From assembly GCA_965247115.1 (NCBI GenBank), contig CBDFGR010000003.1, positions 2,400,001-2,464,000 on the forward strand: 64,000 nt of DNA. The letters run 5' to 3'. A model generated the notes under the pieces. The model had not been told where the DNA came from, ran no database searches, and worked only from the letters and a program-made list of their open reading frames with translations. The translations under genes were made by a program, and so were the position numbers. Below are positions 1 to 64,000 of this stretch, one piece after another. Numbering within the stretch: position 1 is the stretch's first letter; every line of letters starts with the position of its first letter. Source of the stretch: Myxococcota bacterium. Its GTDB lineage: Bacteria > Myxococcota_A > UBA9160 > SZUA-336.

Positions 1-1
1 T

Positions 2-709
2 CCGGGCGCAACCGAGTCACAACTGGAGCTTGCCAGCGAAGCGAAGGGTGCCATCGATCGATCGTGGAGTCGCCTCATACGAGGCATCCTGTTGGTTCAG
101 GTTCAAAAGCACTACCTGTGGGGCATCACCGATCTTCTCGCGCTCCGTATGACCTCGATGTACAGGTACATGCGGCTTCAAGCAGAGGGAGTCGCCCTGC
201 TCCGGCTGATCTTCGATCGCCCGGATCTCGCCTGGGCGTGGTTCGACCTGTCTCCGGTGGGTCCTGCAGGCCCGAGGTTCTTTCGCAATCACCGCCAGGC
301 GATGCAGGGCTATATGCGCCAAGATCAGCTAGACGACGACTACGACGTCGGTTCAGGAGTAGGACAACACATTCGGCCTGTTGGTGTCGTCTATGGGCTC
401 ACTCAGTCGACCTTCATCGAACGAGGCCGGCGCGTCCATGAGTTGCGACTTCGGTTCCAAGAGACGCACCTAGACGAAACCGAGGGAAGGCGCGACTTCC
501 TGCTGGTGCTGACGCGGTTCCTTCGCACTCAGCAAAGGGTCTTCAGCGCTCTCGTGCAATGTCTCCCGGAGGCTGATGATCGCCTGCTACGCGATACCCG
601 GGTGCCGAGATTCCGCGGCCTGGTGGATCGACTCTTCAAGAAATTCGCAGACGCGTACCCGGACTTCTCTTCTAATGCTCGTGAGATGGCGAAGAAGACC
701 GAGACCTAG
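2..709 (+). CDS. hypothetical protein, 5'-truncated by window edge (probable island cargo)
   Basis: The frame of ORF 92..709 is open back to position 2 (PGATESQLELASEAKG...) and ends in TAG at 707-709. No recognisable motif. Confidence 0.55.
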   Translation, partial: PGATESQLELASEAKGAIDRSWSRLIRGILLVQVQKHYLWGITDLLALRMTSMYRYMRLQAEGVALLRLIFDRPDLAWAWFDLSPVGPAGPRFFRNHRQAMQGYMRQDQLDDDYDVGSGVGQHIRPVGVVYGLTQSTFIERGRRVHELRLRFQETHLDETEGRRDFLLVLTRFLRTQQRVFSALVQCLPEADDRLLRDTRVPRFRGLVDRLFKKFADAYPDFSSNAREMAKKTET

Positions 710-722
710 CGGAGGAGACTGT

Positions 723-946
723 ATGTCCGACGAAGACCTTCGCGCGTCGATCGACTCCACGCCGAAAACGAAGCCTTGAGTCAAACCGACTCGCGAACTC
801 CGCCTCCAGGTGAGCCAGAAGAAGGGTGTGTACGGCATCCGCCGCTTCCCGGTCACCTTCTACGCCGATGAGTGGGAGAGGATCCTGGGTATGGCATGCG
901 ACATCCGGGCTTCATCCAGGAGAACGAGGCACGGCTGAAGCGGAAG
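723..946 (+). pseudogene. frameshifted remnant of a small conserved hypothetical protein (MSDEDLR...LQVSQK.GVYGIRRFPVTFYADEWERILGMA..IR.FIQENEARLKRK)
   Basis: Strong RBS GGAGGAG at 711-717 before ATG 723. Pieces in different frames join into a recognisable ~75-aa family (VSxKGGVSVYGxxRFPVTxYxxxW). Needs at least 2 frameshifts. Confidence 0.55.
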
Positions 947-1029
947 TCTCGCGCTCGTGAGGTGACCCGCTGGAGTTCGTCGAGCTTGAGCGCATCGTCC
1001 TGTATCGGCGGCGGAGCGCCCCGATGCGT

Positions 1030-1051
1030 TTGACAGCTACGTTGACAGCTA
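1030..1051 (+). repeat. direct repeat TTGACAGCTA x2 (putative integrase arm-type sites)
   Basis: TTGACAGCTA at 1030-1039 and 1042-1051, about 115 bp from the tRNA 3' fragment. Confidence 0.55.
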
Positions 1052-1122
1052 TACGACTGGGACGGCCCCGAACGGAACGGGATGGTATGGGACACTCAAC
1101 CAGCTGAAGATAAAACGGTTTC

Positions 1123-1156
1123 GGACGAAACAGGACACAGCCGGACAGTACCGGAC
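1123..1156 (+). repeat. GGAC x4 with exact 10-bp period next to att core
   Basis: GGAC starts at 1123, 1133, 1143 and 1153. Confidence 0.6.
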
Positions 1157-1166
1157 GGTCCCTCGG

Positions 1167-1229
1167 GCGGTCTCGAAAACCGTTGAGGGTGCAAGTCCTC
1201 CGGGGGTTCGAATCCCCCTCTCTCCGCCA
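1167..1229 (+). mobile_element. att site: 3' part of tRNA-Ser(CGA) (anticodon arm to CCA), 5' half missing
   Basis: GCGGT-CTCGAAA-ACCGT anticodon arm, long variable arm, GGGGG-TTCGAAT-CCCCC T arm, TCTCTCCGCCA end. There is no GGAGAG acceptor 5' strand or D arm upstream. Confidence 0.85.
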
Positions 1230-1292
1230 GAATTCGGGGGACATAAGGCTCGGCCGTTAGCGCGCGAGCATGAATCCTCGACTGGGCAAGCC

Positions 1293-2834
1293 CTATTGCG
1301 AGGGCGGCACCAGCATCTCCATCACCTGGTCGATGGTGAAGCTCGCTGGCCTCTGGCGCGGGGGGAACTCCTTGAATGTCCCGAGGAAGTTCGCCACGTA
1401 CTGCTGTGCGGGCACGAGCAGAAAGACGCGGTCGATCATCCAGTCGTAGTAGGTGTTCGAGGTGGAGTACGCCCGCTCGTAGGGGTCCCGGCGCAGATGG
1501 AGCATCAGAGGGATGCGAAGCGGGGTCCAGGGCTCGATCCAGGCCCGCAACGTTGCCTCGGACTTCTGCTCCAAGAAGAGCAGCTTCCAGTCCCTGTAGC
1601 GCAGGGCCGTCAGCTCGCCCGTGTCGGCGAAGTAGAAGATCTCGTCCCGCGGCCCCTTCTCGACCTGACCTGTCAGGTGCGGCAGGAAGTTGTAGCCGTC
1701 GAGGTGGACCTTGAACCTCTTGCCATCCGCGCGGTGCCCCTTCAGCAGCTTCTCTTTGACGTCGGGCTCACCGGCAGCGGCCAGGAACGTGGGCGTCCAG
1801 TCCATGTGGTGCATGATCTCGTTGGACACCGAGCCGGCTGCGATCTTGCCAGGCCAACGCACCGCCGCGGGAACGCGCCAGCCACCCTCCCAGTTGGTAT
1901 TCTTCTCCCCTCGGAAAGGCGTGGCTGCGGCATCGGGCCAGGTGTTGTAGTGAGGCCCGTTGTCGGTGCTGTAAAAGACGATGGTGTCGTCGACGATGCC
2001 GAGCTCGTCGAGCTTTGCCAGCAACATGCCGACGTGGCGGTCGTGCTCGACCATGCCGTCGGAGTACTCGTCCTGCCCGGAGATCCCGCGAAGCTCGGGC
2101 TTCACGTGCGTACGAAAGTGCATGCGTGTGCCGTTCCACCACGTGAAGAAGGGCTTGCCCGCCTTGTGCTGGCGCTCGATGAAGTCCAGCGCCGCGGCGA
2201 TGGTCTCATCGTCGATCGTCTCCATGCGCTTCTTCGTTAGCGGACCCGTGTCCTCGATGGGGCCTCCGGCGAAGGACTTGATCACGCCGCGCGGGCCGAA
2301 GCGCTTGCGGAAGTTCGGGTACTTCGCCGCGTCCGGATAGTCCTCATTCTCGGGCTCCTCCTCGGCGTTCAGGTGGTATAGGTTGCCGAGGAACTCGTCG
2401 AAACCGTGGGCCGTGGGTAAGAACTCGTCCTTGTCCCCGAGGTGGTTCTTTCCGAACTGCCCCGTGGCATACCCATGGTTCTTGAGCAGATCCGCGATCG
2501 TCGGATCCTCCTTTTGCAGGCCGAGGTCGGCGCCGGGAAGGCCGACCTTGCTCAGCCCCGTGCGGAAGACGCTCTGACCCGTGATGAACGACGAGCGGCC
2601 GGCGGTGCAGCTCTGCTCCCCGTAGTAATCGGTGAAGATCATTCCTTCGTTCGAGATGCGATCGATGTTCGGCGTGCGGTAGCCCATCACACCTTTCGTA
2701 TAGGCGCTGATGTTGGACTGGCCGATGTCGTCGCCCCAGATGACCAGAATGTTCGGCTTGTCCGCGGCTGCCGCTGCCAGCGGGATCACGGCCGTGAGCA
2801 GGATCGTGAAGAGAGTCGATTTCAGGGGATTCAT
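1293..2834 (-). CDS. arylsulfatase (Cys-type, signal peptide)
   Basis: KPNILVIWGDD, SCTAGR formylglycine motif, GKNHLG, STDNG. RBS GGAGGT before ATG 2834. Confidence 0.93.
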   Translation of the reverse strand: MNPLKSTLFTILLTAVIPLAAAAADKPNILVIWGDDIGQSNISAYTKGVMGYRTPNIDRISNEGMIFTDYYGEQSCTAGRSSFITGQSVFRTGLSKVGLPGADLGLQKEDPTIADLLKNHGYATGQFGKNHLGDKDEFLPTAHGFDEFLGNLYHLNAEEEPENEDYPDAAKYPNFRKRFGPRGVIKSFAGGPIEDTGPLTKKRMETIDDETIAAALDFIERQHKAGKPFFTWWNGTRMHFRTHVKPELRGISGQDEYSDGMVEHDRHVGMLLAKLDELGIVDDTIVFYSTDNGPHYNTWPDAAATPFRGEKNTNWEGGWRVPAAVRWPGKIAAGSVSNEIMHHMDWTPTFLAAAGEPDVKEKLLKGHRADGKRFKVHLDGYNFLPHLTGQVEKGPRDEIFYFADTGELTALRYRDWKLLFLEQKSEATLRAWIEPWTPLRIPLMLHLRRDPYERAYSTSNTYYDWMIDRVFLLVPAQQYVANFLGTFKEFPPRQRPASFTIDQVMEMLVPPSQ

Positions 2835-3077
2835 GCTACCTCCGTCCATAAGGCTTATTTCAAGGGGTTCAGAATGATGGGCGCGAAGAACACGTCCGAG
2901 AGCGGGCAGGCTGCGGAGTGGCGATGAGCAGGAGGATCAGCAGCGCCTGTAGGATCAATGGAACTTCTCAACTTGGACCTGTGGGTGGGGAGGTGATAAC
3001 AGATTCGGTCGACGCGGACCCAGGTTTTAGAAGACTGGCTCTGTAGCGACGGGTCGGAGTTCCTGGAGGACTGATCG

Positions 3078-4772
3078 ATGTGGACTCGGGGTTTTGTTGC
3101 GGTGCTCCTGCTCTCCTGTGGCTGCTCGCGGATGGCCGAGACGGCCGGTGAGGCCGAGGTCCGACTGGTGTTGCAGATCACGGTGGATCAGCTTCGCGGA
3201 GATCTGCCCGATCGCGTGCTCGATCGGCTGGAACCCGGGGGCTTCCGCTATCTCTACGAAGAGGGCATCCACTACGCCAACGCTCACTATCAACACGCCA
3301 ATACGGAGACCATCGTGGGGCACGCCACGTTGGCGACAGGGGCGCATCCCGCGGATCACGGAATGGTGGGCAATCTCTGGCTGGATCGAGCGACAGGGGA
3401 GCTGACCTACAACGTCGAGGACGCGAACTATCCGCTGCTCACGGCGGGAGCCGGCGTCGACGAGGCGACGGAGATCGATCCCACCCAGAGGGCGGCGAGG
3501 TCCCAGGGACGCTCGCCCATGGCATTGCTGGTCTCGACTTTTTCGGACGAGCTCGCCATCGCCACGGCGGGTAGGGCGAAGATCTTCGGAGTCTCGGTGA
3601 AGGACCGCGGCGCGATCGCGCTCGCGGGCCACTCGGGCAAGGCGTTCTGGTTCTCCAAGGCCAGCGGGGAGTTCGTGACCAGCCGCTACTACTACGACCA
3701 ATATCCGGAATGGTTGGAGGCCTGGAATCGGGAACGACGTCCCCACCGCTACGCCAGAAAGGCCTGGAAGCTCTCGAGACCCCGGGAGACCTATCTCTCG
3801 GGACAAGCGGACGATCGCATCTGGGAGACCGACTTCCCGGGTTACGGACGGGTCTTTCCGCATCCTTACGGCGAGGCGGAGGGCAAGTACTTCAATACGC
3901 TCCTGACCCTGAGCCCGGCCGGGGACGAATTGACCCGCGAGCTGGCCGAGGCCGTTCTGGTGAACGAGCCCATGGGGCAAGACGAGATCCCCGACTTCCT
4001 GAGCGTCAGCTTCTCGAGCACGGACTACGTGGGCCATCTCTTCGGACCGGCCAGCCTGGAGGCCGAGGACAACCTGCTCCGCCTCGACCGCACCCTTGCA
4101 ACCCTGCTGGCCTTCGTCGATCAGAGGGTGGGGCTCAACCACACACTGGTCGTGCTATCCGCCGATCATGGCGGCCCCGAGGTGCCAGGCTACCTGACCT
4201 CCCAGGGATTGCAGGCGAACTACGTCGATCCGGAGAGCTGGAACCGGGCCTCCGGGATGGCCGCGCTGAAGGCAAGATTCGGGATTTCGGAGGAACTCAT
4301 TGCTTCCTACTCCCATCCCTATGTCTACCTGGATCTGGGACTGCTCGCGAGGAAAGGTCTCGATCCAGCCGAGGTGGCCGCCGCGGTCGCAGCCGAGGTG
4401 GTGAAGCTCGATGGGGTATCTGCCGCCGTTTCCAGCTACGACCTGGCGAAGGGACGAGTGCCAGACACGCCCCAGCTGCGCTCGATCCTCAACAACTATC
4501 ACCCCAAACGATCGGGCGACATCTTTGTGGTTTTCGAGCCTCATCGCTTTATCAACGACTTCGACGGGTTGACGGTGGCGGCGACCCACGGCTCGCCCTG
4601 GAGCTACGACACTTTTGTGCCGATCCTCTTCGCCGGCCCGGGTATCCGGCCGCAGGTGATCCATCGCCCGGTAGCCCCCACCGGGATCGCCAGCACGCTG
4701 GCCGCTTACCTCGGTCTCAAGGCGCCTTCCGGAGCGCTGGGCGACGTGCTGGTGGAGGTGCTCGGAGGCTGA
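3078..4772 (+). CDS. alkaline phosphatase family protein (PafA/phosphodiesterase-like), probable lipoprotein
   Basis: ITVDQLR, ETIVGHATLATG (Thr nucleophile), SADHG, THGSPWSYD. RBS GGAGGA. LLSCGC lipobox-like. Confidence 0.9.
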   Translation: MWTRGFVAVLLLSCGCSRMAETAGEAEVRLVLQITVDQLRGDLPDRVLDRLEPGGFRYLYEEGIHYANAHYQHANTETIVGHATLATGAHPADHGMVGNLWLDRATGELTYNVEDANYPLLTAGAGVDEATEIDPTQRAARSQGRSPMALLVSTFSDELAIATAGRAKIFGVSVKDRGAIALAGHSGKAFWFSKASGEFVTSRYYYDQYPEWLEAWNRERRPHRYARKAWKLSRPRETYLSGQADDRIWETDFPGYGRVFPHPYGEAEGKYFNTLLTLSPAGDELTRELAEAVLVNEPMGQDEIPDFLSVSFSSTDYVGHLFGPASLEAEDNLLRLDRTLATLLAFVDQRVGLNHTLVVLSADHGGPEVPGYLTSQGLQANYVDPESWNRASGMAALKARFGISEELIASYSHPYVYLDLGLLARKGLDPAEVAAAVAAEVVKLDGVSAAVSSYDLAKGRVPDTPQLRSILNNYHPKRSGDIFVVFEPHRFINDFDGLTVAATHGSPWSYDTFVPILFAGPGIRPQVIHRPVAPTGIASTLAAYLGLKAPSGALGDVLVEVLGG

Positions 4773-4864
4773 TGCCAAGGGGTCGAGCCTAGAAGGCGAA
4801 GCACGTTAAGTTCATCGGTAGTGGGTCTGCTTTACTCCTCGCAAGTCTTACATCGGAGAACGTT

Positions 4865-5476
4865 ATGTCAGAAACGCATCCGAGCGTCTCAATCGAAGTG
4901 CCTGGCTATTCAGGTAGAGGTGTTGCGGTTAGCGCGGGTGCGACGATCCGGGTCACGAACCTGCACGGCACCCAAATTGGTGACATGTTCGCGCTCCTAC
5001 AATCCGATCCAACCGAATACCTCGACACCGCTCGAACCCGATTAATGACGGGACGCCTGTTTCCTGAAGTACAACAGCAGTTCTACTCGAATCATCAGCG
5101 TTCGCTGTTGACGTTCCTGACCGATACCTCGCCTGGGGTGCATGACTCGCTCTACGCCACGTGCGATGTCAACCTTCACGAGATGATCGGAGCTGGGAAA
5201 GACCACCCGAATTGCCACGATAACTATCTATCCGCGGTGAAATCTCTGGGATTGGATATCGACCTCGTGCCGGGCCCTGCGAATCTATTTCAAGATACAC
5301 CGGTTGCTGCCGACGGCACGCTCAGCGCTGGGCCCTCACCCGCGCGCGCAGGCGACTACGTCGAGTTTCGCGCGGAGAGAGACGTGTATTTTGTGCTGAC
5401 CGCATGTTCTGTCGACATCGGATCTGACATCAACGGCGGCGAGTCGAAACCGCTACAAATCGATGTGTTTGCATAA
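4865..5476 (+). CDS. DUF1989 / urea carboxylase-associated family protein
   Basis: GTQIGDMFA, DTSPGVHDSLYATC, NCHDNY, NLFQ, GDYVEFRAERD..LTACS. Confidence 0.88.
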   Translation: MSETHPSVSIEVPGYSGRGVAVSAGATIRVTNLHGTQIGDMFALLQSDPTEYLDTARTRLMTGRLFPEVQQQFYSNHQRSLLTFLTDTSPGVHDSLYATCDVNLHEMIGAGKDHPNCHDNYLSAVKSLGLDIDLVPGPANLFQDTPVAADGTLSAGPSPARAGDYVEFRAERDVYFVLTACSVDIGSDINGGESKPLQIDVFA

Positions 5477-5493
5477 CTCAGACAGCGCGCCGC

Positions 5494-5568
5494 ATCATGT
5501 CCGAAGGAGACTGGGCCGCCGGCCTCGTGGTTGATTCGGCCGCGAGCGACGAGCAGACCGAGGCCGTG
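5494..5568 (+). repeat. 75-bp orphan copy of an internal part of the DUF1326 gene (6866-6940)
   Basis: 73/75 identity. The two differences are synonymous third positions (GAC/GAT, GTT/GTC). Confidence 0.9.
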
Positions 5569-5871
5569 ACCATCTGAGGTTCGAAGGCGAGGACGGCCCC
5601 AAGCAGGTCTTGGCGCCGAGGCCGTGCTCACCAAGTTCCGGCAGCTGGCTCGAGGTGGTGGACGGCGAGTGCCTGCCGGTTCCAGCGGCCTCGTTGGCAG
5701 TTCACATTGCGCACGCCCGGGTGTAGGGTACGAGTAAGCAAGGATCGCCGACTCCCCCCCGGTTCTACCCAGGCGGCCGTGAAGTAGATCCGAAAGCAAG
5801 ATGGCGGAGCCACTATCAACATCACCACGATCTTGGCGCTGCGCGGATCGGATCCCGAAGAGGAGACAACC

Positions 5872-6417
5872 ATGCCGAGGCTTCAACCCGTAGACCATCA
5901 AGAAAGTAGTGGAGCTCAGCGAGAGCTTCTCGACGCGGTAAAGAAGCAGATGGGTCGCGTCCCCAACTTGATGGCGACCTTCGCCCAAGCACCTGCGGCT
6001 CTCCGGGCGTTTCTCGACGTTCGCGAAGCGCTCGCGGCCGGCATCCTCCCGGCCCGGCTGTGCGAGCAGATCGCCCTGCTGGTCGCGCAACAGAACGAAT
6101 GCGAGTATTGCTTGGCCGCCCATTCGGCGATTGGGAAGTCTCTTGGGCTCAGCCAGGACGAGATTCTCGACAGCCGGCGCGGCCTGCTCGATGGTGCTCA
6201 AGCCACCGCTGCGCTGCAGTTCGCCCGCGCTGTCGTTGAGAAGCGCGGTTCGGTGAGTGACAAAGACATAGGCTCAGTGCGCGATGCGGGGTTCGGCGAC
6301 GCCGAGATCGCCGAGATCGTGGCCAACGTCGCCCTCAACATCTTTGCCAACTACTTCAACCACGTTGCGCAGCCCGAAGTCGACTTCCCGAGGGTCGAGG
6401 CGATTTCGCAAAGCTGA
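5872..6417 (+). CDS. carboxymuconolactone decarboxylase / AhpD-like peroxidase-related protein
   Basis: GRVPNL, EQIALLVAQQNECEYCLAAH, NIFANYFNHVA..EVDFP. RBS GAGGAG. Confidence 0.9.
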   Translation: MPRLQPVDHQESSGAQRELLDAVKKQMGRVPNLMATFAQAPAALRAFLDVREALAAGILPARLCEQIALLVAQQNECEYCLAAHSAIGKSLGLSQDEILDSRRGLLDGAQATAALQFARAVVEKRGSVSDKDIGSVRDAGFGDAEIAEIVANVALNIFANYFNHVAQPEVDFPRVEAISQS

Positions 6418-6539
6418 GGCACGAGGGATCAAGGAGGTCACGAGCGGTCCTCCCGACGCTCCACGAGGCCGTGGCGGATCTCGAACGTTTCGTTCTCCTC
6501 GCGCGCGCCGAGAGGACCCCGGACGGCACGGGATGGTAT

Positions 6540-6581
6540 GGTGCAAGTCCTCCGGGGGTTCGAATCCCCCTCTCTCCGCCA
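6540..6581 (+). mobile_element. second tRNA-Ser 3' fragment (att remnant)
   Basis: GGTGCAAGTCCTCCGGGGGTTCGAATCCCCCTCTCTCCGCCA is identical to 1188-1229. It is preceded by a near copy of 1066-1090. Confidence 0.85.
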
Positions 6582-6646
6582 CTGCACGCGAGAGTTTTTC
6601 GACGTGTGGGAGTAGACTGAGCTCGAACGACCAGGGAGTTAACCCG

Positions 6647-7288
6647 ATGGCATCCCAGCCCCAGAGCAGTGCTTGGGAAATTCGCGGCGAGTACATGGAA
6701 GCCTGTAGCTGTGACTTCCTTTGCCCGTGTATCACGAAGAATTCCACGACGCCCGCCACCCATGACTATTGCAAGGTCGCCCTCGCATTCGAGGTCGAGT
6801 CCGGTCGCTACGGTGCCGTGTCCCTCGCCGGCGTGCGCTTCGTCCTGTTCGCTCAGTCTCGGGCGATCATGTCCGAAGGAGATTGGGCCGCCGGCCTCGT
6901 GGTCGATTCGGCCGCGAGCGACGAGCAGACCGAGGCCGTGGCCGAGATCGCGAGCGGACGGGTGGGAGGGCCTCCCGCCCATCTGTTGCCCCTCATTACT
7001 GACTTCCGTGGCGTCGAGCGTCACCCGATCCATTTCGAGAGGAGCGGACACGCATATCAGGTCAAGATCGAGGGTCTGCTCGATCAAAGCATTGTGGGAG
7101 TCGAAAGTGTGAGCGCCGCCGGCGAGTGCATCGTCGTCGACAACGTCGGCCACCCGGTAGCGAAACGCCTGAACCTCGCCACCGCAGTGCGCAACGTGAT
7201 TCGCGCGTTCGGAATCGAGTGGAGCGGCGAGGCCGATCAAACCAACGGCCATTTCGCCCCCTTCGACTGGCGGGGCGAGGTTGCGTGA
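6647..7288 (+). CDS. DUF1326 domain-containing protein
   Basis: WEIRGEYMEACSCDFLCPC, YCKVALAF, C-terminal NGHFAPFDW. RBS AGGGAG. Confidence 0.88.
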   Translation: MASQPQSSAWEIRGEYMEACSCDFLCPCITKNSTTPATHDYCKVALAFEVESGRYGAVSLAGVRFVLFAQSRAIMSEGDWAAGLVVDSAASDEQTEAVAEIASGRVGGPPAHLLPLITDFRGVERHPIHFERSGHAYQVKIEGLLDQSIVGVESVSAAGECIVVDNVGHPVAKRLNLATAVRNVIRAFGIEWSGEADQTNGHFAPFDWRGEVA

Positions 7289-8070
7289 GTCGCGCGTTCC
7301 CTAGACCGGACCTCGCTTTCTCCACGTCAATCACATCTGCTGCCCTGCTCGCGATTGGGGCCGCGGCGTGGATCTTTCTGGTTCTCAGCGAACGGACGAT
7401 GACCAGCATGGCGGGCGCGGGCCCGCTGAACGAGCTCATGCGCATCATGATGCAGCCCGCGAACGCCGCTCCGTATCTCCTTGCGGCGTTCTCGATGTGG
7501 CTGGTGATGATGATCGCGATGATGATGCCCGCTGTGATGCCCATGACGAAGGCGTATCACCGACTCGATCGGGGTCACGGAGGGCAGGCAAGTCCCGCCT
7601 GGTTCGTTCTCGGCTACTTCGCCGGCTGGACGGCGTTTGCGGTGGTTGCCGCGGTGCTCCAGTGGTGGTTGCACAAAGGCGGATGGTTGCGGGGTCATGC
7701 TCTCGCCAGCGGGCCGCTGCTCGGCGGCTTTGTGGTGGCCGCGGCGGGCATCTATCAGCTCACACCGGTCAAGGAAGCCTGCCTGGCACGCTGCCGAAGC
7801 CCGCTTCGCTTTTTTCTCGACCATTGGGAAGCCGGGCGCCGAGGCGCCCTCCGCATGGGGCTACGCCACGGGCTCTTCTGTATTGGGTGTTGCTGGGTGC
7901 TCATGCTGATCATGTACGCCGGTGGAGCCATGAGCGTCTTGGTGATGGCGGGGTTGAGCATCTTCATTTTGGCGGAGCGCTTGTTGCCCGACGGGCCGTG
8001 GGTATCTCGGATTCCAGGTGCCGCTCTTTTTTGTGGCGGGGTCTTTCTAGTGCTCGCTTCCACCTTCTGA
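7285..8070 (+). CDS. DUF2182 putative metal-binding integral membrane protein
   Basis: WLVMMIAMMMP, YQLTPVKEACLARCRSP, GLFCIGCCWVLM. GTGA overlap with the DUF1326 gene, its usual partner. Confidence 0.88.
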   Translation: MSRAFPRPDLAFSTSITSAALLAIGAAAWIFLVLSERTMTSMAGAGPLNELMRIMMQPANAAPYLLAAFSMWLVMMIAMMMPAVMPMTKAYHRLDRGHGGQASPAWFVLGYFAGWTAFAVVAAVLQWWLHKGGWLRGHALASGPLLGGFVVAAAGIYQLTPVKEACLARCRSPLRFFLDHWEAGRRGALRMGLRHGLFCIGCCWVLMLIMYAGGAMSVLVMAGLSIFILAERLLPDGPWVSRIPGAALFCGGVFLVLASTF

Positions 8071-8089
8071 ACCACGCGCCGTGCAGCAA

Positions 8090-8134
8090 TTGAGGGTGCA
8101 CGTCCTCCGGGAGTTCGAATCTCCCTCTCCGCCA
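8090..8134 (+). mobile_element. third, diverged tRNA-Ser 3' fragment (att remnant)
   Basis: TTGAGGGTGCACGTCCTCCGGGAGTTCGAATCTCCCTCTCCGCCA. The T stem is GGGAG/CTCCC instead of GGGGG/CCCCC. Confidence 0.8.
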
Positions 8135-8197
8135 TGATGTGCTGAACACGTGCCGCGACGGAATGATAGGCTGAGATGGATTCGGAGGTGTCGTCCC

Positions 8198-8608
8198 ATG
8201 GATCGTCCCAAGCCCGGCGTCGCTCTCACGATCCTGGCCTTACTCTTCGTTATCCTCGCCGTGCAGAGCTTCCTGTTGCCGTTCAACACGGGGCCGGTCT
8301 CGGGATTCATGCTGTTCGGGGTTCGCACGGATGGACTTCTGGAGGCGATCGTTGCCCGCGTGCACGCGGTCCTCATGCTCGGGCTCGCGTACGGTATCTG
8401 GCGGCTCAGGCGCTATGCGCTCTACTTCCTGCTGGTCTACACACCGTACATACTGTTGAATCACATCCTGTTCACGTTGCGCTACGAGTGGCCCTCTCCG
8501 GAGAGCCTCACCGTTCCCCAGTTCGCGGCCATCTCCCTTCTCATCGGGCTCGGCGTGCCCGGCGGAACGGCCTATCTGCTCTCAAGGCGTCGTCCCGAAT
8601 TGAGCTGA
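8198..8608 (+). CDS. hypothetical membrane protein (4 TM)
   Basis: RBS GGAGGT, RPKPGVALTILA start, four hydrophobic segments. Confidence 0.7.
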   Translation: MDRPKPGVALTILALLFVILAVQSFLLPFNTGPVSGFMLFGVRTDGLLEAIVARVHAVLMLGLAYGIWRLRRYALYFLLVYTPYILLNHILFTLRYEWPSPESLTVPQFAAISLLIGLGVPGGTAYLLSRRRPELS

Positions 8609-8756
8609 GCTGCGCATAGCATCCGCCGTCGAAGACGGTCCGATTTGCTGCAGAGCTGCGCGTTGCAGAGAGGTCGTAGAGCGCTCCTCTGTTGGCGAGA
8701 GAGTCCGCTACAGTCGGCCTTGCTAGGCGCCGATGCGGAGCACGAGAGGCGGCCTC

Positions 8757-10061
8757 ATGGACTATCTCGTGTACGTGGCGCTCGTAGCTCCGCCGCTATG
8801 GGCTCTCTACCGTTCCAGAAAAACTGAGGTCAGGGCAAAGGTAAAGCTGCAACAGGCGGTGGACTCCAACAAGACGGAGGCCTACGCGCTCTATCCCAAG
8901 GTTGACCTGGGCCTATGCGGCGGGTGCGAGGCGTGCACGAAGGTTTGCCCCGAGGGCGACATCCTTCAGATGATCGATGGGGCACCGACGCTTGTCAGTC
9001 CTACCAAGTGCGTCGGTCACGGTGTCTGCGTACGTTCCTGCCCCTACGATGCCATTACCATGGTGTTCGGTACTGCCACCAACGGCAAGCGAGTGCCTAA
9101 CTACAGTGAGTTTTACGAGACCAACGTCACAGGCTTGTACATCGCAGGGGAGCTTGGAGGGATGGGGCTGATCGGCAATGCGATAAAGCAGGGTAGCCTC
9201 GCGGCAGATCACGCCATAAAGAACCTGGACAAGTCCGTGGTTGCCGATGTCGACGTCTTGGTTGTGGGTGCCGGGCCTGCTGGCCTGTCCGCGAGTCTGA
9301 AATGCCTGGAGACCAAGACCCGGTACAGGTGCATCGAGCAGAACTCCCTTGGGGGAACGGTCTTCAACTACCCCAGGCAGAAGGTTGTCATGAGCCATCC
9401 GGCCTCACTGCCCATTACCGGAAAGATGCAGTTCCCCAAGAACAGGATCGCAAAAGAGGGCCTGCTTGAATACTGGGAGGACGTGAGGAAAAGGACCGGC
9501 CTGAAGGTGGAAGAGAGGATCAAGTTCATCAATCTGAAGTCGAACGGTAAGATTCTGGAGGCGGAGACCAGCGACGGAATCGTCAGGGCTCAGAAGATAA
9601 TCCTGGCCGTAGGTGTGGGAGGTTCCCCAAGAAAGCTGGGACTCTCCAATGAAGATACGGCCAAGGTGACCTACAAGTTGGTCGACCCTCAGCAGTACAA
9701 GGGGAAGAAGCTGGTCGTCGTCGGTGCCGGGGATTCGGCAGTGGAGGCGGCCCAGCGGGTGGCAGACCCCAAACTCAAGAACACGGTGCACCTGTTGGTG
9801 AGAAAAAATAGCCTCTCGCGGTGCAAAGAGGATAACAAGATCAAGGTGGAGCAGATGGACAAGGATGGTCTGCTCGAGATCTGGTATCGGTCAGGAGTGA
9901 GGGAGATCCATCAGGATCGCCTGAGAATCAAACGTGGAGAAGAGGAAGTGGACTTGCCCAACGATTACTTGATCCTCTTCATGGGTACCGTCCCACCATT
10001 CGGGTTTCTGGAAGAGCTGGGCGTCGAGATACGTACGCTCTACGGCGAGCCACTCTCCTGA
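8757..10061 (+). CDS. 4Fe-4S ferredoxin fused to FAD/NAD(P)-dependent oxidoreductase (thioredoxin reductase/YpdA-like fold)
   Basis: CGGCEACTKVCP and CVGHGVCVRSCP clusters. GLYIAGELGG, VVGAGPAG, VVGAGDSAVE. Confidence 0.85.
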   Translation: MDYLVYVALVAPPLWALYRSRKTEVRAKVKLQQAVDSNKTEAYALYPKVDLGLCGGCEACTKVCPEGDILQMIDGAPTLVSPTKCVGHGVCVRSCPYDAITMVFGTATNGKRVPNYSEFYETNVTGLYIAGELGGMGLIGNAIKQGSLAADHAIKNLDKSVVADVDVLVVGAGPAGLSASLKCLETKTRYRCIEQNSLGGTVFNYPRQKVVMSHPASLPITGKMQFPKNRIAKEGLLEYWEDVRKRTGLKVEERIKFINLKSNGKILEAETSDGIVRAQKIILAVGVGGSPRKLGLSNEDTAKVTYKLVDPQQYKGKKLVVVGAGDSAVEAAQRVADPKLKNTVHLLVRKNSLSRCKEDNKIKVEQMDKDGLLEIWYRSGVREIHQDRLRIKRGEEEVDLPNDYLILFMGTVPPFGFLEELGVEIRTLYGEPLS

Positions 10062-10085
10062 GAGTCGTGTTCGGGGGGAAGGAAG

Positions 10086-10511
10086 ATGGATTCCGACAAC
10101 TGGTCTGATTTCTCTGGCTACACCCACCTGGAGCTGTACCCAAACAGCAACTACAAATCCTTCGTGCCCCAGGTCGACACGGAGTTCCAGGTGGGCACGA
10201 CCATTGTCAAGCTGAAGGCAGACAATCCTGCGGAGTTCTGGGAAAACGGAAACTTGACGCGCTGCACCGTAGCCGAAGTTGTCTCCCTAGACGCATACGG
10301 AGTAGAAGTCCGAATTCTGGCCGACAGCCAGTCGGAGTGGTTCAGCGATGGGCAACTTCGCATGATCACCATCGGAAGGCAGAAGGGCATCTGGAATCTT
10401 CGGAAGATCTGGAAGTACCGCGGACGGGAGTACAGGCCCAACTCGACCCTCGAGTTCTCCGAGAACGGGGATATCGTAAAGGTCGAAGCAGCCCCCGGCC
10501 CGATCAACTGA
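10086..10511 (+). CDS. hypothetical protein
   Basis: 141-aa ORF with purine-rich RBS and plausible composition, downstream of the oxidoreductase. Confidence 0.5.
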   Translation: MDSDNWSDFSGYTHLELYPNSNYKSFVPQVDTEFQVGTTIVKLKADNPAEFWENGNLTRCTVAEVVSLDAYGVEVRILADSQSEWFSDGQLRMITIGRQKGIWNLRKIWKYRGREYRPNSTLEFSENGDIVKVEAAPGPIN

Positions 10512-11316
10512 CTCGGCGAGTCACGAATCGCGCCTGCGCGATCTTCCTGGCCGCACCCCACTCGCTCAGCAATCGAAAGCCGCGGATCAGCGCGTCGACG
10601 CGCTCCTCGTCATACGACAGCAGTCGCAGTGCGTCCCAGCGAAGCTGCGTCTCGAGGACCTCGGCGACCAGCGCTGTCTGCTTGGCAAAGTTGCCCGTAT
10701 CCTCGGCCAACACCACCTCGCAGCCCTGTTTCTCGAGCAGCTGCTGATACCCGCGCTGCGTCTCGAGATTCGGGAAGCTGAGTGCCTCCAGGAGGAAGGC
10801 GCTTTCGCCTGACTCCAGGCCGGCGTCTCCTTCCACCCAGTCGGTGAACGCGATCGTGCCGCCGCGACGCACGATTCGAGCAGCCTCCGCGATGAGTGTC
10901 GGCTTGTCGGGGACGTAGCACCACGCATCTTCGCTCCAGACGAAGTCGGCACTCTCGGAAGGGAGCCCACTCGCGCACGCATCGGTGCAGAGGAAGTCGA
11001 TCTGACTCGCCTGTCCTTCCTCCTGGCAGCGCCGGCGACCGCGAGCAACGACGTTGGGCGAGATGTCGACGCCGATCATCGATTCGACTCCCCGGTAGCG
11101 CACCAGGAAGCGCATGCCGGCTCCGTTGCAGCAGCACAGGTCTACCCCTCGGCCCCCTCGGATCGCGGAGGCGTCCGCAAGCGCCACGGACGCGTCGAAG
11201 CCCCCGAGGTGGATCTGCTCCCCGAACACGAGTGCGAAGAGATCCCCCTCGGGGCCGTCATAGATGTCGCGCACCGCTTCGCGGGCGCCCGAGTGATCTT
11301 GCTTGTCGGACGGCAT
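10504..11316 (-). CDS. class I SAM-dependent methyltransferase
   Basis: GEQIHLGG, motif I variant VDLCCCNGAG, GVDIS, ADFVWSEDAWCY, RRGGTIAFTDW. Confidence 0.88.
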   Translation of the reverse strand: MPSDKQDHSGAREAVRDIYDGPEGDLFALVFGEQIHLGGFDASVALADASAIRGGRGVDLCCCNGAGMRFLVRYRGVESMIGVDISPNVVARGRRRCQEEGQASQIDFLCTDACASGLPSESADFVWSEDAWCYVPDKPTLIAEAARIVRRGGTIAFTDWVEGDAGLESGESAFLLEALSFPNLETQRGYQQLLEKQGCEVVLAEDTGNFAKQTALVAEVLETQLRWDALRLLSYDEERVDALIRGFRLLSEWGAARKIAQARFVTRRVS

Positions 11317-11351
11317 GAGAGGTCCCTCCCCGTCTACCGCATGTAGCTTCC

Positions 11352-11894
11352 CTAGCTCTCCTCCGACTTCGCTACGACGATGTCGATGAACTGGTCGATG
11401 GCCTGGGCGGCGCGTTCTTTCAGGACAGCGGGCGTAGCGCTCCCCAGCGGGTGGGGAACCTGGGCCCAGCGGATGTCGGGGATTCCGCCGGCGCGCTGTA
11501 CGGTTCGAAAGACCGAGGCGAAGCGATCCGTCCCGATCAGGACGGCGGGGATACCACGCTTCTCGAGCTGTATCGTGTTGAGCAGACCGCTCGAACTACA
11601 GCTCCCTCAATCCCCATGAGTGAGGATCACAGCGTCGCAGTCATCGACGCCCTCCCACTCCTCCGGTCGCATGACGCGCGAGGCATCGTATCTGCCGCGG
11701 ACGAAGTCGAGCTTGAAGCGCGAGGACAAGAGCTCCTTGCATTCGTCGAGAAGCTCGACCGCGTTCAGCTTGAAGTTCGCGTAGAGCCCGATCCGCTTGC
11801 CGCTGAGCGAGTCGAGCCGGGGTGCCAGGTCGCCCGGCTGGATGATCGGCTCCGACGTGGGATCGAGCACCTGGAAACCAGTCGACGTGCTCAT
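11352..11894 (-). CDS. UGSC-family selenoprotein (Sec at TGA 11607-11609), 180 aa
   Basis: ...DAVILTHGD-TGA-GSCSSSGLLNTIQLEKRGIPAVLI...VPHPLG...TAG. The frame continues 84 sense codons past the TGA. RBS AGGAGG. SECIS-like hairpin follows. Confidence 0.9.
11577..11596 (-). promoter_or_regulatory. bacterial SECIS-like hairpin of UGSC gene
   Basis: GTT-C-GAGC-GGTCT-GCTC-AAC, with the apical loop starting 19 nt after UGA. Resembles the fdhF GCAGGUCUGC apex. Confidence 0.75.
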
Positions 11895-11902
11895 GGTGCG
11901 AG

Positions 11903-13012
11903 TCAACCTCCTTTCGCGGCAGCGATGGGCCGCGACGCAAATCCCCCGTAGGGTAGTAGAGCGTGGCAAAACGCGCCTGCCGGGCCGCCGGCAACCGCCA
12001 CGTAAATCTGGTCAGCGCTGGAGGCGATGGCCACGCTGGCCTCCTCGTCGCCCTCCCGGATGTCCGCTCCTCGGCGTTCCATCAGCGCCCCCCGATGAAA
12101 GCCTCCCTCGCGCTTGAGCGAGGCCACCGAGCGCGACGTGCCTTCGAAAATCGCGCGCCGGATGTCGGCCTTCGACCAGCCGTCGCGTACGAAGATCTCC
12201 GCGTTCTCCGGCGGGATCACGAGCACGACCCAGCCCCGCCGGGAGAGCCGTCGCGTGCCCACCAGATGGTGGCACAGCGTGCCGACGATCTCCTTCGCCG
12301 TGGGCTCGGCGTGCGCCGACATCTGCACGTGGCCGCCTGTGGCGAAGGCCGTCACCACGCTCTCGTCGGACGCGAAGCCGAGCTCGGTGTGGAGCGGACG
12401 CAACGACGGGAAGTCCTCCTCGTTCTCGACGATGTGGTAGCCCGTGTACTTGCCGGGTTGACCCACGGTGGTGCGATCGAGAATGGGACGGCCCTTGGCC
12501 CCGGGGTCATCCTCGTTTCCCGCACCGGACACCGAACCCATGGCGTTGATCATGGTCAGCCGCACGGCGCGACCGATGGTCGCGTTCGCGCGGTTACCCG
12601 GTCCGAGAACGTTGCCGCGGCAGTTCATGCCGAGCTGGGCGCGAACCGGGCCGTTCACGACGAAGCCGAGGGCGGCGCCGCCCGTCGTGGCGTTGAGGAC
12701 GTGGAGGCCGAAGGCTGGATCGCCCATCGCCTCGACGAGTGCGAGCACGACGGGGAAATACTCGGGGCGGCAGCCCGCCATCACCGAGTTGATCGCGACC
12801 TTCTCCAGCGTCACCACGCGGTTGCGGCTGGGGTACTCGCAGATCACCTCGTCGGGTGCGCGTCCCGACAGCTCGACGAAGCGCTCGACCTTCTCGGGCG
12901 TCGGGGGCACGACCGGCAACCCATCCGTCCAGCCCCGCTCGAAGCACAGCTCGATGGCGTCGTCGAGATCCTCGACGCCGTGTCGCTCCGAGCTCAGCCG
13001 CCATCCCGGCAC
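11903..13012 (-). CDS. UGSC-associated conserved protein (GWTDGLPVVPPT family)
   Basis: GWTDGLPVVPPT, EKVAINSVMAGC.PEYFPVV, VNGP, RANATIGRA, GQPGKY, ENEE. Ends 8 bp upstream of the UGSC gene. Confidence 0.85.
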   Translation of the reverse strand: MPGWRLSSERHGVEDLDDAIELCFERGWTDGLPVVPPTPEKVERFVELSGRAPDEVICEYPSRNRVVTLEKVAINSVMAGCRPEYFPVVLALVEAMGDPAFGLHVLNATTGGAALGFVVNGPVRAQLGMNCRGNVLGPGNRANATIGRAVRLTMINAMGSVSGAGNEDDPGAKGRPILDRTTVGQPGKYTGYHIVENEEDFPSLRPLHTELGFASDESVVTAFATGGHVQMSAHAEPTAKEIVGTLCHHLVGTRRLSRRGWVVLVIPPENAEIFVRDGWSKADIRRAIFEGTSRSVASLKREGGFHRGALMERRGADIREGDEEASVAIASSADQIYVAVAGGPAGAFCHALLPYGGFASRPIAAAKGG

Positions 13013-13101
13013 ATGGGAAGGCTATCATGCTTCAGAACTGCGGGAAGCCGGAGTCGTTTATCCCTGCACGAGTGGGGCGCATGCGTGAGGAGGCCATTCG
13101 G

Positions 13102-13878
13102 ATGACGATCCACAGGGTGGCGGTCGGCGAGCTGGACCCGGAGCTCCGACCGGGCACCGCCTCCTGGAAGGCGCTGATCCAGGAGCTCGAACGCGCGCGT
13201 CCGGATCTGTTCGTGCTGAACGAGCTCCCGTTCGGCGCCTGGCTCGCGGCCCGCGAGAGCTTCGACCCGAGCGCCTGGAAGCAGTCGATCGCGGACCACG
13301 CGGAGGGCGTCGGGGCCCTGCACGAGCTCGGCGTGCCCGTGGTGGTTGGAACGCGCGCGGTTGAGGTCGACGGACGCCGCTGCAACGAGGGCTTCGTCTG
13401 GACCGCGGACGGCGCGGTCCGGCCCGTCCACACCAAGCAGCACATCCCGGACTCCCCGGGCTATCGGGAGACGACGTGGACCGAGCCAGGCAAGCGCAGC
13501 TTCGAGATCGCGCGAGCGGGCTCGCTGCGGATTGGTTTCCTGATCTGCACCGACATCATGTGGAACGAGCACGCGCGGAGCTACGGGCGAGACGGCGTTG
13601 ATCTGATCGTGGTCCCGCGTGCCATGCCGCCGGACGCCGCCCACGTGTTCGACATCGCGCTACAGATGACCGCGATCGTGTCGGGCTGCTACGTCGCCTC
13701 GTCGAACCGCACCGGTCGCGACTCCGGCGGCGAACGCTTCGAGGGTCGGGGCTGTGTCATCGACCCCAGGGGCAACACGGTGGCGCAGACCTCGTACCAC
13801 CAGCGAATCGCAGTCCACGAGCTGTCCACCGACTTCATCGCCTGGAAGAAGTCGGTCTACCCGTGCAACGTCGTCTGA
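13102..13878 (+). CDS. carbon-nitrogen hydrolase (nitrilase superfamily)
   Basis: Glu-Lys-Cys triad: VLNELP, HTKQHIP, FLICTD. RBS GAGGAGG. Confidence 0.88.
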   Translation: MTIHRVAVGELDPELRPGTASWKALIQELERARPDLFVLNELPFGAWLAARESFDPSAWKQSIADHAEGVGALHELGVPVVVGTRAVEVDGRRCNEGFVWTADGAVRPVHTKQHIPDSPGYRETTWTEPGKRSFEIARAGSLRIGFLICTDIMWNEHARSYGRDGVDLIVVPRAMPPDAAHVFDIALQMTAIVSGCYVASSNRTGRDSGGERFEGRGCVIDPRGNTVAQTSYHQRIAVHELSTDFIAWKKSVYPCNVV

Positions 13879-13891
13879 TACCCTTGCGCAT

Positions 13892-15070
13892 GTGAGCAGC
13901 AACGAGGCAGCGTTCGACGCGCTAGAGACGCTGGTGCCCACGCTCCTCACTACACTCGAGGCCGTCGGTAGCGCACAGCGGCACCTGCACCCCACGCATC
14001 TGAATGCGCTGGCGGAGGGGCTCGCCCCTTTTCGCGAGCGGCTGCAGACGAGCTTGGAGGAGTTCCGCGGCAAAGAGTGGGAGGGAGATCTGGAGGCGTT
14101 GAGGGAGCCGCTCGAGCGCGCGGCGGAGCACACGCTCGCCGGGCTTTCTGGCTTCCTCGAAGACGCGCACGACCCGCAGGCGATGTTCCAGCGCTTCCGC
14201 TCGCTCCGGCGCCAGATCCGTGCGCAGGAAGCGCTCTATCCGCTCCACTCCTGGCTCAGGCCGGTGAGCCAGTTCTTTCTGGAGGAGCCCGTCCGCGGCT
14301 CGGAGGATCTGCTCGAGAAGATCCGCGCGGCCACGGCGGACGCCGACCCGGCTTCCGAGGCGAGCGTCGGCGCGCTCCATCACGCCAGCAAGCACGACGA
14401 GCGAGGGGGATTCTCACTCTACGTGCCGGAGTACTGGGAGGCTGCACGAAGCTGGCCCCTGGTGGTGGCGCTGCACGGCGGCAGCGGTCACGGTCGGGAT
14501 TTCCTTTGGACCTGGCTGCGGGAGGCTCGCAGCCGTGGCTTCATCGTGCTCTCGCCGACGGCGCGCGAGCGCACCTGGTCCATCATGGGGGCGGAGGACG
14601 TCGATGCGGAGCCGTTGAAGGCCTATGTCCTCGACGTAATGGAGCGCTGGAACATCGACGCCGAGAAGGTCCTGCTGACCGGCATGTCCGATGGCGCGAC
14701 CTACGCGCTCCTCGCGGGACTGATGGAGGACGTGCCGTACACGCATCTGGCTCCAATCTCCGGCGTTTTTCACCCGCTGAACATGCTGAACGGCAACCTT
14801 CAGCGCGCGGCAAGCAAGCCTATCTATGTAGTGCACGGGTTGCTGGACTGGATGTTCCCCATCGACATAGCGCGGATGACGCGGGACCAGCTCACCGCTG
14901 CCGGGGCGGAGCTTGTGTATCGGGAGCTCGCCGACCTATCGCACACCTATCCCCGCGACGAGAATCCAAAGATCCTGCGCTGGCTCGATCCAGAGCTCGG
15001 GCTGCCAGGAGAAGAAACGGGGGCGACCTCAGATACTGTCGAGCCGGAGCCCGAGGAGGATAAGCCTTGA
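13892..15070 (+). CDS. phospholipase/carboxylesterase (alpha/beta hydrolase) with N-terminal helical extension
   Basis: PLVVALHGGSG, LTGMSDG, HGLLDWMFP, DLSHTYP. Start uncertain. Confidence 0.82.
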   Translation: MSSNEAAFDALETLVPTLLTTLEAVGSAQRHLHPTHLNALAEGLAPFRERLQTSLEEFRGKEWEGDLEALREPLERAAEHTLAGLSGFLEDAHDPQAMFQRFRSLRRQIRAQEALYPLHSWLRPVSQFFLEEPVRGSEDLLEKIRAATADADPASEASVGALHHASKHDERGGFSLYVPEYWEAARSWPLVVALHGGSGHGRDFLWTWLREARSRGFIVLSPTARERTWSIMGAEDVDAEPLKAYVLDVMERWNIDAEKVLLTGMSDGATYALLAGLMEDVPYTHLAPISGVFHPLNMLNGNLQRAASKPIYVVHGLLDWMFPIDIARMTRDQLTAAGAELVYRELADLSHTYPRDENPKILRWLDPELGLPGEETGATSDTVEPEPEEDKP

Positions 15071-15115
15071 GCGCTGTCCGGTGGCTGAGCGTCCAGGTGT
15101 TCGAGATCTGACCCC

Positions 15116-15394
15116 GTGGGCGAGCTTACGGTCCGCCTCCCTGCCGTCCTGTCCCAGCTCGTCGGCGGCGAGCGTAGCGTTGCCGTACGAGGCGTCACCT
15201 TGCAGGAGGCCCTCGACGACCTCGTGCGCCAGCGCCCCGAGCTCGGACTCCACCTGTTTGACGAAGGCGGCGTGATGCGCCGCCACATCCTCTGCTTCTG
15301 CAACCAGGTCTACACACGCGGCGTGGAAGGCCTGGAGGTCCCGGTCAACCCCGGCGACGAGATCACGATCCTAAACTCCGTGTCAGGCGGCTAG
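15116..15394 (+). CDS. MoaD/ThiS family sulfur carrier
   Basis: Ubiquitin-like size, C-terminal GDEITILNSVSGG. Confidence 0.85.
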   Translation: MGELTVRLPAVLSQLVGGERSVAVRGVTLQEALDDLVRQRPELGLHLFDEGGVMRRHILCFCNQVYTRGVEGLEVPVNPGDEITILNSVSGG

Positions 15395-15507
15395 CCCTTC
15401 GCTTTCTGAGGGACCAATACTCAGCGTCGGAGCCTCTCCCCTACACTCGAGTAGCCGCGTAAACATGACGTCTGGTACCCGAACGCCGGTATCGAAGTCG
15501 ACCGGGC

Positions 15508-16584
15508 TCAATCCCGCCGCTCTACGTCCAACTGCCCCCGGGGGCAGTGGTCTCGTCTTGCGAAGCGCGCCATGTGGGCAGCTCCGTAGTCCTGCAACGC
15601 CGCGTATTGGTTGTGCCCCCGACAGCGCAGCTCGATTCTGTCCACCGAGTGTCGCCTCGATCGGGCCCAGGGGTCCAGATGATGGAACTCGAGAAAGTCG
15701 CGCGAACCGCAGCGGCGATCGTTCGGCCCGACGAATGCACACCGACCTCCGTCCCGCGCTGCGACTGCACGCTTGATCTCTGCCGGGATGTGTCGAGATG
15801 CGGCCCCGTGCTTCTTCGATACCTCCGACCGAGCTCGGGGTCTCGACGTTCGGGCGAACTTCTTTCGCTTCGCATCATCGAGCAGTAGAGTGAGCGCCCG
15901 ATCGAAGATCTGCGCCAGGTCGCCCTCAGGAACCTGGTGGCGGAGCAGCGCCTGCGCCTCACGCAGCTTGTCGCAGAGCGCCTGGTCGCCCGTGAACTGG
16001 ATCTTGAACCGCTTGCCGCCGAGCGGGCTGGGAACCGGACTCGGTGCGCGAGGCATCGGAGGCGAGGGAGCCGCTTCGCGACTAGGTGCCTCGGGCGCAG
16101 GCTCGGCGATCTTCGACGGCATCCGGACAATCGAGGGAGGCTTGGGGTCCGGAAGCTTCCTGACTTGCGCCGGCACGTCCGGCTTCGGAGCGCGGTCGGC
16201 CAGGAGCTCTTCGATGGCACGCTTGCTCTTGTGGCGCGCCAGGTCTAGTAGCTCCACGTGGTTCTCTGGAGTGAGCTTGGGAGCGAGCAGGTTTGCCCCG
16301 GTCAGGTGAAGCGCCCCCTCACGGAATCGCACGAGCAGAAGCGGATACGCCCGTGCAGCTCGCGCCGCGCCAATCCGGTGAAAGGCCGTCGCCTCTGAGA
16401 AGTGGAGCACCTCGGTGCAGTATCGATACATCGAGGGGTAGCCCTGCTCGAGATAGAGCTTTCGCTTATCAACCTCTGCAAGGTACTCGAGCAGATCCGC
16501 CTCGTCCTTGCGACTCCTTGCTACGAGCTCGTCGAGACCTTGGAGCAGCTTGTAATCGGGAATGGTCTTGGGAGAAACCTCCAT
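15508..16584 (-). CDS. DUF222-like/HNH endonuclease family protein (copy 1)
   Basis: LAEVDKRKLYLEQGYPSMYRYC...FSEATAFHRI N-terminal domain, Pro-rich linker, SRHIPAEIKRAV..RDGGRC...C...LEFHH...LRCRGHNQY. Confidence 0.88.
   Translation of the reverse strand: MEVSPKTIPDYKLLQGLDELVARSRKDEADLLEYLAEVDKRKLYLEQGYPSMYRYCTEVLHFSEATAFHRIGAARAARAYPLLLVRFREGALHLTGANLLAPKLTPENHVELLDLARHKSKRAIEELLADRAPKPDVPAQVRKLPDPKPPSIVRMPSKIAEPAPEAPSREAAPSPPMPRAPSPVPSPLGGKRFKIQFTGDQALCDKLREAQALLRHQVPEGDLAQIFDRALTLLLDDAKRKKFARTSRPRARSEVSKKHGAASRHIPAEIKRAVAARDGGRCAFVGPNDRRCGSRDFLEFHHLDPWARSRRHSVDRIELRCRGHNQYAALQDYGAAHMARFARRDHCPRGQLDVERRD
15528..15548. repeat. palindrome ACTGCCCCCGGGGGCAGT at 3' end of HNH copy 1
   Basis: 18-bp perfect palindrome. 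The 21-mer CCAACTGCCCCCGGGGGCAGT is identical to 16830-16850. Confidence 0.95.
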
Positions 16585-16599
16585 CTGGTGTCTTTCGTT

Positions 16600-16653
16600 C
16601 GGGACCGAGAAGGGGTGAAGCCCGAACGATAGCACGACGTATTTTGGTGTCGG
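16600..16653 (-). promoter_or_regulatory. conserved promoter + leader of HNH copy 1
   Basis: CCGACA-16 bp-(TG)cTATCGT, then TCGGGCTTCACCCCTTCTCGGTCCCG. Aligns with 42020-42072. Confidence 0.65.
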
Positions 16654-16829
16654 AGGATCTGCCACGCCGAGTGATCGAGTACGTGTGATACTCTGAAAAC
16701 GGAATCTGCGCGAACGACTTGCAGAGAGGCGTCACCGCCTCGAGGACCGAACTTCTGCTTCAGCACTCGCTTCGATTCGATCGAGCCCTCAAATTCTGTC
16801 AAGAGCTTTCTTCCTCTTTTCGCAAGAAA

Positions 16830-16851
16830 CCAACTGCCCCCGGGGGCAGTT
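16830..16851. repeat. palindrome AACTGCCCCCGGGGGCAGTT upstream of HNH copy 1
   Basis: 20-bp perfect palindrome at 16832-16851. Confidence 0.95.
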
Positions 16852-16860
16852 CGAATCTAG

Positions 16861-17748
16861 CTAGGAGCTCTCGCTCTCCTGCTTGAGCGTGTTGTAGTAC
16901 TCGAACGCTTCCTGCGGTTGGAAGTCTTCGTGGACCACTTTGCGCACCGCCTGGATCATGGCCAGCGGGTTTTCGGACTGGAAGATGTTGCGGCCCATGT
17001 CCACGCCAGAGGCTCCCTCCTGGATGGCGCGGTATGCGAGTCGCAGCGCGTCGGCCTCGGGGAGCTTCGTGCCTCCGGCGATCACGATGGGTACGGGACA
17101 GCTGGCCGTCACGGTGTCGAAGCCGTCGTCGACGTAGTAGGTCTTCACGTAGGAGGCGCCGAGCTCGGCGCACATGCGCGCGGCGAGGCGCATGTAGCGG
17201 GCGTCGCGTACGAGCTCGCGGCCCACCGCCGTCACGCCGAGCGTCGCGATGCCGTGGCTGTTTCCCAGATCTGCGAGTCGAGTCAGGTTGTGGATGGACT
17301 GGGTCTCGTTCTCGCCGCCGACGAAGACCTGGACCGCCATCGCTGCGGCGTTGAGCCGCACGGCCTCGTCGATGCTGAGCGCGATCTGCTCGTTCGAGAG
17401 CTCCTTCAGGATGCTGGGCCCGCCGCTCGCGCGCAGCACGATCCCCCCGGTGTAGGTCGGAGGGATGACGCTGCGCAGGATTCCGCGGGTCAGCATCAGG
17501 GTGTCGGCGTAGCGGGCCAGCGGCACGATGTTGAGGTCGACACGCTCGAGTCCGCTGGTGGGGCCCTGGAAGTAGCCGTGATCGAAGGCCAGCATGACCG
17601 TGCGGCCCGAGGCGGGGTCGAAGATGTTGGAGAGCCGGTTCTTCAGACCCCAGTCGAGGTTGTTCGAGCCCTTGAGGAAGAACGGCTCGCTCGTCTGGGG
17701 AACGTCGACGAAATACTCCTTGGCGCTCGCTGCGTCTTCCTCGGGCAT
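16861..17748 (-). CDS. lsrF: LsrF-like thiolase / class I aldolase
   Basis: [63 protein letters not shown]. Confidence 0.9.
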
Positions 17749-17771
17749 CGTATTCTCCCCCTCGCGGAACG

Positions 17772-20027
17772 CTAAGAGATCGCCTCGACCCTCGCCCGCA
17801 CGTGCTTGTGCCACGGCGTACCCGCGAACCAGTCGCGGTCCTCGCTCGCCGTGAGTTCGTTTGGCGATGCACCGTGCACCACGCGCGCTCCCTCCCCATC
17901 GGGATACTCGAGCCCGCCACCGTTCGGCAGCGTCACGTGTCCCGCGCGCAGCGTGTCGGTGACCTCGACCACGACGTCGACGGAGCCGCGCTTGGTCGTG
18001 ACGCGGGCCCGGGACCCTGATTGGATGGCGAGCTGCGCGGCATCCTCGGGGCTCACGCGCAGTGCCCCCTCGCGATCCTTCCGCCGCCACGCGGGATCGC
18101 GGAAGATCGTGTTCGCGGTGCTCGTGCGGCGCTCGCCAGCCGCGAGGATGAACGGATACTCCTGGTCTCGCTTGCCCGGGTCCTCCGCGCGGAGCTCGGA
18201 GAGCTCCCGCAGCAACTCGGGGATCGCGAGCTGGATGCGCCCATCCTCGTGCATGCGTGCCAGCGTGTCCTCGTAGTGGTCCCGCGTGACGACGACACCC
18301 GCCGGGGTCGAGAAGATCGCGTCGAAGAGCTTCTCGCCAAGCTCGGGACCGTCGCCCTCGAAGCCCGCGCGCCGGACCGACTCGGGATAGGACGCCGCGC
18401 ATGTATGTGCGGCTCCCCAGAGCAAGGCCGCACTCTCATTCCCCGCGCCCAGGGTGGGTCCGAGCGTGCGGTACAGCACCACCGGCGAGAACTTGCGGAG
18501 CTCGGGCCGTTCGGCCGCGGCGCGCACGAAGGCCGTCTGGAAGGCGGTGCGCCCATCTTTCGCGGCGGCGCGCAGCTCCGCGAGGTCGTCGTCGCAAATC
18601 CCACCTAACGCGTACACGAGTCTGGCGTGAATTTCCGGCTCGGGAAGCGTTCCCTCGAGCGGCTCCAGCAGGGGAGGACGTAGCTGGAAGACGTGGTCGG
18701 GGAAGCCGCCACCAAAGAACGTGGTCTCCCACTTCTCGTACTGCGAGGCAGCGGGCAGCACGTAATCTGCAAGCTGGGCGGTCTCCGTCATGGCCACGTC
18801 GATCACCACGACCAGGTCGAGGGCCTGGAGCGCCTCGCGCATGCGTTTGCTGTCGGCCAGCGAGTGCACCGGGTTGCCGCTCTCGATGAATGCGGCGCGG
18901 AAGCGGTCGGGATGGTCCGTGAGGATCTCATCGGCGATGACGTTGCAGGGGATCAGCCCGGTGATGATCCGGTGGCCGCCGACGGGGGTTCGCGCATCCC
19001 CCCGCGTGTCGCCTGCGAGCTTCCCCATGTGGGTGCCGAGGTTCATCGTTCCGGGCCTGGCAAAGTTGCCCGTCAGCGCGTAGAGGAGCTTCTCGAGGTA
19101 CGAGTTGAGCGTGCTGTGCGGGGCCATCTCGATGCCGAGGTCCTCTACCACGGCGACGCTCTCCGCGCGGCCGATGCGCCGGGCGGCGTCCCGGACCTGC
19201 GCCTCTGGCACGCCCGCGCGCTCGCAGTAGTCGGCGATCGGCACCGACGTCAGCGCATCGATCACGGCCTCGGTCCCGACCCCTCGCTCCGCGAGAAACT
19301 TCTGGTCGAGCAGGTTCTCCTCGACCAGCGCGGCCAGCAGGGCAGAGAGACAGTGGGCGTCCGAGCCGGGTCGCACCTGCAGGTGCACGTCCGCCAGCTC
19401 CGCGGTCTCCGTCCGTCGCGGATCGATCACGATCATCGAGCGCGCCGGATCCCGTGCGATCTCCCTCAACACGATCCGCGCCCGCTCGAAGCCGTGCGAG
19501 TGCCACGGGTTCTTGCCAACGAACACGGCGACCTCTGTCTTTGCGAAGTCGGGCTCGGGACGCCCGCCGAACATGCGGCGCTCGACCCAGAACTCCCCCG
19601 TCTTCTCCTGCGCCAGGGCGTTCGAGCGGTAGACCCCTCCGTAGGCCCGGACGGTCGCGGTGCCGTAGGCCCCGCCCAGGTGATTCCCCTGCCCCCCGCC
19701 CCCGTAGTACAGGATCTTCTCACCGCCCAGCGTGTCGCGAATCTCCGCCAGGCGCGCCGCCACCTCTCGGATCGCGGTATCCCAGTCGATCGGCTCGAAG
19801 CTGCCGTCGGACCTGCGGCGCAGGGGCGTCGTCAGACGGTCCCGGTGGTTCTGGTAGTGATCGAGCCCGGCCTGCTTCTCGCAGGTGTAGCCGAGCGAGC
19901 GCGGGTTGGCGCGATCGCCGCGGATCTTCACGATGTGTCGATCCTCGACTTGAACCTGCAGCCCGCAATTAATGCTGCACAGGATGCACGCCGTGGTCTG
20001 CCAGTCCCCAGCTTGCGTCGTCGCCAT
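17772..20027 (-). CDS. molybdopterin-dependent oxidoreductase
   Basis: [11 protein letters not shown]...YTCEK Fe-S motif, [17 protein letters not shown]-terminal molydop-binding domain (LAAGERR, PNGGG). Confidence 0.92.
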
Positions 20028-20147
20028 GTCCCCTCCCAATCGGCCGCGACACGATGGTACCCGATTGAGAAGACCGCATGGTAGGGTCGCACCAGCAAGT
20101 TCTCAGGTTGACCCGACAAAAGGCCGCGCGTAAGGTCGGTTCCCGTA

Positions 20148-20519
20148 GTGGACAATGCAGGGAAGGGAGAAGTCTTGGTAGCTCACAGCACTCGCGTCGT
20201 CGTCGCACTGTGTGCCGTCGCTCTCATCGCATGCGTGGGGATCACTCCCGAAACCAAGATGAAGATCTCGCAACCCGTGGACTGCTCGTCCGCGTTCGAA
20301 GACATCGCCCACCTGGAGAACGCACACGCCGGGGGAGGGAAGCGCATCTTTCAGGGTCTGATGGGCGTCATGCCCCCGTCGATCATCGTCAGCCTCTTCC
20401 GCGCAGCCGCGAGGGCCCCGGAGGGCATGTACCTGGACCACTGGAGCGTGGCATGGGGAACGTACAACGAGAAGATGGATGACAAGATCGCGTCCATCAG
20501 GCAGAAGTGTGATCTCTAG
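20148..20519 (+). CDS. hypothetical lipoprotein
   Basis: Hydrophobic stretch ending in the LIAC lipobox. Ends 3 bp before the amidase. Start uncertain. Confidence 0.6.
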   Translation: MDNAGKGEVLVAHSTRVVVALCAVALIACVGITPETKMKISQPVDCSSAFEDIAHLENAHAGGGKRIFQGLMGVMPPSIIVSLFRAAARAPEGMYLDHWSVAWGTYNEKMDDKIASIRQKCDL

Positions 20520-20522
20520 CCA

Positions 20523-21974
20523 ATGAGCGACGTTGCCTTCAAGCCTGCGCGAGAGCTCGCGGGGATGCTCCGAGCGCGCGAGATCGGCGCACGCGAGCTG
20601 CTCGACCACTACTTGGAGCGAGTCGAACGCTTCAACCCCGGTCTGAACGCCATCGTCAGCCTCGACGTGGAGCGAGCGCGAAAGCGGGCGGACGAGGCGG
20701 ACGCAGCGCTGGCGCGCGGAGAGGTGTGGGGTCCGCTGCACGGGCTCCCCATGACGATAAAGGAGCTCTTCGAGGTCGAGGGCATGCCCTGGACCTTTGG
20801 CGATCCACAGTTCGCCGAGCGCTTGGCCAACGTGAACTCTCCCGCCGTGCAGAGACTGATCGACGCCGGCGCGGTGATCTTCGGGCTGACGAACTCGCCG
20901 CTGAACGGCATGGACGTCCAGACCTACAACGAGGTGTACGGCACGACGAATAATCCCTGGGACACGTCACGGGCACCGGGCGGCTCTTCCGGCGGTACCG
21001 CGGTGGCGCTCGCGACCGGGCTGAGCGCGCTCGACCTCGGCAGCGACATCGGCGGCTCGATCCGCAACCCCGCCCACTACACCGGCCTCTACGGGCATAA
21101 GCCGAGCCAGGGGATCGTTCCGCGTCGCCGCGTGCGACTGCCTGGGCTCATGGCCGTCGGTGATCTCAGTGTCGCCGGACCGTTGGGACGCAGCGCGGAC
21201 GATCTGGACTTCGAGCTGTCTATCGTCGCTGGAGCGGAGGCCGATCGCGAGATCGCCTGGCGCCTCGAGCTGCCACCTCCTCGGCGCGCGTCACTGCACG
21301 CCTACCGCGTGGCTGCCTGGCTCGACGACCCGGTTGCCCCCGTGGACGCGGGCGTGCGCGAGCGGCTCGAGAGCGCCGTGGAAGCTCTCAGGACGGCAGG
21401 TGTGAGCGTCGACGACAAGGCGCGACCGGAGCTCGAGTTCGCGGAGGTGAACCGCGTGTACCGCTCGCTGCTCACCGCGGCCAGCGCGCAGAGGCTTCCC
21501 GAGGATCAGTTCCGTCTGCTCCTGGAACGGGAAGATGGGCTCCCCAGCGAGGACGCAGAGTCGCCGCCCACCAGGCCGCGCTCGGCGGCCCTGCGCCACC
21601 GCGAGTGGCTGCAGCTGGACGAGACGCGCGAGCAGATGCGGGCGCGCTGGCAACAGTTCTTCGAGCGCTACGATGTCCTGCTCACTCCGGTCACGTCGGT
21701 GACCGCGATTCCCCACGACCACCGCGAGTTCGACAAGCGCTGCATCGTGGTGAACGGCGAGGAGCGCCGCTACTGGGAGCAGATCTCGTGGGTCGGGATC
21801 GCGACCCTCGTGCACCTGCCCGCGTCGGTAGCCCCTGTCGGCCTCAGTGCAGACGGCCTCCCGGTCGGGATCCAGATCATCGCCCCCTACCTGGAGGACC
21901 GCACGGCCATCGACTTCGCGCGGCGCCTGGGCGAGGTCATCGGCGGCTACGAGCCCCCACCCGGCTTCAGCTAG
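20523..21974 (+). CDS. amidase (amidase signature family)
   Basis: GPLHGLPMTIKE, PGGSSGG, LGSDIGGSIRNPA, GLPVGIQ. Confidence 0.93.
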   Translation: MSDVAFKPARELAGMLRAREIGARELLDHYLERVERFNPGLNAIVSLDVERARKRADEADAALARGEVWGPLHGLPMTIKELFEVEGMPWTFGDPQFAERLANVNSPAVQRLIDAGAVIFGLTNSPLNGMDVQTYNEVYGTTNNPWDTSRAPGGSSGGTAVALATGLSALDLGSDIGGSIRNPAHYTGLYGHKPSQGIVPRRRVRLPGLMAVGDLSVAGPLGRSADDLDFELSIVAGAEADREIAWRLELPPPRRASLHAYRVAAWLDDPVAPVDAGVRERLESAVEALRTAGVSVDDKARPELEFAEVNRVYRSLLTAASAQRLPEDQFRLLLEREDGLPSEDAESPPTRPRSAALRHREWLQLDETREQMRARWQQFFERYDVLLTPVTSVTAIPHDHREFDKRCIVVNGEERRYWEQISWVGIATLVHLPASVAPVGLSADGLPVGIQIIAPYLEDRTAIDFARRLGEVIGGYEPPPGFS

Positions 21975-22394
21975 GTCAGCGCTCCGCAAATCAGCACGGT
22001 CGCGTCGTCTTGGGCCTGCTCTAGCTGTCCCGCCGGGACGCCCCAGAGTTCCTTCGCGCGCACCCGGGAATGCAGGCGCTCCTCGAGTCTCGCCCGATCA
22101 ATCAGCCAGTCGGGCTGGGCGCAGCTGGCCGCGCGAGTGGTCGGAAGCAGATGTCCTGACATGTATACGCAATGTGATGGAAGCCCCGACGAGCAAGTAC
22201 CCTTGACAGAACTTCACGCTGTAGGCCTAAATGGCTGGAATTCAAGGGCTCCCCAGATTCGATGGGAGAAACCTCAGCGTTTCGAGGTTCCTCCGTGGGA
22301 GTCCCCGTCCTGTACGAGCTCAGTTGCTACCAACAATTCTTCGGTAGGGTATCCAGATCGTCTCTCTCTTGCGCCGCTCACACGGAGAATGTTG

Positions 22395-25300
22395 ATGAAG
22401 CTCTCGCGGTTCCTGTCCACCCCTATTCGTCTACTCGCGCTTGCATCGTGCGCGGCGGTTCTGGTACTGATCGCACCGCTGGGACCCGGGGCCGCAGCGG
22501 GCCCTGCCAACCTCGGATTCGAGAACGGTCTTGGCCCTTGGCTTCCTGTCCCCGAGCCGTCGGAAGCGATCGTCGTGGTCGGAACCGAGGGCCCGAACCA
22601 GTTTCCCGTCTACGGCGAGGAGGGGGTGGGAGACGTCGACCCCAACCGCGGCAATTTCATGCTGCGGTTGTATACGCCGAGTCTGAATTCAGAGAACTCG
22701 AACCGCGGTGTCACCGGTGTGTTCCAGGTATTCACCCCCGAGACGGACGAACTCACCATCTCGCTGCGGATCTTCTCGTTCGAACCTCGCGGCGACGACA
22801 CGGTCAGGATCGACGTACAGGACCTGGCTGGAAATAGCCTCGGTGAGGACGTCACGTTCAGTGATCCCGATAGCGGACAGCCCTTTTCCGTGCCGATGGT
22901 ACGCGGCTGCGCGGCTGAATGCTCTGGAGCGCCTTGTGAGCTCGTCATCGATGTCGGTAAGCGCCGGGACTTCCTGGATAGTGGTTGGCGAAAGGTTCTG
23001 ATTTCCGGCTTGCCGACCGAACCGGCGACGCCAGTAAGGCTTGTCTATGAGGTGGAGGGCGGTCAGAACGAGGCGCTCGCCACCTGGGCCGTTTGGGACA
23101 GCGTGAACCTGCCACCCGTGGCCAAGTTCACCTTCAATCCGGGCGGCCAGCCTGGGACGCAGTCGCTGGAAGGCGACTACATGGCCTTCGACGGGAGTGA
23201 ATCGTTCGATCCGGACGGCGACCCGCTCACGTTCCTGTGGACGGCGACCGGGAGTACGATCGGGACCTTGACCCTCGAGGGTCCGCTGGCCGCGTTCCAG
23301 TTCCCCGAAGACGATGCGTCCATCGTCGTCACGTTGACCGTCACCGATTCGGAGGGTGCGACGGATAGCGTCTCGACCGGCGAGATCGCTTCGGACGGTA
23401 CCGCCATAGCACCAATCTCCATCGACAACGCAGGGATTCTGCTCAACGCCATCAACGTGGAGGCTCTTCCGGACAGCCAGGCGAACCTGCTCTGTCGCTT
23501 CCTCGACCCGGGCGTCGATGATACGCATACCGCTACACTCGATGTCGGCGGGATCGTCGCGTCCACGCTCCAGGAAGAGAACATCCCCGCTTACTCGAGC
23601 GGCTTCGTGACCGGCGTGCTCAACACCGTGGGGCTATCTCCTACGGACCTCGCAGGCACATGCACCGTCAACGACGACGACGGTGAGAGCAACTTCGATC
23701 CCTTCACCGTACGGATTCTCGATCCGGCCGTCGTGGGGCTCGACCCGGATGCCGAGTTCCCCCGCTTCGAGCCGAACGACTCCTCGCTTCTCGCGACGCC
23801 CCTGTCCGCGGGCTGGACCACCGTATCGAAGCTCGAGACACCTGCCGACATCGACTTCTTCGAGCTCCGGCTCTCCAACGGAGGCGTCCCGCCAACCGGG
23901 ACCGAGTTCAACATCACCGTCGACATGCCGACTGACTACGACGCCATCGTGCTGAGCAAGCCGGTGGAGGGCGCCTCCTCGACACCGTTCGAGAGCGCCC
24001 CGTTCGTCAGCTTTCCGTTCGTGAGCTTTCCGTTCGTAAGCTTTCCATTCGTGAGCTTCCCGTTCGTGAGTTTTCCGTTCGTCAGCTTCCCAGTCGCGAC
24101 CTCGCCCTTCGTGAGCTTTCCGTTCGTGAGTTTTCCGTTCGTGAGTTTTCCGTACGAGGACAGTCCCTTCGTCAGCTTCCCGTTTACCTTTGACCAGTTC
24201 CCGCTTTCGGAGGTTGGGCTCGCTGCGCCGGACGGGAGCAACGTCGCGGGATCGGACCTCGGATTGGGAGAGCTTGGCTCGCTCGATCTCGGAAGCCTCG
24301 CGGCCGACAACCTGCGCGTCAAAGCAATCTCTGCAGGCTTCGGCCAGGAGCGCGCTCTGGTGGAGATGGGGCCGGACGAGCAGGCGCTCTTCCTAGTCGT
24401 CGTCTCTCACGACCTGGGGTTCTCCGACGCCCCCTATTCGATCACGCTAGAGGCTTCCGTACCGTTCGACCAGGTGGCGTTCCTGGGTCAGAACTGCGAT
24501 GCCGAGCCGCTGGTGTCTCCCGCCGTCGGACCGGAGGTGATCCGGCCTCAGGCATCACCGAAGACGCTCTTCGTGACCCAAAAGCCACGCTTCATGGCCA
24601 CACATGACATGAGCGACGCAGAGTGGACCACATGGCTTGCCGCGATGGAGCCACTCTTTGCGCACGACGAGGTCAAGGGCAAGTTCATCTCGGTCGCCAG
24701 TGGCCCTTTCGATGCCTGGGATCAGAAACCCTGCGACATCGCCCCACTTCGGGCGGCCGCGGCTGCGGTGCGGACCGAGGTTCTGAACGCGCTCGAGCCC
24801 AGTATCGAGTACGTAGTCATCGTCGGAAGCATGGACGTGATTCCCCCCGAACTGAAGCCCGACCAGACCACTATTGGCTTCGAAGGACTCTTCGCAACAG
24901 ATCTTCCGGCGCGTCCCGAGTCGCCAATAGCGGCGATTCTCCGTGCGGGACAGACCATTACCGACGCCTGTATGGTCGATGCGAATCCGCTTCAGTTCTT
25001 CGGGGGAGAGCTCTGTATGGAGGACCTGCCCATCTGGCGGCTTGTAGAGACGCCGCAGGAGATCCTGTTCGAGGCGAGCAACTTCGTGGCGAGGGACGGG
25101 ATGCTGACGCTCAACTCCGCCCTCGTCACTGGCTACGAGTTCTTTTCGGACTACGCAACCAACGCGGCGAGCGCGCTGGTCGCTGCCGGGATAGCCACGG
25201 ATGTGCTCAACGATACGAGCGAACCGGGCGACGAGTGGACCGCAGACGAGCTGCGCAATGAATGGTGTGCGGCGCCGATCCATGACCTGAACGCCGTCAA

Positions 25301-25853
25301 CGGTCATATGAGCTACAACGCCCTGCTCACCTCTGCGGGCTTCAACGAACTGCTGTCGTCGGATAGCTTCGATGACGGCGAGGTCGTGCGCGTCGACGAG
25401 TGCGCGGACTTGGGCGGTACGCTCACCGTCAGCATAGGCTGCCACTCCGGTCTCAGCGTCCCCGCCGCCTGGATGCTGTCGGAGTTTGGTGACGTCTCGC
25501 GTGACTGGGTGCAGCAACCCGGGTCGTGGATAGGCCCTTGGACCTTCGGGATAGGCCACACGGAGGTCTCCAACCGCGGGACTGAGGGCGTCCTCGAGGT
25601 GTTAGTCCAGGAGTTCGCCGAGAACCCGGGGATCTCGATCGGAGCCGCCCTGCTGAACGCCAAGCGCAGCTATCTGCAGAACCTCACCAGTATCGACGTC
25701 TACGACGTGAAGTCTCTCCTCGGTCTTGGAGCCTTCGGCTTGCCGCAGGCTCGGCTCTCGCCCGCTACGGCCACGACGAGTGCTCTCGAGTCGCTGGCGA
25801 GCCAATTTTCGAGTGCCTCCGCGGCGACCACACAGTACTACGGGACGCTTTAG
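22395..25853 (+). CDS. large secreted protein, N-terminal part: signal peptide, PKD domain, PFVSF repeats, peptidase C25 (gingipain)-like domain
   Basis: MKLSRF...AAA signal peptide. PPVAKF...FDGSESFDPDGDPLTFLW (PKD). YVVIVGSMDVIP, NGHM and SIGCHSG (His/Cys dyad-like). Ends at TAG 25851-25853. Confidence 0.75.
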   Translation: MKLSRFLSTPIRLLALASCAAVLVLIAPLGPGAAAGPANLGFENGLGPWLPVPEPSEAIVVVGTEGPNQFPVYGEEGVGDVDPNRGNFMLRLYTPSLNSENSNRGVTGVFQVFTPETDELTISLRIFSFEPRGDDTVRIDVQDLAGNSLGEDVTFSDPDSGQPFSVPMVRGCAAECSGAPCELVIDVGKRRDFLDSGWRKVLISGLPTEPATPVRLVYEVEGGQNEALATWAVWDSVNLPPVAKFTFNPGGQPGTQSLEGDYMAFDGSESFDPDGDPLTFLWTATGSTIGTLTLEGPLAAFQFPEDDASIVVTLTVTDSEGATDSVSTGEIASDGTAIAPISIDNAGILLNAINVEALPDSQANLLCRFLDPGVDDTHTATLDVGGIVASTLQEENIPAYSSGFVTGVLNTVGLSPTDLAGTCTVNDDDGESNFDPFTVRILDPAVVGLDPDAEFPRFEPNDSSLLATPLSAGWTTVSKLETPADIDFFELRLSNGGVPPTGTEFNITVDMPTDYDAIVLSKPVEGASSTPFESAPFVSFPFVSFPFVSFPFVSFPFVSFPFVSFPVATSPFVSFPFVSFPFVSFPYEDSPFVSFPFTFDQFPLSEVGLAAPDGSNVAGSDLGLGELGSLDLGSLAADNLRVKAISAGFGQERALVEMGPDEQALFLVVVSHDLGFSDAPYSITLEASVPFDQVAFLGQNCDAEPLVSPAVGPEVIRPQASPKTLFVTQKPRFMATHDMSDAEWTTWLAAMEPLFAHDEVKGKFISVASGPFDAWDQKPCDIAPLRAAAAAVRTEVLNALEPSIEYVVIVGSMDVIPPELKPDQTTIGFEGLFATDLPARPESPIAAILRAGQTITDACMVDANPLQFFGGELCMEDLPIWRLVETPQEILFEASNFVARDGMLTLNSALVTGYEFFSDYATNAASALVAAGIATDVLNDTSEPGDEWTADELRNEWCAAPIHDLNAVNGHMSYNALLTSAGFNELLSSDSFDDGEVVRVDECADLGGTLTVSIGCHSGLSVPAAWMLSEFGDVSRDWVQQPGSWIGPWTFGIGHTEVSNRGTEGVLEVLVQEFAENPGISIGAALLNAKRSYLQNLTSIDVYDVKSLLGLGAFGLPQARLSPATATTSALESLASQFSSASAATTQYYGTL
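23985..24194 (+). repeat. 15-bp coding tandem repeat (10 PFVSF units in a 14-unit Pro-x4 array)
   Basis: PFESA-(PFVSF)6-PVATS-(PFVSF)3-PYEDS-PFVSF-PFTFD. Units differ at synonymous positions. Confidence 0.95.
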
Positions 25854-27380
25854 GTGGAGGTCATCGAGGAGTCATCGTCGACCTTCACGTCGTTCGACGT
25901 CGATGAAGTGACGACGGCGAAGGGAACCTACTTCACCATGAAAGGCGAGGCGCAAGGGGGTACGGGCAGACCGCTGCTGCCCACCGCCTCGGTCTTCGAT
26001 TCACGCCCTGTGGCCGGGACGCGAATCCACAGCGTCGGCATCCGCTCAGGGACGTACAATCTGCTGATCGATCAGGATCCCGTGATCTCCAACTTCCAGC
26101 AGGAGTGGGTGGACATCGATAGCCTCGAAGAGCTCAAGACCTGTGTGACAACGACCATGATCCCGACTCGCCTCGGGCTGGTGAACGAGCTGACCGAGGG
26201 CGGAGCGACTACCGAGACCTTTCTCCTCACCGGCGCCCAGTTCGAGTGCACGCTGCCGCCTCAGGACCTGGGGATCCTCGACACGAGGGGCGACGTCCTC
26301 CTGTTCGACTCCATGGTCCTCGAGGCCTTCCATCCGCAGATGGGGGTGCCGGACTCCGACACGATGCCGCCGGTCGTGACGCAGCAGGACATCATCGCGG
26401 ACATGGCCACGGGCGACGCGATGGCCATCCTGGACGCTGTGGATGACATCGACATGGGTGAGATCATCGTCCTCGTCCACACGGACCTCGACGGTGTGCT
26501 GGGAGGTGCAGCCAGGATCGACTCGTTCTCGACGGGCAATATCCGCGGCATACCGGGTCCCTATCAGGTCTTCCTGCCTGGCGCGGCCGAGAAGCCCCTC
26601 TTCTTCCAGTACGTAGACGCAGCCGGAAACCTGCTACTGAAGAGCGGCAAAGGGGTTGGGATAGAGGCGATCGAGGTCTTGATCCAGACGAGAACCATCG
26701 CGCTGGGTCTCAGCACGATCGCGGTCGAGATCGAGGGGTTTGTAGATCTCGAAACTCCGACGCTGACGTTCGATTTCGGCGACGACGTCGTACAATCGAT
26801 CGCCCTCATCGAGGGGCAACTTCCGGCCGGAGTAACGCTGGAGGTAGACGAGTCTTCCGGGAACGCAACGGTGTTTATCGAGCACGACTACACCGGCTTC
26901 AGTGAAGATGAGGCGATGGTCTCTGCGAGGGTCCGGGCCGTCGGTGCATCCGGCTTCGACGAGGCGACGCTCTTTCCGTGCTCCGATCCGGTTGGCGACT
27001 TTTTCATAGATGGCAATTTGGAACTGGGAATGTCAGGAGATCTGACTCAGTGCTCCTTCAGCGCCAGCGGGACGGACGTGACGATCGACCTGTTCGTCGC
27101 AGGCGCGATCGATAGTGATGAGTTCCAGTATCGCGTCCGATTGCCCCAGTTCAGTGCGCAATTCAAGTATGCGAGGCGGAAGGTGACCTCATCCGGAGGC
27201 GTGCAGTTGACGGTGGGAGAACTGGGTGACAACGGGCTGCGCTTCCAATTCGACGCTGAGCCGCTTGGCTGGGATGGCTTGACCGAACTCTTGTTCTTCC
27301 AGGAGACACGAAGAGGGACGAAAGCGAAGAAGCAGACCGGCAGCGCGGACGAGACGCAGGTGTTCTCAATCGGCCCCTGA
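25854..27380 (+). CDS. in-frame continuation of the large secreted protein (acidic, beta-rich domains)
   Basis: Begins immediately after the TAG in the same frame, with no signal peptide or clear RBS and the same composition. Confidence 0.65.
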   Translation: MEVIEESSSTFTSFDVDEVTTAKGTYFTMKGEAQGGTGRPLLPTASVFDSRPVAGTRIHSVGIRSGTYNLLIDQDPVISNFQQEWVDIDSLEELKTCVTTTMIPTRLGLVNELTEGGATTETFLLTGAQFECTLPPQDLGILDTRGDVLLFDSMVLEAFHPQMGVPDSDTMPPVVTQQDIIADMATGDAMAILDAVDDIDMGEIIVLVHTDLDGVLGGAARIDSFSTGNIRGIPGPYQVFLPGAAEKPLFFQYVDAAGNLLLKSGKGVGIEAIEVLIQTRTIALGLSTIAVEIEGFVDLETPTLTFDFGDDVVQSIALIEGQLPAGVTLEVDESSGNATVFIEHDYTGFSEDEAMVSARVRAVGASGFDEATLFPCSDPVGDFFIDGNLELGMSGDLTQCSFSASGTDVTIDLFVAGAIDSDEFQYRVRLPQFSAQFKYARRKVTSSGGVQLTVGELGDNGLRFQFDAEPLGWDGLTELLFFQETRRGTKAKKQTGSADETQVFSIGP

Positions 27381-27487
27381 GCTCGGATCACACGAGGTTC
27401 CGCCGTCAATTTTTGGGGCGCCGTCGGCGCCGGTCCAGCTGCAGTGACGCGTTGCCCCTGCCTCGGGCCACAAGTATCCTCGTTAGT

Positions 27488-30169
27488 ATGTCCGACCTGC
27501 CCGAAGGGACCGTCACGCTGTTGCTGACGGACATCGAGGGTTCGACGCGGATGCTCCACAGCCTGGGCGACCGCTATGCCGACGTGTTGGCAGCGCATCG
27601 CGACATCCTGCGGAAGGCCTTCGCCAGCCATGGGGGCGTCGAGGTCGATACTCAGGGCGACGCCTTCTTCGTGGCCTTCCCGAGCGCAATCGGCTGTCTC
27701 CGCGCCGCGGTCGAGTCGCAGCGCGGTCTCGAATCGTACGATTGGCCAGAGGGCCGGCCCGTTCGCGTGCGCATGGGGATGCACACCGGAGAGCCCACGC
27801 GCACCGGCGAGGGCTACGTCGGGATGGACGTCCACGCGGCGGCGCGGATCTGTTCAGCTGGACACGGGGGGCAGATCCTGCTCTCTCACCGGACGGCGGA
27901 GCTCGCGGAAGAGGGACTGGCGACAGAGGAGCTCACACTCCGGGACCTCGGGGAGCATCGGCTCAAGGACCTCGAGGGGCCCCAGCAACTCTTCCAGGTC
28001 GTCATTCCCGAGCTCTCTTCTGACTTTTCGCCGCTGCGGACACTCGAGACCCGTCCGAACAATCTCCCGACGCCGCCGACGCCATTCATCGGCCGCGCCA
28101 AAGAGGTGGCCGAGGTCCGCGATCTGCTGCTGCGTGACGGGGTGCGCGTGGTCACCCTCACGGGGCCCGGGGGGACCGGAAAGAGCCGGCTCGCCTTGCG
28201 CGTTGCCACGGAGCTTCTGCACTCGTTCGCGGACGGCGCGTTCTTCGTGGCGCTCGCCTCGGTGCGGCGTCACGCGCTCGTGATGTCTGCGCTCGCCCGC
28301 GCACTGGGGGTGCGCGAGGGCCAGGGGCGCACTCTGCAGGAGGCTCTCGAGGATCACCTCCGGGACAGGGCCATCCTGCTCGTGTTCGACAACTTCGAGC
28401 ACGTCCGGCAGGCCGGACGGCCCCTGGCCGAGCTCATGGCCCAATGCCCGGGTGTCAAGGTGCTCATCACGAGCCGCGAGGCGCTCCGCCTTTCCGGCGA
28501 ATACGACGTACCGGTCCCCCCTCTGGGTCTGCCCGAGCGAGGGCGCTTACCACCGGTGCTGGAGCTGGCGAGCTACGAGGCGATCCGGCTCTTCGTCGAT
28601 CGGGCGCAGGCCGCCAGGGCGGATTTCGACCTCAACGACGAGAACGCCACGCCCGTGACCGACATCTGTCGTCGCCTGGACGGACTCCCGCTAGCCATCG
28701 AGCTCGCAGCTGCGCGCGTGCGAACGATGCTCCCCTCCGAGCTGCTCCCAGCACTCGAGAGTCGCCTCACTGTGCTCACCGATGGGGCGATCGACCTGCC
28801 GGAGCGGCAGCAAACGCTGCGCGACGCGATCGCATGGAGCTTCGATCTGCTCGAGCCGGCGGAGCAGGTTCTCTGCCGAAGGTTGGGTGTGTTCGTCGGG
28901 GGCTGCACGCTGGAGGCGGCTCGCGACGTGTGCAATGTGGAGTCCAAGCTCGACCTTGACGAGGGCACGACCTCGCTGGTTTCCAAGAGCCTTCTCGGCA
29001 TCGAGATGCCCGCGGGCCGAGAGGGCCCCGCGAAGGTGCTGCCTTCTGAGACGCGGATTCAGGATTCGCGGTTCGCGATGCTCGAGACAATCCGGGAGTT
29101 CGCCCTAGACCAGCTCGAGCAGAGCGGCGAGGCCGAAGAGCTGCGGATGCGCCACCGCGACTGGTGTCTCGACCTGGCAGAGGCGGCCGAGCCCGAGCTC
29201 CGCAGTGCCGACTCCGATCGCTGGCTGGAGCGACTCGACAGCGAGCACGACAACGTGAGATCGGCCCTCGGCTGGTCTCTCGACGGGGTCGATGACGGGG
29301 CCGAGGCGGCTCTGCGTATCGGGACGTCGCTCATGGTGTTCTGGTACCAGCGGGGCCACCTCTCGGAGATGCGCGATTGGCTCGACCGGGGCTTGGAGGC
29401 CGGGCCGGAAGCCGAGCCCCGGCTGCGGGCCACGGCGCTCTATGGAGCCGCCGGCATGGCCCGGCAGCAGGGGGAGCTCGAAGAAGCCGCGCTGCTCTGC
29501 GAGGACGCCCTGGAGCTCTACCGCGGGATCGAGGACAGTACCGGGATTGCGCGCGCACTGGGCGAGCTGGGCGCCATTCTCCAACGCCAGGGCCAGTTCG
29601 ACCGAGCTGCCGCGGCGCTGGAGGAAGCTCTGCGTCTCCTTCGGGAGCTCGGCGACCCGGAACGCACGTCCTTCACCCTCGTGGCGCTAGGCGCGCTGGA
29701 GCAGATCCGTGGGAACCCCGACCAGGCGGCGGGCCACTACGAGGAGAGCCTGGAGATAGCGCGAGACCTCGGGGACAAGCACGGGACCGCCACCGCGCTG
29801 GTCAACCTCGGCGAGGTGACTCAGCTGCGAGGAGACAATCAGCGCGCCGCGGTGCTCTATCGGGAGAGTCTCTTGCTCTACGCCGAGCTCAAGATGGACA
29901 TTGCAATCGCGTACTGCCTAGAGGTGCTGGCAGGGATCGATGCCGCCGAGGGGCTCGCAGACCGGGCCGCGCAGCTGTTCGGCGCCGCGGAGAACGTGCG
30001 CGAGGAGATCGGCGCGCCGGTCGAATCGTTCAACCTCGAGCGGTACCAGGGGGATGTCAGTTCGGTTCGGGATGCGCTCGAGCGGGACGACTTCGACGCC
30101 GCCTGGGCAACAGGCCGCGCCCTCTCCCGCGAGCAGGCAACCGCACTCGCTCTGCGTAGTACCACCTGA
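27488..30169 (+). CDS. adenylate/guanylate cyclase domain + STAND NTPase + TPR protein
   Basis: TVTLLLTDIEGST, QGDAFF, VRMGMHTG. P-loop GPGGTGKS, LVFDNFEH, LDGLPLAIELAAA. C-terminal TPRs. Confidence 0.92.
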   Translation: MSDLPEGTVTLLLTDIEGSTRMLHSLGDRYADVLAAHRDILRKAFASHGGVEVDTQGDAFFVAFPSAIGCLRAAVESQRGLESYDWPEGRPVRVRMGMHTGEPTRTGEGYVGMDVHAAARICSAGHGGQILLSHRTAELAEEGLATEELTLRDLGEHRLKDLEGPQQLFQVVIPELSSDFSPLRTLETRPNNLPTPPTPFIGRAKEVAEVRDLLLRDGVRVVTLTGPGGTGKSRLALRVATELLHSFADGAFFVALASVRRHALVMSALARALGVREGQGRTLQEALEDHLRDRAILLVFDNFEHVRQAGRPLAELMAQCPGVKVLITSREALRLSGEYDVPVPPLGLPERGRLPPVLELASYEAIRLFVDRAQAARADFDLNDENATPVTDICRRLDGLPLAIELAAARVRTMLPSELLPALESRLTVLTDGAIDLPERQQTLRDAIAWSFDLLEPAEQVLCRRLGVFVGGCTLEAARDVCNVESKLDLDEGTTSLVSKSLLGIEMPAGREGPAKVLPSETRIQDSRFAMLETIREFALDQLEQSGEAEELRMRHRDWCLDLAEAAEPELRSADSDRWLERLDSEHDNVRSALGWSLDGVDDGAEAALRIGTSLMVFWYQRGHLSEMRDWLDRGLEAGPEAEPRLRATALYGAAGMARQQGELEEAALLCEDALELYRGIEDSTGIARALGELGAILQRQGQFDRAAAALEEALRLLRELGDPERTSFTLVALGALEQIRGNPDQAAGHYEESLEIARDLGDKHGTATALVNLGEVTQLRGDNQRAAVLYRESLLLYAELKMDIAIAYCLEVLAGIDAAEGLADRAAQLFGAAENVREEIGAPVESFNLERYQGDVSSVRDALERDDFDAAWATGRALSREQATALALRSTT

Positions 30170-30573
30170 TGGATCGACGATACACAGGAAGCTGTATGTG
30201 TGGGGCAGTCGGCTATGCGGGCGGTGGTGCTGCAACCAACGTTTGCTTCTGCCACTGCGCGAGCTGCCGGAGGGCCACGGGGGCGCCATTCGTTGCGTGG
30301 GCGACGCTGGATCTTCGTCTCTTCAGCTTTGGGGATACGAAACCAGCGCGGTACGAGTCGTCGCCGAAGGTCTCACGGACGTTCTGCGGGAGTTGTGGTA
30401 CGAGCCTTACCTACCAGCACGAGGACCGCTCCGACAAGGTCGAGGTGACGATCCCGACGCTGGATGAGCCCGAGCAGCTCGAGCCCGAGTGCCACATCTG
30501 GGTGTCCGACAAGCTCCCGTGGCTCAGGCTGGAAGACGGGCTGCCTCAGTATCCCGAGTGGAAGAGTAGCTAG
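30169..30573 (+). CDS. GFA (glutathione-dependent formaldehyde-activating) family protein
   Basis: GSCMCG, CFCHCASCRR, FCGSCG, HIWVSDKLPW. Confidence 0.9.
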   Translation: MDRRYTGSCMCGAVGYAGGGAATNVCFCHCASCRRATGAPFVAWATLDLRLFSFGDTKPARYESSPKVSRTFCGSCGTSLTYQHEDRSDKVEVTIPTLDEPEQLEPECHIWVSDKLPWLRLEDGLPQYPEWKSS

Positions 30574-30596
30574 CTCGGTTCGCGTATGCTGGAGCC

Positions 30597-31934
30597 GTGA
30601 CGCAGGAGCGGCCGGACAAGCCTTCGAGCGGATCGCCGGTTGCAGAGGACCCGGAGAGTCGCCGGTACGCGAACTACGTGCTCGGCGTCCTGTTCTTCGT
30701 CTACGTCTTCAATTTCATCGATCGGCAGATCCTCTCGATCCTGCTCGAAGACATCAAGCTCGAGCTGGGTGTGTCGGACACCGCGATGGGCTTCCTGACG
30801 GGAATCGCCTTCGCGATCTTCTACACGTTTGCCGGTATCCCGATCGCGCGCTGGGCCGACGTGGGCGTGCGTCGCTCGATCATCGCGATGGGACTCTCGC
30901 TCTGGAGCCTGATGACGGCTGCATCGGGGCTGGCGCAGAACTTCACGCACCTCCTGATCGCGCGGATCGGCGTTGGTGTTGGCGAGGCCGCCGGAAGTCC
31001 GCCAGCGCACTCGATCATCGCCGACTACTTCCCGCCGGAACGGCGCGCGACGGCACTCTCGATTTACAACATGGGCATCAGCGTCGGGATCTTGTTCGGC
31101 TTTCTCGTCGGCGGCTGGATCAGCGAGTTCTTCGGCTGGCGGCTGGCATTCTTCGTGGTGGGGCTGCCCGGGTTGGCGCTCGCACTCGTGGTCCGCTTCA
31201 CCGTGCGCGAGCCGGTGCGCGGCGCCTCCGAGGGCGTGACCCAGGTCGAGGACCCGGACCCCGTGATGAAGGTCTTCGCCTTCATGTGGTCGCTCCGTTC
31301 GTTCCGCCATCTGGCGATCGCGTCCGGCCTGCACGCGTTTGCCGGCTACGGTTTCGCGCAGTGGGCTCCGACGTTCCTGCGCCGCGTGTACGATCTGGGC
31401 GCCGGCGAGACCGGTACCTACCTGGGACTCATCATCGGCCTCGGCGGGGCTGCGGGGAACCTGATCGGCGGCCTACTCTGCGATCGGCTGGGTCGCAGAG
31501 ACCTGCGCTGGTACCTGTGGGTGCCGGCGATCTCGTGCATGCTGGTGATTCCCTTCGTCGTCGGCTTCCTGCTCTTGGACTCGCTCACGTTCGCGCTGCT
31601 TTCCTACATCCCCGGCATAGTGCTCGGCTCGATGTGGCTCGCGCCGATCATCGCGAGCGCCCAGGTGCTCGTGAAGCTGCGCATGCGGGCGGTCGCCTCG
31701 GCCATCCTGCTCTTCATCCTGAACCTGATTGGCCTGGGGCTCGGTCCGCAACTGGTGGGCGTCCTGAACGACCTGCTCGCGTCCAGCTTCGGCGACGAGG
31801 CCGTGCGCTACTCGCTCTTGCTGGCGAACCTCACCACGGGCTGGGCGGCCATCCACTTCTTCCTGGCCGCCCGCAGCTTCCGCGAGGACATCCTGGAGAA
31901 GGATCGGGTGGAGGGGGAGGCGGGCTCGGTCTGA
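30597..31934 (+). CDS. MFS transporter (spinster-like)
   Basis: NFIDRQIL, ARIGVGVGEA, IADYFPPERRATA, about 12 TM. Confidence 0.92.
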   Translation: MTQERPDKPSSGSPVAEDPESRRYANYVLGVLFFVYVFNFIDRQILSILLEDIKLELGVSDTAMGFLTGIAFAIFYTFAGIPIARWADVGVRRSIIAMGLSLWSLMTAASGLAQNFTHLLIARIGVGVGEAAGSPPAHSIIADYFPPERRATALSIYNMGISVGILFGFLVGGWISEFFGWRLAFFVVGLPGLALALVVRFTVREPVRGASEGVTQVEDPDPVMKVFAFMWSLRSFRHLAIASGLHAFAGYGFAQWAPTFLRRVYDLGAGETGTYLGLIIGLGGAAGNLIGGLLCDRLGRRDLRWYLWVPAISCMLVIPFVVGFLLLDSLTFALLSYIPGIVLGSMWLAPIIASAQVLVKLRMRAVASAILLFILNLIGLGLGPQLVGVLNDLLASSFGDEAVRYSLLLANLTTGWAAIHFFLAARSFREDILEKDRVEGEAGSV

Positions 31935-31996
31935 GCCCGCCGTGCGCTCAGGCGCGCGTTCCCGCGTATCATGCTCGCTTCCAAGGAGAAGAGCCC

Positions 31997-32395
31997 GTGA
32001 GCACGTTCAACATCGATCAGCTCCAGAAATCGGACGACGCTGGTCCCGTCACCATGCTCAACCTGGTGAAGTACCGCGATCGCTCGCTCGACGGCGACGG
32101 CAGCGGTCGTGAGGCCTACCAGCGCTACACGCAGCGAGCGCAGGACTTCGTGGAGTCACGAGGCGGACGCGTCCTATGGGCGGGGGTGGTCGCGGAGGCG
32201 GCCCTTCAAGACGGGCTGACGGGCGACGAGGTCGACTGGGACTGGGCACTCTTGGTCTATTACCCGGACCGCGCGGCCTTCATCGACATGGTCACGAGCC
32301 CCGAGTACCTGGCCGCGAACGAGCATCGCTCGAACGGCATCGCCAAGCATGCCATCCTCGCCTCCAGGACTCTGCTTCTGGAGTCCAGGAAGTAG
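31997..32395 (+). CDS. DUF1330 domain-containing protein
   Basis: GPVTMLNLVKYR, GREAYQRY, WDWALLVYYP..AAFIDMV.SPEY. RBS AAGGAG. Confidence 0.82.
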   Translation: MSTFNIDQLQKSDDAGPVTMLNLVKYRDRSLDGDGSGREAYQRYTQRAQDFVESRGGRVLWAGVVAEAALQDGLTGDEVDWDWALLVYYPDRAAFIDMVTSPEYLAANEHRSNGIAKHAILASRTLLLESRK

Positions 32396-32399
32396 GCGG

Positions 32400-32804
32400 C
32401 TAGTCGAGCTTCTCGCTCTTGAGGCTCTTCACCTTCCACTCGTCGCCGGCCTTCTCGATGACGGCGCGCTGGCGCGCCTTGGACACCTTCGGTCGTCCCG
32501 CCGGATTCCCGAACGAGTCCCTGTACAGGCGCGTCACGTACTGGATCGCGACGATGCGGGTTCGCCCAGCCTCGTCCTGCTGGGACTCGAGCTCGTACTC
32601 GATGCTCTGGATGTCCGGGGCGTTGCCGGCTGCGCCGAAGTTCGCGAGCGCTGCCCTGCTGGCCATGGTGGCGCCCGTGATCCGAGCGGTGGCGTGGTTC
32701 TGGTACGCCAGGTACGCGCCTCCCGGGGCCCCGAGCTGCTGGTGGATGACGAAACCACCGTAGCCCAGACCCGCAAGAACCATCAGAAGGAATAGCGTCT
32801 TCAC
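32400..32804 (-). CDS. hypothetical exported/membrane-anchored protein
   Basis: GTG start, N-terminal TM, convergent with the DUF1330 gene. Confidence 0.55.
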   Translation of the reverse strand: MKTLFLLMVLAGLGYGGFVIHQQLGAPGGAYLAYQNHATARITGATMASRAALANFGAAGNAPDIQSIEYELESQQDEAGRTRIVAIQYVTRLYRDSFGNPAGRPKVSKARQRAVIEKAGDEWKVKSLKSEKLD

Positions 32805-33000
32805 GTCTCTGCCCCCGTCTGTCAGGTTCTTCGGTACATTCACGTCGCGCCCCAAGGGACTCTGAGGTTCGCCTGCTAGACTCGGCCGCTGCGGTCCACG
32901 CCGAACTGGCAATGGCTCGCTCGAGCCGCGGATCGAGGAAGGCTGAGTTACGCCCCGCCTGTTCCGTCGCCGCCAGGTCTCGCTGCCCACGCTCTGGGGC

Positions 33001-33639
33001 ATGCTGACGTTCGCCGTGCCCAGCCTGCTTGTGCTCGTTCTCGTGTTCTGGCGGCTGCACGTGTTCCTGTCCCCGAGCGCACCGCTGGGCAGCGGGCTCC
33101 TCGTGGTCGAAGGGTGGGTGGGGAAGAGCGAGCTGCGCTCCGCGATCGAGGTATTTCGCGAGGGAGACTACGAGCTTCTCGTGACCAGCGGCGGGCCCAT
33201 GTTCGACTGGACCGAGCACTACTCGACCTACGCCGAGCGGGCCGGCGATTACCTTCGGCAGCGTGGCTTCCCCGACGAGAAGCTGGCTGTCGTTGCCGCG
33301 CCCGCCTCCGCCCAGGACCGCACCTACCTGAGTGCCGTCGTGGTGCGTGACTGGCTCGTGGAGTCCGGTCGCGACGTGGACTCTCTGGACCTCGTGTCCA
33401 GCGGACCGCATACCCGCCGCAGCTGGCAGCTCTATCGACTTGCGTTCGGGAATGGCGTGCGCATCGGCGCGATCGCAGCCGCATCGGCAGAGTACGACGC
33501 GTCCGCCTGGTGGAAGACCAGCATCGGCGCTCGCACCTTGGTCTCCGAGGCGGTGGCCTGGTTGTGGACGACCTGCTGCTTCTGGCCAGGCCCGCGCGGC
33601 TCGCATCAGGAGAAGTGGGGCCTTCCGGCACCCGGCTGA
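33001..33639 (+). CDS. YdcF/ElyC (DUF218)-like protein
   Basis: LVVEGW, LVTSGGP, DRTYLSA, GPHTRRSW, WWKTS. Start uncertain. Confidence 0.75.
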   Translation: MLTFAVPSLLVLVLVFWRLHVFLSPSAPLGSGLLVVEGWVGKSELRSAIEVFREGDYELLVTSGGPMFDWTEHYSTYAERAGDYLRQRGFPDEKLAVVAAPASAQDRTYLSAVVVRDWLVESGRDVDSLDLVSSGPHTRRSWQLYRLAFGNGVRIGAIAAASAEYDASAWWKTSIGARTLVSEAVAWLWTTCCFWPGPRGSHQEKWGLPAPG

Positions 33640-33703
33640 CGGTCCCCCTTGCGTGCCCCTGGTGGGCACTCCATCTTCCCACGCTCGCCGAGCTGGAGCG
33701 GAC

Positions 33704-35002
33704 ATGCGACGAGCGGTTGGCGTCGACTTCGGGACCACGAACAGCGCGCTCGCACTCGCGGTCGGTATGGAAGAGGCGCCGCGGCTGGCACACTTCGCGC
33801 GGGCGGGTGCGCCGCCAACCCCCACCTTCCGCTCGCTGCTCTACCTGGAGCGCGATCCCGATCTCGACGACCGGATCATCGAGCGGGCCGGCCCGCGCGC
33901 CATCGAGGCGTATCTCAACGCGGACGAGCCCGGCCGCTTGATCCAGTCGCTGAAGTCGTTCCTGGCGAACCGAGACTTCTCCTCGACCGGCGTGCTGGGC
34001 CGGAGCTACCGGCTCGAGGCGCTGATCTCGATCATGCTGCGCGAGGTGCGAGAGTCCGCAGAGGCCGAGTTCGGAGAGCTGCCCCGGCGCATCGTGGCGG
34101 GTCGTCCCGTGCGCTTCGCGGCCGCCAAGGACGAGAGCGATACAGAGCTGGCGCTGTCGCGGCTCGAAGCGTCCTTCCACAACGCGGGCTTCGAGGAGGT
34201 TGTCTTCGAGTTCGAGCCCGTCGCCGCGGCCTACCATTACGAGCGCGACCTGGACCACGACGAGCTGATCCTGATCGGCGACTTCGGCGGCGGCACGAGC
34301 GATTTCTCGTTGCTCCGCGTCGGTCCCTCGCTGCGCGGAACCACTGGGCGCGAGGAAGGAATCCTCGGGAACGCGGGCGTGCCGGTGGCGGGTGACGCCT
34401 TCGACGGCGCGATCGTGCGCTGGACGGTGGCTCCCCTGCTCGGGAAGGGCACGGACTACAAGACGATGTTCGGCCAGGTGCTGCGTGTCCCGGCGTGGAT
34501 CTACCGCCACCTGGAGCGCTGGCACCACCTCTCGTTCCTGAAGTCGCCCCAGACGCTGCACATCCTCCACGACCTGTGTCGCGACGGCCTGAAGCCCGAG
34601 CGCTTCGAAGCCCTCCTGCACCTGGTCCAGCACGAGCTCGGCTTCCAGCTCTACCGTGCCGTCGAGGGCGCCAAGGTCGAGCTCTCGAGCGCGCGGGAGA
34701 CCACCCTCCGCTTCACGCACCCCCCCGCCCTGATCGACGAGCAGCTCTACCGCGGCGACTTCGCAAGCTGGATCGCAGAAGACGTGGACTCGATCGCCAC
34801 CTGCGTCGACGACCTCCTCGCGTCAAGCTCCGTCACGCCAGATCAGGTAGACCGCGTATTCCTCACGGGCGGCAGCTCCCTCGTCCCCGAGATCCGCGGC
34901 GTCTTCGCCCAACGCTTCGGCCAAGACAAGCTCCGCACCGGCGAAGAGCTCACCAGCGTAGCCAGCGGCCTAGCCCTCCGCGCCCTCGAGCTCGAGACAT
35001 AA
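33704..35002 (+). CDS. Hsp70 family protein (YegD-like)
   Basis: GVDFGTTNS, FEPVAAA, DFGGGTSDFS, FLTGGSS. No substrate-binding domain. Confidence 0.9.
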   Translation: MRRAVGVDFGTTNSALALAVGMEEAPRLAHFARAGAPPTPTFRSLLYLERDPDLDDRIIERAGPRAIEAYLNADEPGRLIQSLKSFLANRDFSSTGVLGRSYRLEALISIMLREVRESAEAEFGELPRRIVAGRPVRFAAAKDESDTELALSRLEASFHNAGFEEVVFEFEPVAAAYHYERDLDHDELILIGDFGGGTSDFSLLRVGPSLRGTTGREEGILGNAGVPVAGDAFDGAIVRWTVAPLLGKGTDYKTMFGQVLRVPAWIYRHLERWHHLSFLKSPQTLHILHDLCRDGLKPERFEALLHLVQHELGFQLYRAVEGAKVELSSARETTLRFTHPPALIDEQLYRGDFASWIAEDVDSIATCVDDLLASSSVTPDQVDRVFLTGGSSLVPEIRGVFAQRFGQDKLRTGEELTSVASGLALRALELET

Positions 35003-35102
35003 CTTAGGGACGGTCCTTAATCATAACTTTTCTGACTACCTGCGCGGTACGCGGTCACCGATCGAGAGAAGTTATGATTAAGGACCGTCCCTAAGTTATG
35101 TC
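34996..35102. repeat. 107-bp REPIN-like hairpin (34-bp perfect inverted arms)
   Basis: GACATAACTTAGGGACGGTCCTTAATCATAACTT (34996-35029) and its reverse complement (35069-35102). Confidence 0.95.
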
Positions 35103-35165
35103 CGTCAGGTTTTGGCCCTCGTATCTGGTATATGCTGCGGAGCGCATCAGGACAGGGAGAGGTCG

Positions 35166-36914
35166 ATGATCGGACGGGTCGCGGTTGTGGTGGCGCTTGT
35201 ACTCGGGGTTTCGGGGACTGTTTCGGGGCAGGAGCAGCAGCTCAGCGTCGAGATCGAGCTGCCGCCTCTACCGACGCACTGGCCGGCGAGCGAGCCGGTC
35301 GGGGAGGGTGCGGGACCGGTGAGCGATCGCATGCTGCGCGAGGCGCCGGGTCCGAGTCGCTGGCTGCTTTACGGTGGGAACTACCGGAACTACAGGCACT
35401 CGCCGCTCCAGAGCCTGAACCCGGAGAGCGTGAGGGATCTGCGCGTCGCCTGGGCGCTGCCGACCGGAACCAACGGACAGTTCGAGGTCTCTCCCGTCAT
35501 CTACGACGGCGTCATGTACGTGAGCACGTCCTACAACCGGCTGTTCGCCCTCGATGCGAAGACGGGCGAGCTCCTGTGGCGTTACGACCACCAGCAGCCC
35601 CCACGGCTGCGAATGTGCTGCGGCCCCGTGAACCGCGGGGTGGCCATTGCGGGCGACCTCGTGCTGATGGCAACGCTCGACGCGAAGCTGATCGCCTTCC
35701 ACCGAAGAACGGGCGAGATCGTCTGGTCCATCGAGATCGCGAATTTCGAGGATGGCTTCAGCGCTACGTCCGTTCCGCTCGTCGTGGGAGATCTCGCGGT
35801 GATCGGGATTGCCGGAGGGGAATACGGCGTGCGCGGCTTCTTCGACGCGTACGAGGTGTCCAGCGGACGGCGGGTCTGGCGCCACTACACCGTGCCCGGC
35901 GAGGGCGAGCCCGGCGCCGAGTCGTGGGCCGGCGACTCCTATAAGAATGGCGGCGCGCCCGCGTGGACGAGCGGCGCCTATGATGCCGACACCGACACGC
36001 TGTACTGGACTACCGGCAATCCCGCGCCGGACTGGAACGGCGACCTGCGCGCGGGGGACAACCTCTTCTCCAACTCGCTGCTCGCCGTCGAGATGAAGAG
36101 CGGCAAGCGCAAGTGGCACTTTCAGTACACGCCTCACGACGTCTGGGACTACGACGGGAACACGCAGATCTTCCTGGTGGACGTAGAGCGCAACGGGACG
36201 ATCGTAAAGGCCGTCGCTCAGGCAAACCGCAATGGCTACTTCTACCTGATCGACCGGGAGAACGGCGAGTTCTTGCTGGCGGAGCCCTACGTCGAGCAGG
36301 TCAACTGGGCCACCATCGACGACGCGGGCCGCCCCGTTGTGAACCCTGCCGCGCTCCCGAAGCTCGAGCCGACGGAGCGCGTCTGCCCGAGCAACTTCGG
36401 CGGGATGAACGGCGCGTGGACGGGCGCCTACAACCCGGATCTCGGCCTTGCCTACATCCCCTCGGTGGAGGCCTGCCAGCTGTTCGCGAAAGGCATCGTC
36501 ACCTTCATCAAGGGGATTCCCTATCTCGGCGGCCTGCCCGAGGCCGTAGATGCGATCGAGGGCAGGGCATACGGGCACATCTCGGCCATCGACGTCGCCA
36601 CGGGCAAAGTTCGGTGGCGACACCGGGATGCGTATCCCATGATGGGCGGTGTGCTCAGCACCGCGGGCGGTGTGGTGTTCACGGGCAACCTGACGGGCAG
36701 CGCCCTCGCGCTGGACGCGGCCACGGGCGAGCAGCTCTGGAGCTTCAGGATGGGAGGCGGCGTGCGGAGTCAGCCCGTCGCCTACGAGCTCGACGGCCAG
36801 ACCTACGTCGCGATCGGTTCGGGCAGCTTCGCCCCGATTGACGCGTTCGCGGGCGGTCTGGACAGGAACCCGGAGGGTGGGCACCTGTTCGTCTTCGCGC
36901 TCCCCAAGCGGTGA
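35166..36914 (+). CDS. PQQ-dependent alcohol dehydrogenase (methanol/ethanol family)
   Basis: Vicinal CC (MCCGPVNRG), GGEYG, GNPAP, PHDVWDYDG, Trp-docking repeats, signal peptide. Confidence 0.93.
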   Translation: MIGRVAVVVALVLGVSGTVSGQEQQLSVEIELPPLPTHWPASEPVGEGAGPVSDRMLREAPGPSRWLLYGGNYRNYRHSPLQSLNPESVRDLRVAWALPTGTNGQFEVSPVIYDGVMYVSTSYNRLFALDAKTGELLWRYDHQQPPRLRMCCGPVNRGVAIAGDLVLMATLDAKLIAFHRRTGEIVWSIEIANFEDGFSATSVPLVVGDLAVIGIAGGEYGVRGFFDAYEVSSGRRVWRHYTVPGEGEPGAESWAGDSYKNGGAPAWTSGAYDADTDTLYWTTGNPAPDWNGDLRAGDNLFSNSLLAVEMKSGKRKWHFQYTPHDVWDYDGNTQIFLVDVERNGTIVKAVAQANRNGYFYLIDRENGEFLLAEPYVEQVNWATIDDAGRPVVNPAALPKLEPTERVCPSNFGGMNGAWTGAYNPDLGLAYIPSVEACQLFAKGIVTFIKGIPYLGGLPEAVDAIEGRAYGHISAIDVATGKVRWRHRDAYPMMGGVLSTAGGVVFTGNLTGSALALDAATGEQLWSFRMGGGVRSQPVAYELDGQTYVAIGSGSFAPIDAFAGGLDRNPEGGHLFVFALPKR

Positions 36915-37726
36915 CGCTCGGGCGGGCCGCGCTGCTCCTGGTTCTGGCGCTCGGCTGGCCGTCACACGTGCACGGCGCCGGGACGCTGAGGGTCTGCCTG
37001 CACGAAGACGACCCGCCCCGCTCGGAGCGGGCCGGAGACCGTGGCTTCGACGTCGCTGTGATGAGCCAGCTTGCCGGTCGGATCGAGCGGAGCTTCGAGC
37101 CTGTCTGGATCCAGACCCCACCCACGATGACAGAGGTCGAGGAGTCTGACCTGCCGCTCGCCGACCTGGTGCGGGGTCGCTGCGACGCGCTCGCCTCCGT
37201 TCCCGGCGAGCTGGCGCTCGGCTCCCACGCCAGGCGAATCGCGCTCTCGCGCCCGTACTACGGAGCCGGGTTCGAGCTCGTCGGCCCCGACAGCCTCCCG
37301 AACGACCTGCGTCAGCTCCAAAGCACGCGCATCGGCGTGCGCAGCGTGAGCGTTGCGCACTTGGTGCTCGTGTCCCTCGGCGTGGAGTGGTCGGGGCGCA
37401 AGACAGCCGCGGAGCTACTGGCTGCGCTCAAGGCAGGTGAGGTGGACGGTGCGCTGGTCTGGGGCCCCTCGCTGGCGACGCTTGGTGGACGCCCGAAGGA
37501 GGACTGGGTGCCTCCCGCCGCACTGCGCTGGAACCTGCACCTCGCCACTCGCAAGATGGACCCACTGACGGCCGAGCTCGACAACGTGCTCGGCCGGCTG
37601 ATCCGATCGGGTGAGGTCACGCGCTTGCTCGAGTCGCACGGCATCCCGCTGCACGCTCCCTTCACCACGGACTTCTCGCACGCCGAGCTCGAACTCTTCA
37701 TGAATCGGGAGGCCGACCTGCGGTGA
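36911..37726 (+). CDS. substrate-binding periplasmic protein (MxaJ/XoxJ-like)
   Basis: LRVC...PP.S...GFDVAV, GRCD, SRPYY, DGALVWGP. GTGA overlap with the dehydrogenase. Confidence 0.8.
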   Translation: MTLGRAALLLVLALGWPSHVHGAGTLRVCLHEDDPPRSERAGDRGFDVAVMSQLAGRIERSFEPVWIQTPPTMTEVEESDLPLADLVRGRCDALASVPGELALGSHARRIALSRPYYGAGFELVGPDSLPNDLRQLQSTRIGVRSVSVAHLVLVSLGVEWSGRKTAAELLAALKAGEVDGALVWGPSLATLGGRPKEDWVPPAALRWNLHLATRKMDPLTAELDNVLGRLIRSGEVTRLLESHGIPLHAPFTTDFSHAELELFMNREADLR

Positions 37727-38100
37727 GCCGACTCCCGCTCGCAGCCCTTGCACTCTGCCTGCTGGGCCTGGCTTGCGGGACGACTCCCGACGCGGAACCC
37801 ACTCCCCTCGATACCTTCACTGCCGACCCGGAGGCCCTCCTGCGCGGCAAGGGCCTCTTCATCGGGATGTGCGGCGGCTACTGTCACGCTCGCAAGCCCG
37901 GCACCCGCCCCGCCCCGGACCTTTTCGACTGCATCTGGAAGCACGGCGGCAGCCCCGACGAGATCTACACGACCATCTCGAACGGCGTCCCAAACACCCA
38001 GATGATGAGCTACGGCGGCCTGCTCCCCGAAGGCGACGACGACATCTGGAAGATCATCGCCTTCCTAAAAACCGACTCCCGCTGCGAAACCGGAACCTAG
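37723..38100 (+). CDS. c-type cytochrome lipoprotein with CxxxCH motif
   Basis: LGLAC lipobox, GKGLF..MCGGYCH, APDL.D..WKHGG, GVPNTQM, IWKIIAFL. Confidence 0.82.
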   Translation: MSRLPLAALALCLLGLACGTTPDAEPTPLDTFTADPEALLRGKGLFIGMCGGYCHARKPGTRPAPDLFDCIWKHGGSPDEIYTTISNGVPNTQMMSYGGLLPEGDDDIWKIIAFLKTDSRCETGT

Positions 38101-38102
38101 GG

Positions 38103-38209
38103 GGGATAACTTGGGGACGGTCCTTAATCATAACTTGTCGCGACCAGTAGCTGCGAACCGCATACGCGAGCTGACAAGTTATGATTAAGGACCGTCCCCA
38201 AGTTATCCC
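38103..38209. repeat. 107-bp REPIN-like hairpin (37-bp perfect inverted arms)
   Basis: GGGATAACTTGGGGACGGTCCTTAATCATAACTTGTC (38103-38139) and its reverse complement (38173-38209). Confidence 0.95.
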
Positions 38210-38255
38210 GTGGTATCACCGAGCGAGCGGCGGGCTTGCTGTGGGAGGAGGCGGC

Positions 38256-38705
38256 ATGGGCATCGAGATCAGCGCGTTGTACGTGCGGCGGAGCAGTCTG
38301 ATCCAGGCGACGCCGGAGCGCGTATGGCAGGAGTTCACGTCGTTCGATCGGCTCGCCGCCTGGTTTGGTCGGGGACATCAGCTCGAGGCTTATGAGCCCG
38401 AGCTGGGGGGGCAGGTCCGGCTCAGCGTGGAGATCGACGGAGCCAAGCGCCCTTTCGGCGGACCGATCCTGAGCTTTGAGCCGGCCCGCGAGCTCACGTT
38501 CTCGAACAACTGGGAAGCGGACGGCTGGCCGGTTCCGACGCTCATCACCCTCCGCCTCACGCCGCTCTACGACGCTTGCCACGGCGAGCTCTTCCACCAC
38601 GGCTTCGAACGCCTCGGCAGCGACGCGGGCGCCGAGCTCCAGGGCTACGAGGCGGGCTGGGACGCCCATCACCTGGAAGCCCTCAAGGCGCTCGTCGAAG
38701 GGTAG
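38256..38705 (+). CDS. SRPBCC / Aha1-like protein
   Basis: IQATPERVW..FT....LAAW, EPARELTF, HHGF, GWDAHHLEALK. RBS GGAGGAGG. Confidence 0.85.
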   Translation: MGIEISALYVRRSSLIQATPERVWQEFTSFDRLAAWFGRGHQLEAYEPELGGQVRLSVEIDGAKRPFGGPILSFEPARELTFSNNWEADGWPVPTLITLRLTPLYDACHGELFHHGFERLGSDAGAELQGYEAGWDAHHLEALKALVEG

Positions 38706-38715
38706 ATACGGAACG

Positions 38716-39618
38716 CTAGCTACCGGGGAGCAGCTCACCCAGGTTCAGGTTCCTGTGTCCGCCGAACTTCTCGAGCAACGGGAAGTCGCGCGGGCGAACG
38801 TCGAGCCGGGCCAGGGGTCGCACGGGCTTCGAGCTCTGGAACTCGAGCGAGTTCAGTCCGATCGGGTCCCGCGCCATCCGATCGAACGACTCCGGCCTCA
38901 GCACGTACACCGATCCGTCGATGAAGATCGACGGATCGGCGCTGAGGAAGTCCTGTCCGATCGAGAACTGGTAGAGCCGCACCTCTCCTCTGGTGGAGGG
39001 CAGCGGGATCACCTCGTTGTGGAAGCTCCCCCGATAGCGGGACCGATCCAGGATCGCGAAGGCCATGGCCCACAGACCGTCGGCGCAGGCGGAGACGGCC
39101 GGCCCGCTCTGCTGCTGGGTCGGTCCGAGCGTCTGGCCGCGCGACTCGAACGCCAGGATGTCTCGCTCGTTCGAGCCGTGAAAGAGCAGCCCCTTCTCCT
39201 CGGAGAGATAGGACAGGAACTGGTGACGTGGGTAGGCGAGCCTGTACTCGATCCGTTCCCCGTTGGCGTCGCGCATGTCCTCGTAGAGCGTCTCGAACGC
39301 AAAGTCGCGCGCGGCGTCATGCGCTCGCGCGGGAGCGAGCGTATAGGTGGGCGGATCCGCGTCCGGGTGCGGCGGGAATGCGAGCGCTTCCCCGAGCCGC
39401 AGCCTTGCTACGCGGCCGGCGGAGTCCCGTTCGAAGTGGATCCGCGCGCCGGCCAGCGGTCCGGTCTCGATGCAAAACGCGTCCTCACCGTCGCTGGTGA
39501 GCGTCCCGTCGAGCCACTGCGGTGCGCCAGGGAACCGAAACACGAGCCCGACGTCGCGCTCGTCGATCTGGAGCCCTGGAGCGCCGTACTCCCCGTAGCG
39601 GCCCACGTAGTCAGACAT
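38716..39618 (-). CDS. hypothetical protein
   Basis: Fills the gap downstream of the acyl-CoA dehydrogenase-like gene. LFHGSN and WAMAFAILDR motifs. Confidence 0.65.
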   Translation of the reverse strand: MSDYVGRYGEYGAPGLQIDERDVGLVFRFPGAPQWLDGTLTSDGEDAFCIETGPLAGARIHFERDSAGRVARLRLGEALAFPPHPDADPPTYTLAPARAHDAARDFAFETLYEDMRDANGERIEYRLAYPRHQFLSYLSEEKGLLFHGSNERDILAFESRGQTLGPTQQQSGPAVSACADGLWAMAFAILDRSRYRGSFHNEVIPLPSTRGEVRLYQFSIGQDFLSADPSIFIDGSVYVLRPESFDRMARDPIGLNSLEFQSSKPVRPLARLDVRPRDFPLLEKFGGHRNLNLGELLPGS

Positions 39619-39657
39619 GCCCCACCCCCCGCGGGCGCGGAGCATAGCACCTCGGCC

Positions 39658-40845
39658 TCAGAGGATCGGCGACTGAGAGTCCAGACCCAGGAGCACGCGC
39701 CCGCCGGCCTCGATCCACTGAGGCGACACCATGAGTTGTTGGGGCACCACCCGCACGTTGCGCATGTAGCGCTCGAGCGGACTGCTCAGGAAGTTTGCGG
39801 ACGCGCCCGCCGCGCTGTGGACCAGGTTGACGGCGCGGATCGAAGCAGCCGCCGCGTTCGAGCACGCGAGCTGCAGCAGCGCCCGCTGCTTCTGGCTCAC
39901 TTGTCCACTCGCCAGCGCGATCTCCCAGATCTCTGCCACGCTCTCGAACACCCAGGCGCGCGCAGAGCGCAGCTGGATCTCCGCCTCTGCGACCGCGAGC
40001 TGAGCGGTGGCGCGTTCCCGCAGCAGGTTCCGAGAGGCACGCGGTGTCTTGGCAGACGCGAGCTCTACGAAGTGGTCGACAGCCGCGCGAGCGATCCCGG
40101 TCGACACCCCGACCTTGTTGTAGGCGAGCCGGCTGAAGACCGGCAAGCGGAAGAGCGGCCCGCTCGCGAGGAGCCCGCGCGAGCCCAGCGCTGTGGTCAT
40201 GCGCTCTGGCACGAACACGTCCTGCACACGCACGTCGTGGCTGCCCGAGCCCCGCAGGCCTGCGACATGCCAGGTATCGAGCACCTCGAAATACCGCGCA
40301 GGGACCAGCACTTCGCGCAGAACTACCTGCCCGTGCTCGTTGCGGGCGTTCTGGTCCCCGTCCTGGATAATGCATGCACCCCAGAAGTACTGGGCGTTCT
40401 GACAGCCGCTGGCAAAGGGCCACTGCCCCGTCACCCGGAAGCCCCCGTCGACCGGGATGGCCTTGCCCAGCGGGTTCAGGGCTGCCGCGATGACCAGCGC
40501 GGGATCCGCAAAGACCTCCTTCGCGACCTCGGTGGACAGAGCCGCGCCGACGAAGCCGACAGCCTCGATGCCGATCATCAGGTTCCAGCCGGTCGCGCCG
40601 TCGGCTTCGGAGACCGCCTCGATCACCCGGATCTGCGTGAACGGATCGGTCTCCAGACCGCCCACCTCGCGTGGCGCCGCGACCCGATACAGCTCGGCAG
40701 CCGTCATGGCGTCGACCACGGGCTTCGGCAGCCTGCGCTCTCGCTCCGCCTGGTCCGCGTGCTCCCGTATCAGAGGCGTCAGGGCCCGCGCCCGGGCCAG
40801 GACATCGTCGGCGGGCGCAAACGGGGATTCGCTTGTGGCAGGCAC
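39658..40845 (-). CDS. acyl-CoA dehydrogenase family / flavin-dependent monooxygenase (HsaA-like)
   Basis: GGFRVTGQWPFASGC, DTWHVAGLRGSGSHD, LERYMRN. Start uncertain. Confidence 0.87.
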   Translation of the reverse strand: MPATSESPFAPADDVLARARALTPLIREHADQAERERRLPKPVVDAMTAAELYRVAAPREVGGLETDPFTQIRVIEAVSEADGATGWNLMIGIEAVGFVGAALSTEVAKEVFADPALVIAAALNPLGKAIPVDGGFRVTGQWPFASGCQNAQYFWGACIIQDGDQNARNEHGQVVLREVLVPARYFEVLDTWHVAGLRGSGSHDVRVQDVFVPERMTTALGSRGLLASGPLFRLPVFSRLAYNKVGVSTGIARAAVDHFVELASAKTPRASRNLLRERATAQLAVAEAEIQLRSARAWVFESVAEIWEIALASGQVSQKQRALLQLACSNAAAASIRAVNLVHSAAGASANFLSSPLERYMRNVRVVPQQLMVSPQWIEAGGRVLLGLDSQSPIL

Positions 40846-40897
40846 CGGGAGAGTATAAACGGAATGCGCGACCTGCCGCGGATGGGGAAGGGACTCG

Positions 40898-41890
40898 ATG
40901 AAAGTGCTGGTAGCCGGGGGAGCGGGATACATCGGGAGCCACTGCGTCCGTCAGCTGATCTCTCACGGGCACGAGCCAGTCGTCGTGGACAACCTGGCGT
41001 ACGGCCATCGAGCGACCGTCCCTTCCGGCGTGCCGTACTACGAAGCGAGCCTCGGCGATCGCGAGCGCGTGTCTGCAATCCTGAACGACGAGGCGATCGA
41101 GGCCGTCATGCACTTCGCGGCCTTCTGCTACACGGGCGAGTCGGTTCGGGAGCCACTCTTGTACTACGAGAACAACGTGGTGGAGACGGTGCGACTGCTG
41201 AGCGCCATGCTCGAGCGTGGCGTGCACAGGTTCGTCTTCTCCTCCAGCTGCGCGACGTACGGCGAGCCGGAGACCATGCCGATCACGGAAGATGCGCCAC
41301 AACGTCCCATCAACCCCTACGGGCAGACCAAGCTCGACGTCGAGAACTTGCTGCGCAGTCTGGCGCGCGCGCACGGCCTGGCCTCGGCCTCGTTCCGCTA
41401 CTTCAACGCCGCGGGCGCGGCCGAGGACGGCAGCATCGGGGAGGACCACGATCCCGAAACGCATCTGATTCCCCTTGCAATCGCGGCGGCCTGCAAGAGG
41501 GGCCCCGAGCTCTCCATCTTCGGCAGCGACTACGACACACCGGACGGCACCTGCTTGCGCGACTACACGCACGTCGACGATCTGTGTCGAGCCCACGTCC
41601 GGGTGCTCTCCGAGCTCGACCACGAAGGAAGCTGCCTCTTCTACAACCTGGGCACGGGACGGCCCAGCTCCGTGCGCGAGGTCATCGAGTCGGTCGCGAG
41701 AGTCACGAGCAAGCAGGTCCCCACGCGGGAGGCGGCGCGCCGCCCAGGCGACCCCCCCATCCTGTACGCCGATCCCGCAAAAGCCCAGCGCGAGCTCAGC
41801 TGGCAGCTCCGCTATCCAGAGCTGGACACCATCGTAGAAACCGCATGGCGCTGGCACCGCGATCACCCCGAAGGCTACGCCTCGGGCTGA
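40898..41890 (+). CDS. galE: UDP-glucose 4-epimerase
   Basis: GGAGYIGSH, HFAA, FSSSCATYG, YGQTK, RYFNAAG, ETHLIP, DGTCLRDY. Confidence 0.93.
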   Translation: MKVLVAGGAGYIGSHCVRQLISHGHEPVVVDNLAYGHRATVPSGVPYYEASLGDRERVSAILNDEAIEAVMHFAAFCYTGESVREPLLYYENNVVETVRLLSAMLERGVHRFVFSSSCATYGEPETMPITEDAPQRPINPYGQTKLDVENLLRSLARAHGLASASFRYFNAAGAAEDGSIGEDHDPETHLIPLAIAAACKRGPELSIFGSDYDTPDGTCLRDYTHVDDLCRAHVRVLSELDHEGSCLFYNLGTGRPSSVREVIESVARVTSKQVPTREAARRPGDPPILYADPAKAQRELSWQLRYPELDTIVETAWRWHRDHPEGYASG

Positions 41891-41950
41891 TCCCCACAAA
41901 CCCGACGACCCTCCGCCTGCGCGCGCGGCAACAATGCGTCTCGACTAACC

Positions 41951-41972
41951 CAACTCTCCCCGGGGAGAGTTG
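41951..41972. repeat. palindrome CAACTCTCCCCGGGGAGAGTTG upstream of HNH copy 2
   Basis: 22-bp perfect palindrome. Confidence 0.95.
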
Positions 41973-42019
41973 AATGGAAGAACGGCTCTCCGTGCGGAAC
42001 GGTGTCCGGCGCCCAATCG

Positions 42020-42072
42020 TTGACACCGAACTGCGTTATGCTATGTTTTGGTCTTCATCCCACTCGGTCCCG
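42020..42072 (+). promoter_or_regulatory. sigma70-like promoter + conserved leader of HNH copy 2
   Basis: TTGACA-16 bp-(TG)cTATGTT, then TTGGTCTTCATCCCACTCGGTCCCG. Confidence 0.7.
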
Positions 42073-42083
42073 TCGAGAGGTTG

Positions 42084-43073
42084 ATGACCATGCTCGCGAC
42101 TCTTGCGAACTCGGAGCTACTCCGAGCACTTCGCCAGCTCGTGGCCAAGGACCGGGTCGTCGAGGCGGACATTCTCACTCATCTGGGCGAGGTCGACGCG
42201 CGTCGGCTCTACCTCGCCGAGGGCTGTCCCTCCATGTTCCGCTTCTGTACAGACGTCCTTCACTTCTCGGAGGCTACGGCCTTTCACCGGATCCGCGCAG
42301 CCAGGGTCGGTCGCGCGTATCCGATCGTGCTGGAGCGGGTCCGCCGAGGAGAGATCCACCTGGCTGGAATCACGCTGCTCGCACCTCATCTCACTCCGGA
42401 GAATCAAACGCAGCTGCTGGACTTGGCGAGGCACAAGAGCAAACGGGCGATCGAGGAGCTTTTGGCCGCTCGGGCTCCGAGGCCCGAGGTCAGAGCGCTT
42501 GTGCGGAAACTACCGGAGACGAGGACTCGTCGATTTCCGAACTCGCCGGGTCGACCCGCGCAGGTGGCTTCCGCAGCCCGCACGAAGACCCCCGCGCCAG
42601 AGCCGCTGGGGGAGAGACGGTTCAAGATCCAGTTCACGGCAAGCCAGGCGCTGTACGAGAAGCTCCGCGACGTGCAGGCGCTGCTGCGGCATCAGATTCC
42701 GAACGGAGAGCTTGCGGAGGTCTTCGATCGGGCACTCACTCTGCTGCGGGACGATGCACGGCGAAAGAAGTTCGCGGAGACCTCGAGGCCGCAACGGCAG
42801 TCTGCGATGCCAGTCAAGAAGAGAGGCGCGACGCGACACATTCCGGCTGAGATCAAGAGGGCCGTGGCCTCCAGGGATGGCGGACGGTGCGGTTTCGTGA
42901 GTCGGAATGGGCGCCGCTGCGATTCAGTCGACTTCGTCGAGTACCACCACATCAGCCGTTGGTCGGGGTCCAGGTGTCACTCGGTGGCGGGGATCGAGCT
43001 GCGGTGTCGCCCCCACAACCAGTACGCGGAGCACCAGCGTCAGCCAGCTCTCCCCGGGGAGAGCTGGAGCTAG
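42084..43073 (+). CDS. DUF222-like/HNH endonuclease family protein (copy 2)
   Basis: Colinear with copy 1 (EVDARRLYL..G.PSMF, FSEATAFHRI, RHIPAEIKRAV, RDGGRC, EYHH, LRCRPHNQY). Start 42084 or 42090. Confidence 0.88.
   Translation: MTMLATLANSELLRALRQLVAKDRVVEADILTHLGEVDARRLYLAEGCPSMFRFCTDVLHFSEATAFHRIRAARVGRAYPIVLERVRRGEIHLAGITLLAPHLTPENQTQLLDLARHKSKRAIEELLAARAPRPEVRALVRKLPETRTRRFPNSPGRPAQVASAARTKTPAPEPLGERRFKIQFTASQALYEKLRDVQALLRHQIPNGELAEVFDRALTLLRDDARRKKFAETSRPQRQSAMPVKKRGATRHIPAEIKRAVASRDGGRCGFVSRNGRRCDSVDFVEYHHISRWSGSRCHSVAGIELRCRPHNQYAEHQRQPALPGESWS
43044..43067. repeat. palindrome CCAGCTCTCCCCGGGGAGAGCTGG at 3' end of HNH copy 2
   Basis: 24-bp perfect palindrome inside the last codons. 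Confidence 0.95.
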
Positions 43074-43906
43074 CGGGAGTCGGAGCCCAGGGCTACTCGG
43101 CGGACGCCTTTGGTGTCGGTGGGTTGGTGGCCGACCTGGTGGGATGGGGCCGGGCGTTCTGCGACGTTGTTGCGGAGGCGGCCCAGGCCGGTGACTTCGA
43201 CGTCGACGGTGTCGCCGAGCTTCATGGGGCGGGAGTTGGCGGGGGTGCCGGTGAGGATGATGTCGCCTGGGAGGAGGGTGATGTGGCGGCAGAGGTCAGC
43301 CAGCTGGTAGTCGATGCCGAAGACCATCTCCGAGACCGGGGCCTCCTGGACGATCTCGCCGTTGATGTAGGTGCGGACGGTCGAGGCGCGCACGTCGACC
43401 CCGCGCACGATGCCGGGACCGATGGGGCAGAAGCCGTCCATGCCCTTTACGCGGAGCATGGAGCCGGCGTCGGTGTCACGGTAGTCGTGACAGCCCACAT
43501 CGTTCGCAGGGGCGAAGCCGGCCAGGTAGGACCAGGTGTCCTCGCGGGCGACGTTGCGCATGGGCTTGCCAACGATGGCGGCGATCTCGCCCTCGTAGTT
43601 CAGGTACTGGCAGTCCACCGGACGGAACAGCGTTCCGCGATGCGCGTTCAGCGCGCTGAGCGGCTTCTGGAAGTACGTCGGGGTGAGGAGCTCGGGCGCA
43701 CGGAACTCGACCCGCCGCGACTCGTAGTTCAGGTGGATGCAGAGGATCTTCGTCGGCTGGCAGGGTGGAAGGTAGATGGCCTCCGACTCCTCGACCTCGC
43801 GCCCATCTGCGAGCACCAGCCGGTCTGCGTCGACGCTCACCCACTCCTCGCTCCCACCGTAGAGAATACGGCGCTGCTCCTCGCGTGGTCCTTCCAGTAC
43901 GTTCAC
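43070..43906 (-). CDS. fumarylacetoacetate hydrolase family protein
   Basis: PTKILCI, FQKP, NYEGEIA, ANDV, KGMDGFCPIGP, PGDIILTGTP. Confidence 0.92.
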   Translation of the reverse strand: MNVLEGPREEQRRILYGGSEEWVSVDADRLVLADGREVEESEAIYLPPCQPTKILCIHLNYESRRVEFRAPELLTPTYFQKPLSALNAHRGTLFRPVDCQYLNYEGEIAAIVGKPMRNVAREDTWSYLAGFAPANDVGCHDYRDTDAGSMLRVKGMDGFCPIGPGIVRGVDVRASTVRTYINGEIVQEAPVSEMVFGIDYQLADLCRHITLLPGDIILTGTPANSRPMKLGDTVDVEVTGLGRLRNNVAERPAPSHQVGHQPTDTKGVRRVALGSDSR

Positions 43907-43942
43907 GATGTCCTCCTGGCTCGCCAGCTCGTCTCGCCCAGC

Positions 43943-45385
43943 TCAGCTCACCTTCTCGTTCAAGAACCGGTCCACGAGCCTCTGCGCGCGCTCCTTGCGC
44001 GAGATCACGTGCGCGAGCGAGAGGTTCCTGCCCCGGGACGCCAGGTAGAAGCGCTCGTACTGCTCGTTGCGACTCCCCAGTGCGGACGCTGCAAAGTCCC
44101 AGCCCAGGCGAAACACGCGGATGCGTTCCTCGGCATCCACGTCGCCCGCCCCCGACAGGTACGTATCGATCAACGGCCGCAGCTCGGGGTCGGCGAGCTG
44201 GCTCGTGGTCGGCGTTGCGAGCAGGTTGTGCGAGCCGAGCAGCCGGATGATCTCGTTCACCCGAGGGAACCACATGGGAAGCGTCGTGCGCAGCGCGGCC
44301 GTGGGCGCACCGGCCGGGAACCAGACCCCGTTTCCCCACTCGTGCGCCTCCGCCTCGGCGGCCAGCACCGCTGCACGCGTCAGCTCGGCGTAGCTCCAGA
44401 TCTCACCCAGCATCTCGATCGTGGCGGGTTTGCTGTCGCCGATCACCTGGGCCATGCGCGTAGCCAGCCCCCAGGCGAACTCGAGCTTGGTCTGAGCGCG
44501 GATCATGGTCTGCTGCGTGACGTTCGGATACCAGCCCGTGCTCATCACGGAGTTGTAGAGCTCCAGCCGACCGTCGATGAAGACCCGCTCGCGCGGAACC
44601 TCGACGTTGTCGAAGATCACGAACGCGTCCTGCTCGTCGAAGCGGCTCGACAGCGGAGCGTCGAACACGTTCCCTGGTCGCGAGTAGCTCTCCCGACACA
44701 GGAGCTTTAGCCCGGGAGTTGCGATCGGGATCGAGAACGAGAGCGCATACGCCTCCGCGTTCTCGGGCAGCGGCACGGCCGGGTAGACCGCGATCTCGTC
44801 CGCGAACGGTGCCAGCGTCGCGAGGATCCGCGCGCCGCGGACCACGATGCCGCGCTCCGTCTCCCCCACCTTGTGCAGCGCGACCTCACCGCCGCCTGCC
44901 TCGGTGTCCGGCAGACTCTTGTCGATCGTGGGGTGGATGATCGTGTGCGTGAGCGACAGGTCCTTGCGCCTGAGCTCCTTCTGAAACTCGACCAGGTGGG
45001 CGGCGCCCTCCTCGTTGCCAAACGCGCCCCACTCGTCGTTGCGCCCCGCGAAGCCGGCATACGTCACGTTCATGTAGTCCGGCGTCCGGCCCATCAGACC
45101 CACGCTGTACTCCGCGGTCCGCTCCAGGGCGGCGTGGCGGCGCACCAGGTCCTCGCGCGAGCGCGGGATCATGTGACTCACGTTGATCTTCTCGCCCGTT
45201 TCGGGATCGGGCAGCAGGAGCACCTCTGCCTCCTCGTGCTGCAGATCGAAGAGCCCCGCCAGCGCGTTCGCCGCCCCAGCCAGCGAGGGGTGCGCGGTTA
45301 CGTCGGTGACGCGCTCGTTCTCCAGCCAGACTTCCCGAGAGTCCAGCAATCCCTTCAGAAATTCGTCACCAGTGCGTGCCGGCAT
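43943..45385 (-). CDS. 4-hydroxyphenylacetate 3-hydroxylase family oxygenase component
   Basis: RTGDEFLKGL, MGRTPDY, GIVVRGARILAT, PLSSRFDEQDA, GSRNEQYERFY. Confidence 0.9.
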   Translation of the reverse strand: MPARTGDEFLKGLLDSREVWLENERVTDVTAHPSLAGAANALAGLFDLQHEEAEVLLLPDPETGEKINVSHMIPRSREDLVRRHAALERTAEYSVGLMGRTPDYMNVTYAGFAGRNDEWGAFGNEEGAAHLVEFQKELRRKDLSLTHTIIHPTIDKSLPDTEAGGGEVALHKVGETERGIVVRGARILATLAPFADEIAVYPAVPLPENAEAYALSFSIPIATPGLKLLCRESYSRPGNVFDAPLSSRFDEQDAFVIFDNVEVPRERVFIDGRLELYNSVMSTGWYPNVTQQTMIRAQTKLEFAWGLATRMAQVIGDSKPATIEMLGEIWSYAELTRAAVLAAEAEAHEWGNGVWFPAGAPTAALRTTLPMWFPRVNEIIRLLGSHNLLATPTTSQLADPELRPLIDTYLSGAGDVDAEERIRVFRLGWDFAASALGSRNEQYERFYLASRGRNLSLAHVISRKERAQRLVDRFLNEKVS

Positions 45386-45657
45386 GCACTCCCTCGGGTT
45401 CAGGGATCCAGTCGGTAGAGTCGGAAGAGGTCATTGCGCTCCCGCGCGACGTCTTCGCGCTCCCGCGCGACGTTCTCGCCATCCAGCTCGGGGCTACTCA
45501 TGCGATCTTCGCTGCCACCAGCCCATTCTACCGTAGCTCTGACGACTCCTGAGGCTCCAGCCCCTTGGGGGCTGACCGATACGCTCGATGAGGCTCGTGA
45601 GGGACCTCAGCCAGGGGCCGATGTCCGGCCCGGGACGCAGCTAACTCGAGGGTTCGC

Positions 45658-46137
45658 ATGCCAACGAAGGAATGTCCGCACTGCGGCGCCATCCTCTCGC
45701 ATGACGAGATCATCTGCAGCTGCGGCTTCAACTTTCCTCTTGCTGGCAGCGCGGGACGCGGCGCGAAGGCGGCGCGCGACGTGGCCGCGCGGATTACCGG
45801 CACTCGACACGCGCCCCGGGGAAAGAAGTCCAAGAAGCCCCCGCGCAAGGTCAGCGCAAAGGTCATCGAGCCCGGCACTCCACCCCGGGGCACGCCACAC
45901 CCAGTTACGCCACCGCGCGGCACGTCACTTCCAGGCATACGATCGCGCGGTTCGTCACAGCCGGGCGGTAAGCTCATCGATTGTCCCACCTGTCTGGCGA
46001 AGATCTCCAAGCGCGCCGAGCGCTGCCCCAAGTGTGGCAAGACGCCCTTCGACGAGTGTCAGATATGCGGCTCGAAGATCCGCATCCACAGCTCGGTGTG
46101 TCCTGGCTGCGGCGACCCCGATCCGTTCAACCCCTGA
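45658..46137 (+). CDS. multi zinc-ribbon protein
   Basis: CPHCG..CSCG N-terminus, basic/Pro linker, CPTC/CPKC/CQIC/CPGC at the C-terminus. Confidence 0.7.
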   Translation: MPTKECPHCGAILSHDEIICSCGFNFPLAGSAGRGAKAARDVAARITGTRHAPRGKKSKKPPRKVSAKVIEPGTPPRGTPHPVTPPRGTSLPGIRSRGSSQPGGKLIDCPTCLAKISKRAERCPKCGKTPFDECQICGSKIRIHSSVCPGCGDPDPFNP

Positions 46138-46208
46138 GCGACGGGCTACACCGACGACGTCTGGCGGCGTAGAATCGACCGCGCAATGACGCGCTCGAAA
46201 GGGGTGAC

Positions 46209-47618
46209 GTGGTCGGGTTTCGGCGTGCCAGTCTGATCGCGCTCGTGGGGCTCTGGCTCGGCGACACTGCCTCTGGCCAGTCGCTCGACCTGGAGGCGCT
46301 CCAGAGCCAGGGCGTGGATCATCTTCAGAGCTACCTGCAGATCGACACCACGAACCCGCCGGGGAACGAGAGTCTCGCGGTCGAGTTCTTCGGGGCGATT
46401 CTGGCCGCCGAGGGAATACCCTTCGAGCAGGCCGAATCGGCTCCGGGACGCGGGAACATCTGGGCGCGACTCGAGGGCGGCTCCGAGCCCGCGCTGGTGC
46501 TGCTGCACCATACCGACGTCGTGTCGGCGGACCCGAGATTCTGGGACGTCCCCCCCTTCGAGGGCCGGATCGAGAACGGCTGGATTCACGGCCGTGGCGC
46601 GATCGACGACAAGACGCTCGGCATCCTCCACCTGGAGACCTTCGTGGCGCTGCACCGGCTGGGTCTGCCGTTGAAGCGCGACGTGATCTTCATGGCGACC
46701 GCAGACGAAGAGGCCGGCGGGCTGTACGGCGCCGGCTGGCTCGTCCGTGAGAAGCCGGAGCTCTTCGAAGGCGTGGGGCTGCTGCTCAACGAGGGAGGGG
46801 GCGGCTCGGAGCAGGGCGGTCGCAGGATCTGCAGTATCGAAGTCACCCAGAAGGTCCCCATGTGGGTGCGGCTGGTCTCGCGGGGCGAACCCGGTCACGG
46901 CTCTGCACCCCGCGCCGAGACCGCTGTCACGCGGCTGATCCGCGCGCTCGCGAACGTGCACGCGCAGCCCTTCGAGCAGCGCATCGTCCCGGCCGTCGCT
47001 GCCTACTTCCAGGGTCTCTCCGAGCTGCAGAGCGGTCTGCGCCGCGAGCAGTTCGCGGACCTGTCGAGCGCGGTCCTGGATCCCGAAGTGACCGAGTGGT
47101 TGCAGGTCGAGGTCCCCGCCCTGCACGCGCTCACGCGCAACACCTGCTCCATCACCCGGCTCGACGCGAGCGACAAGATCAACGTCGTCCCTCCGGAGGC
47201 CTCGGCGGAGCTCGACTGCCGCTTGCTCCCGGATCAGGATCCGGCGGACTTCCTCGGACTCCTGAGTACAGTGATCGACGACCCGGCGATCGAGATCGAG
47301 CAGATCCTGAGCTTTACCCCTGCGGTGTCCACGACGGACACCGAGCTCTACCGCGCGATCGGCGAAGTCTGCAGGCGCAACTTCGGCGATGCGCTCGTCC
47401 TTCCCGCCGTCGCAGCGGGCTTTACCGACAGCCACTTCTTCCGGGACCTCGGCATCACGAGCTACGGCTTCGCCCCGCTCCTGGTGCCCGGCGAGGATCG
47501 GGCCGGCGTGCACGGGAACAACGAGCGCATCTCGGTCGAGAACGTCAAGCGCGGCGTGCGCATGAACCTGGAGATCGTGAGCCAGGTCGTGCACGAGACG
47601 CCGGCCTCGTTCGACTAG
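46209..47618 (+). CDS. M20/M25/M40 family metallopeptidase
   Basis: NPPGNE, HHTDVV, GRGAIDDK, ADEEAGG, GHGS, GFTDSHF, HGNNE. Confidence 0.92.
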   Translation: MVGFRRASLIALVGLWLGDTASGQSLDLEALQSQGVDHLQSYLQIDTTNPPGNESLAVEFFGAILAAEGIPFEQAESAPGRGNIWARLEGGSEPALVLLHHTDVVSADPRFWDVPPFEGRIENGWIHGRGAIDDKTLGILHLETFVALHRLGLPLKRDVIFMATADEEAGGLYGAGWLVREKPELFEGVGLLLNEGGGGSEQGGRRICSIEVTQKVPMWVRLVSRGEPGHGSAPRAETAVTRLIRALANVHAQPFEQRIVPAVAAYFQGLSELQSGLRREQFADLSSAVLDPEVTEWLQVEVPALHALTRNTCSITRLDASDKINVVPPEASAELDCRLLPDQDPADFLGLLSTVIDDPAIEIEQILSFTPAVSTTDTELYRAIGEVCRRNFGDALVLPAVAAGFTDSHFFRDLGITSYGFAPLLVPGEDRAGVHGNNERISVENVKRGVRMNLEIVSQVVHETPASFD

Positions 47619-47724
47619 CAGTCCACCGAGAGTTCTGATCCCTCAACTGCATCGGGACCCAACGTTCCAGAGCGAAGACTGCCGAAATCATCCAGGCTAC
47701 TCGCTCCACTTTTTCCTGAGCCGT

Positions 47725-47944
47725 TCAGGGAGGTCCTCTCCGGCGTACGGAATGGTCAAGACGGATAAGGTCGTCTCGTTGTGCTGGAAGAAGATGAGGT
47801 ACGGGTAGTCTCCGATCGGGAACCACTGTACCGACGCAAAATCAGGCGGTCTGCGGTCGCCGGCCCGAAGTTATCGCGAGCTTGCCGAGCCGCTTCGCGG
47901 AGGTCTCTTTCGGCTTCTTGCTCAAGCTGAATGTGTAATGGCAC
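47725..47944 (-). pseudogene. ParE/RelE-like toxin pseudogene (internal deletion + frameshift)
   Basis: N-terminal part IQLEQEAERDLREAA..., C-terminal part VQWFPIGDYPYLIFF...VLTIPYAGEDL in another frame, joined near 47835-47842. Confidence 0.65.
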
Positions 47945-47965
47945 AGACCCCCGGGGAGTATCCAA

Positions 47966-48235
47966 TCAGCCTTCATCAAGTACGGCCGCCCGGAATTTTT
48001 CCCAGAATTCCGGGGTCGCGTCCTCATAGCTCCCGCGTTTCATCGCCCGAACGAGCTTCGCTTCAAGCGCCTCCTGAGCAGCGTGCTCGACGTCAGCACG
48101 CATGAGCGCTCGAACGTACTCAGCCTTCGAGTTGAAGCCCTTCGCGGCCATCCGCTCCTGGACAGCGCGGTGGAGTTCACCGGGAACTGGGGTGCTGTAC
48201 GGGATCGTCTTGGTGTCCTTTTCGAGCTTAGACAT
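47966..48235 (-). CDS. ribbon-helix-helix antitoxin (ParD/CopG-like)
   Basis: VPGELHRAV....GFNSKAEYVRALMRAD, C-terminal TPEFWEK. Directly upstream of the ParE-like remnant. Confidence 0.78.
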   Translation of the reverse strand: MSKLEKDTKTIPYSTPVPGELHRAVQERMAAKGFNSKAEYVRALMRADVEHAAQEALEAKLVRAMKRGSYEDATPEFWEKFRAAVLDEG

Positions 48236-48451
48236 AAGTCTCACCCTAGCGCCTCTAACATCTATTGCGAATAGATGTTATCGCCCAAGTCGCAGGAGTT
48301 GAGCGAGTGCGCAGATCTTGGCCTAAGTGAGCGACTCTTGGTCGCTTCTTCGAGGTTCTCCACGAGCTGAAGTCGAGTGGAGGAGGTTGGCCATGGCCAG
48401 TTCTAGGCCTACGCCTGGCCCGAGTGACCGGGCCTGGCGCTCAGAACTCTG

Positions 48452-49063
48452 TCAGCTCCGCGCCTTCTGGATGTAGTGGCGCACGCACTCGAACAGGTCG
48501 TTGCCCCAGAACATCTCGTCCCCGACGAACAACGTGGGAGCTCCGAACACTCCGCGCTCGACCGCGGCGCGTGAATCTGCGTCCAGGCGCTCCTTCAGCT
48601 CGTCGGACTGCGCCCGTGCGAGCGCCTTGTCTGCATCCAGCCCGGCTCCCGCGAGAAGACCGCGCACGACCTCCGGGTCGGCGATGTCGACCGGGTCGGC
48701 CCAGCGGGCCCGGAACGCGGGGTAGTGGAACTCGCGGAAGCGCCCCTCGTCCTTCGCGACCAGCGCCGCGCACGTCATCAGACGCGGATCCGGGCGATTG
48801 TCGCGGGCTTTCGGAGAGAGCTCCGCGCCGCATACCTCTGCCCAGTGACGCAGCGTGGCCTGAGCGTTCGCCTTCTTGCGAGGTCCTAGGCCCGGCGGCT
48901 TCACGCCTTCGGGCAGCGGGTTGGGCGGTCGCTCCACGATGATCGAGAGCAGGGCGGGCCGGAAATCGAGCTCGACCTCGAGGTCTGCGAAGTAGGACTC
49001 CGCTCGGCAACTGCCGAGGTAGGCCCAGGGTCAGGCGTAATCGAAGTAGAAGGGAATCTGCAT
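48452..49063 (-). CDS. DsbA-family / HCCA isomerase (kappa GST)-like selenoprotein (Sec at TGA 49031-49033), 203 aa
   Basis: RBS AGGAGA, then MQIPFYFDYA-TGA-PWAYLGSC..., in frame with ORF 48452..48937, which ends GVFGAPTLFVGDEMFWGND. SECIS-like hairpin follows. Confidence 0.85.
49003..49018 (-). promoter_or_regulatory. bacterial SECIS-like hairpin of DsbA-like gene
   Basis: CTCGGC-AGTT-GCCGAG, loop starting 19 nt after UGA. Confidence 0.72.
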
Positions 49064-49099
49064 CGATGGTTCTCCTGGCTTGGTGGCGGAAAGTCTAGC

Positions 49100-49843
49100 C
49101 TACGAGCCGACTCGTTTCGCTCCAACGGCAGCGGGCTGCTTGGGATCCATGATCCAGCGCACGGGTCGGAGCTCCACGCTGCCGCGCATGTAGGTGGCGG
49201 GGAGCGGGTTCGTGAGCTTGATCCGGTCGTCGCCGAAGGCTGCAGCGTCGAACACGTTCACGCGCGGGGTGCCGCGCTCCGCTTCCTTTGGCGTGTAGTG
49301 TGGCTCAGCTTGGACCAGTCGGAGCTCGGAGTCGACCTGTGCCAGGTGAAAGCTCACCTGGTACACGATCGCGTCGGACGTGGTCGGCTCCGAGTGCTCC
49401 ATGGCCGCGGCCAGCACCGTCCTGCCGTCGCTGCGCACGGTAGCGAGCGTGGCGTAGTGCCTGCGCTCGATCCGGACCTCGCCCAGCTTCCCCGGCCAGC
49501 CGTAGCTGTCGCGCAGCAGCTCCACCGCCTCGGGCGTGCTCGCGAAGCCACCCAGGACGAAGCCGCCCTGATGAACGCCGGCCCGACCCATGACGCGGAG
49601 CTCCGCCATACCGAATGGTCCGACCGGGCTCGTGTCGTGCGCGCGCAGCATGATGGCGCCATACACCGGGATGGTGGGGTGCAGGGCCGGCGGTAGCAGC
49701 TCCTGGTAGCGGGTGTCGTCGAACTCGTACGTCAGGTTCAGGACCTCCGCGTCCTCCGACTCCCAGCCCTCGCTGGCGAGCGCCGTCACGACGGGAAGCT
49801 CACTCCGCTCCGCGTCCACGTCGCGTGTTCCGAACAGTGGCAT
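49100..49843 (-). CDS. acetoacetate decarboxylase family protein
   Basis: ELLPPALHPTIP, SPVGPFGMAE, YGWPGKLG. Operonic with the LLM and SDR genes. Confidence 0.72.
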   Translation of the reverse strand: MPLFGTRDVDAERSELPVVTALASEGWESEDAEVLNLTYEFDDTRYQELLPPALHPTIPVYGAIMLRAHDTSPVGPFGMAELRVMGRAGVHQGGFVLGGFASTPEAVELLRDSYGWPGKLGEVRIERRHYATLATVRSDGRTVLAAAMEHSEPTTSDAIVYQVSFHLAQVDSELRLVQAEPHYTPKEAERGTPRVNVFDAAAFGDDRIKLTNPLPATYMRGSVELRPVRWIMDPKQPAAVGAKRVGS

Positions 49844-49853
49844 CGATTCGCTC

Positions 49854-50930
49854 CTAATCCTGGAAGTGCGGCATGACTTCTTTGCCGAAGAGCCGCAGAC
49901 TGTCGAGCACCTGCTGCTGCGGAATCGTCTCTCCGGCGTTCAGCAGGAAGTTGATGCCGTCGACGCCCGTCGCCTCCCAGCCCTTGAGCATCTTGATGAG
50001 GCGGTCCGGATTGCCGATGCAGAGGTTCGGCGGAAGCGCCGCCTCCTGGTTCGGATCCGGCGCCGGTCGTCGGAGCTGCGGTAGCAGTCCGAAGCTCGCG
50101 TAGCCGCGGCCGGGGTAGTTCTCGCGCGCCGACACGAGCTGTGCGGCGAGATACCCGAAGGTGCCCGCCATGCGCTGCCCCGTCTTCACGCCCTCCTCGT
50201 CGTCCTCGTGGCAGAACAGGAAGTTCACGGCTGCAACCTGGTCGGTCACCATTCCACCTACCGGATTGCAGTTCTGGATGTGCTTGCGGTACGCCTTCGT
50301 CTTCTGCTCCTGCACGTCGAACTCCACGAAGGTCAGGCCGAGCGCGCCCATGCCGCGATCCGCAGCGTCGAGCTCGGTGCCGGGGCTCGTGACCGCGACC
50401 CACATGGGCGGGTGCGGCTTCTGCAGCGGCTTTGGCAGCACGGTGCGCGAGGGCATCGAGAAGGCGACACCGTCGTGTGCATAGCGCTCGTTCATCCACA
50501 TCTGCGGGATGGCCGAGACGAACTCGTCCCAGGTGGCCTTGGTCGTGTCCGGGTTCGCGCGGAAGCCGCCGAGCTCGGTCCACGTCGCGCTGCGACCGGT
50601 TCCGAAGTCGTACCGGCCGTTCGACACGATGTCCATCGCCGCGGCGCGCTCCGCCACCCGGATGGGGTGGTTCATCTCCGGCACGCAGACCACGATGCCC
50701 TGGCCAATGCGGATCTGCTCCGTCTTCATGGCGCAGGCGGTCAGGAAGATCTCCGGCGCAGAGCAGTGCGAGTACTCCTCCAGGAAGTGGTGCTCCACCG
50801 CCCACACGTAATCGAAGCCGGCCTGGTCCGCGACCACGGTCTGCTCCATGCAGTTGTCGTAGACCTGCTTCTCCACCCCCTCGTCCCAGGGCCGCGGAAT
50901 GCTGATCTCGAAGAAGATTCCGAACTTCAT
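49854..50930 (-). CDS. LLM class flavin-dependent oxidoreductase
   Basis: MKFGIF, GFDYVWAVEHHF, HPIRVAERAA, PKPLQKPHPPMW, LFGKEVMP. Confidence 0.92.
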   Translation of the reverse strand: MKFGIFFEISIPRPWDEGVEKQVYDNCMEQTVVADQAGFDYVWAVEHHFLEEYSHCSAPEIFLTACAMKTEQIRIGQGIVVCVPEMNHPIRVAERAAAMDIVSNGRYDFGTGRSATWTELGGFRANPDTTKATWDEFVSAIPQMWMNERYAHDGVAFSMPSRTVLPKPLQKPHPPMWVAVTSPGTELDAADRGMGALGLTFVEFDVQEQKTKAYRKHIQNCNPVGGMVTDQVAAVNFLFCHEDDEEGVKTGQRMAGTFGYLAAQLVSARENYPGRGYASFGLLPQLRRPAPDPNQEAALPPNLCIGNPDRLIKMLKGWEATGVDGINFLLNAGETIPQQQVLDSLRLFGKEVMPHFQD

Positions 50931-51706
50931 GTGTCCTCCTGCGGCGGCCCCATCCCGCTGATCGGGTTGAAGACGTACTCCTCGTGGTCGCGCCCGAGCT
51001 GGCAGAGATAGGCCTGACCGGTCTTCCCCGAGGAGACCGCGTGGACCACGGCGTCGGCGATCTGCGCGGGCTCCATGATCGGAAAGCCTGACGCCCGGGC
51101 AGCCTCGGACATGCGGCCCGCTCCCATGATGTTGGTAGCCACGACACCCGGGCAGATCGCGTTGATGGTGATGCCGCGCGGCTCGAGCGAGGGCGCGAGG
51201 GCGCGCACCAGTCCGATCACCGCGTGCTTCGTCAGCGTGTAGACCGGGTCGGCTGCGAAGCCCATCAGCCCGGCGCCAGATGCCGTCGCCACGATGGCCC
51301 CTCCTTCGCGCGCCTCGATCACGGGCACGACGGCGCGAGCGCCGTAGACCACGCCGTCGACGTTGACGCTCATGATCCTGCGGTAGTCGGCCTCCGAGAG
51401 CGCCGCAATGTCGGGTCCCGTCCCGGTCAGGTTGTCTGGGGTCTGCAGGAGCGTGATGCCGGCATTCAGAAAGGCGATGTCCAGGCCTCCCGACGCTCCG
51501 ACCGCCTCCGCCCAGCTGTCCGGATCTCCCACGTCCAGGCGCTGGAACTCGCCCTTCACCTCATCCGCGACCTGCTTGCCGCTGGCCTCGTCGATGTCCG
51601 CCACGATCACGCGAGCCCCCTCGGCGCCGAGCCGGACCGCGGTGGCCCGACCGATTCCCGATGCACCCCCCGTGATCAGTGCCACCTTGCCTTCAAGCGC
51701 GCCCAT
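50927..51706 (-). CDS. short-chain dehydrogenase/reductase
   Basis: TGGASGIG, LNAG, YTLTK, NAICPG. Confidence 0.92.
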   Translation of the reverse strand: MGALEGKVALITGGASGIGRATAVRLGAEGARVIVADIDEASGKQVADEVKGEFQRLDVGDPDSWAEAVGASGGLDIAFLNAGITLLQTPDNLTGTGPDIAALSEADYRRIMSVNVDGVVYGARAVVPVIEAREGGAIVATASGAGLMGFAADPVYTLTKHAVIGLVRALAPSLEPRGITINAICPGVVATNIMGAGRMSEAARASGFPIMEPAQIADAVVHAVSSGKTGQAYLCQLGRDHEEYVFNPISGMGPPQEDT

Positions 51707-51899
51707 AATGGCCCTCCCGAGCTCGATTCCTGCTCATAGTCTACGCCGCGGGAAGGATCCAAAGCGACTCGGGTAGCGGCTCCGGAGTTAGCCTTCGACC
51801 AGCAGTGACGCCGCTACATCACCCAGTGTGGGACAATCGAATCACTGTCCGGGACTGAACCCACCCGAACCCAGCTGAGGAATCGGACTGCCCCCCTCT

Positions 51900-52565
51900 T
51901 TGCCAAAAGTTGCTCTCGGGCGCCTCGCTCTCACTGGATTTCTGTGCCTGCTCCCTGGCCTCTCCGCATACGCCCATGACAGATTCGAGACCCTGCGCTG
52001 GCAACAATCCGATCTCACCAACGTGGCAGGCTTCAACGTGTACGTGCGTCAGGCATCCGAGAGCTACGATGTACCCGTCGATGTTGGTACGGCGACCCTC
52101 GAGGGCGGCGACATCTACTTCTACGATCTCTTGGTCCCGGACGATGGATCGGTGTACGTCGTCGTCACAGCGTACTCGAGCATTGGCTTGGAGAGTGTCT
52201 TCTCGAACGAGAAGTTCCTACCCGGTCCGGCGCCCTCGCCCCCTGGTTCCCTCACCGAGGCGGACTGCGGACGGATTTATGTGTGCTGGCAACAGTCGGA
52301 CCTCACCCACCTTGCAGGTTTCAACATCTATGTGGGTCAGACATCTGGGAGCTACGGACCTGCCATCGATATTGGAGTGCCGACTCTCGAGGATGGCATC
52401 TACGTCTACGACCTCAGGGGTGCGGTCGGTGGAGGGGCATACGTTGTCGTCACCGCATACTCGATCGCTGGCGTCGAGAGCGTCTTCTCGAACGAGAGGT
52501 TCTTCGCACCGGTCTTCCCCTCAGTTCTTCCAGCCCTCCTCTACCTATTCGAAGTTGACGAATGA
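51900..52565 (+). CDS. secreted protein with two tandem fibronectin type III-like domains
   Basis: Signal peptide, then two copies of WQQSDLT..AGFN.YV.Q.S.SY...YVVVTAYS..G.ESVFSNE. Confidence 0.78.
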   Translation: MPKVALGRLALTGFLCLLPGLSAYAHDRFETLRWQQSDLTNVAGFNVYVRQASESYDVPVDVGTATLEGGDIYFYDLLVPDDGSVYVVVTAYSSIGLESVFSNEKFLPGPAPSPPGSLTEADCGRIYVCWQQSDLTHLAGFNIYVGQTSGSYGPAIDIGVPTLEDGIYVYDLRGAVGGGAYVVVTAYSIAGVESVFSNERFFAPVFPSVLPALLYLFEVDE

Positions 52566-52578
52566 GACGAGGTCTGGA

Positions 52579-53169
52579 CTAGAAGCGGTACTCGAGACCT
52601 CCGCGCACGGTCCAGAAGTCGAGGTTCTCGACCCCGCCCAGGGGGAGCGCGTAGGCGCTCTCCAGGTTCAGCACGAAGTGCCGGGTCAGGTAGATATCCA
52701 CTCCCAGGCCAGCTTGCGTGACGGAGCCGCTGCTGTCCTCGGACAGACCGAGGCCCAGCTGGTCAGAGAGATCGACCTCCATGTATCCCCCGCCGCCGAG
52801 CAGGTACGGCTGGATGCGGCCCGTGAAGGGATAGAACTTCCCGATCAGGCTCGCGGACCAGCCGCCGAGCTCGGCAGCATCGACGCCGAGCAGCTCGATG
52901 TTGTAGTCGCCGTAGTAGTCGCCGTGCAGCTCCAGGGCCAGCCATGGGAACACGCGGTAGCCGAAGCGCGCGTTGAAGCCCTTGCTGTCGTCCACCCGGA
53001 GATCGACGCCAGGCAGCGAGTCCTCGATCTCGCTCTCGAAGAGCTCCCCCATGTACATGCTGTGGAATCCGAAATACACACCTGTCCGGGTGTAGCCCTC
53101 GTCAGCCCGAGCTGAAGCCGGGGCAGCGATCAGCAGGGCCAGACAGAGCAGGAGCAACTTGGGCCGCAT
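52579..53169 (-). CDS. outer membrane beta-barrel (OmpA/porin family) protein
   Basis: Signal peptide, GYRVFPWLALE, RIQPYLLGGGG, C-terminal GLEYRF. Confidence 0.85.
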   Translation of the reverse strand: MRPKLLLLCLALLIAAPASARADEGYTRTGVYFGFHSMYMGELFESEIEDSLPGVDLRVDDSKGFNARFGYRVFPWLALELHGDYYGDYNIELLGVDAAELGGWSASLIGKFYPFTGRIQPYLLGGGGYMEVDLSDQLGLGLSEDSSGSVTQAGLGVDIYLTRHFVLNLESAYALPLGGVENLDFWTVRGGLEYRF

Positions 53170-53371
53170 CAGGGACCTCCCCTGTTATCAGCGGCAGGAG
53201 CTCTTCGAGTCATAAGCAGGGTCGCCGGCGCCCGTTGTCGATGTTGCCGACCACCTCCGACAGCATCTTGGTCAGCTCGCACCAGAAGTCGCCGTCCTCG
53301 CACACGACCTCCGAGCACTGAGTCCCCATCCGCGACCTTGGCGATGCGAACAAGGTCAGCATCGGGTGCTG

Positions 53372-53634
53372 CGGGCCTGGGTTCGGACGACGCGGTGCTG
53401 CTCGTAAGCTCAAGTGGCAACTCGGCCAACGTAGTGAATGCGTGCAAATACGCGATGGAGCGCGGAGTGCCTACGATCGCGTTCGTGGGATTCACTGGCG
53501 GTGAATTGTCCCGACTAGCCGATCACGTAGTTCATGTCCCCATCGAAAACTACGGAATGGCCGAGGATGCGCATCAGAGCGTCATGCACGTTATCACCCA
53601 GTATCTCAAGCTGTACGCCACAGGTTCTCAGTGA
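53372..53634 (+). pseudogene. 5'-truncated SIS-domain (GmhA-like phosphoheptose isomerase) fragment
   Basis: DAVLLVSSSGNSANVV.AC..A...G..TIAFVGFTGG, YGMAEDAH. The N-terminal GNGGS half is absent. Confidence 0.7.
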
Positions 53635-54635
53635 GACGACTCAGGCTCGTAGCCCTGAGGATGCGTCTTGTGCCATCTCCAGGCAGTTTTGACGATCTGC
53701 TCGATCTCCGGGAGCTGAGCTTTCCAACCGAGCACGTCGCTCAACCGATCTGGGCAAGCCACCAGCTCCGCGGGGTCACCGGGACGTCGCGGCGCGATCC
53801 GATACGGGACGCTCTTGCCAGTGACTGCTTCGACGGCTCGAATGACCTCGAAGACAGTGGTGCCCCGCCCCGTTCCGACGTTCATGATGTGCCCTCTCGG
53901 TATTGATCCGGGCTTCGGCGAGTGAGTGACAGCGAGCTCGTGTGCTCGTGCCAGGTCCTCGACATGGACGTAATCGCGAATGCACGTGCCATCGCGTGTC
54001 TCCCAATCGTCTCCGTAGATCTCCACAGCTTCCCGCCTCCCCTGGACGGCTTGGATGATCAGAGGGATCAGGTGAGTTTCTGGGCGGTGGTCCTCCCCAT
54101 GGGCTCCGTCTTGCGACGCGCCCGCTGCATTGAAGTAGCGCAAGATCACGTAACTCAGACCGTGAGCACGGGACAGGTCTTGAATCATCCATTCTATGGC
54201 AAGCTTGGAGAAACCATACGGGCAGGCGGGCTCCTTGGGAGAGTCCTCGACTAGGGGAGTGTCCCCCGCTGTGCCATACGTCGCTGCCGTGCTGGAGAAG
54301 ATGATCTTTCTCACATTGTTGTCCAGCATAGTCTCGAGAAGGACGAGCGAATTTACGGTGTTGTTCCTCCAGTGATACTCGGGACGATCGACTGATTCTG
54401 CAACGTTCGTCGCTGCCGCGAAGTGCATCACGACTTCGGTCTGCTGCTCCCTCATAAGCCGCGCAAGCAGGGCGCGATCGTCGAGATCACCCACCACGAG
54501 CATCTCCTCTGGCAGTGTGCCAGAGTGCCCTTGGCGTAGATTGTCGATCACGACTACTTCGTGTCCGCAACGGACCAGGTACCGCGTCGCGAAGCTCCCT
54601 ACGTATCCTGCTCCACCGGTAACTAGGATTCGCAC
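53628..54635 (-). CDS. galE: UDP-glucose 4-epimerase (second copy)
   Basis: TGGAGYVGS, HFAA, FSSTAATYG, YGFSK, RYFNAAG, ETHLIP, DGTCIRDY. Confidence 0.9.
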   Translation of the reverse strand: MRILVTGGAGYVGSFATRYLVRCGHEVVVIDNLRQGHSGTLPEEMLVVGDLDDRALLARLMREQQTEVVMHFAAATNVAESVDRPEYHWRNNTVNSLVLLETMLDNNVRKIIFSSTAATYGTAGDTPLVEDSPKEPACPYGFSKLAIEWMIQDLSRAHGLSYVILRYFNAAGASQDGAHGEDHRPETHLIPLIIQAVQGRREAVEIYGDDWETRDGTCIRDYVHVEDLARAHELAVTHSPKPGSIPRGHIMNVGTGRGTTVFEVIRAVEAVTGKSVPYRIAPRRPGDPAELVACPDRLSDVLGWKAQLPEIEQIVKTAWRWHKTHPQGYEPESSH

Positions 54636-55390
54636 GGCGACTTCGACTCTTCCCATCCCGCACGTCCGCTGGAGAGGTCGTCCTCGATATCCGCGAGCGC
54701 CGCTGGACTCCCCACGTCGCGGTGGTAGCCGCGGATCCGCCATCCGTGCATCCTCCCAACAAGGCGGGGGAGCACGTCGAAACCAAGGTCGAAGGTGTCC
54801 TCGCCGAGGAATGGCCCTATGACACCAGAGGAGATCACGTAGATACCTGCGTTTGCGAGGTTGGACGCCGGTTGAGGAGGCTTCTCGATGAAGGACGAGA
54901 TGCGGCCGTCAGGACCGAGTGTTGCGATGCCACACGACGATGGATCCGGCGTCTCAAAGAGTGCCATGGTGAACTCGGCCCGGCGTTGGCGGTGGGTGTC
55001 AACCAGTTCTCCAAGGTTTGCCGTACTGAGGTTGTCAGCATATATCAGTAAGTAATCGGGTCCACGTTCGAGACAGTCCAGGGTCTCGTGAAGTGTGCCT
55101 GCGGAGCCGAGGAGCTCTGTCTCGTGGAACGCCGTCCAGCTCATGGAGCTGCTCCGCTGACTGTCGACGTAACGCTGTACCTGCTCCGCATGCGCGTGGA
55201 CGTTAACTAGGACGTTCTGGATTCTGTGGCGCTCGAACAGTCCTCGCCAGTATTCGATTAGTGGTTTGCCCGCGACTGGGATCAGACACTTCGGCAGCCG
55301 CTGAGTGAGGGGTAGCATGCGTGTTCCTAGGCCTGCGGCCAGGAGAAGTACCGGCGGCATCTCTCTGGGGCCCTTGGGTGGGGACTTCAT
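54623..55390 (-). CDS. nucleotidyltransferase (HddC/mannose-1-P guanylyltransferase-like)
   Basis: LLAAGLGTRMLPLT..LPKCL, LGSAGTL, FIEKP, NAGIY. Confidence 0.88.
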   Translation of the reverse strand: MKSPPKGPREMPPVLLLAAGLGTRMLPLTQRLPKCLIPVAGKPLIEYWRGLFERHRIQNVLVNVHAHAEQVQRYVDSQRSSSMSWTAFHETELLGSAGTLHETLDCLERGPDYLLIYADNLSTANLGELVDTHRQRRAEFTMALFETPDPSSCGIATLGPDGRISSFIEKPPQPASNLANAGIYVISSGVIGPFLGEDTFDLGFDVLPRLVGRMHGWRIRGYHRDVGSPAALADIEDDLSSGRAGWEESKSPCES

Positions 55391-56373
55391 CTGCGCGTTC
55401 CGATGAAGACGATCCGAGAGCCGCGGGGATCCAGGCCTACAGGAAGCTCACGGGGGTGGCCTAGTGCACGGCGGATTCCGTCATGGCGGTCGGGTGCGGC
55501 GAATAGCAGGAGGAATCCGCCTCCCCCAGCACCGAGAATCTTCCCTCCGCGAGCGCCAGCGGACCTCGCCCGCTCATACCAGTCATCTACCGTCGCGGTA
55601 CTGATTCCAGACACAAGGGATCTCTTAGCTTCCCAGCCTTCGTGAAGTAGATCCGCGAAGAGGTCGAGGTCGGGGCTGCGCTCGCCCGCCAGAGCGTCTC
55701 GCATCACGAAGGCAAGGTCACGCATGCGCTGAAGAGTGGGGAAGTTTGCTTCGGTCTTCCTGGCTTGTATCTCCAGAGTATCGTTCGCGTTTCTAGTCTG
55801 GCCGGTGTAGAAGAGCAGGAGATGTCGCTCCAGCTCCCGGAGCGTATCGGCTGTACAGGGAACCGGCTCCACATGAACGCTATCGTCCGGATTAAACCGG
55901 ATCAACTGGAGGCCGCCAAAGGCAGCGATGTACTGGTCTTGGCGGCCGATCGGGGCCCGAAGTCTGCTGATCTCGATTTCGCACGCCTCTCTGGCCAGCG
56001 TTCCTGGGCTAGCGGCGTGTCCCTTGTAGGCATGTAGAGCCATCAAGAGCCCGACGGTCAGGGAGCTAGATGAACCCATACCGGTCCCCGCTGGGACGTC
56101 TCCGATTGTCGTGATTTCGAGTGAGCCATCAAGTCCAGTAACCTCGAGCGCTTCACGTACGATCGTGTGTTTGAGTTGCGACGGGTGATCCACGATCTCA
56201 GTCGTTGAGTACGCGACTCGAACCGTCGACTCGAAACGGGGGCCGACAGTGACGTAGATGTGATGGTCGAGAGCGGCAGAAAGGACTGCACCGGGCTCCT
56301 TAGAGAAGAACTCCTGGCGATCCGTTCCACCGCCCGCGAAGCTCATCCTATACGGAGTTTCGGAGATGATCAC
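55387..56373 (-). CDS. GHMP kinase (D-glycero-D-manno-heptose 7-phosphate kinase HddA-like)
   Basis: TPYRMSFAGGGTD, PAGTGMGSSS, GRQDQY, GGKILGAGGGG. Confidence 0.9.
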   Translation of the reverse strand: MIISETPYRMSFAGGGTDRQEFFSKEPGAVLSAALDHHIYVTVGPRFESTVRVAYSTTEIVDHPSQLKHTIVREALEVTGLDGSLEITTIGDVPAGTGMGSSSSLTVGLLMALHAYKGHAASPGTLAREACEIEISRLRAPIGRQDQYIAAFGGLQLIRFNPDDSVHVEPVPCTADTLRELERHLLLFYTGQTRNANDTLEIQARKTEANFPTLQRMRDLAFVMRDALAGERSPDLDLFADLLHEGWEAKRSLVSGISTATVDDWYERARSAGARGGKILGAGGGGFLLLFAAPDRHDGIRRALGHPRELPVGLDPRGSRIVFIGTRR

Positions 56374-56625
56374 AAAGGCTTCCTAAGGGACGAAGTGAAC
56401 ATCGAAGTGTACCTCGAGCAGAGGGCGATTGATCCCTACCCGCTCTTGGCCGGCGCAGCACCGGCGACTGCAAGTGGCGGCTAGGTCTCAGAACGCTCCA
56501 ATTTGCGCGGCTCTGAGGGATCCCCTGCGTGCCTAGGATGCTGCTGGTCGGACTGACTCGAATGTCAATTCTGACTGGCGCGCGATTAGCAGACACTTGC
56601 CTGGTATCCTGGGGACCTGGGAGAG

Positions 56626-57624
56626 ATGGCTACACACATGCATGCTCAAGACGGGATTCGGTCTGGCAGAAGGGCTCACCAGGGAGGCGGAGGTCCCCCT
56701 GGTGATGTGCCTCGCCTGAGCTTCGGCCTGCCTGTCTACAATGGGGCTGAAAGCATCCGCCGCTGCTTGGACTCCTTATTGTCGCAGGATTTCCTAGATC
56801 TGGAGGTGGTGGTCTGTGATAACGCTTCCACTGATGGTACAGCCAGCATCATCCGGGAGTACGCAGAACGGGATTCGCGCGTGCGACCCTTCTTCAACGA
56901 GGCAAACATCGGACAAATCGAGAACTGCAATCGTGTTGCTCGACTATCTCGTGGGACGTACTTTCGTTGGATTGGTGTAGAGGATTGGATTGAGCCGAAC
57001 TATGCATCTCGCTCAGTAGATGCGCTGGACGCCGATCAAGGTGCCATCGTCGCGACTACATATGTGATGATCCACAGGAGCGACGGCCAGATTCGCCATG
57101 CAGCGTACAAAGGTGAGTTGCTTGAGTCTGAGCGGCCTGAGCGTCGCTTTGCAAGGATGATCTGGACTTTCCATGCGGGTGATGCAGTGTACGAGCCGCT
57201 GTACAGCACAATGCGTCGGAGCACCCTACTTGGTACCGGACTGCTTCGCGTGATGGTAAAGGCCGATCGCGTTCTCGCCGCAGATCTGGGTCTTCGGGGA
57301 CGATTTGTTCATCTACCGGAAGCTCTCGCTCACCGCTGGAAGCCGACCGACCTAGATGTGCAATCTGAGCCGATACGCCGTCGGTATCATCCGACTGGAT
57401 TTGACGAGCTGCCTATGGGGGCCTGGGTTCAGCTGGGAGCGCTCCTCTCTGTAATTCGAAAGGCTCCGCTAACGCGGTCCCAGGAACTCCGATGTCTGAT
57501 CTCGGCCATGCGTTTCTATGCGAAAGAGGCTTTTAAGATGGGACGCCGCTCGGTTCAACTGTTTCGGAGGCAGAGGCTCGGGTTGACTAGGGAGAGGCTT
57601 TTTCGTTGTCGTGATTGGCGGTGA
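56626..57624 (+). CDS. glycosyltransferase family 2
   Basis: GLPVYNG, VCDNASTDGT, NIG...N, YFRW. Start uncertain. Confidence 0.87.
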   Translation: MATHMHAQDGIRSGRRAHQGGGGPPGDVPRLSFGLPVYNGAESIRRCLDSLLSQDFLDLEVVVCDNASTDGTASIIREYAERDSRVRPFFNEANIGQIENCNRVARLSRGTYFRWIGVEDWIEPNYASRSVDALDADQGAIVATTYVMIHRSDGQIRHAAYKGELLESERPERRFARMIWTFHAGDAVYEPLYSTMRRSTLLGTGLLRVMVKADRVLAADLGLRGRFVHLPEALAHRWKPTDLDVQSEPIRRRYHPTGFDELPMGAWVQLGALLSVIRKAPLTRSQELRCLISAMRFYAKEAFKMGRRSVQLFRRQRLGLTRERLFRCRDWR

Positions 57625-57764
57625 GCCCCAGAAGTGCCACGCTATCGACGCGATGGATGAGAACGTCGACCTCGGCGATTACACCCCGTTCGGTGATTCG
57701 AGCTTCTCTACGAGTGAGGAGACAACCGTCTAGTGGGTGGACTACCAAAGGGAGTTCCCCGAAG

Positions 57765-58760
57765 GTGAGGGTAGGCGTGACCGGAGCGAACGGCTTCCTT
57801 GGCCGCCACGTCGTCACCTCGCTGCGTCGAGCTGGTCACGAGGTACGCGCGTTGATACGCCCGGCTGCCTCCATTCAGGACCTCGGGTGGGACGCAGGAG
57901 TCGAGGTCTGCCGGGTCGACTTGCAAACCAATGCAGACCTGGCAAACAGTTTGGCTGATCTGGTTGCGGTCGTTCACTTGGCAGCCACGATGTCGGGGGC
58001 GGACCTGGCGCGTTTTAGTGCCACTGTAATCGGGACCGAGCGCCTGCTCGAGGCCGTTGCCCAGAGCGAGGTGAGGCGCCTGCTTCTTTGCAGCAGCTTC
58101 TCGGTGTACGACTGGACGCGAGCTTTCGGGACAGTCGATGAGAGCCTTCCGCTGCTCGAGGGGCCCGGCGTCTATTCGAGATGCGACTACGCCGCGGCCA
58201 AACTCTGGCAGGAGCGCCTGGCCCGAGAGATGGCTGCGGCGCACTCCACGGAGCTTACCGTTCTGCGACCGGGTTTCGTTTGGGGCCCGGGCAATGAGTG
58301 TCCGCGCGGGAGCCTCGGAATCAGGCTCGGTGCGGTACACTTCATATTATCCGCCGGACGGCAGCTCCCGTTCACATACGTCGAGAACGCTGCGGACTGT
58401 GTCCGCGTGGCACTTGAGAAACCGGCAGCTGCCGGCGAGACGCTGAATGTTGTAGACGGCTTCGACCTCTCGGCTTGGCGTTTTGCGGGAGAGTGGCTGA
58501 CGCGTACGCACCAGAGGGGATTCCGAATTCAATTGCCCCACGCGTTGCTATGGCCGGCGGTTTCCGCCTGCTACTGGCTTGCCCGTCGGATCTTCGGAAC
58601 CAACGTGAAATTGCCAAGCAAGCTAATCCCTACTCGCTTCGCGCAAGGGTACCGACCGCTGCGCTACAGCACAGGGCGGCTACGCGAGGTTCTAGGCTGG
58701 TACCCGCCGCTCGATCTCGAGACGTGTTTGCAGCGTACCTTCTCGCCGACAGGGGAATGA
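57765..58760 (+). CDS. NAD-dependent epimerase/dehydratase
   Basis: VTGANGFLG, HLAA, SSFSVY, YAAAK, LRPGFVWGP. Confidence 0.87.
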   Translation: MRVGVTGANGFLGRHVVTSLRRAGHEVRALIRPAASIQDLGWDAGVEVCRVDLQTNADLANSLADLVAVVHLAATMSGADLARFSATVIGTERLLEAVAQSEVRRLLLCSSFSVYDWTRAFGTVDESLPLLEGPGVYSRCDYAAAKLWQERLAREMAAAHSTELTVLRPGFVWGPGNECPRGSLGIRLGAVHFILSAGRQLPFTYVENAADCVRVALEKPAAAGETLNVVDGFDLSAWRFAGEWLTRTHQRGFRIQLPHALLWPAVSACYWLARRIFGTNVKLPSKLIPTRFAQGYRPLRYSTGRLREVLGWYPPLDLETCLQRTFSPTGE

Positions 58761-60043
58761 GCGTGATAGCGCGGCGGATCGGCTACCTCGCGAGCAGCTA
58801 CCCCCGGGCCGTAGATACAGCCGTGCGCAATGAGGTGGTCGGACTCCGCGAGCTCGGCCATTACGTCGACACATTCGCGATTCGACGTGCTGATGCTGAT
58901 CAGCTTACCAGTGATCTTCACCGTCGCGAGCACGAACGTACAACCTACATTCTATCCGATCATTGGCTTGTGACTCCCCTAGCGGCACTTGAGCTGATGG
59001 TACGAAAACCGGCGCGTGTGCTGAGCGCACTTCGGTTGGCTATGCGGACGCGTCCGCGCGGCGTCCGCGGAGCGATCTGGCAGGCGGCCTACTTCCTGGA
59101 GGCAGCCTTTCTCGCCAAGCAGCTCCTCGACCGCCGCATCCAGCACCTTCACGTCCACATCGGTGAGAGCCCGGCGTCTGTCGCACTTCTAGCATCCGAG
59201 CTCTCGGGGATAGCGTACAGCATGACAATTCACGGCCCGTATATCTTCCGCGCCCCGGAGTACTGGGCCCTGGGTACGAAGATCGAGCGCGCGGCCTTTA
59301 CTGTCTGCATCACAGAGTTCACCAAGAGCCAGTGCATGATGTATGTTCCCTACACATGCTGGGAGCGGCTAGAGGTGATTCGTTGCGGGCCGGAGTTGTC
59401 GTTCCTCAGGCGCAATCCTCCTCCGCTTCGGGACAGCGCGCGAATCGTCTGGGTTGGGAGGATCTGCGAGGAGAAGGCCATCCCGATCCTGCTTGACGCT
59501 ACCGAACGGCTCTCCAGGGAGGGTGTGAAGTTCGAACTGGTAATGGTCGGCGACGGACCGCTACGCGGCCAGGTCGAGGCGCGTCTGCAGAGCAGTGGTC
59601 TCTCAGATCGCGTACGCATTACGGGCTGGGCAGACGTGGAGTGTGTTCGCCGAGAGATCGAGGAGGCGCGCGCGTTGGTGTTGCCGAGTTTCGCCGAGGG
59701 GTTACCTGCGGTGCTGATGGAGGCGCTTGCACTCGGGCGCCCCGCGATCAGCACATACGTCGCCGGGATACCGGAGCTGATTGAGCCCGGTGTTAACGGC
59801 TGGCTCGTGCCCGCAGGCTCAGAAGTGCACCTCGCTGCAGCGGTGCGACAAGCGCTTGAACTCCCGCTCAACGAGCTAGCGCGGATGGGCCGCGCTGGCC
59901 GCGCCTCTGTGCTTGAGCACCACGATCCGCGTGTTGAGGTCGGCAAGCTGGCCCGCCGTATCGAGCAGTGCATCGCCGAGGGAATCAACCCGGTCGCTAC
60001 CACGGAGTCGGGACAACCGGCCAGCGCCCATGATGGAGGGTGA
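58757..60043 (+). CDS. glycosyltransferase family 4 (WcaL-like)
   Basis: YLASSYP, HLHVH, VGRICEEKA, PSFAEGLPAVLMEA. ATGA overlap. Confidence 0.9.
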   Translation: MSVIARRIGYLASSYPRAVDTAVRNEVVGLRELGHYVDTFAIRRADADQLTSDLHRREHERTTYILSDHWLVTPLAALELMVRKPARVLSALRLAMRTRPRGVRGAIWQAAYFLEAAFLAKQLLDRRIQHLHVHIGESPASVALLASELSGIAYSMTIHGPYIFRAPEYWALGTKIERAAFTVCITEFTKSQCMMYVPYTCWERLEVIRCGPELSFLRRNPPPLRDSARIVWVGRICEEKAIPILLDATERLSREGVKFELVMVGDGPLRGQVEARLQSSGLSDRVRITGWADVECVRREIEEARALVLPSFAEGLPAVLMEALALGRPAISTYVAGIPELIEPGVNGWLVPAGSEVHLAAAVRQALELPLNELARMGRAGRASVLEHHDPRVEVGKLARRIEQCIAEGINPVATTESGQPASAHDGG

Positions 60044-60085
60044 CCGGCGAGTACCCGAAGCAGCGGGAGTGTGTGGAGGGTCGAA

Positions 60086-60877
60086 TTGAAGGTAGTTCTC
60101 TTTTGCGGTGGCTTAGGTATGCGCCTCCGAGAGTATTCGGAGCAGATCCCGAAGCCAATGGTGCCAATTGGATATCGCCCAATCCTATGGCATTTGATGA
60201 AATACTACGCACACTTCGGGCACACTGACTTCATCCTGTGCCTGGGATACCGAGCAGACGTCATCAAGCAATATTTCACCAGCTATGACGAGACGATGTC
60301 CAACGATTTTATCCTCTCCCACGGTGGCGAACGTGTCGAACTTCTAAACCGTGACATCTCGGACTGGAGGATTACCTTCGTCGACACCGGGACTCACATG
60401 AATATCGCTGGGCGGCTGACTGCGATTCGGGAACACCTCGGCGGAGAGGAGGTTTTCCTCGCAAACTACGCAGATGGTCTGTGCGACCTCCCGCTAGACT
60501 CCCACATCTCCCGGTTCATCGAGACCGGCAAGGTTGCGTCCTTTGCAACCGTCAGACCGACAACCACTTTCCACATCGTCTCTCTCGGGGAAGACGGTCT
60601 GGTGAGCGAAGTGACCGAGCTTGGTCATTCGGGAATCTGGATGAACGGCGGGTTCTTCGTCTTCAGAAGCGAGATCTTCAACTACATCAGACCGGGAGAG
60701 GATCTCGTCGACCAAGCGTTTGCTCGACTCATACGTGAACAGCAGCTCGTCAGCCAGAAGTACGATGGGTTCTGGAAGAGCATGGACACGTTCAAGGACA
60801 AGCAGGAACTCGACGACCTCTACTGGCGCGGAGAGGCACCGTGGGAGGTCTGGAGGGGGCGTGACGAGGCTGACTAG
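60086..60877 (+). CDS. rfbF: glucose-1-phosphate cytidylyltransferase
   Basis: KVVLFCGGLGMRL, PKPMV, WRITFVDTG, NGGFF, GFWKSMDTFKD. TTG start after GGAGG. Confidence 0.85.
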   Translation: MKVVLFCGGLGMRLREYSEQIPKPMVPIGYRPILWHLMKYYAHFGHTDFILCLGYRADVIKQYFTSYDETMSNDFILSHGGERVELLNRDISDWRITFVDTGTHMNIAGRLTAIREHLGGEEVFLANYADGLCDLPLDSHISRFIETGKVASFATVRPTTTFHIVSLGEDGLVSEVTELGHSGIWMNGGFFVFRSEIFNYIRPGEDLVDQAFARLIREQQLVSQKYDGFWKSMDTFKDKQELDDLYWRGEAPWEVWRGRDEAD

Positions 60878-60960
60878 CCCGTCACGATGGCAAGAATCTC
60901 TTTCTCTTCTCGGCGGTTACAGCCGACGGGGAAGGTTGAGAAACGATGTCAGCGGCTCGC

Positions 60961-63144
60961 TCAGTTGAGCAGGATTGGGGGAGAAGGTGGCCTGAATAGC
61001 AGCGTGCATTCCCCGCCCTCCGCGAGGATCTGTGCCGGCAACTTGCACAGTGCCCCACCAAAGTCGTCCCCCCACGCTCCAATGCCGTCGTGGACGTCAT
61101 CCCAGTTGCACGCCTCCTCACACCACCAGATCGGCGCGGTTTTACTCGATCGGTAAAGCGAGTGCGGTATGTCGCTATCATTGACATGGTCCGCAGATGG
61201 AGAGTCACCGCCGTAGTTGTTCCCTAGAACACCGTTTGGGCCAGTACCGGTGATGCAGTCACCACTTACCGTGCCGCACGACGTAGTAGCTTCAGGCGTG
61301 TCTTGATGGAAGCCGCAACGGCTGGAACTGGGATCACCCGTGCATGTGTTTGTGTTGCGGAACACGTTCTTCTCTACCCACAGGTTTGTCGTCCAGCTAT
61401 CTAGATCATGATCTCCGGTCAACGCATCGTCGTTGCTGTTACCCAACCAATTAGAGTAGAAAAACTCCGCAGTGTTGCCGATCACAAAGAACTCGTCGCC
61501 CGCAAAGATGTCGTTCGACGACTGAGCCCATCGGCTTTGTCCGTCTATATTCCCGCCAAATGACGAATCCCGCTGGGTCGGAGACGCGACAGTTCGGTTA
61601 CGGTAGTACCCGAGCCGCGGACCGTGCGACCCCCACCATATGTCCCAACTAGTGTTCGTATCCGAGTCGTTCCCTTCGACCAGGTTTTCCCCATCGTATA
61701 GACCGTGGCTGAAGAATCCTCTCTCATGGCTGTTAGGCGGGCTTCCCTGGCGGAGGTAGTTGTACGCCCAGACATTGCCGCGGGCACCCTGATGGGTGTA
61801 GATGCCCACGACGAAGTCCACTAGATAGTTGTTCTCGAAGACATTGTCGGTAGTGACCTTGTTAATCCGTACTGCTGAGGTCGAAAACGTCGAGTCGAGA
61901 TAGCCCCAGTTCCTAAATGTGTTGCCTTGTATCCAATTTCGCGCGGCGAACGTTAGGCGCAGGACCTCTCGCTCCGCACGTTCGACAACGTTATCTACAA
62001 CCCAGGACTCAATGACTCCGCTCATGGCAACAAAGGGGCTAGCCCCGCCTGCATCGATGTCGATCTGTGCAACAGACGAGTCAGACGTAAGCCTACAATT
62101 CTCGAGACCCACGTGTTCAAGTGGGGAATCAAAAGGCGATGCTACGCCCTCGTCAGAACAGGTGGCGCCATCAAGAGTGAAGTCCATACGATGTCCGCGC
62201 TCCAAAGTAATAGTGTTCCCATCAATCGTGGCGATCTTCTCAAGGGCGTAGAGAGAGAGATCTGTTGCCTTCTGTGCCCCAGGGATGTCCAAGTACGTAG
62301 GACACTTGGTCACCTGGGATCTATTGGCAGTCCAGCCAGTGTCCGCGATATTGAGAAACGCCCATTGTCCAACAGAGAATCCGCTTGAATCAGCCACACC
62401 GACTTCCGTTTCATGGTACGTATAGCCGCTTGTCCATGCGGTGGCAGGGCGCACCGCATCCTTTCCAATACTTACAATGTGAGCGCTACAGGCCTCGTTA
62501 GAAGTGAGCGTTCCGTTCGCGCAACTAGTCGCCCCCCTAATACCAGCAGTTGTCATTTCCAGAGTCGTAGCGGTGTTACTCTCGCAGCGGAGAACAATGT
62601 TGCTTCGCGGGATCCGTATTACTTCTCCAGTCGCATCCCCCATGTCATAGCTGCCGTTGGGCAGATAGATCACAGACTTGTCGTTGGCAGCGGCGATTTG
62701 GCAGTTTATGTCGCTGAAGTCGGAAGTGGCCGATCCAGATTCGTCTGCCGCGTTGGCTGGCGAGCATCCCCAGCTATTAGGGAACGCAGCTGTGCCCGAA
62801 GCTGGCGCGCAACCGTCTCCACCACCTCCGTCCACGGTGCAGGGATCGGAGGCGCATTCGCACGTCGCGTCGTACTGCATCCAGTTCTGAGCCGAGAGAT
62901 AGTTTGTCTCGGCGTCAGTGGGGGGATGCCACTGCGGAACGCGAGCAGGGGAGATGTTGAGGTCCCCTAGATCAATCGCCGTCTGCGCGGTTGCTACGAT
63001 TGGTACCAGCAGCAGGATGAAGATGGCAACTAGGAGGCAGGGCTCCGGCCTCACGCGCCAACGTGCTGCGGTAGGCCGCTCGGTCTCCGGCGACCTTCGG
63101 GACGGCTCCAGAACAAGCACTAGAGTCAATGTTGCAAGCCACAC
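60961..63144 (-). CDS. secreted right-handed beta-helix (pectate lyase-like) protein, Cys-rich
   Basis: Hydrophobic signal ending ATA-Q, VIYLPNGSY, SNIVLRCES, repeated N-rich strands (NWIQGN, NVFENN, NVWAYN, NLVEGN). True start probably downstream of 63144. Confidence 0.75.
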   Translation of the reverse strand: MWLATLTLVLVLEPSRRSPETERPTAARWRVRPEPCLLVAIFILLLVPIVATAQTAIDLGDLNISPARVPQWHPPTDAETNYLSAQNWMQYDATCECASDPCTVDGGGGDGCAPASGTAAFPNSWGCSPANAADESGSATSDFSDINCQIAAANDKSVIYLPNGSYDMGDATGEVIRIPRSNIVLRCESNTATTLEMTTAGIRGATSCANGTLTSNEACSAHIVSIGKDAVRPATAWTSGYTYHETEVGVADSSGFSVGQWAFLNIADTGWTANRSQVTKCPTYLDIPGAQKATDLSLYALEKIATIDGNTITLERGHRMDFTLDGATCSDEGVASPFDSPLEHVGLENCRLTSDSSVAQIDIDAGGASPFVAMSGVIESWVVDNVVERAEREVLRLTFAARNWIQGNTFRNWGYLDSTFSTSAVRINKVTTDNVFENNYLVDFVVGIYTHQGARGNVWAYNYLRQGSPPNSHERGFFSHGLYDGENLVEGNDSDTNTSWDIWWGSHGPRLGYYRNRTVASPTQRDSSFGGNIDGQSRWAQSSNDIFAGDEFFVIGNTAEFFYSNWLGNSNDDALTGDHDLDSWTTNLWVEKNVFRNTNTCTGDPSSSRCGFHQDTPEATTSCGTVSGDCITGTGPNGVLGNNYGGDSPSADHVNDSDIPHSLYRSSKTAPIWWCEEACNWDDVHDGIGAWGDDFGGALCKLPAQILAEGGECTLLFRPPSPPILLN

Positions 63145-64000
63145 TGTTCGTTACTCCCTAGGTCGCAATCGCACGACTGGATCCGACCCCAGCTCCTTCC
63201 GAGACATCGTTATGGGCGTGACGCATCTACTCTGAACTGGCAGATCGCAGGCCTGTCGTGGACAGTACGCTCACCGATTCCTAGAAACCCGAAGGCCTGT
63301 GTCTGAATTCCAAGTCTAGCCTCCGGCAAGTTAGCGGGTATACCGTACCAGTTGAGGCCGCCGATACCAGCAACTCAGCCTCGAAGCAAGGGAAGGCCGA
63401 TACTAGTAGCGGAGCCAGCTACCGAATGGCTCGCTCAGCTCACACCCTGGGCTCAGTTGCCCTAGCGGGGTCATCGGCTCATTGCCCCGGGAGCTTTAGA
63501 GCTCTCTCTATCGCGTGGCTTAAGTGACATCGGTGGACGTGACTCTGAGTAGCCATTAGTGCGACTGCTCGAGCTCTGGAGCTACTCCGCCTCGGCCGAC
63601 GTATTGTCGCCAACGGGGATCTCCACGGGTATCTAGCTAACTTCTCTCAGGAACTGAAGGTAACCGGTCGGCAGCTCTGGGTTCGGGTAGTTGACGATGG
63701 CAGCGCGCGGCCAAGGCGCTGCGCTTGTCGTCGCCTCGGATTGCGTTGGTTCCGGGAAATGGTTCCGCTACGCTAGTACGGGTTTCGGCACAGATCATAC
63801 AGATCGGCGATCGCACCTCGATATCCATTGTGAACAGGACCGGAGGCGACAGGGTGAGAGAGACAGCATCTCGGCTCTCTCTATACTTGCTCACGCACTC
63901 ATCCGCCTTTGGTAACTATTCCGTCGGCGACGACATACTGCGAGGTTCGCCTTTGCTCGCCGAGGAGAGCGGGATCTATGTCCATCTCGTCGATCTGCTC

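Follow-up and report, generated by a model that had tools for sequence, protein, structure and literature searches.

A multicopy DUF222-like/HNH gene between cognate palindromes: a candidate mobile unit in Myxococcota

Introduction

Of the multicopy genes in soil bacteria that still lack an explanation, DUF222-HNH genes are some of the commonest. The mycobacterial REP13E12 repeats (PF02720 + PF01844) are described in one account as having no defined function and as being prone to gene conversion (PMC13061034). A nuclease gene set between protein-specific palindromes, extragenic and under purifying selection, is known from the REP/REPIN-RAYT systems as portrayed in the sources cited here (PMC3337134; PMC3116915), and the loci described below are alike in all of these respects. 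We analyzed a 64,000-nucleotide stretch of DNA from a Myxococcota bacterium ("the window") in which a first-pass annotation had noticed two DUF222-like/HNH genes and had likened them to REP/RAYT elements. Our literature searches returned no description of cognate 20-bp palindromes, or of a residue-base code, for such genes.

Results

Both window genes are intact, their proteins share 58% identity, and each is enclosed by its own cognate palindrome pair, as had been claimed: the 21-bp repeat of copy 1 is exact at 15528-15548 and 16830-16850, and the 22- and 24-bp palindromes of copy 2 are perfect. Copy 1 (U1; 15508..16584, minus strand, 358 aa) lies between a ThiS/MoaD-like gene (15098..15394, plus) and a DeoC/LsrF-like aldolase gene (16861..17760, minus). 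Its left (5′) palindrome, AACT GCCCCC GGGGGC AGTT (16832..16851), stands about 258 bp before the start, marks the point where paralogue homology to copy 1 starts, and scores as a terminator just before the conserved promoter leader (16585..16831, minus), which contains a T-rich block, TTGACAG (16796-16802) and a promoter-like block (16625-16653). A structured RNA in this leader was rejected, as the copy 1 leader has no Rfam match and no conserved fold except the palindrome. The right (3′) palindrome (15530..15549) repeats the inner sequence of the left one, and the 3′ tail past it (15400..15529, minus), which contains the stop codon, recurs over 25-130 bp in other copies, leaving the unit without a precise right end.

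Copy 2 (U7; 42084..43073, plus strand, 329 aa, with a shortened C terminus) lies between a galE-like NAD-dependent epimerase gene (40898..41890, plus) and a fumarylacetoacetate hydrolase family gene (FAH; 43070..43906, minus). Its left palindrome (41951..41972; inner CTCCCC) is perfect over 22 bp, its short leader is also found in the copy of the sister genome G002, and a sigma70-like promoter, TTGACA-N16-TATGTT, can be read from the sequence at 42020..42047 (plus). The right palindrome (43044..43067) is perfect over 24 bp and adjoins the FAH stop. The 3′ palindromes of both window copies do fall within the final codons, as first noted (protein ends …HCPRGQLDVERRD and …PALPGESWS). Two further features read from the window hold there but do not generalize: TGGA-NN-TAG follows the 3′ palindrome in both copies (its TAG is not the stop of copy 1, and in copy 2 overlaps the FAH stop) but not generally in the 14 copies of the genome, and convergent host genes flank both window loci but only about 6/14 copies by a crude codon score.

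The helical, DUF222-like N-domain of copy 1 (about residues 8-136), with the helix SE..A.H69RI, is followed by a Pro-rich linker, a segment at residues 187-246 that we provisionally take to be RHH-like, and a Zn/HNH domain (C282, C292, E299, H301, H302, C321, H324, N325). Copy 1 has a weak HNH match (E 0.02), and the N-domains of relatives match DUF222 in 27/50 at E<1 (best 2e-5), but neither window protein matches the DUF222 profile itself. In relatives, DUF222 is matched in 10/104 at E<0.01 and a C-terminal HNH in 68/104; among Atlas neighbours, DUF222 is found in 12-23% of members. The middle segment matches ParD weakly in 3/50 relatives (E 0.06), and its hhalign comparison with a genomic ParD-like protein gives a probability of 0.4%. 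PDB sequence searches, including residues 55-100 and 187-246 as candidate HTH or RHH DNA-binding folds, returned nothing significant, NCBIfam and PADLOC gave no match for the proteins, and the only domains matched were HNH and DUF222, with no HUH/Y, RuvC or DDE domain. No transposase occurs within any of the 14 units, in agreement with the first reading of a unit free of DDE, HUH or recombinase genes.

The catalytic residues are conserved and under purifying selection. H302, H324, C282 and C292 are kept in 138/138 and N325 in 137/138; the middle Asn of H-N-H is present in only 59/138 and absent from both window copies. Across 10 paralogues dN/dS is 0.25, falling to 0.16 for the HNH domain, and it is 0.22, 0.19 and 0.19 at the shared sites U5, U6 and U7; pS at U6 and U7 is 0.44 and 0.49 against a host range of about 0.17-0.43. 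Simple cut-and-paste does not explain purifying selection at one resident site, as in the U5 pair.

The genome (G000) holds 14 scattered gene copies, 52-80% identical to copy 1, with a 5′ palindrome in 13/14 and a recognizable 3′ palindrome in 14/14; one, U11, is a mosaic, and broken copies number 3/14 here and at least 4/8 in G002. The palindromes are not chance occurrences: a strict scan of 5.17 Mb found 20 sites, 14 of them at gene copies, against 1 in a like-sized Markov model. The 6/20 sites away from gene copies include about 5 plausible solo palindromes, which does not bear out the suggested large-scale seeding. One solo palindrome, at C2:1346979, carries a right tail. Paralogue homology breaks off at most tens of bases from the palindromes. 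Target duplication is not general, the flanks being 33% identical against a background of 28%, and no identical recent palindrome-bearing copies were seen.

Homologue matches occur in at least 5/31 relatives, at least 29/225 class genomes and at least 25/301 phylum genomes, and 18,330 protein clusters are reached at E<=1e-3; searches of viral contigs, plasmids and phages found no relatives. Close relatives carry copy 1 in 4/4 sequencing runs from four studies, and the 4 contig sets contain no credible excision or inversion joints. Ku is encoded in 12/29 element-bearing and 61/196 other class genomes, a hand comparison that gives no clear link to NHEJ dependence. A recent burst was seen only in G444, where a dozen copies are 97-100% identical; these are without the palindromes and adjoin a DDE transposase, and the burst was rejected as a sign of HNH-driven mobility.

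Comparison of 171 related loci gives AACT-N5-YR-N5-AGTT, a 20-bp palindrome, as the end motif. The core CCCCGGGG, first proposed as fixed, is not; what is invariant in 93/93 typed sites is the outer AACT…AGTT and the central pyrimidine-purine step. Palindromes stand upstream in 51/132 loci and downstream in 66/147, the motif being defined on the same loci on which it was counted, compared with 3/2640 in shuffles and 1/386 in far flanks. The two ends are cognate in 28/31 loci (permutation mean 3.8; 0/5000 permutations). Both ends are palindromic in only 27/112 complete loci, a palindrome going undetected at one end or at both in most loci, and a second, mostly more distant set has one in only 8/37 loci; many distant relatives are without palindromes, and one travels on a DDE transposon. 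Several copies in G010 begin just inside an absent left palindrome. In three loci (L186, L217 and L223) the left palindrome is a direct copy of the locus's own 3′ end; LTR-like end-to-end copying was not supported as a rule (direct better in 30, inverted in 20, tie in 7 of 57 loosely typed pairs). Toxin-antitoxin cargo bracketed by related palindromes was also observed. The 3′ ends copied to the left, together with mirror-extended palindromes and cargo between palindromes, point to DNA breakage at palindromes.

Palindromes and proteins have diverged together, as first suggested. Residue 69, in the N-terminal helix, changes with palindrome base 7: G goes with G in 13/13, H with C in 13/14, N with T in 25/34 and K with A in 11/19. 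On spanning-tree edges it ranks first of 289 columns (z 4.19; 1/150 permutations, or about 0.04 after correction for the six labels tested); a tree-based pair test gives p 0.125 from only 4 pairs. A held-out G002 copy, L029, combines R69 with a GGT-type end, as do U3 and U9, and exceptions are U14 (R69, CT-type end), L274 (K69, CGCCCC) and the left end of U11. The putative RHH strand was rejected as specificity determinant, being absent from the top columns for bases 5-8. The co-variation maps to the N-terminal helix and not to the HNH domain, which would favour duplex DNA read by a protein dimer over the hairpin recognition first put forward.

Comparison of 13 sites with G002 shows the gene absent from 9, in the same orientation at 3 and reversed at 1. 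Where copy 1 would lie, the ThiS/MoaD-like gene almost abuts the aldolase gene and the HNH gene is absent; at the galE/FAH junction the site is filled by the nearest relative of copy 2 (73% aa) in opposite orientation, with a palindrome at the reversal boundary and a CT-type palindrome at the position of the copy 2 right palindrome. Reading the 60-bp gap that separates galE from copy 2 as what is left of a reversed 3′ end is weak (84/2000 shuffles). At U9 and U13 the gene-less site has shrunk to 25 and 6 bp and contains no palindrome, so the palindromes move together with the unit; empty site U11 is likewise palindrome-free, and the palindrome as a duplicated target was rejected by this comparison. 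Solo or remnant palindromes stand at 3/9 gene-less G002 sites, the remnants differing in type from the G000 copy. Several of the G002 units have IS copies next to them. The first-pass expectation of a selfish multicopy unit thus agrees with 14 copies and empty sites in a relative, and the three outcomes it had named as counting against mobility (homologues generally without palindromes, palindromes as frequent beside unrelated genes, loci vertically conserved with no empty sites) were not what we found within this clade.

Discussion

These genes are multicopy and patchily distributed: some sites are empty or reversed, the palindromes form cognate pairs, residue and base change together, and the ends are imprecise. 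On sequence comparison we favour a selfish unit in which the encoded protein likely binds the cognate palindromes and cuts nearby, with host repair joining the ends; this seems to us somewhat the better bet. Each copy would be a 1.1-1.4 kb mobile unit, consisting of a palindrome, a promoter leader, the DUF222-like/HNH gene and a second palindrome, and would be gained and lost at intergenic sites. The protein would bind its two palindromes as a dimer through the N-terminal helix and nick or cut DNA at or near them, and host recombination or end repair would leave the unit excised, flipped or copied. Old palindromes probably serve as landing pads, which would explain other-type palindrome remnants at these sites, chimeric copies and head-to-tail junctions, and the upstream palindrome is probably also an operator or insulator.

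Several of these observations would suit other accounts. The palindromes could be only operators, with a terminator-like insulator, that repress their own toxic nuclease gene, the gene being spread by horizontal transfer, other transposases in trans or illegitimate recombination: the left palindrome precedes the promoter leader and has a terminator score in copy 1, cognate co-variation suits an operator equally, the ends are imprecise, the G444 copies move with a DDE transposase, and G002 has its neighbouring IS copies. We consider this rather unlikely, given that homology stops at the palindromes, that a palindrome bounds the galE/FAH reversal, that copied 3′ ends, mirror-extended palindromes and bracketed cargo point to breakage there, and that none of the 14 units has a transposase. 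Homing is harder still to credit, although a version can be framed in which recombination between palindromes excises the unit and leaves a solo site, and empty alleles, cleaved by the nuclease at their solo sites, regain the unit through gene conversion, a protein-guided counterpart of what TnpB is described as doing for IS200/605 in the account cited (PMC13565253). Purifying selection at U5, U6 and U7, the high pS of U6 and U7, which suggests re-invasion, the solo or remnant palindromes at gene-less sites and the solo with its right tail at C2:1346979 would all fit; three clean empty sites are palindrome-free, however, the remnants do not match the G000 copy in type, the presumed cut site is present twice and intact in the unit itself, and the tail past the right palindrome moves with it.

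A nuclease that benefits or addicts its host (through defence or abortive infection), maintained by cell-level selection as paralogues of varied specificity, would account for dN/dS of about 0.2 in place and for toxin-antitoxin cargo between related palindromes; with no PADLOC or NCBIfam match, broken copies in both genomes, and scattered single genes patchy among kin, it appears very improbable. We give least credence to the REP/RAYT-like scheme originally proposed, in which hairpin ends would be cut and mobilized as single strands and many solo repeats would be seeded in the process. Protein-specific palindrome types, as in RAYTs (PMC3337134), and folding of the palindromes at -7 to -10 kcal/mol speak for it, but the HUH/Y motif is missing, the gene is multicopy, only about 5 solos and no REPIN doublets occur, and the central base pair, though free, is always YpR.

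Taken further than the selfish unit we favour, the data raise the prospect, tentative and in our judgement just short of even, of a new class of mobile element in bacteria, thousands of protein clusters strong, whose DNA would be moved by an HNH nuclease, without a transposase, between cognate 20-bp palindromes read through a simple amino-acid-to-base code, at sites that may also be landing pads flipping segments and collecting cargo, toxin-antitoxin genes for instance. Such an element would supply the first mechanism for DUF222-HNH (REP13E12-type) repeats and, if the protein moves the unit, would add HNH to DDE, HUH and recombinases as a mobilizing chemistry; a compact nuclease with a putative, tunable 20-bp site is also of practical interest. 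The palindromes give these genes a concrete candidate DNA substrate, natural cognate and non-cognate pairs and a candidate specificity residue, the first in the literature searched, and their function therefore becomes a simple binding and nicking question.

Compared with known systems, the units share with REP13E12 a C-terminal HNH and multiple copies, with a weak DUF222 N-domain match in relatives; the Myxococcota-type clade is shorter, with the extra putative RHH-like segment, and the literature searched describes no cognate 20-bp palindromes or residue-base code for REP13E12, the mycobacterial loci being compared by description only. REP/REPIN-RAYT enzymes are HUH/Y1 tyrosine transposases where ours are HNH; here the gene is multicopy with empty sites and few solo repeats, and the palindromes are perfect, one lying within the coding sequence. 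RAYT genes are single-copy as against 14 copies here, yet each of these is divergent, like co-resident RAYTs. Free-standing HNH homing endonucleases and TnpB/IscB homing are similar in their ββα-metal nuclease, a long (20-bp) putative protein-read site and selfish spread needing host repair; unlike a homing endonuclease gene, the element carries its presumed site twice and intact in filled alleles, occupies many unrelated sites per genome, and has no palindrome in empty U9, U11 and U13. TnpA and a guide RNA, as in TnpB/IscB systems, were not found, nor, relative to OMEGA/HEARO, was a structured guide RNA (Rfam, leader fold) or a RuvC match. Classical IS elements (DDE, HUH, serine/tyrosine recombinase, IS110) resemble the units in size (1-1.5 kb), in having one gene and non-autonomous remnants, and in end sites read, putatively here, by their own N-terminal domain, whereas the present units have no such catalytic domain, imprecise ends and no general target duplication.

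Fourteen HNH genes, nearly all palindrome-bounded, in one genome

A re-reading of the sequence places both DUF222-like/HNH genes and all four palindromes where the first-pass annotation had put them: copy 1 is an ORF of 358 aa on the minus strand (15508-16584) and copy 2 an ORF of 329 aa on the plus strand (42084-43073), the translated C terminus of both proteins includes the 3' palindrome, and Pfam bears out the identities proposed for their host neighbors. The source genome, G000, holds 14 such loci (U1-U14; copy 1 is U1, copy 2 is U7), with 52-80% identity to copy 1 by tblastn. The 5' palindrome is present in 13 of the 14, mostly about 265 bp ahead of the start, and the 3' palindrome, sometimes degenerate, is recognizable in all of them, about 70 bp past the HNH motif. 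Five inner palindrome types occur (GCC, GGT, AT/GT, TT, and CT), and left and right types agree inside each copy except U11. The leader, a conserved stretch running from the left palindrome to the gene, contains TTGACAG and a promoter-like block; it matches nothing in Rfam and shows no conserved RNA structure. Three copies (U8, U13, and U14) are broken. All units are intergenic and flanked by host genes. Judged by a rough codon score, the right neighbor points toward the unit in 11/14 and both neighbors do so in about 6/14.

A strict genome-wide scan finds 20 palindrome sites, 14 of them at gene copies, against 1 in 5 Mb of second-order Markov sequence. Gene-less left-end stubs, each a palindrome with a short leader piece, occur at C2:490976-491045 in G000 and at L315:1441-1608 in the sister genome G002; G000 is empty at the position matching the latter. 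A dispersed, REP-like family of 70-bp repeats (L029:3185-3262), found in more than 100 places in G000, is unrelated to these palindromes.

Palindromes at the two ends mostly match

From 237 loci with a match we retained 171 distinct ones for motif analysis. At least 25 different inner sequences fill the common frame, AACT-N6|N6'-AGTT, whose center is a YpR step in 93/93 typed sites even though it was left free. The motif occurs upstream in 51/132 and downstream in 66/147 loci with enough flank, compared with 3/2640 shuffles and 1/386 distant flank blocks, figures drawn from nonindependent loci on which the motif was itself defined. Both ends have a palindrome in 27 of the 112 loci with complete flanks. 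Where both are seen, they agree in 28/31 loci (permutation mean 3.8; reached by 0/5000), as expected from the earlier claim that each gene has its own cognate pair. The feature is real. In a second set of mostly more distant loci, a motif-free rule finds a palindrome in only 8/37.

Homology among paralogs stops near the palindromes at no fixed base (left, about -100 to +60; right, 0 to +190), and the flanking sequence is not generally shared between ends. The mirror symmetry of some palindromes reaches 28-42 bp. In three loci the left palindrome, together with the 10-25 bases before it, directly repeats the 3' end of the same unit, and several copies in another genome, G010, start just inside an absent left palindrome; both are signs of head-to-tail junctions. 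Also in G010, L016:880-1240 contains three direct copies of a 3'-end-plus-palindrome segment, a pair of which encloses about 270 bp resembling a gene fragment, an arrangement that reads, from its sequence, as array-like accretion.

Conserved nuclease and residue-base co-change

The family comprises 18,330 clusters at E<=1e-3, mostly unnamed; HNH is matched by 68/104 relatives, and the DUF222 match is weak. C282, C292, H302, and H324 are conserved in 138/138 sequences and N325 in 137/138, the middle Asn in only 59/138. Across ten intact paralogs dN/dS is 0.25, falling to 0.16 in the nuclease. Segments of the protein are labeled, tentatively, HTH and RHH, and profile searches speak neither for nor against these names.

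Tests of mutual information and of co-change along a spanning tree, run on 91 of the 93 typed loci (two with a gapped helix were dropped), link palindrome base 7 to residue 69, which lies in the helix SE..A.xRI (z 4.19, first of 289 columns, 1/150 permutations, six labels tested). For base 8 the same two tests point, less strongly, to residues 95/96/98. A separate tree-based test had just four pairs. One held-out copy fits the residue-base pattern, and three cases deviate.

Patchy distribution and site occupancy

The genes occur patchily, in 5/31 relatives, 29/225 genomes of the class, and 25/301 of the phylum, the last being a floor; record titles of related sequences are mainly from Myxococcota, with Armatimonadota too. 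G002 belongs to the same genus as G000, with flanks 81-92% identical, and 13/14 sites are comparable. At U3, U5, and U6 the gene is found in G002 with its orientation unchanged; at nine sites it is missing. Checking the proposed empty sites against G002 shows the gene absent at moaD/lsrF (U1), where one CT-type palindrome and apparently a second, collapsed one lie, and reversed at galE/FAH (U7), whose FAH boundary has a CT-type palindrome in both genomes. Closed, palindrome-free sites are seen at U9 (25 bp), U11 (134 bp), and U13 (6 bp); other DNA lies at U2, U4, and U10; and end remnants of another palindrome type lie at U8 and U14, the latter reversed. Reciprocally, one degraded G002 copy lies opposite an empty G000 site and another copy opposite a solo right end.

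Copy 1 is still in place in close relatives in 4/4 runs from four studies, and we found no near-identical palindrome-bearing paralogs; together these disfavor frequent movement.

A 1.29-kb DUF772/DDE IS (L292:3877-5025; about 30 near-identical copies in G000, about 40 matches in G002) splits U13 and abuts three G002 units. Related palindromes stand immediately upstream of G002 host genes (L307:1501 and L301:1501), one common to G000 (C3:300819), and are possibly co-opted sites. In the AcrB-like/thioesterase interval of both genomes, CT-type palindromes bracket HNH-less cargo: in G000 (L292:1877-3532 = C3:1479376-1481031) a DUF4160 pair, an IS110 fragment, and a ParD-like gene; in G002 (L311/L313, C31:325223-326932) three palindromes, 45-bp direct repeats, an IS110 fragment, and a VapBC-like pair. 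These could be non-autonomous cassettes or reflect IS110 targeting of palindromes.

Proposed mechanism

The simplest reading, which we infer, is that a dimer binds the palindrome as duplex, the site being perfectly two-fold, flexible at its center, and presumably read through residues that co-change with it. The nuclease, on a long linker and with its catalytic residues intact, would then nick or break DNA at or around both palindromes, freeing a unit with ragged ends and turning palindrome sites recombinogenic, and host repair would insert the unit, invert it, or attach it to a palindrome already there from earlier. Under the main rival, the palindromes serve as operators only. Such genes can indeed spread without palindromes, as in the G444 lineage, which is amplified beside a DDE transposase. 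Breakage with host repair would account for the imprecise ends, the U7 reversal, mosaics, other-type remnants at unit sites, and cargo between palindromes. Ku is not required. Breakage and repair alone do not explain selection on resident copies, such as the U5 pair, resident at one site (dN/dS 0.22 at host-like pS); homing or conversion among copies is a likely addition that would.

The palindrome-less G444 relative (L336:2402-5012) has a C-terminal UBA/RuvA-like tail and about a dozen copies at 97-100%, adjoining an ISAs1-type DDE transposase gene; some are split by an apparent group II intron end.

Relation to known systems

A search of open-access literature listings found no account of a palindrome-bounded HNH architecture, and on that basis we regard the system as undescribed. 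The REP/RAYT likeness proposed in the first-pass annotation holds in one respect, protein-specific palindromes being common to both, but fails in three features that define REP/RAYT (PMC3337134, PMC3116915). The HNH unit is akin to DUF222/REP13E12 repeats (PMC10589994, PMC13061034), and its likeness to homing systems is conceptual (PMC13565253).
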